Shown here one piece after another: positions 1-36,951 of a stretch of DNA of 36,951 nucleotides (the first letter of the stretch is position 1; every line of letters begins with the position of its first letter). The stretch lies in IMG/VR virus record IMGVR_UViG_3300010052_000161, positions 1 through 36,951 of that record. One strand, given 5' to 3'. The notes beneath the pieces were generated by a model. The model did no database searches, was not told the origin of the DNA, and was given only the letters and a program-made list of their open reading frames with translations. Source of the stretch: a virus. Its lineage: Duplodnaviria > Caudoviricetes. Made by a program: the position numbers and the translations under genes.

Positions 1-81
1 CGGTCACCGCAACTCTTCCTGATCGTCTGGATCGCCCGCGGGAGCTTCATGTGGTCCATCGGCTGATCGTCCGCAGGCGGA

Positions 82-2151
82 CTACTGCAGCTCCCCCTGG
101 TCGTCGACCCATTCCACGCCAGTCGTAACCTCCAGGGTGACGTCCTGGCCGAGGACCATGTGCGCCCCGGCCCGGGCCCACCGCGTCGCGAAGATCTGGT
201 TCCACGAGTAGAAGAACCGCTGCTGGGCCGGCCGGATCTTGAGGCGGTTCTTGAGCTGGCCGATGTCGAGCTGGATCACGTCTGCCTGGTCGGCGGAAAT
301 GGTCAGCGTCGTGGTCCGTTCGGCAAACTCGTACTCGACCTCGGTGACCCACGCCCGGATCGATTCCCACCCCGTCGTGATCGTGCCGCCGTCGTCGCTC
401 TTGGCCGCGATGTTGATCCGCTTCCCGAGCCGGGCCCACGAGTAGTCGAGCCCCTCCAGGTGGACCGCCCCCGTGTAGATCAGGTCTTTCTTCTGGTTCA
501 CGATCTGCTGGGCGAGCGTGTAGAACCGCGACAGGCGGAGCGACGTCGTCACCGGCGTCCGGTAGATGAGACCGACCGCCAGGGCCTCGTCGTACTCGTG
601 CTTCTCGACGGAGAGGCCGTTCGCCGCGGCGGTCCCGACGAGGCCCGCCGCCGGATAGCGGACCTTGATGGGCATCGTCACGATCGGCGTCACGAGCTGG
701 ACCTGGTACGGCTCCTGCAGGTACGGCTGCAGCCCCGGCCGCAGGCGGCAAAGATGAGTGTTCGGGCCGAAGTCGACGAGGCCGCGGCGGAGGTCTCCCT
801 TCCACCCGCGGAGCGTCTGCCAGCGGCCGTTCCCGCCGGCCCCCGCCTTGTACCGCACGAGGATCTGGGGGCCGTAGGTCTGGACGGCGTTCCCCTGGAT
901 CTCGGAGACGATTTCGTTGGTCCCGTCCGAGATCTGCACCGTGATGATGTCGGGGACCTCGATCGACGTCGCGCCCCGCCCCGCCATCCGGGTGAAGGCC
1001 GGGTCGGTGATCTGGAAGGCGTGGTGCCCGTTGACGCTGTTCCCGACCGGATCGGTGAGGTTAAAGGGGTCGATCGACTCCAGGGTATTCGGCGGCGGGG
1101 CGTCTCCGGAGGAGGACTCCGCATCGGACGGGTTCGTCCAGACGTAGGACCGCCACTCGACCCCCTCGGGGCCATAGAACGTCATCGCCCCGTGGCAGGT
1201 CTCCGCAGTCCGGCGGATGTCCATCGAGAGCAGGGGGAATTCTTCCCCGGGGGCGTTCCACGTCAGGGTGACGGTCGGCGCGGCGGTGAGTTTGTCGACC
1301 CGCCACAGCCGCGTCCCGGGTTCCCAGCGGCACTTGAACTCCGGGGACCAGGTGCCGAGGAGCCGCTCGATCACGCTGCGGACCGACTCCGACTGGCAGA
1401 CGACCTTCTCCTGGGGGACGAACGACAGGCGGCCCGCCCACGCGGTCCCGCTCGAGCTGGACTCCTCGGAGCCGAGGTCCTCCTCTTCCCACGGGGTCTC
1501 GACTCCGGTCGCGGTCCCGTCTCCGGGTGCCGCGTTGCAGTGGTAGAGGGGGAGCGACTGGTAGTCGAGAACCGACGTGATGATCTTGCCGAGCGACGCC
1601 CCGAGTTCGATCGCCAGGGCGAAGTCGTCGTCCGAGTCGATCGAGGCGTTGTAGACGACGCGGGGGTAGGCCGCCGGCGAAGGGACCGGAAACTCCTCCT
1701 CGTCGCTCGGGTTCACCTGCCACGGGGAGGACATGCAGACCACGCGGCGGGTCGCCCGGTACGACGGGTCGTAAGCGACGACCTTGACTTCGCTCGTCTC
1801 CCCGGCGGGCTCGATGACCTCGATCCACCCCTCGAACAGCGGGTTGTCTTCCCCCTGGGGATCGCCCTCCAGCTCGCCGGCGTCGTCCCACGCCCGGAGG
1901 AAGGTGGCGTACTTCTGGAACGGAAGGGTGTGCTGGGCAGCCGAAACCGTGAACGACAGTTCCGCCGCCTGATCGTAGGCGGTCCGAAGCACGGCGTTCC
2001 CGATCCCGAGCGCCGCGGTGTCGACGTCGGCATACGCGGGGGGGAACTGGGACGTCTGGGTCTGGAGGCGGAGGGCTATTGGTAGATCCTCTCGATGGAG
2101 TCCATCACCGGCCCGCGGCCGCGGTAGATCTCGACGAAGTGCGCGTCGCAC
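82..2151 (-). CDS. Large phage tail/baseplate hub-like structural protein (start uncertain: GTG 2151 or ATA 2079)
   Basis: 689-aa ORF with strong GC3 bias, downstream of tube and gpG-like genes. Beta-rich segments typical of tail hub proteins (LFEGWIEVIEP..VKVVAYD; VTEVEYEFAERTTTLTIS). Confidence 0.6.
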   Translation of the reverse strand: MRRALRRDLPRPRAGDGLHREDLPIALRLQTQTSQFPPAYADVDTAALGIGNAVLRTAYDQAAELSFTVSAAQHTLPFQKYATFLRAWDDAGELEGDPQGEDNPLFEGWIEVIEPAGETSEVKVVAYDPSYRATRRVVCMSSPWQVNPSDEEEFPVPSPAAYPRVVYNASIDSDDDFALAIELGASLGKIITSVLDYQSLPLYHCNAAPGDGTATGVETPWEEEDLGSEESSSSGTAWAGRLSFVPQEKVVCQSESVRSVIERLLGTWSPEFKCRWEPGTRLWRVDKLTAAPTVTLTWNAPGEEFPLLSMDIRRTAETCHGAMTFYGPEGVEWRSYVWTNPSDAESSSGDAPPPNTLESIDPFNLTDPVGNSVNGHHAFQITDPAFTRMAGRGATSIEVPDIITVQISDGTNEIVSEIQGNAVQTYGPQILVRYKAGAGGNGRWQTLRGWKGDLRRGLVDFGPNTHLCRLRPGLQPYLQEPYQVQLVTPIVTMPIKVRYPAAGLVGTAAANGLSVEKHEYDEALAVGLIYRTPVTTSLRLSRFYTLAQQIVNQKKDLIYTGAVHLEGLDYSWARLGKRINIAAKSDDGGTITTGWESIRAWVTEVEYEFAERTTTLTISADQADVIQLDIGQLKNRLKIRPAQQRFFYSWNQIFATRWARAGAHMVLGQDVTLEVTTGVEWVDDQGELQ

Positions 2152-2459
2152 GGGAACCGCAGCTCATGGGCGATCCGGGGGCCGACCTCGACCCCCGCAG
2201 CCGCCTCGTACGAAAGGACGCACCGCTGGTGATTCGACACGACTTCGACCACGCCGTGCGTGACGTGAACGATCTGGTTGTGGAACGGGTGGTAGTGAAA
2301 ACTGGTCCGGCGTCCTCCTTCGGCTCGGGATTCCCAGATCTCATAACCGTCCACCGAGAGAATGCGGCGGGTTTCTCCCCACGGCTTGCGGGTCCATCCG
2401 GCGGACTCCGCGCGGAGCGGCTCGGGGAGAAGCGGGAGAATGGAGAGGAGTCCGAACAT
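2076..2459 (-). CDS. Cupin-domain protein
   Basis: KPWG followed by TSFHYH and VEVGPRIAHEL match the two cupin motifs of mannose-6-phosphate-isomerase-type cupins. Confidence 0.7.
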   Translation of the reverse strand: MFGLLSILPLLPEPLRAESAGWTRKPWGETRRILSVDGYEIWESRAEGGRRTSFHYHPFHNQIVHVTHGVVEVVSNHQRCVLSYEAAAGVEVGPRIAHELRFPCDAHFVEIYRGRGPVMDSIERIYQ

Positions 2460-2554
2460 GTCTCGCCTCGCCGGGTTTGGTCCAGGGTCTGTCGCGTGAC
2501 CAGGTCGACGATCGTGTCACGGGCCGACGATCGCGTGACCCGGTCCACGGCGCG

Positions 2555-3190
2555 TCACCCGGCGAGCCGGTGGCGAAGCAGGTCCTCGGCGAAGTCCGCC
2601 AGGATCGACTCCATCTCCTTGACCCACTCGTCGGGAGTCGCGTCGGGAATCAGCGGACGGACACGATCGAAATCCTTCGCGTAGTCCCGGCCGAAGCCGA
2701 TCGTGACGTTCCGCTTCTGGGCGTTGACTCGGAAGATCTTGTCCGCGCCGCTGTAGCCGGGGACCACGGCGTTTCGCATCAGGCCGTCGTCGACGCCGAT
2801 CAGCGACCCGGGGGGTGTGTCGCGCTTGGACTGCCCGTAGAAGTTCTTGACGGGGAACTTGTTCCTGCCACGTCCCCTGTAGGTGGTGACGCCCTGTTTG
2901 ATGTCCCTCAGGGCTCCGAAGATCCCGGACGCGGCTTCGGACTTCTTCTTGAACGAGGGTCGCCAGCCCTTCTTTTCGGCCTTCACGATCTCGGTCGAGA
3001 GGGCGAGCTCCTTCCATTTCGCGCCGTCGACGCCGACGCCTCGATTGGAGAGAGCCTCGAAGTTCTCCTTCACCTCCGCCATCGCGTAGGTGCCGAGTTT
3101 CAGGAGGACATCACCGATGTTCTCGATGGTCAGGAATGGCTTCCCGATCGCCTGTCGAAGTTCAGTGGCGTCGACCTGGAACGCGAACAT
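2555..3190 (-). CDS. Phage virion morphogenesis / tail completion protein (Mu gpG-like)
   Basis: Start at MFAFQV (ATG 3190). The motifs VKENFE..GVDGAKWKELALST, LIGVDDGLMRNAV and VTIGFGRDYA resemble gpG-family signatures. Tail-module position. Confidence 0.65.
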   Translation of the reverse strand: MFAFQVDATELRQAIGKPFLTIENIGDVLLKLGTYAMAEVKENFEALSNRGVGVDGAKWKELALSTEIVKAEKKGWRPSFKKKSEAASGIFGALRDIKQGVTTYRGRGRNKFPVKNFYGQSKRDTPPGSLIGVDDGLMRNAVVPGYSGADKIFRVNAQKRNVTIGFGRDYAKDFDRVRPLIPDATPDEWVKEMESILADFAEDLLRHRLAG

Positions 3191-3290
3191 CGGAGGATGC
3201 CGTGCGTGAAGGAGATCTCGGGAGAGGCGCTGACCTCGAACCCGAACATCAGATCGTGTCGTAGGTGAACGAGATCTCGGGCGAGGCACT
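3173..3290. repeat. 59-bp imperfect tandem duplication spanning the tail-tube stop and next gene start
   Basis: 3173-3231 vs 3232-3290 align without gaps at 47/59 identity. Confidence 0.9.
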
Positions 3291-4193
3291 GTCCGGCTTC
3301 AGCACGTCGCACTGGATCTGGATCGTCGAGATGTCCTCCCGTGAGTGCGTGTCGGTCGGAGTGATGACCTGGGCGCGGGGCATGTCGATCGAGATCGTCG
3401 TGTAAGTGTCGGCCCCTGTCCCTTCGTGCTTCCCCTTCAGGAGCAGGTTGACGTCGAGCTCGGTCTCGGCGTCGAGAGCCCGGCGGACGACGTCGTACCC
3501 ATTCGTCTCCTTCAGGATCACGACCTGAAATGTCGTCTCCCGGCCGGTCTTCACCACGGCCGAGGGGCTCGTGTCCCCGAGATAGTGGATCTTGAGCGGC
3601 TGGTTGCGGGTGATCTGGAACGACTTCATCTCCTGGACCGCGGACCCGATCGTCAGGACGCAGTCCGCGAACTCGAAGTCGGTCAGGAGACCGAGGTCGT
3701 CGGCCACCGCCGTGTAGTCCCCGGAGGCCAGCACCGTTTCGGTCTTGCCTGTCGCCGTGGCGGACCAGTCGACCCGCCCCGAGTCCTCGGAGCCCTGCAG
3801 CGTGAACTGCGAGCACCGCATTCCCGCGTGACGCTTGCCGGCGTTGGCGATCCCGACTTCCGCCACCTCGATCCCGATGGAGGGGAGGTTGATCGCGGAT
3901 TCCCCGCCGAACACCCACTCGAGAAGCCACTGGGCTTTGCTCTTGGTGGTGCTCGCGTCGAACTGCGGGAACAGCGGTCCGCCGAGGGAGCCCTCCGGCC
4001 GCCCCCGGAACCGGCGGCCATGCTTGCGGCCGTACTGCCCGATCTGCGGAGTGTTGGTCCGGCGGTCCGTCATGAACTGGACGCCGTAGCTGTCGAGCGG
4101 CAGCAGGACGCGGGCCGGAGAGCCGGGGGTCGTCCCCCAGGTCGACTCCAGGTATGCGAAGTAGTAGTGCTGCTGCTGGATCGTGTAAGCCAT
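3249..4193 (-). CDS. Putative phage tail tube protein
   Basis: 314-aa beta-rich ORF. N-terminal ESTWGTTP and central GMRCSQFTLQG are typical of tube proteins. Follows the connector and terminator genes. Confidence 0.7.
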   Translation of the reverse strand: MAYTIQQQHYYFAYLESTWGTTPGSPARVLLPLDSYGVQFMTDRRTNTPQIGQYGRKHGRRFRGRPEGSLGGPLFPQFDASTTKSKAQWLLEWVFGGESAINLPSIGIEVAEVGIANAGKRHAGMRCSQFTLQGSEDSGRVDWSATATGKTETVLASGDYTAVADDLGLLTDFEFADCVLTIGSAVQEMKSFQITRNQPLKIHYLGDTSPSAVVKTGRETTFQVVILKETNGYDVVRRALDAETELDVNLLLKGKHEGTGADTYTTISIDMPRAQVITPTDTHSREDISTIQIQCDVLKPDSASPEISFTYDTI

Positions 4194-4275
4194 CTTGCTT
4201 CCTTGCGACTGGTTCTCGACGACAGGGTCTCGGTGACCGGGGCCCGGCGACCGGGTTTCGACGACATGGGCTCGA

Positions 4276-4797
4276 CTACAGGGTGTCGGCCCGTGGAGTG
4301 ATCTTCATCCGGAGGACGAGCTGGAAAATGTGCTGAGTGGCGTCGACCTTGTCTTTGTCCCGGCCGAGCTTCACGAACGAGATCTTGCTGGGCCCCTCGC
4401 CGACCGGGATCGCGTACCCGGTCCCCTCTTTGAGGTACGTGTCGATGTCGAGGTTCCCCTCCGGTCTCGACTGGTAAATCGCCTTGATGAGCTCGTCCCA
4501 GAGCGCCTCGCTCGTGTCGACGAATCGCCCCGGAGTCCAGTAGACGATGTCGAGGCTGTAGGGGTGGTCCTTCTGGAGGTTCGTCGCCCACTTCGGCGTG
4601 ACGGCCGAGGGCATGATGGCGATCGCCGGGAGGTCCGCGATCGACGTCGGGGATTCGGGACGGTGAGACGCCTCGGCCGGACGTCCCTCCTGGGGCTTCG
4701 ACTCGAAGCGGTACTTCTGGCGAAACACTTTGTCCAAGGCCGGCCAGTGGTCGATGGCGTCCCACACGGACCGGCGGGCCTGCGTCAGCCTGCTCAT
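4276..4797 (-). CDS. Putative tail terminator/completion protein
   Basis: 173 aa, contains DLPAIAIMP, has an ATGA overlap with the gp36-like gene and lies directly upstream of the tube. Confidence 0.55.
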   Translation of the reverse strand: MSRLTQARRSVWDAIDHWPALDKVFRQKYRFESKPQEGRPAEASHRPESPTSIADLPAIAIMPSAVTPKWATNLQKDHPYSLDIVYWTPGRFVDTSEALWDELIKAIYQSRPEGNLDIDTYLKEGTGYAIPVGEGPSKISFVKLGRDKDKVDATQHIFQLVLRMKITPRADTL

Positions 4798-5243
4798 TGT
4801 CGGGTCCTCGCCTGGTTGCAGAAGTAGGTCGGCCCCGAGATCCGCCGCCCGCTTCCGAGGACTCCACCACTCTCGAGAAGCGGTACCGCGATCGAACCCT
4901 GCTCGACCTGCTCGAGCCAGGTGATGGCCCGCTCGTAGTCATCCTGGATGACCTGCGAGGCGTCGGTCCCGCCGATGGTCATGACCCGGAAAGCGGCGAT
5001 GTCGACGCACCGGTCCGCCAGCCAGGCGTTCTCGGGGCGCGGAGTGATCGATCGAACCCGGCTGACGATCGCGGCGTCGATGAGGTTGTTCGCCCACTCG
5101 ATTCCGGCTTCGATCCAGCCTAGCTCCTTCTCGCCCCGCTCCCCGTCGGCGTTATCCCGGTCGGCGGCCCACGTGACGCTGTACTCGGTGAGGCGAGCCT
5201 CCACCGCGGCGACGCTCGCGTAGGTGTTCGATGCGGAGTACAT
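4794..5243 (-). CDS. Head-tail connector, Mu gp36/DUF1320-like
   Basis: YASVAAVEARL, ANNLIDAAI, CVDIAAFR and YERAITWLEQVEQG match the gp36-family pattern. Directly follows the capsid gene. Confidence 0.8.
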   Translation of the reverse strand: MYSASNTYASVAAVEARLTEYSVTWAADRDNADGERGEKELGWIEAGIEWANNLIDAAIVSRVRSITPRPENAWLADRCVDIAAFRVMTIGGTDASQVIQDDYERAITWLEQVEQGSIAVPLLESGGVLGSGRRISGPTYFCNQARTRQ

Positions 5244-5319
5244 GGGACCTCAAAGGAGAACCGGACGCCCCACCGTTGGGAGCAGGGCGTCCGGTCGTGG
5301 CGGCGAGACTTCTGGACGG

Positions 5320-5363
5320 CCAGGCAGAACCGCCAGGCAGAACGACCAGGCAGAACGACCAGG
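5320..5363. repeat. 13-bp tandem repeat (CCAGGCAGAACSR x3 plus partial)
   Basis: Read directly. Lies just downstream of the capsid stop and resembles the capsid 3' end (TCAGGCAAGAACGG). Confidence 0.85.
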
Positions 5364-5373
5364 TGAGGGCCGG

Positions 5374-6456
5374 TCAGGCAAGAACGGTGGCCTGCCAGAT
5401 CGAGTTGGGAGTGACGTAGTTCAGCCCGTAGCAGTCGCCGACGTAGGCTTCGATGCCGACCGGGTTGTGCGTGACCGTGGCATAGGCGAACTCGCCGTAG
5501 TTCTCCGCGAGGGAGGCCAGAGCCGCCAGCGGGTCGTCGTGCAGGTCGAGGGTCGTCGGGACAAGCACCTTGCCGTTGCTCGCCTGGACGAACCCCTCCG
5601 AGACCGGCGGAATGAAGATCAGTTTCTTCGGGTCCATCGTCGGGATGTTGGTCCCGGCCGAATCCTTGTAGCGGCCGGCGACGAAGTGCCAGTTCATCCC
5701 GAACAGGTTCTCGATGGTCTCTCCGCGAAGGACCTGCTCGGCATCCTGGTAGCTCGCCGTGACGTACGTCTGGAACTCGGTCAGAGCTCGCAGGTACTGC
5801 TTCATCGACGGATGGCAGAGGATCTCGGTCGGCGGCGCGACGTTCTCCGCCTCGGCCTGCAGCTTGACGTCCTCGATCAGCTTGTGGAGCCCGAAGCTCG
5901 CTGTGCTGATGTACGCGGAGACCAGGCCGTTGAGGTTCCCCTTGTGCGTGGCGGCGACGCCGAAGTCGATCGCCACCGAGTCGGCATCCCCCACAGCCTC
6001 CTTGATGACCCCGTTGGCGACGTCGTAGTACACGACACCGTCGGTGATGATCTTGGAGACCACGACTTCCTTCTGGATGGCGTGTCGGCGGGCGAACTTC
6101 GCCAGTTGGCGGCGGGTCTCGCGGGTCGCCTTCCGGTCGATCGTCTGGCTGTCCGGCTCCCGAATGGCGTCGATCAGCTCGGCACCGAACGGCATGGCGT
6201 TGAAGGTGTTGAACAGGACACCCCGGCGTTCGTCTGCCCCGACCTTATCCAGGACGCGGGCTTTGGCCCCCTTGTTGTTGAGCGGGGCGGGCCGCTGCTC
6301 GACGGAGTCCACGATCATCGTGAAGTCGTCGGTCTCCTCGTTCGAGGGGTTCACGAAGAACATGTCCGTGAACGGCGTCGGGATCGACGCATTCGTCTTT
6401 TCGCTCTCGTACATCGCCTTGAGAGAGCGGTAGTCGAGAAGGGTCTTGATCGACAT
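5374..6456 (-). CDS. Major capsid protein (HK97 fold, lambda gpE-like)
   Basis: 360 aa in the order protease-decoration-capsid-connector. IDFGVAATHK and C-terminal THNPVGIEAY..PNSIWQATVL are gpE-like. Confidence 0.8.
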   Translation of the reverse strand: MSIKTLLDYRSLKAMYESEKTNASIPTPFTDMFFVNPSNEETDDFTMIVDSVEQRPAPLNNKGAKARVLDKVGADERRGVLFNTFNAMPFGAELIDAIREPDSQTIDRKATRETRRQLAKFARRHAIQKEVVVSKIITDGVVYYDVANGVIKEAVGDADSVAIDFGVAATHKGNLNGLVSAYISTASFGLHKLIEDVKLQAEAENVAPPTEILCHPSMKQYLRALTEFQTYVTASYQDAEQVLRGETIENLFGMNWHFVAGRYKDSAGTNIPTMDPKKLIFIPPVSEGFVQASNGKVLVPTTLDLHDDPLAALASLAENYGEFAYATVTHNPVGIEAYVGDCYGLNYVTPNSIWQATVLA

Positions 6457-6635
6457 GAAAGGTGGGCCTCCCTGCCCGTGAAACGCTCATCCAGGAGCGA
6501 GTGTGTGAAGGGGAATCGAGTGCGGCGGCGGATTAGTCCAGTTCACGCAGGCGTGTTCGCGTTCGAGCGGGCGGATGCCAAGGACATCCCTGGGTTTGGA
6601 GTCCAAACGCCAGGAACACGGTCGAGCAGAATGCT

Positions 6636-7271
6636 CTAATCGGCCCCGAGCTGGACGTCCGTTTTGAGCTCGCCGAGGTAGTGGGTGACCCCGCTCGCCG
6701 TGATGGCGTCGTAGTCCCCGAGGAGCTGGCTCTTGACCACCTGCCCCTCGACGAGCAAACGGCCCGAGGCCTTGTCCACGTAATCGCGGGTCGCTTCGTC
6801 GTACAGGTCGACTTCCTCGTCCAGAACGCCGCGGGCGATCTCGGAGCCGGCGAGGGCCGACTCCGATCCGATCACCGCTTCGTTGTCGGCGTAGGTGATC
6901 GACCCCGAGAGGACGATCGTGTTCGTTCCGTAGTCGACGGACGACACGGTCAGGTTCGTGTCTGACCCGACCGAGATCTTGTCCCCGGCGCGGAAGAACG
7001 AGGCGTTGTCGACCGTCACCGAGGCGCTCGTCGCTCCGGCGTTCGTCTGGGTCCGCTTGCACGGCACCCACAGTTTCGAGGCGGTGATCCGGGCCATGAG
7101 GGTCCCGGGACGGAGGGTCCGTTCGTATCCGGTGTTCGTCCCGTCATAGGCATACGTCGCGTCGATCTGGATCGGCGGGGCGTAGTGCTCCGGACGGGCA
7201 GGAGCGAGCTTGAACTCGCGGAGACCCGCGACGCTGCGGGTGACCTTGCTGTCGACGATGGGCTGTGACAC
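6636..7271 (-). CDS. Head decoration protein with an inserted beta domain
   Basis: TLRPGTLMARITASKLWVP and ARGVLDEEVDL resemble decoration-protein motifs. Located between protease and capsid. Confidence 0.65.
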   Translation of the reverse strand: MSQPIVDSKVTRSVAGLREFKLAPARPEHYAPPIQIDATYAYDGTNTGYERTLRPGTLMARITASKLWVPCKRTQTNAGATSASVTVDNASFFRAGDKISVGSDTNLTVSSVDYGTNTIVLSGSITYADNEAVIGSESALAGSEIARGVLDEEVDLYDEATRDYVDKASGRLLVEGQVVKSQLLGDYDAITASGVTHYLGELKTDVQLGAD

Positions 7272-7338
7272 TGAGGAGGTCCTTGTCTGTCAGGTGACTC
7301 CGCGCGGAGCGGACGGTTTCAGAGGGAGATTCGGGGAC

Positions 7339-7385
7339 TGGCAGGTTCCGGAGTTGGCAGGGTTCGTGATTGGCAGGGTTCGGAT
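7339..7385. repeat. Approximately 16-bp tandem repeat with core TGGCAG(G)GTTC, three copies
   Basis: Copies at about 7339, 7355 and 7371, immediately downstream of the protease stop. Confidence 0.8.
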
Positions 7386-7387
7386 GC

Positions 7388-8536
7388 TCAGACCTTGGCG
7401 AGCTGGACGGCGATCTCGGCGTCGGAGTAGCCAGCGGTCTTGAGCTGCTTCTCGAGGTCCGTCTTGAAGTCGTCCCGCGGAGTCTCGGGAGCGGACGGGT
7501 CCGCCCTCCCCTTGAGCTTGGCCCCGAGAGCGATTCCCTTGGTGTTGAATCCGATGAGACAGGCGACGTCCCATTCGTTGGCCTTGCCGAGCTTCAGCAG
7601 GGCGTCTCGACTCGATGCGGGCGTTCCGCTTTCGATGAGGCTGGCGACGGCCTCGCCGAAGTTCCGCTCGGCGGCCTGGGCCTTAGCCCCCTGGAGAACG
7701 GCGAGCTGGGCGCCGAGGACGGCGCTCTGCTGTTCGAGACGTTTCAGGCGGGCCCCCATCGCGGCTCCCCCTTCCGGGGGAACCGGCGGGGCGCCGTCTT
7801 CCTCGTCCTGCGGCGTCTCTTCCTCGTCATCCTTTTGGGCGTCGTCCTTCTTGGCCCGCTTCTTGCCGCCGATCATGGAGACGGCGAATTTCAGAAGCAT
7901 CGGAAAGTTCGTTTCATCGACCCCCTCGGGGAGTGACAATCCCGGCTTCACGGCATCGAGAAGCTGATTGATCGCGTCAACGATCTCTTGGTCCAACTTG
8001 GTCCCCTCCTTGGGTAGTCCGGCGGCCAGGGCGGCAAATCGTTTCTGCCCCGGCATGGATGGTTGATCGACGATGGCGACGTGCAGCAGTTGAATCGGCC
8101 ACGTCCGGCCGCGCTGGTCCTGGGAGTTCCAGACCACATGCACGGAGACCGGCCAGTCTTCCTCAGTCAGTTCCTTCGCGACTTCGGGCGTCACGTAGGC
8201 CGCGGCCCAGAGCGTCTCCCCGTCGACCCACAAGTCCGACAGATAGGTGATGACCTGATCCGTCGAGGCGTGATGGGTCTCAGGGTCGGAGTGATCCCAC
8301 TGGAGGGGCCGAAGGATGCGGCCGACTTTCTGCCTGGCGAACGAATCCGCGATGGACGCGAGATCTTCCGCCGAGAACGTCGCCTCACCCTCCGACCACG
8401 TCCATGTCCCGACTCGCAGGACGTCCTTCACGATTCGGATTTTTCCAGGGCGATTCTCCCTGGCGGGCAAGCCCGGGGGCGAACCCGGGGGCAAGCCCTG
8501 TTGAGTGAATCGTCCGTTGGCAGAGATGATTGGCAT
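7388..8536 (-). CDS. Prohead protease/scaffold protein (Mu gp32/gpI-like)
   Basis: PLQWDH, VSV and LLHVAIVDQPSMPGQ form the protease domain, followed by an acidic and coiled-coil scaffold-like C-terminal half. Confidence 0.8.
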   Translation of the reverse strand: MPIISANGRFTQQGLPPGSPPGLPARENRPGKIRIVKDVLRVGTWTWSEGEATFSAEDLASIADSFARQKVGRILRPLQWDHSDPETHHASTDQVITYLSDLWVDGETLWAAAYVTPEVAKELTEEDWPVSVHVVWNSQDQRGRTWPIQLLHVAIVDQPSMPGQKRFAALAAGLPKEGTKLDQEIVDAINQLLDAVKPGLSLPEGVDETNFPMLLKFAVSMIGGKKRAKKDDAQKDDEEETPQDEEDGAPPVPPEGGAAMGARLKRLEQQSAVLGAQLAVLQGAKAQAAERNFGEAVASLIESGTPASSRDALLKLGKANEWDVACLIGFNTKGIALGAKLKGRADPSAPETPRDDFKTDLEKQLKTAGYSDAEIAVQLAKV

Positions 8537-8652
8537 GACATAAGGCCAGTCGCCACGGGGCCGAGAAGCGCGGTCAGCCCCTCAGTTCATGGAAGAGCGA
8601 CGCGAGCCCTGTCAAGACGGCGAAGATCATCCCTGAAGTTCACGGAGGAGCG

Positions 8653-9036
8653 ATGCAGACCTGCGAGTCAGCGGCAAAGACGATCGGCTGCTACCCGGAT
8701 ACGGCCCGCTGGCTCTGCCGGCGGTACTCGATCGGGGTCCTGGTGAACCGGTCCCGCCGTGAGCTGTCCGATGCGGACATTGAGGAGCTGCGGCGCCGGG
8801 TCGAGAACCCGCAGTCCCGCATCCGCTCCGCGCGGAGCGGGGATGGCAAGTTCTCCGCCCAGCCGGCGCCGGATCTCTCGGGGGCGATCGTCTCGCTCAG
8901 GGAAGCGGCGAGACGGTATCGGACGGACAAGGGGACGCTGGCGGCGGCGCTCGCGATCGTCAGAGCCGAGTGGCAATCGGCTTGGCCGGCCAGCCAAGAA
9001 GGGAGTTCCGCCAATGCGGGCATGAACGATCTGTGA
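8653..9036 (+). CDS. Small basic protein, possible HTH DNA-binding regulator, divergent from the head operon
   Basis: GGAGG Shine-Dalgarno. AAKTIGCYPDTARWLC and SLREAARRYRTDKGTL are HTH-like. Confidence 0.5.
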   Translation: MQTCESAAKTIGCYPDTARWLCRRYSIGVLVNRSRRELSDADIEELRRRVENPQSRIRSARSGDGKFSAQPAPDLSGAIVSLREAARRYRTDKGTLAAALAIVRAEWQSAWPASQEGSSANAGMNDL

Positions 9037-9085
9037 CATCTGCGTCATCTGTGGAGGCTTTCTGAAATCCACAGAGGGCACAGAT
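9029..9085. repeat. Nonamer-based (ATCTGYGWC) REP-like hairpin, copy 1
   Basis: ATCTGTGAC ATCTGCGTC ATCTGTGG...CCACAGA. A near-identical inverted copy lies at 28894-28931. Confidence 0.75.
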
Positions 9086-9156
9086 CCGGGCACGGGGCCG
9101 TTGTGTCACCGGCGGCCTGAAAGACTGATCATTCTTCCCGACGAACGGACGGCCCT

Positions 9157-9580
9157 TCAGGCCTCACCTTCGTCATGGGGCAGAGCAGACCAGGGCCGAT
9201 GGTCCTGGCCGGGGTCGCGGTGCTGCAGCCAGGTCGAGGGAGCGATGAGGATGGCCGGCGCGTCGGCGTCTCTCGGAAGCCGCCTGCCACGAATCATTCC
9301 CTGCACCGCAAGCATCCACACCCAGGACAAGGTCGTGTGTTCGACTCACTGTCCCGAGATGACGAGGCTCGGTTCGTCGAACTCGGTGATCTGCTGGTTC
9401 TACAGACGCGGGTTCTTGCACGGGTTGCACATCATCCGGTCGACGTTCTTTCCGGGGGCAATGTCGAGGCCCAGGTAGCGAAGCCACCTCCACGAGAGGG
9501 CGGTCGGTTCGTTGACGTCCTGGCTCCCGACATCGACGTTAGGCCCGAAGGGGGGCGTATTTGTCGAGAAGGCGGGCCAT
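9157..9580 (-). pseudogene. Degraded hypothetical gene
   Basis: ATG 9580 just after the sigma gene. A coding-like frame is recovered by a shift at the G6/C6 run (9550-9555) and is interrupted by TAG (9400) and TGA (9346). The in-register antisense frame is open. Confidence 0.35.
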
Positions 9581-9585
9581 GATCT

Positions 9586-10260
9586 TCAGGCTGTTGGCGT
9601 GCATTCCGCGACGTTTCCGCGAAGCCGCTTGAGGATCGAGGAGATGAGCCGGGAGACCTTCGACTCGCTGAGGTCGAGTTCTCGCCCGATCTCCCGTATC
9701 GTGAGGTCGACTTCGAAGTAGAGGCGGGCGACGGCCCTCTCCCGTTCTGTCAGTCCCCTCAGCATTTCTCCTGAGAGCGGGTCACACTCGGGGGCATGAT
9801 CCCGGTCCGGGATCGTCTCCTCGAACGAAAGCGAATCCTGCCGGCCATCCATCGCCGGGTCGGCCGTTGGCATCTGAACCATCTCGACCGCCGCCGATCC
9901 TGAATCTCGAAGACGCCGCCGAAGACGCCGCGGCACCCAGTCCGCTCCCCTGAGGGCATCGAGCATGGCCCCCGCGACGAGCCTGGCGGCGAACGCCGAG
10001 AACTTGACCCCCCGGGCGGGATCAAACCGCTCGACCGCCCGCATGAGGCCCACGGTCCCCTCGGCGGTCAGGCTGTGGATGTCCCACAACGGGTTCGGCG
10101 GAATCCTGGCGGAGAGGTTTCTCGCCAGGGCCCCCGCGATCCTCATGTGGTTTTCCACCAGGCGATTCCGGTTCTGGACCGTGCGGTTGCGGGCGTAGTT
10201 CACCCACAGCTGGGCTTCACTGAGTTGGGCTTCATTGAGTGGTGAGGTTGTCGCGTTCAT
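9586..10260 (-). CDS. Sigma-70 family sigma factor, FliA/WhiG-like (regions 2 and 4)
   Basis: RNRLVENH; EGTVGLMRAVERFDPARGVKFSAFA..GAMLDALRGADWVPR; region 4 LTIREIGRELDLSESKVSRL. Confidence 0.9.
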   Translation of the reverse strand: MNATTSPLNEAQLSEAQLWVNYARNRTVQNRNRLVENHMRIAGALARNLSARIPPNPLWDIHSLTAEGTVGLMRAVERFDPARGVKFSAFAARLVAGAMLDALRGADWVPRRLRRRLRDSGSAAVEMVQMPTADPAMDGRQDSLSFEETIPDRDHAPECDPLSGEMLRGLTERERAVARLYFEVDLTIREIGRELDLSESKVSRLISSILKRLRGNVAECTPTA

Positions 10261-10391
10261 ACAGGTCTGTCGGTACCGGCGGATTCGGTGGAGTGGCGAA
10301 TGATGGCCTCGGCTGGCACGCGCTCAAGAAGACTCTGGAATGCGACGTCCTCACGGGTCTCGCCCCTCTTGTTCATCCAGGTGATGGGGGC

Positions 10392-11456
10392 TTACGCAGG
10401 AATCTCGTGGTAGGAGATATCTCCGTCACAGCGTACGGACGCAAACAGCCCGTTGTACCCGTCTTGCTGAGGTGTCGTTGCCGCACAGTTCGTGGCACAC
10501 CCGATCGTGCATGCACTCGGATTCAGGAAGAATTGGTGCCAGAATCCTTCTGGGAGCCACTGCCATATCGCGCAGATGTTGTGGCCGCATGAGTCCTGCC
10601 CCGGGTCTCCAGAGGATCCATCTCCGTCGCTGGCTGGCCCTTCCGAAGATGTCACCTCGCTCGACGATCCGGAAGCGGACCATGACTCGGAATCGCTGAC
10701 ACTGTCGGAGTCGGAGCTAAAGTCGCTGGCCGATTCGCTTGAGGAACTGGATCCCCCAGAACTCGACTCTTCGCAGCTCGACGAGTTCTCCCTGGAGCTG
10801 CTGCTCGACTCTTCGGCGGAGGACGAGCTGGTTTCCTCGCTGCTGCTGGAGTCCTCACACTCCTCCAAGGAGGTTGTGATCGACACGGTCCCTTTGCAGC
10901 CCTCTTCTCGCTCCAGTTCTCCAGTCCAGTCAATCTCGACACCGAACTGGGATGCATAACTCGAAACGAGATGACTTGGGTTCAGGTAGAGGTGCGCACT
11001 GAATGTCCACCTCTTCGGAGATGAGGAGTAGTCCACGAAAAGAGACAAGGTCTTGGCCGACGCCCCCGAAGACTCTGGCTCAAGGGGATGATTCGAGAGC
11101 ACATAGTGAGGGCTTCCAAGGTCGCAACCGACGTTGTGCGTCAGGTTCCAGCTTCCGTTCATGAGGGCACAACCTCCGGTCATTCCGGAGATCGTGACTG
11201 TCACGCATTGCGGGCAGTTCGACTGCGAGCTCGACGAAGACTCTTCCGATTCGGAGCGACTACTCGAAGAACTGGAGCTCAACTCGTACGGCCAATCGAT
11301 ATTTCCAGCCGCCAGCATCGGCGGACCCCCTACCTGGGAGTCCACGGTCAGAGGAGATCTCCTCCAGAGACGCTTGATGTCGACGTCGTGCTGGAGCATG
11401 AGCTGCTGCTCCAGGCGTTTCTGCACGCCGGACGGAAGATGCCTCAGGAAATACAT
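10392..11456 (-). CDS. Ser-rich, Cys-rich hypothetical protein
   Basis: 354-aa ORF with two poly-Ser/Glu tracts separating Cys-containing domains. More AT-rich codon usage than its neighbours. Confidence 0.6.
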   Translation of the reverse strand: MYFLRHLPSGVQKRLEQQLMLQHDVDIKRLWRRSPLTVDSQVGGPPMLAAGNIDWPYELSSSSSSSRSESEESSSSSQSNCPQCVTVTISGMTGGCALMNGSWNLTHNVGCDLGSPHYVLSNHPLEPESSGASAKTLSLFVDYSSSPKRWTFSAHLYLNPSHLVSSYASQFGVEIDWTGELEREEGCKGTVSITTSLEECEDSSSSEETSSSSAEESSSSSRENSSSCEESSSGGSSSSSESASDFSSDSDSVSDSESWSASGSSSEVTSSEGPASDGDGSSGDPGQDSCGHNICAIWQWLPEGFWHQFFLNPSACTIGCATNCAATTPQQDGYNGLFASVRCDGDISYHEIPA

Positions 11457-11586
11457 TGCTGGTCCCTCGTTCCGCGCGGAGCGGCGGGCCTCTGAGCAGA
11501 AAGCTGACCAGCGAGGACCGCTCTGTTGTCAGCCGAGTCCGTTGGCTCTGCCGGTCCCGGAGATTCGCCGACAGGACCGCTCCGAG

Positions 11587-12834
11587 TCAGGCCGACTGGC
11601 CCATCGTGGACGTCGCTGCGGCGTTGGCCAGAACCATTGCCTTCAGGCGGTCGGCGACGTCCTTTGCCACGGGGACGCCGACGCTGTCGAGCATCGCGGC
11701 GATGTCCACCGCTCCCGACGTCAGAACCGGCGAGAGCTTCGGCGTCGTGAGCCAGGAACGGACGAGCTCGATCGCCAGGTCATCCTTCCGCTGGGTGAGC
11801 GGCGTGAAGTTCCACTGGATCGCCCCAACGCCATTCAGGGCCCGGGCCTTATCGATGACGTTCTTCTGGTACGACTCCCCGATCTGGGAGAGCAGGTCCT
11901 CGACCGTCGCCAGCAGGATCAGCATCTGCTGCGTCACGAGGGCGAACGACCCGACCGCGTCCCCTTCGATGACCGTCTTGGGCGGGATGCCGGCGGCGAG
12001 CAGGATCTCGGATCCGAGCTTGTCCGTGATCGCCAGGAGCGGGGAGCCGTCCTTCGCGGGGACCGGGTCCTTCGTGATCTTGTACTTCGGCCGGGTCTCG
12101 GTGCCGATCTGTTCCGATCCGGGATCCATGCACAGCACGTCTCCGGCCTCCGCACTCCGCGCGGAGCCGGCGAACTCTGCCCACACGTCGACCATCCGGC
12201 CGTCCCGCTCCTCGAACTGCGGACCCTCGAACGTCAGGTCCCCGAGGGCGTACTTGCGGAGGAAGGTCTTGCGCCGCTGCAGGGCATCCCGGCGTTCCTC
12301 CCACACGGCGTGCATCGCTCCGAGGTAGCGGGAACGGCCATGCGGCTCGAGGGGCTTCTCGTCGAGCGACAGCCACCAGGAGTACAGCGGCCCGAGTTCG
12401 ACCGGATCCTCCCCGCTGTCCCGAAACGCGATCCCGTCGAATTCCCCGTCTTCTCCCAGGCGGAGTTCGGTTTTTTCATAGGGGAGCTCGTCCAGGCGGG
12501 CGACGACGTCGAGGCCGGCGCCAGGGAGGGCGGCCCAGACGACCTCCTGGGCGACGCGGCCGTAAGCGAAGCACTCTGTAAACTGCTTGAGGTGCCTCCA
12601 CCAGATCGTCTCGAGGGTCGCCGCGAGGAGCTTTGTGCGGACATCCTGCGACGGCGTCGTCACCGTCACCTGGGCGGTCTTGACGTTCGCGGTCAGGACC
12701 CGATCGGCCAGCACGACGTACGGATCCCGCCGCATGTCGTCGACCATCATGGCAATGTTCTTTTCCCGCTCCGCGAGCGACGCCAGATACGGCCCGGACT
12801 TCGCTCCGTAGGAGACTTTTCCGACCATCGTCAT
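11587..12834 (-). CDS. Phage portal protein (Mu gp29/DUF935-like)
   Basis: DMRRDPYV, CFAYGRVAQEVVW, PHGRSRY and GSFALV match DUF935-type portal motifs. AGGAG Shine-Dalgarno before ATG 12834. Lies downstream of terL. Confidence 0.8.
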   Translation of the reverse strand: MTMVGKVSYGAKSGPYLASLAEREKNIAMMVDDMRRDPYVVLADRVLTANVKTAQVTVTTPSQDVRTKLLAATLETIWWRHLKQFTECFAYGRVAQEVVWAALPGAGLDVVARLDELPYEKTELRLGEDGEFDGIAFRDSGEDPVELGPLYSWWLSLDEKPLEPHGRSRYLGAMHAVWEERRDALQRRKTFLRKYALGDLTFEGPQFEERDGRMVDVWAEFAGSARSAEAGDVLCMDPGSEQIGTETRPKYKITKDPVPAKDGSPLLAITDKLGSEILLAAGIPPKTVIEGDAVGSFALVTQQMLILLATVEDLLSQIGESYQKNVIDKARALNGVGAIQWNFTPLTQRKDDLAIELVRSWLTTPKLSPVLTSGAVDIAAMLDSVGVPVAKDVADRLKAMVLANAAATSTMGQSA

Positions 12835-12994
12835 CCCCAACTCCTAGACCATTCCGGTCTTTCGTGTGCCCGCGATCGCGTTTCGCTCGTCGAAGCGCGA
12901 GTGCCCGCGAGGCGGGACTGGCAAACCCCAACGGCTCGAGGACCCGCCGCTCCATGGGAGCGACGGCTGCGGAGCTCTCAACCGCCGTGACAAC

Positions 12995-13621
12995 CTACGT
13001 CAAAGCCGCTCGGATCTCCTCTTCCACGCAGGCGATCTCCCCTTTGGCCGCCTCGATCCGCTCCTGGCACTCCTTCCGCTTTGCGAGGAGCTGGTCCTTC
13101 TGGACCCCCGCAAAGGTGGCCGCGTTCTTCACGTCGCTGAGGAGCCGGTTTCTGGTGTAGATTCGCGGGTCGAGGCCGGGGGCGAACCCGAGCTCGACGA
13201 GGCCGTCGTCGATCCTCTTCCGCACGGGAGGGGCTGCCTCCAGCGCCTTCTGGTAGCGGGCCTCCGCCTCGGGGAGGAGCCGTTCGAGATACGGAAGCGT
13301 CGCTTCGTGGACTTCGAGGAACGCGCGGGCCATCCGCAGGCGGGCCTGTCGTTTCGCCAGCGGATTCGCCAGCTTGGCGGTCGCGAGGTCCTGGGACCGG
13401 AGCGTCGCGGCGTCTCGATCGACGAGGTCGACGACGCCGGCGTGGGCGCGCCGCTTGAGCTGGATGGCGGGAAGGAACTCCTTGGCCGCATCGCCGGCCC
13501 AGTCGTACTCGGGGACTTCCACAAGCGAGCGGCAGTCGGCCGCCACTCGGGAGGACGAGAGTTCCCGCCGTGGTTCGTGCCGGACCTGGGGAAGGACGGG
13601 GCCTGAGAGAACTGTGTTCAC
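12995..13621 (-). CDS. Hypothetical coiled-coil protein
   Basis: Helical, high-GC3 ORF. GTG 13621 with AGGA Shine-Dalgarno chosen as start. Confidence 0.6.
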   Translation of the reverse strand: MNTVLSGPVLPQVRHEPRRELSSSRVAADCRSLVEVPEYDWAGDAAKEFLPAIQLKRRAHAGVVDLVDRDAATLRSQDLATAKLANPLAKRQARLRMARAFLEVHEATLPYLERLLPEAEARYQKALEAAPPVRKRIDDGLVELGFAPGLDPRIYTRNRLLSDVKNAATFAGVQKDQLLAKRKECQERIEAAKGEIACVEEEIRAALT

Positions 13622-13918
13622 GGATTTTCCTGTTCTGGAGTGAGACGAAAGGACCGCTCCGCGCGGAGTGGTCAAAGACCAGCGGTTCTCCGAGGGCGCG
13701 TCGGGACCGGTATCCCGCCGACTCCCGCCTCTCAGAGGGTCTATCTGTTCAAGCCACCCGGAGCCGTCGATCGCCGTCGCCTGGAAATGACAAAGCCCCA
13801 CGGACTACCAGCTTGCCCGGCGCGCGAGTCCGCCGATCTCTTCCGGCCTGAACGGATGGCCCTTGGCCCGGAAGTTCCAATGCGATGGCGGAGACCGAAC
13901 GTCATGACGATCCGTCGC

Positions 13919-15370
13919 CTACGACGCCCGTTGCCCGCTGCTCCCGCTCGGCCGGCTGACCCGGCCGAGCAGCCTCGATGCTGCGCCGCTGGCGGCGTCG
14001 ACCTGGTCGTCGTGCCAGCCCTTCGACGGAAAATTGCACAGCTCTTCCACGAACGCGTGGTTCCAGCTTCCCCGGACGAGGTAAACGTTCCCCTGCTCGG
14101 CCTGGGCGGACAGCAGGCCGGCCCGAGCGACCTTGTTCGTCTGCGGTTTCTCGAACCGCGGGGCATAGGGGGCCAGTTCCCGGAGCGTGTCGACCGTGGA
14201 GTCCTTCCCGCCGGAGCCCCCTTCCTGCTCGATCCAGAGTTCCACGTGACGCAACAAGCCGCGGTCTGAGCCGGCAGTGGCGGCCTGGGCCTGTCGGCGG
14301 GCGTGGGTCGTGTAGCGGCCCTTCTCGACACCGAAGACGTACAGGCGGCCGTCCTTCGTCCTGGCGATGCCGACGCCGGCGGTGGAGTCGGAGTCCGCCT
14401 TGTCGCTCGCGGCGTTGTCCCAGTACCGCACTGCGGCCGTGACATCGCCCCACGGAACGTGGTCCACGAACCGCGTGAACCACTCCCGTTTGAAGAGAGT
14501 CCCCGCCTCGTGGCGGATCTTCCAGTTGCCGCCGAGGAGCCGCTCTCGCTCCACGAGGGGGAGCGACATCAGCTTTCCTCGGTAGCCCGGGTCCGCCGCC
14601 ATCTGGATCGGGTTGTCCTCCAGCTTCGCCGGGATGAACGTCACGCTCGTCGGGGCGTCTGCCGCCTGATTGGGGTTGTCGGCCCGAGCCTCGGCAGCGG
14701 AGTCGTACCACCGCAGTTCCTCGGCCACCCGGTAAAACCAGCGGAGAACGCCGGAGCGAGAAACGATCGGAAACCCCGACTCCCGGTCGATCCACCACTC
14801 GACGAAATGATTGACCCAGCCGCCAACCGGGTCGTCTGGGGAGACCGGGTTGCAGGTCGCCCGCATGTAGGGGGTGACGCCGCAGGTCCCCGTGTTCCGG
14901 GAACGGAGATACCAGAACTGCGACTCCGTGAAGTGCGTCAGCTCGTCGAAGAGAATCAGCGGGAGCTTGGAGCCCTGATACTCGAAGACGGTCTTGTCGT
15001 GCTGCAGGTGAGCGAACGAGACCTCGGCCCCCGAGGGGAACGTGAAGCGGGGCTTGGGCGTCAGGAGCGGCTTGGCCCCGAGGGCCGGGTAGATCCCCCC
15101 CGCTTCCTGCCAGGATCCCCCGTCCATCATGATCTGCGGGTAGGTCCGCCGGAACAGGATCGCCGAAAATCCGGGGTTCCGGATGTGCCGCAGCGGCTCC
15201 ATCAGGAGGCCGTACGTCTTTCCCCCGCGGGCCGCTCCGCCATAGATCACGATGTCCGCGAGAGAGGAAAGAAACGCCTCCTGCGGACCGGGCTGCGGGC
15301 GGACGATCACGCTGTCCGGCAGACTCGCAAACGATTCTTCTCGTGGGCCCGGTTGGGGAGGGACGATCAC
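13919..15370 (-). CDS. terL: Terminase large subunit
   Basis: PQPGPQ, Walker A YGGAARGGKT, Walker B LILFDELTHF, motif III ATCNP, and nuclease motifs YWDNAAS..DSDST and HDDQVDA. Confidence 0.95.
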   Translation of the reverse strand: MIVPPQPGPREESFASLPDSVIVRPQPGPQEAFLSSLADIVIYGGAARGGKTYGLLMEPLRHIRNPGFSAILFRRTYPQIMMDGGSWQEAGGIYPALGAKPLLTPKPRFTFPSGAEVSFAHLQHDKTVFEYQGSKLPLILFDELTHFTESQFWYLRSRNTGTCGVTPYMRATCNPVSPDDPVGGWVNHFVEWWIDRESGFPIVSRSGVLRWFYRVAEELRWYDSAAEARADNPNQAADAPTSVTFIPAKLEDNPIQMAADPGYRGKLMSLPLVERERLLGGNWKIRHEAGTLFKREWFTRFVDHVPWGDVTAAVRYWDNAASDKADSDSTAGVGIARTKDGRLYVFGVEKGRYTTHARRQAQAATAGSDRGLLRHVELWIEQEGGSGGKDSTVDTLRELAPYAPRFEKPQTNKVARAGLLSAQAEQGNVYLVRGSWNHAFVEELCNFPSKGWHDDQVDAASGAASRLLGRVSRPSGSSGQRAS

Positions 15371-15448
15371 GCGTCGTCCTCCTTCCCGCCCCGGCCTGGG
15401 GCCGGGAGGCTTCCCCGCAAGAGCCGAGTCCGAGTCGCGAATTCCATC

Positions 15449-15703
15449 TCACAGGCTCCGTGCGGCGTCGCGCCCGTTCTCGGGGAGGTAGACGTGGACC
15501 GCCACGTCCTTCGCCGGCGGGTCGGTACGATCCTTCACGTCATTCTGTCCGACCATCGTGATGATCGTTTTCATGGCCGCGACCCTCTCGCGAACGGGGG
15601 CATTCTCATCCTCGGCGATCGCGTTCAGGATCTTCGGAAGCCTCTTCAGCATCGCCGAAGTCACCCCCCAGCCCTGCCGCTGCGCCCGGCGGGTCTTCCG
15701 CAT
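15449..15703 (-). CDS. Putative terminase small subunit (short)
   Basis: Directly upstream of terL. C-terminal VYLPENGRD is a motif typical of small terminases. Confidence 0.65.
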   Translation of the reverse strand: MRKTRRAQRQGWGVTSAMLKRLPKILNAIAEDENAPVRERVAAMKTIITMVGQNDVKDRTDPPAKDVAVHVYLPENGRDAARSL

Positions 15704-15716
15704 GTCTCCGTCCTGA

Positions 15717-15780
15717 TAGTTGGTCGTGGGTGGCGGGACTGGAATGGCCGGCGCCTGGCTTTCTGGCTACCCACTATTCC
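15717..15780. repeat. Dispersed intergenic element copy A (core GGTCGTGRGTRGCSRGACWGGAAT...CCCACTA)
   Basis: Similar, in the same orientation, to 27543-27621 and 32621-32710. Confidence 0.75.
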
Positions 15781-15877
15781 CTATCCGATCTGTCGTACGA
15801 CGGCGCGGCGGACGACTACCTGGCGCGGAGTCAGAGAGTCGCGGCGCGGCGGAGCCGGTCGTCGACCCAGAGTGTGC

Positions 15878-15957
15878 CACTGCTGGTGCTCCGACCAGCA
15901 GTGCTCAGTTCGAGTGAGACGTCAAATCCACTGCTGGCCTCAAAGCTGTCAGCAGTG
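15878..15957. repeat. Doublet of CACTGCTGG-N-CCAGCAGTG REP-like hairpins
   Basis: Hairpins at 15878-15903 and 15929-15957. A third copy lies at 23199-23226. Confidence 0.8.
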
Positions 15958-16052
15958 CCAGCGGACGATCCAGCCAACCCGCCTCATGCTCGCCTGCCGG
16001 ACGGGAGGACTGACTGGGCTGCTTTGTTGGAAGACTTCAGCGGCACGGCGAG

Positions 16053-17147
16053 TCAGTCCTCGTCCATGACCTTGATCTTGTGAATCCGTTCACCCGTGTG
16101 AGCGTTCGTTACGTAGATCTCATCACCATTGCACCAGGCGACGAACCTTCCGTCTGGAGCAATCTTGACGTCGGCGATCCGATCGATTCCGCCTTGCGTC
16201 CGTTGCTCGCGACTCTCCCAGACGACGGCGCCGTCGTCCCCTCGCCTCAGCGTGATGACTGCCTCCGCTCCTTCATGTCTTCCGGAGACGAACTCGCGCC
16301 CGTCGGGTGTGACGTCGAACGAATCGATGCACTCCGGTTTGAGAGAGTCGATCAGGGATGCCGGACCGTCCAGCCGGACCTGCCACAGCAGCCCCATCGG
16401 CTGACAGGAGTTCGGATCCTTCGACGGAACGCAAATGCCGCCGGAGACGTACAGCTGCTCGCCTTCCCCGACGAACGTTGAGGCGAGAACCAGGAGATCC
16501 CCCTTCAGATCTCCCGAGGGGAGCTGGACGGCACCCACCGGCTCCCACGGCTCCATCTCCATCACCTCGAGCCCGGGGCCGCTGCCGAAGGCCAGGAGCT
16601 TTCCGCCGCGCGAGATCGAGACGCCACGCACTCCTCCCCTCTTTCGATTCAGCGAACGGCGCAGCTCTCCGCTCTCGACATCCCAGACCCGAAGCTGCCC
16701 TGGAGTTTCCCCCGGCATGGCCTGCGTTGAAGCACTCGCCAGGGACTTCCCGTCCGGAGTGAAAACGAGTTCCTGAATGTGTCCCTTGTGTCCCTTCAAA
16801 GTCCGAACCGGGGCTGCCTGGCCCATCTGCATGATTCGGATTTCCCATTCCTCCCCGTTCTTCAATGCCAGCGCGAGAACATTCGGACGGGTGGGCGAAC
16901 ACTCGATCCGCGCCGCCCACCCCTTCTCCTTCCAGGGGGCCTCTAAAGATCGAATTCGCTCGCCGGTGGCTGCATCGATGATCAGGATTCGTTCGCCGCA
17001 CGTGACGATCTTCCCGCTATCCGAAGTGATACTCAGGCCCAATTGGAGCTTCAGCAGCTTGGGGGAATCCTCTCCTTGCAGTTCGCATGTGGCGGACAGC
17101 AGAGCAAGGATCGCCATGATGAACCGACACGAGTGCAAGCGGCGCAT
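16053..17147 (-). CDS. Secreted WD40-repeat beta-propeller protein (moron-like)
   Basis: TLKGHKGHIQELVFTPDGKSLASAS..LRVWDVESG. Signal-like N-terminus and GGAGG Shine-Dalgarno before ATG 17147. Confidence 0.85.
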   Translation of the reverse strand: MRRLHSCRFIMAILALLSATCELQGEDSPKLLKLQLGLSITSDSGKIVTCGERILIIDAATGERIRSLEAPWKEKGWAARIECSPTRPNVLALALKNGEEWEIRIMQMGQAAPVRTLKGHKGHIQELVFTPDGKSLASASTQAMPGETPGQLRVWDVESGELRRSLNRKRGGVRGVSISRGGKLLAFGSGPGLEVMEMEPWEPVGAVQLPSGDLKGDLLVLASTFVGEGEQLYVSGGICVPSKDPNSCQPMGLLWQVRLDGPASLIDSLKPECIDSFDVTPDGREFVSGRHEGAEAVITLRRGDDGAVVWESREQRTQGGIDRIADVKIAPDGRFVAWCNGDEIYVTNAHTGERIHKIKVMDED

Positions 17148-17379
17148 CGGCCCTCCAATCCACGATTCAGAAGCGGTCCGCGGCGGCCGGACGACGTGGA
17201 TCATTAATGTCGCGTCTCGCACCGTCGAGATCGCGGTGCGATCGATGGACTTGATCGCCGCGGGGGCGGCTCAGGGGGGCATTCGCCTCGTGTTGGTCGC
17301 CGCGCCGGGGGGACGGATCGTCCCTGCGCAACGGATGCCGCTCCCCAGCCCGGGTCCAGCAGGCTGCTGGCCGCCTGCA

Positions 17380-18216
17380 TCAGACCAGTCCCTCCACGAG
17401 GATGTGAGCCGCCGAAATGTTCCCGCTGGTGAAAGCCAGCTGGAACGCGTCCCGGGCGGTCGTCTGGTTGTAGTAACCACCGCCAGCCGCATTTGCCAAA
17501 TCCGTCGTCCCCTGCCGCCTGGCCGCGATATCCCATCGAGCGCTGCATTCTCTCGCCTGATTGAACTCGAACAGGTTCAACGTGAAAACAAGCCCCGTGC
17601 TGTTGTTCAGTCCGTCGCTCATGAGCAAGCGGGTCGAGTCGCTCGACTGGCTGGACGTCCCGGTGATTCCGGCCGCCGCCCAGACCGTTCTCCAGAAGTG
17701 TCTCGCGCTCGTCGCGTCGTACGATGATCCGTTGTTCGTCGAAAGGCGGAGTCCGAACCCGATGTTGTTGGTGACCGGAACGCACCATCCAGACACCCGG
17801 AGCTGCCTGTAGCTCGACAGGCCGGTCAGCGCGTAGGCGGCCGTCGCCGACGTGATCGCAGTCTCATCAAGCTTCCGCCAGCCCGAGCTGAGCGCCTGCA
17901 AAGCTGCCGTTACGGAGCTCGCCCCCGTGATCGACCGACCTGTCGTGGTCAGGTCCGCGACGGCAGCCGCTCCGGATCCCGTGAAGTACGGCACCTTGTC
18001 GGCGGCCGACGTCAGCCCGGCGATCGCCGAGAGGTTCGCCGGCACGCCTCCGAGTTCGGACCAGGCGACCGGATCGAGCGGATAGGCGACGACAGTCCCG
18101 CTCGCATTGGTGACGAACGGGCGAAACCCCGTCCCGATGCGGACAAGATACAGCGTGTTGGCGGTCAGGATCCCGGGGAGGGACGAGACCACCTTGCAGG
18201 CGGAGAACTCGGCCAC
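17380..18216 (-). CDS. Tail fibre-like protein
   Basis: LSAIAGLTSAADKVPYFTGSGAAAVADLTTTGRS is the well-known tail-fibre segment. Beta-rich C-terminal tip. Confidence 0.75.
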   Translation of the reverse strand: MAEFSACKVVSSLPGILTANTLYLVRIGTGFRPFVTNASGTVVAYPLDPVAWSELGGVPANLSAIAGLTSAADKVPYFTGSGAAAVADLTTTGRSITGASSVTAALQALSSGWRKLDETAITSATAAYALTGLSSYRQLRVSGWCVPVTNNIGFGLRLSTNNGSSYDATSARHFWRTVWAAAGITGTSSQSSDSTRLLMSDGLNNSTGLVFTLNLFEFNQARECSARWDIAARRQGTTDLANAAGGGYYNQTTARDAFQLAFTSGNISAAHILVEGLV

Positions 18217-18220
18217 CAGA

Positions 18221-18775
18221 TCACCAGTTGTTTGTGGCCCAATCGATCTTCCGGGCGTCGACCGGGTTCCCGCCGTACTGCAGGACGCCCCCCGTGTCAG
18301 AGAGTCCGTTCAGAACCGAGAGGTTCGAGTGGGCGTGCTTCTTGGAGACGGCGTCGTCGATGTCCGACACAGACGACGAGGGTTTGCCGGTGATGGACGA
18401 CCAGGCGACCGTGACATCCATCGACTCGTACTCGGCCACCTTGACCCAGTCGGTGGCGAGGCTGTCCCAGACGTAGAGGGCCGCGCCGCTGGCGACCGTC
18501 GCGTCGTCCGAGGCGTCAGTGACCAGGACGAAAATGTTGTCGGTCGGCGTCAGCGCGTCCCGGGCCGCGATGTCCGCCACGATCGTGAGCTGGTCGCCTC
18601 CTCCTCCCCCGGGAGCGAGGGCCGCGATCATGGCGGAGTTGCCGACCATCTTCGCGACGCCGGAACTGTCCGTGACGTAGGTCTCGGCATAGTCCCCGTT
18701 CTCCACGAGGTAGAACGCGTTGGACGCGAGGCTCCCGGGGAGACTCGCCACCTTGTGAAACGCGACTTCCGCCAT
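18221..18775 (-). CDS. Phage fibre/virion-associated protein
   Basis: N-terminus (FHKVASLPGSLASNAFYLV) is paralogous to the next gene. VADIAARDAL, DASDDATV.SGAALY and WSSITGKPSS are fibre-type motifs. Confidence 0.7.
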   Translation of the reverse strand: MAEVAFHKVASLPGSLASNAFYLVENGDYAETYVTDSSGVAKMVGNSAMIAALAPGGGGGDQLTIVADIAARDALTPTDNIFVLVTDASDDATVASGAALYVWDSLATDWVKVAEYESMDVTVAWSSITGKPSSSVSDIDDAVSKKHAHSNLSVLNGLSDTGGVLQYGGNPVDARKIDWATNNW

Positions 18776-18776
18776 G

Positions 18777-18938
18777 TCACCACTCCAGACTTTCCCATTG
18801 AACGATCGTCACATCACCGGACTCGATGGTCCCGGACAGCTCGACCTCGGGGACCCGCTCCGCGCGGAGCGAGACGCTCGAGATCGCCCCCGCGAACGTC
18901 GTCTCCAGATCGAACGTGGCTTCCAGGACCTCAACCAT
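18777..18938 (-). CDS. 53-aa hypothetical protein (MVEVLEATFDLETTFAG...QWESLEW), absent from the ORF track
   Basis: Fills the gap between neighbours, ends 1 nt before the next ATG and has a coding-like codon pattern. The Trp-containing end parallels the adjacent gene (DWATNNW). Confidence 0.55.
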   Translation of the reverse strand: MVEVLEATFDLETTFAGAISSVSLRAERVPEVELSGTIESGDVTIVQWESLEW

Positions 18939-18983
18939 TGACCGCCGTCACCTTTCGGACATCGAGCGCCCTTCCCGGAACTC

Positions 18984-19352
18984 TCAAACACCGACTGTCA
19001 CCTTCCGGATCAGCCGAACCGGGAACCGGAGGACGGGCTGGCCCCGCGTCTGGCTGGGGCTCTTGACCCACACGTCCGCAATGCCGTCGACCCAGGATGT
19101 CCCGCTGGTGTCCGGCAACGTCATCCGCATCTGGCCCCGCGTGGCGCCGGACTGATCCAGAAGCTCGATCCCGGCGCCGCCGGTCGCGACCCGCAGGTGG
19201 AGCGTCCCCCCCAGCGAGGCGGGCTTCGAACGGACCTCCATGGCGGCGGAGTGCCCCGTCAGATCGACCGGGGTTCCGCCCTGAGTGACGCTCACGAGGA
19301 ACGTGATGTCCGCCCCCTCGGACCACTCGACGATGTTCTTGAGCTCAGTCAC
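18984..19352 (-). CDS. Conserved phage virion protein (BppU N-terminal-like)
   Basis: EGADITF..GTPVDLTGHSAAMEVR pattern is common in tail-associated proteins. Confidence 0.6.
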   Translation of the reverse strand: MTELKNIVEWSEGADITFLVSVTQGGTPVDLTGHSAAMEVRSKPASLGGTLHLRVATGGAGIELLDQSGATRGQMRMTLPDTSGTSWVDGIADVWVKSPSQTRGQPVLRFPVRLIRKVTVGV

Positions 19353-19623
19353 GAATCGCCCCTGCGGCCCGGCCGGCCATGAGTTTGCGGATGACCCACT
19401 GAATCAGGAGAGAGACGACCGTCTTCCCCACCCACAAGAGAACGAACCCGCCGACCGAGCCCATCGCGATCTCGTGGGCTTCCGCCGGGGTTTTTCCATT
19501 CGCGAGGGCCTGATCCACCGCGGCGCGAAGGCGCGCGCCTCGCCGGCGATTCCATCCGGCGGGGTGTTCAATCTCGGCGGCCCGGCAGAGGTATTCGTCG
19601 GCGGTCAGCGGTGCTCTTTCCAC
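19345..19623 (-). CDS. Small membrane protein
   Basis: GGAGG plus GTG 19623. C-terminal hydrophobic helix GGFVLLWVGKTVVSLLIQWVI. Overlaps both neighbours. Confidence 0.6.
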   Translation of the reverse strand: MERAPLTADEYLCRAAEIEHPAGWNRRRGARLRAAVDQALANGKTPAEAHEIAMGSVGGFVLLWVGKTVVSLLIQWVIRKLMAGRAAGAIRD

Positions 19624-20207
19624 TTCTCCTCCAGGGCCTGCATCGTCGTTGGCTTCCCAGTAGATCCGTCGTTCCAGAAGTACCTGTACCCCCCGGTGCC
19701 ATCCTGCCAGTGAAAGCAGGGGAACCCGACGTTTGCCGGAATGCCGAGAGCCTTCAGTCCCGCCTGGTCGATCTCGGACCACTCCACCCGGAACGGCAGA
19801 CCGTTCGCCTCGGACTCCTTCTTCACCCGCGGGCAGTGGACGCACTCGAACCAGGTTGGCGTGAACCCGTGGATGACCTGTACGTCCGCGGTCTCGGCGG
19901 CCTTCGCTGCCGGCTGACTCGGCCTGGCGAACCGGGCGTCGCAGTCCTTCACGAACGCATCGAAGTCTTTGCGGAGCAGGTCCTGGCGGCTGGCGAGGGC
20001 GTCGATCTGCCTCGAGAGCGTGTCGTTCGAGATGTCCGCCTTCCGCTCCGCCCGCTTGGCGATCGCCTCCGGGTTCGAGACATCCGCCAGGGCCAGAGGT
20101 CGTCCGACTCCGCGCGGAGTCGCAGCACCCGACACGGCCAGCAATGCCATACAGGTGAACGCGGTCGCGAGCACCGACGTCCACACGATCAGTCCCAATG
20201 CCTTCAT
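19605..20207 (-). CDS. Exported protein with coiled coil and thioredoxin-like CxxC domain
   Basis: N-terminal hydrophobic segment, GFTPTWFECVHC and a downstream GFPCF cis-Pro-like motif. Confidence 0.7.
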   Translation of the reverse strand: MKALGLIVWTSVLATAFTCMALLAVSGAATPRGVGRPLALADVSNPEAIAKRAERKADISNDTLSRQIDALASRQDLLRKDFDAFVKDCDARFARPSQPAAKAAETADVQVIHGFTPTWFECVHCPRVKKESEANGLPFRVEWSEIDQAGLKALGIPANVGFPCFHWQDGTGGYRYFWNDGSTGKPTTMQALEEKWKEHR

Positions 20208-20216
20208 ACGGCCTCC

Positions 20217-21035
20217 TTACCCAGCGAGCGTGTGAGCCTCGGGCGTCCAGACCCGGGGCTTTCGGACCGGCGAGGACATCGACGTGAGTCCCACGCAGGC
20301 CGTGTATTGATGAGAGAGCATCTGGAGGAACGCCTTGCGTGCGATCAGGAAGTAGCCCTTCCGGCCCCAGCTCTTGTTCCAGGAATTGGCGACCTTCAGG
20401 TACAGGCTGTCGTTGACCCGGACATAGCCGAGGATGGCGATGGCGTGCCCGCCGCCGTTTGCCGGCCGGAAGGTCTCGACCACAAACTCGGCGTCGAGGC
20501 CCGGAGGCCAGGTGATTCCGATCGAGATCGTGCCGTAGGCGGCGAGCCACTGCAGGGCCGCGTCCCACGGATCGCCTGGCATGTTCCGGAAGTCGACCCA
20601 CGCTCCGCAGCGGTAGAGCTTCGCGACATCGAGCTGCTCCTGGCGGGGGGAGAACTGAACGTAGGACGACGGGTACGGGCACTGTTCCTCGGTCGTCAGG
20701 CCCGTGTTGCGAGCGAGCTGGAGTCCTCCGGAGATCGTCGAGCCGTTGTCGCCGGAGATCCCGTCGATCCGCTGGGTCATGCGGTAGGCCCACCACCGCG
20801 AGAGCTGGACCTCGACGCCATGCTCCTGGCGGATGTTCCACTCGCAGCACGAACTGAGGTCGTGCCCCTGGCAGGCGCCCATGCCGCCCTGGTCTTCGAT
20901 CCGGAATCCCATCGTCTCGGGGTCGACCTCGGCCGGGAGATCCTTGTCCCGCGGATCGAACTGCCACCCGTTGAACGCGTGGTCGCGAACGTACTGGTGG
21001 TCCTGAAGGTCGAAGCGATAACCGAGAGCTTCCAT
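20217..21035 (-). CDS. Papain-like (C1 family) cysteine peptidase
   Basis: DQGGMGAC (Gln and catalytic Cys), GGHAIAILGY (His) and ANSWNKSWGRKGYF (Asn). Confidence 0.9.
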   Translation of the reverse strand: MEALGYRFDLQDHQYVRDHAFNGWQFDPRDKDLPAEVDPETMGFRIEDQGGMGACQGHDLSSCCEWNIRQEHGVEVQLSRWWAYRMTQRIDGISGDNGSTISGGLQLARNTGLTTEEQCPYPSSYVQFSPRQEQLDVAKLYRCGAWVDFRNMPGDPWDAALQWLAAYGTISIGITWPPGLDAEFVVETFRPANGGGHAIAILGYVRVNDSLYLKVANSWNKSWGRKGYFLIARKAFLQMLSHQYTACVGLTSMSSPVRKPRVWTPEAHTLAG

Positions 21036-21059
21036 GCTCACTCCAGTGGAATTCAAAAC

Positions 21060-21121
21060 AGGAGCCGTAGGACTTGAACCCACCGGTAGCCCGCCTGAGT
21101 TGCCCCAGGTCGCTGGCCCCT
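21060..21121 (-). ncRNA. tRNA-like minihelix (acceptor stem plus T-arm, no D-arm or anticodon loop)
   Basis: 7-bp stem AGGGGCC/GGCTCCT stacked on T-arm GTGGG-TTCAAGT-CCTAC, with an internal hairpin CCTGGG-GCAA-CTCAGG. Confidence 0.5.
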
Positions 21122-21152
21122 TTGGTGCGTTGCGACGAGACGCACCCCCTCC

Positions 21153-21686
21153 TCAATGAGCCGTGATCTTCGAGGCCGCGTTACGGCAGGCACGAGCCAT
21201 CTCTCTGGCGCCGGTCGCCAGGGTCTTGGCGTCATAGCGATCCTCGCCGTCCGGCGTTCCGCCTGCGTGCCCGAAGACATACGCGTCGAACCCGTCCGGT
21301 CCGCCGTAGGCGTCGCCTCGAGCCTTGGCGGTTCGCTCGGCGAACCACTTCGCGGCGTCCCCGCTCTCTTCGAATGAGTCTGCCCGGTTCGAGAACTCCT
21401 CCAGGCTGTCGGCCCAGTTGAGCAGGTAGCGGGCGTGTGACTTCGTGACGGCGTCCGTCGGAGCGTCTTCCACCGTCACGATCGGATAGGCCGGCGGGGC
21501 GACCGCTCCGCGCGGAGTGAAGCGGACCAACAGGACGATCCCCGCCGCGAGGCTGGCGGCGACAACGAGAGCCACCCCGATCGTCCTCCACGAGAGACCT
21601 CCCGCGGCCGCTCCACGCTTGACCGGAGTCTTGCGTGGAGCGGCCTTCCCGGAAGGTTTGCGGGGGAGTGTCTTACGCCTTGCCAA
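21153..21686 (-). CDS. Single-pass membrane protein with periplasmic helical domain
   Basis: Basic N-terminus, TM segment IGVALVVAASLAAGIVLLV, AAGGAGG plus TTG start. Confidence 0.7.
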   Translation of the reverse strand: MARRKTLPRKPSGKAAPRKTPVKRGAAAGGLSWRTIGVALVVAASLAAGIVLLVRFTPRGAVAPPAYPIVTVEDAPTDAVTKSHARYLLNWADSLEEFSNRADSFEESGDAAKWFAERTAKARGDAYGGPDGFDAYVFGHAGGTPDGEDRYDAKTLATGAREMARACRNAASKITAH

Positions 21687-22101
21687 ACCGGACCTCCTTC
21701 GCCGTGATGCCGACGAGCCCGCTCATTGTCCCCTCTTCCACGGAGATGATGTTCGCGAGAGCGTCGAAGGCGGCCTCGGCGGTCTGCATCCAGAACGCCC
21801 GGACCGCCGGGATGGCGAAGCCCGAAACGATCCGCAGATACCACCGGCTCTTGAGCTTGGTGGTGAGAATTGGGGCGACGACCTGATCGAACACCTGCTC
21901 GGCCGCGTCCCGCAGAACTCCTTTTCGATCGGACGTCCGCAGCCCGGTCACCCCGTGAACCAGGGAGGCGACCTCCCGCCCGGCGTGAACTGTGAGTTGG
22001 ACGGCTTCCTTCCAGGAGAGGACGCCGTCCTTCGAGAGCTCGGCGTACTCCGTCTTCAGAGCGGCGACGAGCTTCGTGATCTTGTCGTACAGCGTGTCCA
22101 T
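21673..22101 (-). CDS. Hypothetical helical protein
   Basis: MDTLYDKITKL start with GAGG Shine-Dalgarno; tight operon spacing. Confidence 0.7.
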   Translation of the reverse strand: MDTLYDKITKLVAALKTEYAELSKDGVLSWKEAVQLTVHAGREVASLVHGVTGLRTSDRKGVLRDAAEQVFDQVVAPILTTKLKSRWYLRIVSGFAIPAVRAFWMQTAEAAFDALANIISVEEGTMSGLVGITAKEVRFGKA

Positions 22102-22103
22102 CC

Positions 22104-22355
22104 CTACCTCAGCATTTCTTCCGTGGGGAGAGCGGCGTCCGGAACGAAGAAGTTGGACTCGCATTCGTCCGGTGTGACCTGGGTCAGTCGGTGGCAGTCG
22201 GGGCACTCGACCCGCTCGCAGAACGGGTGCTCGGCCTGCCACTCCGCGGAGCAGAACTCGCAGATCACCGGATGGAGCCGAGCGTTTCGGGCCTGACACC
22301 GCTTCACGATGCGGCCCCTCTTGTCGTAGTCCACTTCCCGGAGATCAGCGTTCAT
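22104..22355 (-). CDS. Small zinc-ribbon protein
   Basis: CEFC...CPDC; overlaps the upstream gene. Confidence 0.6.
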   Translation of the reverse strand: MNADLREVDYDKRGRIVKRCQARNARLHPVICEFCSAEWQAEHPFCERVECPDCHRLTQVTPDECESNFFVPDAALPTEEMLR

Positions 22356-22755
22356 GGTCCTCGAGTTCTCCGAGGGCCCCTTTCATGAGGCCGATCTCGT
22401 AAGCCAGAGAGACATTGGCGTCCCCGCTGGCGTTGATCTTCTCGATGGCCGAGATGCCCGCCTGCATCATCTTGTGAATGGAGCGGACATCCCGGCCTGT
22501 CTGTTCCGTCGTCTCGCTGTTCTTCGCCATGACGGGGCAGAGCGAGGCGACGGCGGTGGTCAACTTTTCCGCGTTCTCCCGGTGCGACCGCCGCTCCGGA
22601 ATGGCGATGAAGTACAGGTAGATCAGCCCGAAGACGAACATCATCCCGAGGACGAAGACGGCGACGAGGCCCATCTCGGTCTTCGTCCGGCTGATCGCAT
22701 CGGTGACGATCCCGGCCCCGGGAACGTCCTGGGCCAGAAGAATCGGGAGCGACAT
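22345..22755 (-). CDS. Membrane protein, holin-like candidate
   Basis: TM segment GLVAVFVLGMMFVFGLIYLYFIAI followed by a charged helical tail. TGATG coupling to the upstream gene. Confidence 0.55.
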   Translation of the reverse strand: MSLPILLAQDVPGAGIVTDAISRTKTEMGLVAVFVLGMMFVFGLIYLYFIAIPERRSHRENAEKLTTAVASLCPVMAKNSETTEQTGRDVRSIHKMMQAGISAIEKINASGDANVSLAYEIGLMKGALGELEDHER

Positions 22756-23120
22756 CACGAGGCGTTCCCCCCGAACATCGCGAGCACCTGTTCGAACACC
22801 CCAGCGAGCTGCATTCGCTCGATGTCTCGGCACGCTTCCCGGAATGAGCCGAGCTGCTGCAGCGTGAGCGGCGGCTTGTCGAGCCACGCCCGCTGCAGAA
22901 CGATTCTTCCCATTCGCCCGCTCGGCGTGTGGGGCATCTGAATTCCATCGGCGAGTTGCACCGGATTCGGTGTCCCGCTGATGGCGTAGTTCACGGTGTT
23001 GCCGATCGCCTCGGCAATGTCCCACGCGTCAAGGCCCGCCTCGGCGGCGATGCTGTCGAGGAGGACCGGAGTGTGTGGCTGGAGTGCCTCAGCCGGAGGC
23101 GTCTGCTGTTCTTCGGTCAT
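22755..23120 (-). CDS. Hypothetical protein
   Basis: 121-aa ORF translationally coupled to the next gene. Confidence 0.6.
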   Translation of the reverse strand: MTEEQQTPPAEALQPHTPVLLDSIAAEAGLDAWDIAEAIGNTVNYAISGTPNPVQLADGIQMPHTPSGRMGRIVLQRAWLDKPPLTLQQLGSFREACRDIERMQLAGVFEQVLAMFGGNAS

Positions 23121-23174
23121 CCTTGACCCCTGCTGCGTTGCTGTCAGGAGTCTGTCGGAGGATGTCGTGGGTCG

Positions 23175-24137
23175 TCAGAAAGGCAAGGCGGTGGGTGGCG
23201 CTGCTGGCGGCTTTGGGCCAGCAGTGGAATGGACGCCCCATTCGGACGGACGTTGCTGGCGCTGGCAATTCCTACCGACTACGCGAATGCACCGCAGGCA
23301 GTCGAGCCACACGCCCGATCGCAGCGCCTCTCGAAAATCCTTGCATCCCTCGGGTGTGAAACACCACCCGACTCCGAGACGCTCGGCGACTCGCTCGGCT
23401 CCCGCCTTCCCCGGCCAGCAGTGAGCGCACCCGCTGCACTCGGCGGGACACGAATCGAGCACGCCTCGTTTGTCAGGGCGCTCATCGCGCTCACCCACCA
23501 CGAGGACCGGTCTGGACTCCGCGCGGAGTCGGAGCATCCCGGCGATGGTTTCGGATCCTCCGCAGCTCGAGGGACGACCGATCGCGGCGATTCCGGCCGT
23601 GGCCGCCGCCGCGACGTCGCTCCCTCCCTCGACGATCAGGATGACTCCGGGGGCCTTCCACCAGTCGGGCAGGCAGAAGACCCCGGCGTTGCTGGTCCCC
23701 GGATATGTTCGTTTCTCTCCGTCATCCAGATACCTCCGCACGATTCCGATGATCTGCCCGTCCGCCCGGCGGGAGGGGAACGATGCCCACTCCCGTCCGT
23801 TCCAGTCGCACCCCCAGCCGACCCGCAGGGCCTCCAGGCTGGCGACGCTCACGCCCAGTGTCTCGGCGAGATCCTCGCGGGTTGCCGGGGCCGTCTCGTG
23901 CTCGTACAGCCGCCGGGCCAGGGCCGCGCACTCGGGCTGGGGGATGACCGCTTTCGGTGCGGCTTCGACTGCCGGAAGGGGATCGTCCAGGTCGTGCAGC
24001 CATCCCCCCGCCGGCCGCTCCCGGTCGGAGGGCACCCGCATGCAGAGCGCCACTTCGCCATCCGCCGTGAAGCAACACCAGTCCCGCTTCCGGCAAATCG
24101 GGCATGGCGATCGATCCGTGACCCGAATCCAAGACAT
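23175..24137 (-). CDS. DNA primase-like protein (Zn finger plus TOPRIM)
   Basis: N-terminal CPIC..DWC..C, TOPRIM ILIVEGGSD and VVGERD, and KDFRE. Confidence 0.85.
   Translation of the reverse strand: MSWIRVTDRSPCPICRKRDWCCFTADGEVALCMRVPSDRERPAGGWLHDLDDPLPAVEAAPKAVIPQPECAALARRLYEHETAPATREDLAETLGVSVASLEALRVGWGCDWNGREWASFPSRRADGQIIGIVRRYLDDGEKRTYPGTSNAGVFCLPDWWKAPGVILIVEGGSDVAAAATAGIAAIGRPSSCGGSETIAGMLRLRAESRPVLVVGERDERPDKRGVLDSCPAECSGCAHCWPGKAGAERVAERLGVGWCFTPEGCKDFREALRSGVWLDCLRCIRVVGRNCQRQQRPSEWGVHSTAGPKPPAAPPTALPF
23199..23226. repeat. CTGCTGG-N-CCAGCAG REP-like hairpin within the primase 3' end
   Basis: Its reverse complement closely matches 15929-15957. Confidence 0.7.
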
Positions 24138-24286
24138 GTTTTCGACTTCAGTCCTGACCCCCGGGCAGATCCGCCGCGCCGTGACGACCATGCTCCGCGG
24201 CACGAAGGTCGGCGAAATCTACGGCGGTGTCACGCCTTTCAGGCCAAAGACGTTGCCTTCAGATGGGCTCTGTCCACCAGCCCGCC

Positions 24287-25966
24287 TTACCCTTCGCCCC
24301 TCAGATCCCTGAACCGCTTCACTTCCGCGTCCCCTTGAGCCATGGAGAGCGTCTTGATTTGTCCCCATCGAAAACCTTCCTTCAACAGGACGTCGAAGTG
24401 GACGCGGCGTTTCGTGATGACCGCTCCCGCCTGGGCCTTGTTCCAGGTCGAGGCCGTGGTTGCGGAGATCCCCATCTTCACGAGGTACGCGAGCTGCTTG
24501 TCCGAGATCGTGCCGCGGCGGACCTGGGACGCTATGCCCCCCTCGTTCGCGAATGGGTTCACTTCGCGGATGTCGTACTCCACCTCCGCCCGGATCCCCC
24601 GCCGGGCCTCCATCTCCTGCCGGCGGCGCTCCATCGCCTCCTGGGCCTGCCGCCGTTTCTCCTCTGCCTTCCGCTGCCGCTCCGCCTCGTCCTGCTCCGA
24701 CTTCTCGCGGGAGGATTTGGCCTTCCTGAGTTCTTCCGCGGGGTCGAAGATCTCCTGGGACTTCCCGGCCGCGGCCCGAGCGGCGGCGATGTCGGCGGGG
24801 GCCGCGTCCCCCGCGAGGAGGTCGATCGAGGTCACGATCCCCAGCTCTGCCGAGACCCCCACGAAGTCGAGCACCGTGCAGAACGGTTTTCGTCCGTGGG
24901 CGATGAACATCTTCCGGGCCTCAGCGGTCTCGTGGGAGCCGAGGGTCTCTCCGCCGAGGACTCGCGTCCCGCGGCCGACGATCTGCGTGTAGAGGCTCTT
25001 GCTCCTGGTGGGCCGGGCGTTGGCGATGATCGCCACGTTCTCGGCGTCGAAGCCCTCCGTGAAGACGCCGCACCCGACGAGGAACTGGACCTCTCCGCTT
25101 TTGAACTGGCGGATCGACTCCGCCCGCTCCTCCTTCGGCGTGTCGTCGACGACGCACAGGGCCGAGACGCCGGAGTCGTGCCAGCGGTTGAGGACGTGCG
25201 CGATGTCCCGGGCGTGCTGCTTGCCGGCGGCGAACACGAGCCCCTGCCTGCCGGCGGCCTCTTTGACGGTCGGGACGACCACTTCCATGATCGGACCTTC
25301 GTCGAGGTTGGCCTCCTCGTGCTTGCCGACCCCGCCCCGCATGGCCCGCTGCAGGGAGCCGTCGGCGAAGTCTCCCCCCATCTTCGTGCGGACCTCTGCG
25401 AAGTTGAGCCCGTGGACGGTGACGATCCCCTGGCGGACCGGGCACAGCCAGCCCTCCTGGATCCCCCACGCGAGATCCCGCTGGAACGCGACGGTCTCGC
25501 AGATCTTCCCGAGGCCGACGCCGTCCCCGCGGTGGGGCGTGGCAGTCACCAGGAGGAACTGGCAGTCCGGGTTCCGGCCGTAGTAGCCCATGATGCGGCG
25601 GTAACTGGCGGCCGTGCCGTGGTGGGCCTCATCGATCACCACCAACCCGAAGTCCCTGGGATCGAACCGCTGCATGCGGCGGACCAGTCCTTCGAGGCAG
25701 CGAGTGCAATCCGACCAGCGGGGCCAAAGGTCGTCCGTCACGCCGCCGAAGATCCGGCACTCGCCGCCGCAGTCGGGGCATTTCCGTCCGGCGTTCTGCG
25801 TCTGGATCGACGAGACGACGACGGGGGAGCCGAACAGTCCCGAGCGGCCGGCGAACTGGTCGGCCATCTCGACCTCGGGACGGAGTCCGAGGTGCCGGCC
25901 GAGCTTGTCCGCCGCCTGCTCGATCAGCTCGGTGCGGTGGGCGAGGATCAGGACGCGGTGCGACAT
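24287..25966 (-). CDS. SF2 DEAD/DEAH-box helicase, C-terminal part (motifs Ia-VI)
   Basis: VLILAHRTELIEQ, DEAHH, TATPHRGD, TEGFD and QIVGRGTR. Has its own GGAGG Shine-Dalgarno. Lacks Walker A. Confidence 0.9.
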   Translation of the reverse strand: MSHRVLILAHRTELIEQAADKLGRHLGLRPEVEMADQFAGRSGLFGSPVVVSSIQTQNAGRKCPDCGGECRIFGGVTDDLWPRWSDCTRCLEGLVRRMQRFDPRDFGLVVIDEAHHGTAASYRRIMGYYGRNPDCQFLLVTATPHRGDGVGLGKICETVAFQRDLAWGIQEGWLCPVRQGIVTVHGLNFAEVRTKMGGDFADGSLQRAMRGGVGKHEEANLDEGPIMEVVVPTVKEAAGRQGLVFAAGKQHARDIAHVLNRWHDSGVSALCVVDDTPKEERAESIRQFKSGEVQFLVGCGVFTEGFDAENVAIIANARPTRSKSLYTQIVGRGTRVLGGETLGSHETAEARKMFIAHGRKPFCTVLDFVGVSAELGIVTSIDLLAGDAAPADIAAARAAAGKSQEIFDPAEELRKAKSSREKSEQDEAERQRKAEEKRRQAQEAMERRRQEMEARRGIRAEVEYDIREVNPFANEGGIASQVRRGTISDKQLAYLVKMGISATTASTWNKAQAGAVITKRRVHFDVLLKEGFRWGQIKTLSMAQGDAEVKRFRDLRGEG

Positions 25967-25997
25967 GTTCAGTCCTCCGGCTCTCGCTCGGCCTCTT

Positions 25998-26201
25998 TCA
26001 GATCTCCTGCTTCAGCCATCGTTCCACCACCTCCGAGAAGACGACCGTCTTCCCGAGACCGGTCGCCATGACGACGAGCGTCGACCGGACCCCCCGGCCG
26101 AACTCTGCAAACACCGCGTCCACGCACTCCCCCTGATAGGGACGCATCGCGAACTGGCGGGGGTGCTTTGATGGGGCCCCCAGGCCCGAAAAGAGATCCA
26201 T
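25998..26201 (-). CDS. SF2 helicase N-terminal fragment (Q motif plus Walker A)
   Basis: MRPYQ..AV..TLVVMATGLGKTVVF. Confidence 0.85.
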   Translation of the reverse strand: MDLFSGLGAPSKHPRQFAMRPYQGECVDAVFAEFGRGVRSTLVVMATGLGKTVVFSEVVERWLKQEI

Positions 26202-26267
26202 CTCGACCCGATCCTTGGGTTAGAGCGTCTTGAGAAGCGGCGTTCCGCGAGTCTGCTGTCGCTGAGA

Positions 26268-26332
26268 GAGCGGCTTGAAAGGCCGCTCGATGGTCGGCCG
26301 TGAGCGCCGTAGGACGGCTTTCCAAGCCGTCC
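26268..26332. repeat. GTAG-type REP-like hairpin plus related partner hairpin
   Basis: GTAGGACGGCTTTCCAAGCCGTCC (26309-26332) and GAGCGGCTTGAAAGGCCGCTC (26268-26288). Confidence 0.7.
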
Positions 26333-26346
26333 GGGCCGCCACCGGC

Positions 26347-27465
26347 TCAGTCCTTCAGCGCCCCTTTCTCGCGGTCATCCAGCCGGGCGTGCTGCAGCGG
26401 CGTGATGAACCCCGCTCCCTTGCACAGCTTGCAGTTCGGGACTGCGTCGCAGCGGGGGCACTCCGTGTAGTACTCCGCCCCCCTGAACTGGTTCTGGATC
26501 GTCTTGAATCCCCGCCCCGCCGCGGCGACGTCGAGGTACTCCCACCCCGGCTTCCCCGCGAGGCCGTCGACTTCAGAGATCAGCATCCCGAGACGCCGCA
26601 CCCACTCCGCCACCGCCGCCGTGTTGTGCTTGCCGCGGAGTCCGGGCGGGACCGGGCGGTTCAGCTTGTCGACCAGCTTGCCACGCGTCTGGGCCTCCCC
26701 CGGCGCGGCCTCCGCCGGCCTGGTCTCTGCTGGCCTGGTCTCCGGCAGCGCCTCCGCGATCTCCTCGACGGACGTCCCGACGTCCCGTTTCGGAAGCGGC
26801 TCGCAGTTCGGGTTCGTCCTGTTCGGGTTCGCCTTGGCGTCCATCCGCTCGACGCGGGCGGTCTCCGCAGCCGGAGTCGGTTCGCTCGGCTTTTCGCGGG
26901 GGCGGTCGCTCGGTGTCTCGCGGCGGAGGGACTGCGGGACGTGGATGTCCGGCGTTCCCGCCTTCTTGAGCCGGACGAGCTGGCGGTAGATGAACCCGCG
27001 GGAGAGCCCCGTTTTCCCTTCGATCCCCTCCTTGCCGTACAGCTGCAGCGTCGGGAACATCGCCCGGGCTTTCATGAACACCCGCTGGCAGGTCGCGGCG
27101 TCCCGCTTGAGGCCGTGGTTGGTGTTCGCCTTGAGGCTGTATTCCTTGGCGGCGAACAGCGGATCCTCGACGACGTGCACCTCGCACAGCCACGCGTCGC
27201 GCCCCGCCCGCTCCAGGGACTCGTATCGGTGGAACCCCTCCGCCAGGTAATACAGGTCCGTCAGGCCGCCGCGGGTGAAGACGACCAGCGGCGGGAAGAG
27301 ATCGTTGCGAAGGGGGGCTCCCTTCTGCTGCTGCTCCTCATCCGACTCCGTCACGAGCTCGGTGAGCTGATGGATGTGCTCCTCGCTCATCTGCTCGCGG
27401 CACTGGAAGGCGAGGCACTCCTCCCACGGGATCTGCTCCAACGGAACCAGTCTGACTTCCGACAT
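26347..27465 (-). CDS. ParB N-terminal-like protein with HTH and C-terminal Cys cluster
   Basis: FPPLVVF..YYLAEGFHRYES, ANTNHGL, HTH-like IEGKTGLSRGFIYR and CPRC..CKLC. Start at MSEVRL. Confidence 0.75.
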   Translation of the reverse strand: MSEVRLVPLEQIPWEECLAFQCREQMSEEHIHQLTELVTESDEEQQQKGAPLRNDLFPPLVVFTRGGLTDLYYLAEGFHRYESLERAGRDAWLCEVHVVEDPLFAAKEYSLKANTNHGLKRDAATCQRVFMKARAMFPTLQLYGKEGIEGKTGLSRGFIYRQLVRLKKAGTPDIHVPQSLRRETPSDRPREKPSEPTPAAETARVERMDAKANPNRTNPNCEPLPKRDVGTSVEEIAEALPETRPAETRPAEAAPGEAQTRGKLVDKLNRPVPPGLRGKHNTAAVAEWVRRLGMLISEVDGLAGKPGWEYLDVAAAGRGFKTIQNQFRGAEYYTECPRCDAVPNCKLCKGAGFITPLQHARLDDREKGALKD

Positions 27466-27542
27466 CGCCTCGACTCCCTTTGGCCGCGTGGTGCGGCCGT
27501 TGATCGTTTTCTTCCACGGCGTCCCAGAGGGGAGAAGTGGGG

Positions 27543-27621
27543 AGTGGGTCGTTGGTCGTGAGTAGCCAGACAGGAATTCCGCCACGTCTTCGGCGACCAA
27601 TGACCCACCACCCACTATTCC
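27543..27621. repeat. Dispersed intergenic element copy B
   Basis: Matches copies A and C. Supplies the stop codon of the upstream sigma-like gene. Confidence 0.75.
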
Positions 27622-28232
27622 AACCCCAACAACTCGGCGGCCTGCTGCCGGTTCAGCAGTTTCCCGGCGAGGATGTCCGCGACTTCCTTCTTTCGCGCCG
27701 CCACCCACGACGGGGGGCGGTCCATCTCGGCGGCGAGTCTGTCGATCGTCAGCCGGTCGACGACCAGCCGTTTGAACACCGTCCGGGCCTCGGTCGAGCA
27801 CCCGTCGGCAAGGTCCCGGATCATCCGGGTCAGCTGACGGCGATCGTCCGGGGAGAGGTCGTCCGTCCCCTCGGAGTGGCCAAAGGACTCCCCCTCCTCC
27901 CCTTCGTCCCGTTCGTGACAGACCTCCTCGCCCCCCTGGTGCCGCTTCCAGCCGTGGGCTCCGATGTCGTCCATGATCGCCCCGCGGACCCGGACCGCGG
28001 AGTAGTTGGCGAACGGAGCGTCCCCCAGCCGCCAGTGCGGCACCCGGCCATAGAGGGCCTCCCAGGCGATGCCCCAGAACTCGTTGGGGTGCCGGCGGTA
28101 CTTCCGGCCGAAGTCTCCGCAGATCGTGTAGCAGACGGCGATGTAGTGTTCGGCGACGGCCCGTTGCGTCTCGGGGGACGGATTCTGCCAGAACGCGTTC
28201 CACAGTTCAGGGGGGTCGAGTATCCGGGCCAT
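27615..28232 (-). CDS. Second, divergent sigma-70 family (FliA-like) protein
   Basis: LWNAFWQNPSPETQRAVAEHY, FANYSAVRVRGAIMDDI and region 4-like LTIDRLAAEMDRPPSWV. Confidence 0.7.
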   Translation of the reverse strand: MARILDPPELWNAFWQNPSPETQRAVAEHYIAVCYTICGDFGRKYRRHPNEFWGIAWEALYGRVPHWRLGDAPFANYSAVRVRGAIMDDIGAHGWKRHQGGEEVCHERDEGEEGESFGHSEGTDDLSPDDRRQLTRMIRDLADGCSTEARTVFKRLVVDRLTIDRLAAEMDRPPSWVAARKKEVADILAGKLLNRQQAAELLGLE

Positions 28233-28380
28233 GGGATCGTCCGTGATTCGCTGAGAGAATCTGTTCCGAGTCGAGCCAGGCCATTCACGCCTTGGCCGTG
28301 AACTGCGGGGGGCGTGGGGAGGGGTGCTGGCCTTCGCGTGATTCTTATAAGCACGAAAAAATCCAAAACGGCGCGAAATC

Positions 28381-28722
28381 TCAGAACATCGCGCAAGCCT
28401 GATCCGCGTGAGTTCGGACCAGACGATCCAGTTCGTCTGACCACTCCCCTCCCAGGGCATGGTTTGCCACGTCGATCGGAACCGGCGTCGAGCCGACGCG
28501 AGTCCCCAGACAGCGGTAGTCCTCGGCGTCGTCCCATCCGTGCGGCCCGCCTCGAAAACCCCAGATCAGGAGATCCACACAGATCGTGACGACGCCGGAG
28601 AAACCCCGAGCCTCCAGCCACGTGGCGAGAGACTGCGGCATGTCGAGCGTGTCGTGTATCCAGCCGCTCGGCTCGCGGCTGACTTCGAATGCGATCTCGA
28701 TTTGTTTGCGGTATCGACTCAT
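28381..28722 (-). CDS. Hypothetical protein
   Basis: 113-aa ORF from MSRYRKQ with plausible globular composition. Confidence 0.45.
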   Translation of the reverse strand: MSRYRKQIEIAFEVSREPSGWIHDTLDMPQSLATWLEARGFSGVVTICVDLLIWGFRGGPHGWDDAEDYRCLGTRVGSTPVPIDVANHALGGEWSDELDRLVRTHADQACAMF

Positions 28723-28893
28723 CTCACACCTAGGCCGAACTGCGACCTGTCGCAGGTGGAGAAGCCCGGGAAACGGCAGGCCCGATTTGTTTCTGCCTGG
28801 CCAGGGCCAGGTCATATGTCGCGAGTCATTCGTCCCGGTCACTTAGCCCAAGGCATCCCGGCGGCGGGAGCATCTCCGCCCTGTGGACGGAGG

Positions 28894-28931
28894 CTGTGGA
28901 TTCTTCAGAAGGCTCCACAGATGTCGCAGAT
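28894..28931. repeat. Nonamer-based REP-like hairpin, copy 2 (inverted relative to 9039-9074)
   Basis: Reverse complement ATCTGCGACATCTGTGGAGCCTTCTGAAGAATCCACAG vs ATCTGCGTCATCTGTGGAGGCTTTCTGAAATCCACAG. Confidence 0.75.
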
Positions 28932-28968
28932 CATCAGACGACTCAAGCCGTCTCCTGCTGCCGGGGGG

Positions 28969-29325
28969 TCAATGCGACCGCTTTGTCAGCCGGCTCCTCG
29001 CGGCACGAATCCCGAGAAACAGGAAGAGGAGGAACGCCGTCAGCATCAGAATCCGGGCCGATGAGGAGTCTCCGCACAATTGGCAGTATCCGCTCCACGC
29101 GAAGGTGAGCGGGAACGCGATGGCGGCCAAGGCTTCGATCAGCGCGATCCGCCGCATTCGGTACAAAGCCAGAGGATAAGACAGCACCGCTCCGGGCAAG
29201 CCGAGAGCGACGGAGGCGATCGCGACGTCGCCAAACTGATCATCGGGGTGCGAGCTGTACGGGAAGACAACGCCGAGAACTCCCCCGATGGCGCAGCAGA
29301 GAAGCACGAAGCCGCCGGCGACCAT
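28969..29325 (-). CDS. Multi-pass (about 4 TM) membrane protein; start uncertain
   Basis: Four hydrophobic segments at the end of the 544-aa frame. Confidence 0.55.
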   Translation of the reverse strand: MVAGGFVLLCCAIGGVLGVVFPYSSHPDDQFGDVAIASVALGLPGAVLSYPLALYRMRRIALIEALAAIAFPLTFAWSGYCQLCGDSSSARILMLTAFLLFLFLGIRAARSRLTKRSH

Positions 29326-29649
29326 GAGGGGGAACGACTGGCGCCGGTCGAGAGAAGAAGCGGCCACGAAGAACCGGTCTCGCTCAGAGCACGCGGACCC
29401 GCCGGTCACGGCGGGAGGGGAGGGAACCGCGAAAGCATGTCCAGCGGCGTCACCATGGGTCAAGGGGACCGCATCACCCTGTATGCGGAGAGCGCGCTGC
29501 AATGCTCCTTGAGTGCACAATGGTCCGGGCGGTGTTGCGAAGACAGGGCCGGATTGCCACATTCCGGTCATGCCAACGGAGGGCCGCTCGGCGGTACAGG
29601 TTGCCGCTTTGGAGCGCCGGCAATGGGGGCCGCATTCGGAGGAAGAGGA

Positions 29650-30525
29650 ATGAAGGCAGTCGTTATCGCGGCGTTGGTCATCGCATCCACGGCAGCAGTC
29701 GCCAAGGAACCGGAGTGGCTCAACGAAAAGACGCTCGGCTTTGACGTCGTGGACGACAAACTGGCGACCGTTCAGGGACTCAGAGAAAGCCCCAGGAACG
29801 CCTTGCTGGTGGTTCGGTCGCTGGGGGGGGCTTCTCTCGGGACGGCGATCGACGTCGTGGATGGAAGCCGGAAGCCCACCGAGACCGTCGAGGCCTGGAA
29901 AGCGATGCTCGACTCCAAGAATGTCGGCGAGGAATTGAAGGTCGGTATTCGACCACTGAAAGATGGCCGCCGTACCCCTTTCACGATCGTCACCATGAAA
30001 GTGACGACCCGGGGCGAGGCGATCCGAAAGATGGTTCCGGTCCGGTCCGACCCGACGACCGGATTCCAAAGCCTCTCGGTTCGACGCCCGCAATCGCCAT
30101 TGTCGCTTCAGATCGTTGTCCAGAAGGAGACCGGAAGGAAGCTCCCGTTTGTGAGATACTACTACTCCGGAAAAGACTGGGTGTTCGTTGAACGCCTGTA
30201 TGTCGCGGACGGAGAGGAGAGGGGATCCATGGATGTCTCCGGCGGAAGACCGAGCCGGGACGCCGACGGCCCTGGAGTCACCGAATCCGATCTCGTTCCG
30301 GCGACGCCGGACACCTACAAGTTCCTCACGATCGCCTCCCGTCGGAATGTCCCTGTTCCGACAACAGTCGTCATCAAAGAATCGATTCCACGGAAAAGCG
30401 TGACTCTGAGATTCAGCGGAAAGGAAATTTCGGACAAGGAACTGACGACGGAGGACATGGCCGACCTGTCTCTCATGATGGACGCCTTCGAGGCCCACGG
30501 GGGGGAGTGGCCGGCTGCCGACTAG
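29650..30525 (+). CDS. Secreted hypothetical protein (moron-like)
   Basis: Clear signal peptide MKAVVIAALVIASTAAVA, purine-rich Shine-Dalgarno, opposite strand to the phage operon. Confidence 0.75.
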   Translation: MKAVVIAALVIASTAAVAKEPEWLNEKTLGFDVVDDKLATVQGLRESPRNALLVVRSLGGASLGTAIDVVDGSRKPTETVEAWKAMLDSKNVGEELKVGIRPLKDGRRTPFTIVTMKVTTRGEAIRKMVPVRSDPTTGFQSLSVRRPQSPLSLQIVVQKETGRKLPFVRYYYSGKDWVFVERLYVADGEERGSMDVSGGRPSRDADGPGVTESDLVPATPDTYKFLTIASRRNVPVPTTVVIKESIPRKSVTLRFSGKEISDKELTTEDMADLSLMMDAFEAHGGEWPAAD

Positions 30526-30621
30526 ACCATTTTCGTTTGGGTTTGCCCGTTCTGCCTCGCGGGTACCGCGTTTCTTCCATCGAAACGCGTTCGTCGCAGG
30601 CACTCGATAGACCAGAATGGT

Positions 30622-32538
30622 CTAGGAACTGTTTCGCTGTCCTCGCCGCCGGTCTCCGTTCACCTGGGTCGCTTGAACGAAGGTCCCGACCGACTTCTGC
30701 CATTCCCGGAACGCTTCCAGCTCCCCGGCCATCTGGGCCTGCTCCCGGGCAATCCTTTCGGCGATCGCCAGGCCCTCCTTCGCCGCGGAGATCTGGGCCT
30801 GGGTCATCCCGTGGGTGGTTTCGAGAACCTTGTTGGCCCTCTCGACGTTCCGGGTGATGATGTCGTTTTGCGCCCGGCCGATGTCCCGGCCGGTCTGATC
30901 GTGGCGGGCCTCCCCCTCGTCAATCTTCTCGTCGTTCGGATCGGACTCGGCGATGTCCTTTCCGGACTTCCAGTCCTTCCAGTCCTGCACGGCCTGCTTT
31001 CGAGCCGCGGCGCCACGGTCCTGGGTGGCTTTCCGGCGAGCTTCCAGCCCCGCCTTCTTCGCTTCCTCGTCGGTCGCGCCGGCGTCTTTCGCGGCCTGCT
31101 CGGCTCGCTCCTGGTCCAGTTCGCCACTGGCGGCTTTTCGGCGCGCTTCCCAGCCCGCGGCCTGGGCCTCCTCGTCGGTTCCCCCGGCCTCCTTGACGGC
31201 CGCTTTGGCCTTCGCCTGCTCTGAATCGAGTCGCGCTGTCTCCGATTTCTCGGCCGCTTTCACGCGGTCCCGGACGAACGTTTCAAAGATCTTCCGCTCG
31301 TCGTTCGCCCCCGCTTGAAGCTGGCGCGCCAAGCCCTGGACGCCGGCGTCGCCCGCCTTCCTCTCCTGCTCGGCCTTTTCCGCCTTCTCCTTCACCTTGC
31401 CGATCCCCTGGAGCATCTCGACTTCCGCCTGGACGATCCGCTGCCGCGACTCGATTTCCTCCTTCTCCCGCTCCTTGATCCGCTCCAGCGCCCGCTTGTG
31501 CTCTTGCTCATCCTTCTCCTTGGCGTCCTTCGCCGCCTGCGCCCGCTCCTTGGCCGCGGCCTTCTCGTCCTCCCGGGCTTTCTTCTTCAGCTCGGTGATC
31601 CGCTTTTCCGCGTCGGCGATCGTTTCGAGGAGCTCGACCTGCTTCTCCTTGGAGAGGACGACCTCCTTGTCGAGGAGCTGCTCCTTGGTGTCTTCGATGA
31701 TGTCCTGGAGGTGCTTCTGGGAATCGATTTCGGCGATCACGCTCTTGCGCGACTCCGCGGCCTTGGACTTCTCGATCTTGGCGAGCTCCTCCGTGACGAA
31801 CTTGATGCGTTCCCGTTCCTCGGCCTCCTTCTGGATCAGCTCCGCGCTCCCCTTCCAGGCCTCCGCCGACTCGGCAAACCGCTTCTGGTCGGCCAGGAGC
31901 ACGGCATACGATCCATCCTCCAGGACGCCAATGGACTCTCCCAGAAACGTGAACGCCTTGGCGTAGCTGTCCTGGATGTACTGGACCGTGTCGAGGGACA
32001 CCTCGGCGACCCCGGCGAGGGCCGCCTTTCCGTAGTCCCCGATGACCGACGCGGACCCGGACAGCATGTTCTGGACCCGCGGATCGTTCGCGATCTCGAG
32101 AGTCTGCCGATGGAGCTCCTCGAACGTGCTCAGCAGCTCTCCCGCGGCCTCGTTCCCGTTCTCCTTCAGCGCGCGGAGAGCGGTGTCGGCCAGCTCGACG
32201 CCCTCTTTCAGGAATTCGAACGCCGCATTGAGGCGCGTCACGGCGGCCGACGTGCGACTGGCTCCCTCGGTCCCGGTCGACTCCGCCGACTTCATGGAGC
32301 CGGCCGCATCCTGGGCCTTGTCCCCGGACTTCTCATAGTGCTCGCCGAGCTCCTTGACCTCCTGCCGGAGTGCGCGGACCTTGTCGAGTTGCTCCTGCAG
32401 CGAGTCGACGCCCGCCTTGCCGGATTCGAGGGACGACTTCTTGAGCTTGTCAGCCGCCTGCTGTGCGGCGTCCCCGATCTTCTGAAACCCCGCCTCCGCC
32501 TTGGAGGGGTCGACGTTCATTTCCAGATTGACTGCCAT
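30622..32538 (-). CDS. Tape-measure-like long coiled-coil protein
   Basis: 638 aa, all helical and A/E/K-rich. N-terminus MAVNLEMNVDPSKAEAGF resembles TMP starts. Internal repeat (AGxTDEEA..AG.EARRKA x2). Confidence 0.6.
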   Translation of the reverse strand: MAVNLEMNVDPSKAEAGFQKIGDAAQQAADKLKKSSLESGKAGVDSLQEQLDKVRALRQEVKELGEHYEKSGDKAQDAAGSMKSAESTGTEGASRTSAAVTRLNAAFEFLKEGVELADTALRALKENGNEAAGELLSTFEELHRQTLEIANDPRVQNMLSGSASVIGDYGKAALAGVAEVSLDTVQYIQDSYAKAFTFLGESIGVLEDGSYAVLLADQKRFAESAEAWKGSAELIQKEAEERERIKFVTEELAKIEKSKAAESRKSVIAEIDSQKHLQDIIEDTKEQLLDKEVVLSKEKQVELLETIADAEKRITELKKKAREDEKAAAKERAQAAKDAKEKDEQEHKRALERIKEREKEEIESRQRIVQAEVEMLQGIGKVKEKAEKAEQERKAGDAGVQGLARQLQAGANDERKIFETFVRDRVKAAEKSETARLDSEQAKAKAAVKEAGGTDEEAQAAGWEARRKAASGELDQERAEQAAKDAGATDEEAKKAGLEARRKATQDRGAAARKQAVQDWKDWKSGKDIAESDPNDEKIDEGEARHDQTGRDIGRAQNDIITRNVERANKVLETTHGMTQAQISAAKEGLAIAERIAREQAQMAGELEAFREWQKSVGTFVQATQVNGDRRRGQRNSS

Positions 32539-32620
32539 CCGTGGCCTCTCCCAACGAAAAGGGGGCGGCACCAAAGGCACGCCCCCGAGAAGCATCGCTT
32601 CCCCGTTAGGTCTGTCGGGC

Positions 32621-32710
32621 TAGTGGGTCGTCGGTCGTGGGTGGCCGGACAGGAATTTCCGGCGTCTTGGCTTTTTGGCTACCAACGACCCACTGCCAAC
32701 TACCCACTAC
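32621..32710. repeat. Dispersed intergenic element copy C
   Basis: Imperfect inverted repeat AGTGGGTCGTCGGT...ACCAACGACCCACT. Overlaps the stop of the HExxH gene. Confidence 0.75.
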
Positions 32711-33047
32711 TCTCGGCTTCCTTTCGATAACCGAGCCGAGTGAGAATCCGGGCGGTGTCACGGGAGATCTGGGCGACCCACTCTTCCGAGCGGTGCCAGT
32801 CGGCCGCGTGAAGGACTTCGTGGAGGATGATCTCCAGCTCCTTCTCGCCCGTCAGACCGGGGTCGATGACGATCTCCCGGTTGGTCATGTCGGACGGAGA
32901 GGCGACGGGGGCCCCGGACTCGACGCCGTGGGCCACGCCGTAGCACTCGCGGACGCGGCCCCGGCGAAACTTCCAGAGCTTCCCGAAGATCTTGACCGTC
33001 TTCACCAAGGGCGAACTCCCCGACCTCTTCGCGGTTCTCTCCGCCAA
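32700..33047 (-). CDS. Small HExxH zinc metallopeptidase-like protein (ImmA/IrrE-like fold)
   Basis: EIVIDPGL..ELEIILHEVLHA..SEEWV. Confidence 0.75.
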   Translation of the reverse strand: MAERTAKRSGSSPLVKTVKIFGKLWKFRRGRVRECYGVAHGVESGAPVASPSDMTNREIVIDPGLTGEKELEIILHEVLHAADWHRSEEWVAQISRDTARILTRLGYRKEAESSG

Positions 33048-33889
33048 GAGGGAAGAGGTTTCCGATCAGTCGCCGGAGTCGTTCAGTCCCGCTTGCGCGA
33101 CATCGCCATGGATCGCCGCTCCGCGCGGACGGGAACCGCCACTCCGCGCGGAGTCCTACGCCGGGGGCCGAGTGTCACCGCTCGTGCTCTGACGAACAGG
33201 GCCGTTCTTCTGTCAGCAGCGCCACCCGACGCGCGGGCAGGAATCGCGACTCCGCGCGGAGTCCGGCACGCTCGCCGCGATGGCCGCTCGCCCCCTCGGC
33301 CGGGAGACGCCTCGCCGGCGAGTCCCCATCGATTGGCCTACAACCCTCCCCTTGGGCCGCTCCCTGCCTCATCCCTCCACCCGGCAGAACTGTTGATTCT
33401 ACTGGTAGGCCGACGCTGAGCTGTTCAGTGTCCTGCCGTCACGGAGCCGACGTTGGCTTGGTTGCTCACCAGCTCGAAAGCGGGTGCCCACGGCGATTGT
33501 TGGCGAGTCGTTTCCACAACGCACGGCCGTGGCCGTGACTCCCGACCCCGGGGAACTCCCCCGCCGAGGTAGACCGCCTCACCCGTGCCGCCTCGGCGTT
33601 GAAATCGGCCCCCCTCACGGGAGAGGACCTCGCCTAGCCGGAGCATCCAAACCCCAGGCGGAAGTCAGTCGATGGCCGAGGGATTTCCGTCTCTTGCGTC
33701 AGCCGATTTCGCCCCGCGACCGGTCGGCGCTGACGAGGCTCCGCGCGGAGTCAGCAGGCGATGGCTCAAGCCGTCTGGCGGGGGGACCGGCTGGCCTTTC
33801 AGGCCGGAAGACAACGACGGAGTTTTTGTGATACTTTGTGTGTCAATCCGGGTTCGGCTCCCAGAGATGAGGGGACGGAAAGCCCTGAC

Positions 33890-33975
33890 GGTCGCGTGGC
33901 GAAACAGGCAGACGCAAGGGACTTAAAATCCCTCGGAGCGCAAGCTCTATGCGGGTTCGATCCCCGCCGCGACCA
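33890..33975 (+). tRNA. tRNA-Leu (anticodon TAA)
   Basis: Acceptor GGTCGCG/CGCGACC plus discriminator A, anticodon arm AGGGA-CTTAAAA-TCCCT, long variable arm GGAGCGCAAGCTCT and T-arm GCGGG-TTCGATC-CCCGC. Confidence 0.97.
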
Positions 33976-33976
33976 A

Positions 33977-35197
33977 TCACTTACGTCGAATTGCCTGGTT
34001 CGCCACGGGACCGGTGATAGGGGAAATGATAGGAGCTTTTGCAAGCTCGGCTTTTTCCGCCGCTTCCCAAGCAGCGTTGGCCGCTTCGTCGGCATTCTGG
34101 TCCACGTAGAAGTTCAACGTGGTCACAATCGACGAGTGCCGCATCAGGAGCTTCAGGACCGGCGGCATGACCCGCTTGGCCCATCTGCTTCCGAAAGATC
34201 GCCTGAGGTCGTGTGCGGACGCATAGACCGGCTTTCCGGCCTCATTCCTGTCCACCACGATCCCCGCTGCCTCGCCAATCGCCGAGACGATCCGGACCAC
34301 CCAATCAAAACTGGCACGGTGGCCAACGATCGACTGCGGATTGAAGACGTAGCCAGAGCGACCGCCTTCGAGGATGTCCGAGAACTCTTTGACCAGCGGA
34401 AATCGACGGTCCTTTCGTCCTTTGTCGACCTGGCTCCGGATTCGGAACATCGGCCGCTTCCCTGCGAGGTCGATGACCAGCTCGCGGTCATCGGTCCAGT
34501 GGAGCCGATAGGCTTCCTGAATTCGAAGACCGGACCACCACAAACCCCGAAGCAGATACCGCCACGACTCGACCGCCATAGGCGTAACGGAGTGAGGAGT
34601 CTTCCGGCGTCGAGCGGCATCTGGAATCCTTCCCTTGGTCTCAAGAACCCTCGGAACGAGGGCCAGCATTCGCTCGAACTCTTCCTCAGTCACTGCTCGG
34701 CCACCAGCCTTCTCCCCAGCCTTATGTGGCATGGTGATGTGCGGAGCCTCCGGAATCAGCTTCAACCTCGCCGCCCAGCGAAGCGCTGCCTTCAAAGTGC
34801 GGAGCGTCGAGGCGACAGATGCCTCAGCGTTCCCGGACTCTCTCAGCTTCGCCGCGAACCTCGAAATCTGGCCGGCATCAACCGCTCGGAGGTACTTCGG
34901 ACCGACGTGCCTTTCGATGGCACCAAAAGTTCCTCGGACCTTGGTCTGTGTCGCCTTGCTCTTGAACGCCGCGACCTCCATCTCATACCGATCGCGGAAC
35001 TCCTGCCAGGTCGTTCGGTAGTCTGCCTGCCGTCCTTCGTTGAGTTCCTTTTCCAACCGAGCGGCGAATCGCTCGGCTTCACGGTGGGCCTTCTCCCCCG
35101 TCGACTTCCGTTTGAGTTTCCCCGTGAGGGGATCCCTCCACTCGGCCACGAGATGTGGCCTACCTCTCTGTTTAAAGACCGTCACTCGAATTCTCAT
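33977..35197 (-). CDS. Tyrosine recombinase/integrase
   Basis: SGLRIQE, HDLRRSFGSRWA and LMRHSSIVTTLNFY catalytic motifs, plus arm-binding N-terminus WRDPLTGKLKRKSTG. Stop codon abuts the tRNA 3' end. Confidence 0.95.
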   Translation of the reverse strand: MRIRVTVFKQRGRPHLVAEWRDPLTGKLKRKSTGEKAHREAERFAARLEKELNEGRQADYRTTWQEFRDRYEMEVAAFKSKATQTKVRGTFGAIERHVGPKYLRAVDAGQISRFAAKLRESGNAEASVASTLRTLKAALRWAARLKLIPEAPHITMPHKAGEKAGGRAVTEEEFERMLALVPRVLETKGRIPDAARRRKTPHSVTPMAVESWRYLLRGLWWSGLRIQEAYRLHWTDDRELVIDLAGKRPMFRIRSQVDKGRKDRRFPLVKEFSDILEGGRSGYVFNPQSIVGHRASFDWVVRIVSAIGEAAGIVVDRNEAGKPVYASAHDLRRSFGSRWAKRVMPPVLKLLMRHSSIVTTLNFYVDQNADEAANAAWEAAEKAELAKAPIISPITGPVANQAIRRK

Positions 35198-35380
35198 GAA
35201 TTCCTCTCTGTCATGATGCATGCCCTCAGAACGCCCGAAGGCTTCGAGCATGTCATCGGCTGGAGGGGGGCGATGTCAACAGTTGACCGCCAGTCCTGGC
35301 ACGCTGAACCGCATCACGCGTCGCTCTTCTGACGAAGCGAGCGGTGCCCTCCGTGCGTAGCACCGCCATCTCGCCCGGCG

Positions 35381-35593
35381 TCACCGCGTCTCGCCATCGG
35401 TCAGGAACCGAACGATTTCTCTTCCGGACACGAATGTTCGACCAAGACGTCGAATCGTCCGGAGACCTTGCCGAACCGCACTCCGGTAAGCAGCACGGCC
35501 GATACCAAGGCGACGAAGGGCCTCTTGAAGAGGGTAGATTTCGAGTTCGCTGATCGCTGGCTGGGCGATCGTCTGTTCGATCACTCGGGGCAT
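35381..35593 (-). CDS. Excisionase-like HTH protein
   Basis: 70 aa, basic, IYPLQEALRRLGIGRAAYRSAVRQGL, located between Rep and integrase. Confidence 0.7.
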   Translation of the reverse strand: MPRVIEQTIAQPAISELEIYPLQEALRRLGIGRAAYRSAVRQGLRTIRRLGRTFVSGREIVRFLTDGETR

Positions 35594-36951
35594 GGTGCAC
35601 CCCCTTCCATCGAATCATTGTCTGCCGGAGAATCGGTCGCGTCATCGAGCGTGCCGTACCTCCGCGCCTTCCCTTCCCAAGCGCCGCGCCAGTCTTCATC
35701 CGTGGCCCAGTTATTCTCGTGCATCGTTTCGAGCTGGTTCTTGGCATCCTCCAGCGAATGAACCTTCACACCACGACGGGCCGCATCGCCTGTGATGTAT
35801 CCCTTCACACAGGCGAACGCCCGCTTGCTGTCGATCATGTTCCGAGGAAGAGGCTTCGGCGGAGAGATCGGGTTCCCCAGTCCCTCGTGCCAGTAGTCCC
35901 TGTATTCACGCCAAACCGGATGCGTTTCTGCTCGGGACTGATGGTTGTTGTCCCGGTCGACCGGAGCAGCGGTCAGGCGGAAGAACGGATTTTTCCATTC
36001 CCCGATGAGCTTCTCCACGACACTCGCGATGTGCTTTACGACCCCGTCCAACGTCTTCATTTCTTCACGCTGCCGAAGCCATTCCCCGTCGATCTCCAGC
36101 TCGATGCGTGTCGCTGCTTCAGGAATTAGTCCGCCCCAGCGATTCATGACCATCGCCACCTGGTACTCAGGGCTCTGCCGCTCGTACTCCTTTCGCTTGT
36201 CGTAGATCCGCACTTTGACTTGGCCGCTGCTCATCGTTGAGCCGGTCCGTACGCGGTTCACCTGATAATCCGACTGGCACGTGAAGGTCCCAACAAAGCA
36301 ACCTTGGTCGATCGCCGGTTTGATCGTTTCCCTCCAATCGGTGCCCGGCAGATCGAGACAGATGTCGATGCGGCGGGGCCATTCGTCCACCACACGGCAG
36401 CCGAGGCTCGCCAGCATCTGATGGAACAGTTCGCGGATCTTCCACGCGCCCCAGATCAGGCAGCTCGTCCCGGGGATCTTGTAGTACAGGTTTGCGCAGA
36501 AGCGATCTTTCGCCTCTCGAAAGGAGAACGCGAGCATCGCCGGCCCATACTCGACGCGGTACGTCTGCCGAGCCTGCTTTCCTCCCCCAACGCCACGCGG
36601 ATACAGCAGAACCGAATGCCCGGCCAGGGAGAGTTCCACCGGCTTGTTCTCCTCGAGAGCCGTGGACATCTTCTGGTCCATGACGAAGAACTGCTTCTCG
36701 TCTGCTTCCGACACGTCGATGATCCCACCGCACTCCAGCCAGTCCCAGTTGACGGATGACTTCGTGTAGCGGACTACTCCCTCCTGGCTATTCTCCGGGG
36801 GCGTGTTACTAGGGCTCGCCCCCGGAGGCCCTCCAACTGGCGTCACGGCCGCCTGCTGGGGCTCGTCGCCGTCGGCCGGCTCCTCGCCGCATCGGCCTCC
36901 GTGACGCTCCTCCGGCGCCGACCATCCTTGGCCCTGATCAAATGACTGCAT
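35581..36951 (-). CDS. Rolling-circle replication initiator/relaxase, Rep_trans-like (start uncertain, at the window edge)
   Basis: RRIDICLD, VRIYDKRKE and TRIELEI are the spaced motifs of the Rep_trans (pT181 RepC/NicK/RstA) family. Confidence 0.75.
   Translation of the reverse strand: MQSFDQGQGWSAPEERHGGRCGEEPADGDEPQQAAVTPVGGPPGASPSNTPPENSQEGVVRYTKSSVNWDWLECGGIIDVSEADEKQFFVMDQKMSTALEENKPVELSLAGHSVLLYPRGVGGGKQARQTYRVEYGPAMLAFSFREAKDRFCANLYYKIPGTSCLIWGAWKIRELFHQMLASLGCRVVDEWPRRIDICLDLPGTDWRETIKPAIDQGCFVGTFTCQSDYQVNRVRTGSTMSSGQVKVRIYDKRKEYERQSPEYQVAMVMNRWGGLIPEAATRIELEIDGEWLRQREEMKTLDGVVKHIASVVEKLIGEWKNPFFRLTAAPVDRDNNHQSRAETHPVWREYRDYWHEGLGNPISPPKPLPRNMIDSKRAFACVKGYITGDAARRGVKVHSLEDAKNQLETMHENNWATDEDWRGAWEGKARRYGTLDDATDSPADNDSMEGGAPCPE
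36793..36827 (-). other. Putative dso/oriT nick-site hairpin inside the 5' part of rep
   Basis: Perfect 11-bp inverted repeat CTCCGGGGGCG/CGCCCCCGGAG with a 13-nt loop (minus strand AGCCCTAGTAACA). Confidence 0.6.

Follow-up and report, generated by a model that had tools for sequence, protein, structure and literature searches.

Several families of short iterated sites offer precedents for the word described here. The sites read by Noc, SlmA and MatP are palindromes of 12 to 16 bp, read by dimers and present in tens of copies per chromosome, both within genes and outside them; they serve chromosome management, are conserved across whole groups and are positionally biased along the chromosome. 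The DUS/USS uptake sequences of Neisseria and Pasteurellaceae are not palindromes. They are lineage-specific, occur as perfect copies at permissive places in core genes, are described as absent from recently acquired genes and have been explained by selection or molecular drive (PMC2397512). HIP1, or GCGATCGC, is the highly iterated palindrome of cyanobacteria, for which alternates are described (PMC5861425, PMC4390886). On elements themselves, KorB, a ParB-family protein of the IncP plasmid RK2, reads about a dozen dispersed palindromes, OB (PMC11790492), and the stoperators of cluster A mycobacteriophages are asymmetric, transcription-oriented and phage-limited repressor sites located at promoters and in short intergenic gaps (PMC9283540).

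The window analyzed here, a stretch of 36,951 nucleotides, is a prophage in which the self-complementary 12-mer CTCCGCGCGGAG is dispersed. Like HIP1, this word is a perfect palindrome over-represented genome-wide (in the planctomycete genome G007), in three frames and in non-coding DNA. It differs from HIP1 in its core, which is not among the alternates described in those reports, in its length (12-16 bp against 8 bp), in its density (28 per Mb in G007 and 325 per Mb in the window alone, against 300-2700 per Mb) and in its distribution, being confined to one known species, and denser in the prophage, where HIP1 occupies most of a phylum (PMC5861425, PMC4390886). No methyltransferase link of the kind described for HIP1 was found in a search for the C5 family (PF00145) in the incomplete G007 genome. 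Like DUS/USS, the word occurs as perfect, lineage-specific copies at permissive places in core genes, but it is densest in a prophage (PMC2397512). As with KorB, a ParB-family gene accompanies about a dozen palindromes; however, the sites extend beyond the element, none lies near the parB-like gene, no ParA/IncC was found and the sequence is unrelated to OB (PMC11790492). The sites recall stoperators in being many, of repressor size and partly at gene junctions, more so in an unrelated phage (G001), but they are symmetric, occur throughout G007 and in 7 of 12 window copies are intragenic (PMC9283540). Unlike REP/RAYT elements, they have independent flanks and no longer conserved unit beyond about three flank bases; unlike the Noc, SlmA and MatP sites, they are missing from a near relative of G007, G011.

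Counts and context in the prophage

All 14 positions given in the initial annotation, 12 exact copies and two with one mismatch, were recovered (Table 1). Its estimate was about 0.02 copies expected by chance; Markov models of orders 2 to 6 give 0.007-0.06 exact copies when the motif is masked, and none of 100 dinucleotide shuffles reached 14 copies (mean 0.72, largest 4). Our own codon-model gene caller likewise reproduced seven genic copies in all three frames (3, 2 and 2 when presence by frame is counted) and placed the other five exact copies between genes. Positions 14-36 bp upstream of starts, claimed for three copies, stood for two of them, at 7298 (26 bp) and 11470 (13 bp), both before minus-strand starts; for the 13657 copy, a distance of about 36 bp requires translation to begin at an in-frame GTG near 13621, whereas our caller chose 13522. 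Spacing in the window is not regular (CV 0.98, p 0.63). The integrase island (33977-36951) has no copy but, at 3 kb, is too short for this to show whether recently acquired DNA lacks the word.

The 12 exact copies all fit the 16-mer SR-CTCCGCGCGGAG-YS, the left flank being S-R and the right flank Y-S. The flanks had been thought to extend the palindrome often; instead, the two sides pair independently, the first flank bases being A..C or G..T in 6 of 12 sites. Two gene labels also failed to reappear: the 'cupin' at 2076-2459 has no Pfam match at E 0.05, nor do the 'envelope proteins' at 19605-20207 and 21153-21686 at E 0.001. The portal-like gene matches Portal_Mu at E 0.002, below cut-off. 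Rfam matches in the window are limited to tRNA. No excision joint was seen in contigs of one DNA run, which cover the right 20 kb in 30 of 30 bins, and the sequencing runs listed include no RNA run with the window.

Table 1. Sites of the word and selected genes in the window (positions in nucleotides; strand of genes in brackets).
Feature	Positions	Core start	Context	Frame
GA-core-CG	2404..2419	2406	inside ORF 2076-2459 (-)	LRAE
GA-core-CG	7296..7313	7298 (core 7298-7309)	intergenic, upstream of head-decoration gene
CG-core-CG	8824..8839	8826	inside ORF 8653-9036 (+)	SARS
One-mismatch core	11470..11481	11470	upstream of ORF 10392-11456 (-)
CA-core-CC	12153..12168	12155	inside portal-like gene 11587-12834 (-)	SARS
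CG-core-TG	13655..13670	13657	intergenic, between terminase and next gene
CG-core-CG	18856..18871	18858	inside 53-aa ORF 18777-18938 (-)	LRAE
GA-core-TC	20106..20121	20108	inside ORF 19605-20207 (-)	TPRG
CG-core-TG	21504..21519	21506	inside ORF ending at 21153 (-)	TPRG
GA-core-TC	23515..23530	23517	inside primase-like gene (-; phrog_239)	LRAE
One-mismatch core	33119..33130	33119	23 bp left of 33142 copy
CA-core-TC	33140..33155	33142	intergenic
GA-core-TC	33248..33263	33250	intergenic by own caller
GG-core-TC	33737..33752	33739	intergenic, ~140 bp upstream of tRNA-Leu
Genes shared with the G007 prophage	3249..15370 (-)		tail tube, head-tail adaptor, capsid, decoration, protease, sigma factor, portal-like, terminase
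Small protein	8653..9036 (+)		probable HTH_17/MerR-type fold; tentative second candidate for the reader
ParB-like protein	26347..27465 (-)		N-terminal ParB domain, HTH-like stretch, C-terminal CxxC pairs

Copies across a planctomycete genome and their origin

Among 398 family genomes, the closest relative of the window prophage was found in G007 (capsid 83% identical); the other five capsid matches are 28-38% identical and go with no copy of the word. G007, from which all our genome-wide evidence comes, served as a stand-in for the window's own host; it is incomplete and fragmented into over 900 short contigs (numbered to C958). Summed over its contigs, the 12-mer occurs 140 times, against an expectation of 1.7-2.8 and one copy of the reversed control, and 116 of these copies fit the 16-mer. 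The 16-mer occurs 0-3 times in each of the other 397 family genomes, G011 included, and 0-5 times in a phylum sample of 300 genomes. Of the 398 genomes, one has both a close prophage and the word; G011 lacks both.

Because these 140 copies lie throughout G007, housekeeping genes included, the word is not this virus's private, element-specific operator, and the host-wide iterated palindrome proposed in the initial annotation is supported. The comparison of densities suggested there, made with G007, confirmed the genome-wide excess but not an equal density: the window prophage is about 12 times denser, so that simple absorption of a host word, although the word is host-wide in G007, is too simple an account. 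Pieces of the G007 prophage hold two sites in 10 kb (p 0.03 against the genome density).

Sites in G007 lie in or beside nusA/prs, carA, dapB, metH, uvrB, flgC and the hopene cyclase gene, and no functional theme appeared among 72 proteins scanned near sites. Out of 85 sites examined, 51 are intergenic, against 20% of the DNA (about 6-fold enrichment, p 1e-15); the genic ones fall 19, 11 and 4 in the three frames, presence being counted. Intergenic contexts follow length (16 divergent, 20 tandem and 3 convergent, with 14.9, 20.7 and 3.3 expected), and neither promoter preference nor a fixed distance to starts was seen among G007 sites. The copies obey the same flank rule as those of the window: A..T, mixed and G..C pairs number 77, 46 and 12, where independence expects 74, 52 and 9 (p 0.19). 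The 12-bp core is fixed, central CG included (present in 135 of 143), and the sites sit where sequence constraint is low. No common sequence extends past about three bases outside the core; a few copies lie within longer repeated units (C6, C160).

The two prophages have the region 3249..15370 of the window in common, at 67-81% nucleotide identity, as well as a second repeat family. Three window sites could be aligned with the G007 prophage, and two of them persist there, in flanks about 75% identical: the 12155 core is exact and the 7298 core has one mismatch. The 13657 site, where the region aligns poorly, is not kept.

For the chromosomal sites, G011 provides an outgroup: its genome is complete, its UvrB is 96% identical to that of G007, the word is at chance level in it, and the housekeeping genes around G007 sites find their nearest orthologues there. 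None of six in-gene sites is kept in G011. Four of them show clustered substitutions with changed amino acids and no insertion, 18 of 48 motif bases differing where flanks predict 8.6 (p 0.001); the other two comparisons, gapped near the site, were excluded from this count. Small indels occur in these two and at the G007 terminase site. The flgC and uvrB sites fall at variable protein positions, and the Arg at the flgC motif appears in none of 29 other orthologues. Intergenic sites align with G011 too poorly to separate substitution from insertion in six comparisons at five sites; a seventh matched a paralogue.

Wider searches returned the word in an unrelated phage. G001 carries 19 copies of the core, dense, at gene junctions and evenly spaced (CV 0.60, p 0.012). 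No protein is common to the window and G001, G002 or G004. No host genome carrying the word was found for G001, whose endolysin, DnaB and RecT have only distant matches; tetranucleotide signatures fail to separate planctomycetes from controls. Viral contigs contain relatives of the terminase at 80 loci (977 kb, 41-57% identity), all free of the word; for the ParB-like protein, the capsid and the helicase, no relatives were found there. A metagenome scan with a 17-mer gave 91 stretches with one copy apiece, none clearly kin. Scanned with one 16-mer, a genome collection gave 120 stretches, drawn from 36 of its 64 parts; of the 80 titles listed, that of G007 alone came up twice. Forty-five of the scanned genomes were counted whole, leaving out 74: G007 has 140 copies, four others have 1-5 (12-mer) and forty have 1-2 (16-mer). 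The word did not appear in titles and abstract openings of the papers listed on genome-wide palindromic repeats of Planctomycetes; the exact 12-mer had one match in the literature text searched, on Drosophila satellites.

Candidate readers and competing explanations

We tentatively favor, with confidence somewhat short of even, the view that the word, common to the prophage and the G007 chromosome, is a 16-bp sequence to which a dimeric protein binds, and that this protein is most likely host-encoded. A two-fold symmetric protein would read double-stranded DNA in an all-or-none manner, and selection or transfer bias may have brought perfect sites to fixation recently, once the G007 and G011 lineages had parted. 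Such sites would have a structural or self-marking role rather than one in promoter control: they would organize the DNA of the cell or label it as its own, which may also be what HIP1, uptake sequences or nucleoid-occlusion sites do. The prophage may have accumulated about ten times more sites because the bound state aids its persistence or its treatment as self. Counting against a host reader, no candidate host protein was identified, an unrelated phage holds 19 copies, and the higher prophage density and single-genome co-occurrence fit a phage-encoded reader equally well.

A reader encoded by the prophage family is possible, if on the unlikely side: a small terminase or packaging factor, the ParB-like protein or the 8653 HTH protein, whose network would have spread from phage to chromosome, for example through more frequent packaging and transduction of site-bearing DNA. 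The density of the prophage and the two sites that predate the split of the two prophages argue for it, as does G001, which shows that a phage can hold the core densely at gene junctions; the joint presence of word and close prophage does so too, but reflects one lineage and is hence not independent. Moreover, the window and G001 lack a common protein, and host sites would be expected to titrate a repressor. To our knowledge, many pac sites within one phage are unusual, which counts against a packaging factor. Pac-like chromosomal sites strongly raise P22 transduction and may be selected, but those described are oriented and nine in number, whereas the word is symmetric and in over 100 copies (PMC11260489). 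It is rather improbable that the chromosome owes more than 100 copies of the 16-bp site to the resident prophage's own DNA-recognition protein, written while UvrB diverged by 4% and over codons of uvrB, metH and flgC; this would be a phage-driven, uptake-sequence-like drive through biased packaging or transduction, or the work of a domesticated phage nucleoid protein.

Nothing links the word to the ParB-like gene. The assignment itself, from phrog_1033 (E 4e-7) and a precomputed PF02195 match, is weak, our own Pfam scans being blank. The nearest sites are 2.8 and 5.7 kb away, and an AT-richer, control-region-like stretch at 28.2-28.7 kb holds none. No ParA/IncC partner was found among 48 window ORFs scanned, in a record that may not span the whole prophage. 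The protein was not found in G007, G011, G417, G211, G210 or 301 genomes of the order, a result that carries little information; the incomplete G007 has no ParB-family match, which is equally uninformative, against six in G011. The KorB/parS-like network that the initial annotation proposed this protein might read is improbable and unsupported: the sites also occur outside the element, none lies near the gene and no ParA was found. The small protein at 8653-9036 has feature scores of 0.87-0.90, a structure TM under 0.5 and no Pfam match.

It is unlikely that methylation-linked repair bias writes the word without a dedicated binding protein. Methyltransferase targets are usually shorter than 12 fixed plus 4 biased bases, which counts against this model. 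Sites arising by substitution in all frames would suit it, as would the depletion of the central GCGC in the window (0.48) and G007 (0.63), but the depletion is just as strong in G011 (0.62), where the word is missing. In addition, half-sites and shorter cores are not in excess once full sites are masked, and the incomplete G007 has no C5 methyltransferase match (PF00145), although such a model, Elhai's, is described for HIP1 (PMC4390886).

A REP- or MITE-like hairpin remnant, or an RNA hairpin hiding a GGAG ribosome-binding site, is more doubtful still. Enrichment between genes, GGAG on both strands, the few copies in longer units and the small indels point that way; however, the flanks show no covariation and share nothing beyond about three bases outside the core, four in-gene sites arose without indel, Rfam finds only tRNA and the distance to starts is not fixed. 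Least probable of all is an element-specific KorB/parS- or stoperator-like network of the ParB-like protein, with G007 copies unrelated or a binning artefact: the gene is present, starts follow closely downstream of three sites and 12-14 dispersed sites match the scale of KorB's 12 (PMC11790492), but the copies of G007, which already contradict this account if its contigs are correctly binned, are spread over many contigs whose housekeeping genes are nearest to those of G011 and obey the window's flank rule, both the AT-richer stretch and the 2.8 kb around parB are free of sites, no ParA was found, and stoperators are asymmetric and oriented, unlike the word (PMC9283540).

The word behaves like a young, lineage-restricted mark of the HIP1 or uptake-sequence type. 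HIP1 and uptake sequences are ancient, which makes the start of genome-wide words hard to see. Here the word is abundant in G007 and at chance level in G011, and therefore the gained sites are readable against an outgroup. That it is densest in a prophage allows a test of whether phages exploit a self-mark of their host or impose a mark of their own.

A 16-bp palindromic word in a probable prophage

The initial annotation had counted 12 exact and 2 one-mismatch copies of the palindromic core CTCCGCGCGGAG in the window, and we reproduced both counts and positions; the word is a real feature. Markov models of order 2-6 predict 0.007-0.06 exact copies, against the 12 observed, and none of 100 shuffles of the window reached 14 copies (shuffle mean 0.72). 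Each of the 12 exact copies has S-R on its left and Y-S on its right, so the unit is a 16-mer. The intragenic copies reported in all three reading frames were confirmed: our own codon-model gene caller places 7 of the 12 exact copies in genes and 5 between them.

The window is catalogued as a virus record and its proteins are found on a 249,593-base contig, so that it is likely a prophage cut out of a host contig. Among the minus-strand genes are those for a tail tube, a Mu gp36-like adaptor, capsid, protease, sigma factor, terminase, primase, helicase and a ParB-like protein. The tape-measure-like frame (see table) is well separated from the tail genes, which occupy the opposite end of the record; this order suggests rearrangement or permutation.

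Coordinates of features in the window
Feature	Position	Remarks
Sigma-70-type factor	9586-10260	Clear; within head operon
WD40-like beta-propeller protein; papain-family peptidase	16053-17222, 20217-21083	Among phage genes
ParB-like gene	26347-27465 (-)	PHROG match and precomputed Pfam match
Inverted-repeat element, two copies	27535-27620, 32617-32715	Tandem AGTGGGT-like arms; many copies in G007; REP- or MITE-like, distinct from the palindrome
ORF	27615-28232	Sigma-like by eye; no family match
ORF	30622-32538	Long, acidic, coiled-coil-like; by eye resembles a tape measure start; no family match
tRNA-Leu(TAA)	33890-33975	Followed by integrase, small ORF and 456-aa ORF (no Pfam family)
Right-end segment	33890-36951	About 60% GC, lower than the rest; motif-free; appearance of a separate island inserted at tRNA-Leu(TAA)

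Spread and origin of sites in a planctomycete genome

Among 398 genomes of one family, the capsid nearest to that of the window (83%) belongs to G007, a fragmented and incomplete Planctomycetota MAG with a sister prophage; five other matches reach 28-38%. Head and packaging genes of the two are 67-81% identical in nucleotide sequence, and a second repeat family, common in G007, has two copies in the window. These motif-independent resemblances make the window's host likely kin of G007, which serves here as a stand-in for the host chromosome. One G007 contig (C608) also carries an apparent 3'-half duplicate of the window's tRNA-Leu, as at an attachment site.

The 12-mer occurs 140 times in the 5 Mb of G007, compared with once for the reversed control and 1.7-2.8 expected copies (estimated on a 286-kb sample), which supports the earlier suggestion of a host-wide iterated palindrome. 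There are 116 copies of the 16-mer, versus 0-3 in each of 397 further genomes from the same family, which we take to be the Planctomycetaceae given the membership of G008, Planctomicrobium piriforme, and 0-5 in each of 300 other genomes of the phylum. A scan of a genome collection for one 16-mer gave at least 120 stretches, these coming from 36 of its 64 parts, and G007 was the sole organism to occur twice among the 80 titles listed. The word is confined to one known species.

G007 sites lie in or adjoin nusA/prs, carA, dapB, metH, uvrB, flgC, asparagine synthases and hopene cyclase, and no shared function emerged from the 72 proteins scanned. In the 85 sites examined of the 140, 51 are intergenic, against 20% of the DNA (P = 1e-15). 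The 39 assignable intergenic sites divide into 16 divergent, 20 tandem and 3 convergent gaps, where gap length predicts 14.9, 20.7 and 3.3, and distances to starts range from 20 to more than 900 bases; this pattern is not that of a promoter-proximal regulon. On three contigs (C160, C6 and C679), two or three sites lie 130-350 bases apart inside longer degenerate repeated units.

First-flank pairs (77 A..T, 46 mixed, 12 G..C) fit independent halves (P = 0.19), which also argues against a selected hairpin, in which matched pairs would be favored. At the center of the word, CG is fixed (135 of 143 sites), and no half-site excess is left in G007 after masking full sites. Such an anatomy would be expected if a protein with two-fold symmetry reads the sites on double-stranded DNA.

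The outgroup G011, a single 8.4-Mb contig whose UvrB is 96% identical to that of G007, holds 8 copies of the 12-mer in its whole genome; the 1.2 Mb examined contained no exact copy and 23 near-matches. Four G007 sites (flgC, uvrB, asparagine synthase and metH) align to it gap-free and arose by substitution in place: 18 of 48 bases differ versus 8.6 expected from the flanks (P = 0.001), a count that omits two further in-gene comparisons with gaps near the site. Intergenic comparisons were too diverged for use. The arginine encoded by the flgC motif occurs in none of 29 other orthologues, so the G007 state is derived. Between the window and the G007 prophage, the site at 12155 is kept exactly, that at 7298 with one mismatch, and that at 13657 is not kept; a site in the G007 prophage terminase, located at a one-codon indel, has no counterpart in the window's terminase.

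Candidate readers and rival explanations

We rank first, tentatively, a host-encoded structural or self-marking protein as reader of the word. A prophage-encoded reader comes second and is possible but less probable; it accounts for the co-occurrence of the word with a close prophage and for the phage excess. This excess was seen twice relative to the G007 stand-in, once weakly: the window holds 325 copies per Mb versus 28 in G007, a baseline that is not the window's true host (Poisson P = 1e-9), and G007's own prophage pieces hold 2 copies in 10 kb (P = 0.03). P22 pac-like sites offer a partial precedent (PMC11260489). The ParB-like protein, proposed by the initial annotation, is a possible but unsupported reader: no ParA was found among window proteins, its gene lies 2.8 and 5.7 kb from the closest sites, and sites extend beyond the element. 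Relatives of the protein were not located on DNA, and a ParB-family search of the fragmented, incomplete G007 gave no match.

Three other explanations fit less well than a host or prophage reader: writing of the word by methylation-linked repair is improbable, a REP/MITE or RNA hairpin slightly more so, and an element-only operator is the least probable.

Our literature search on the exact word and on planctomycete palindromes, supplements aside, returned nothing on this word. HIP1 and uptake sequences are, like the word, written through genes and spacers; the word differs from HIP1 in sequence and abundance and from DUS/USS in being densest in acquired DNA, and belongs to neither class, nor to KorB networks, stoperators or REPs.

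The core also recurs 19 times exactly in a 90.8-kb phage record (G001), where 33 of 38 half-sites are GA, many copies sit at gene junctions and the spacing is even (CV 0.60, P = 0.012). Another record (G004) represents this phage across 12 kb, and a third (G002) contains 3 copies within 20 kb; no protein is common to the window and any of the three. The G001 copies may reflect convergence, since GC-rich 12-bp palindromes are limited in number, or G001 may be a second phage that encounters a similar reader. G001 also carries a 12.7-kb ORF and genes for GroES, nicotinamide phosphoribosyltransferase and an RNA-binding protein, and almost wholly avoids several 6-bp palindromes.

The reader would probably act as a dimer and recognize its site in an all-or-none manner, and the sites would have been fixed recently through selection or transfer bias.
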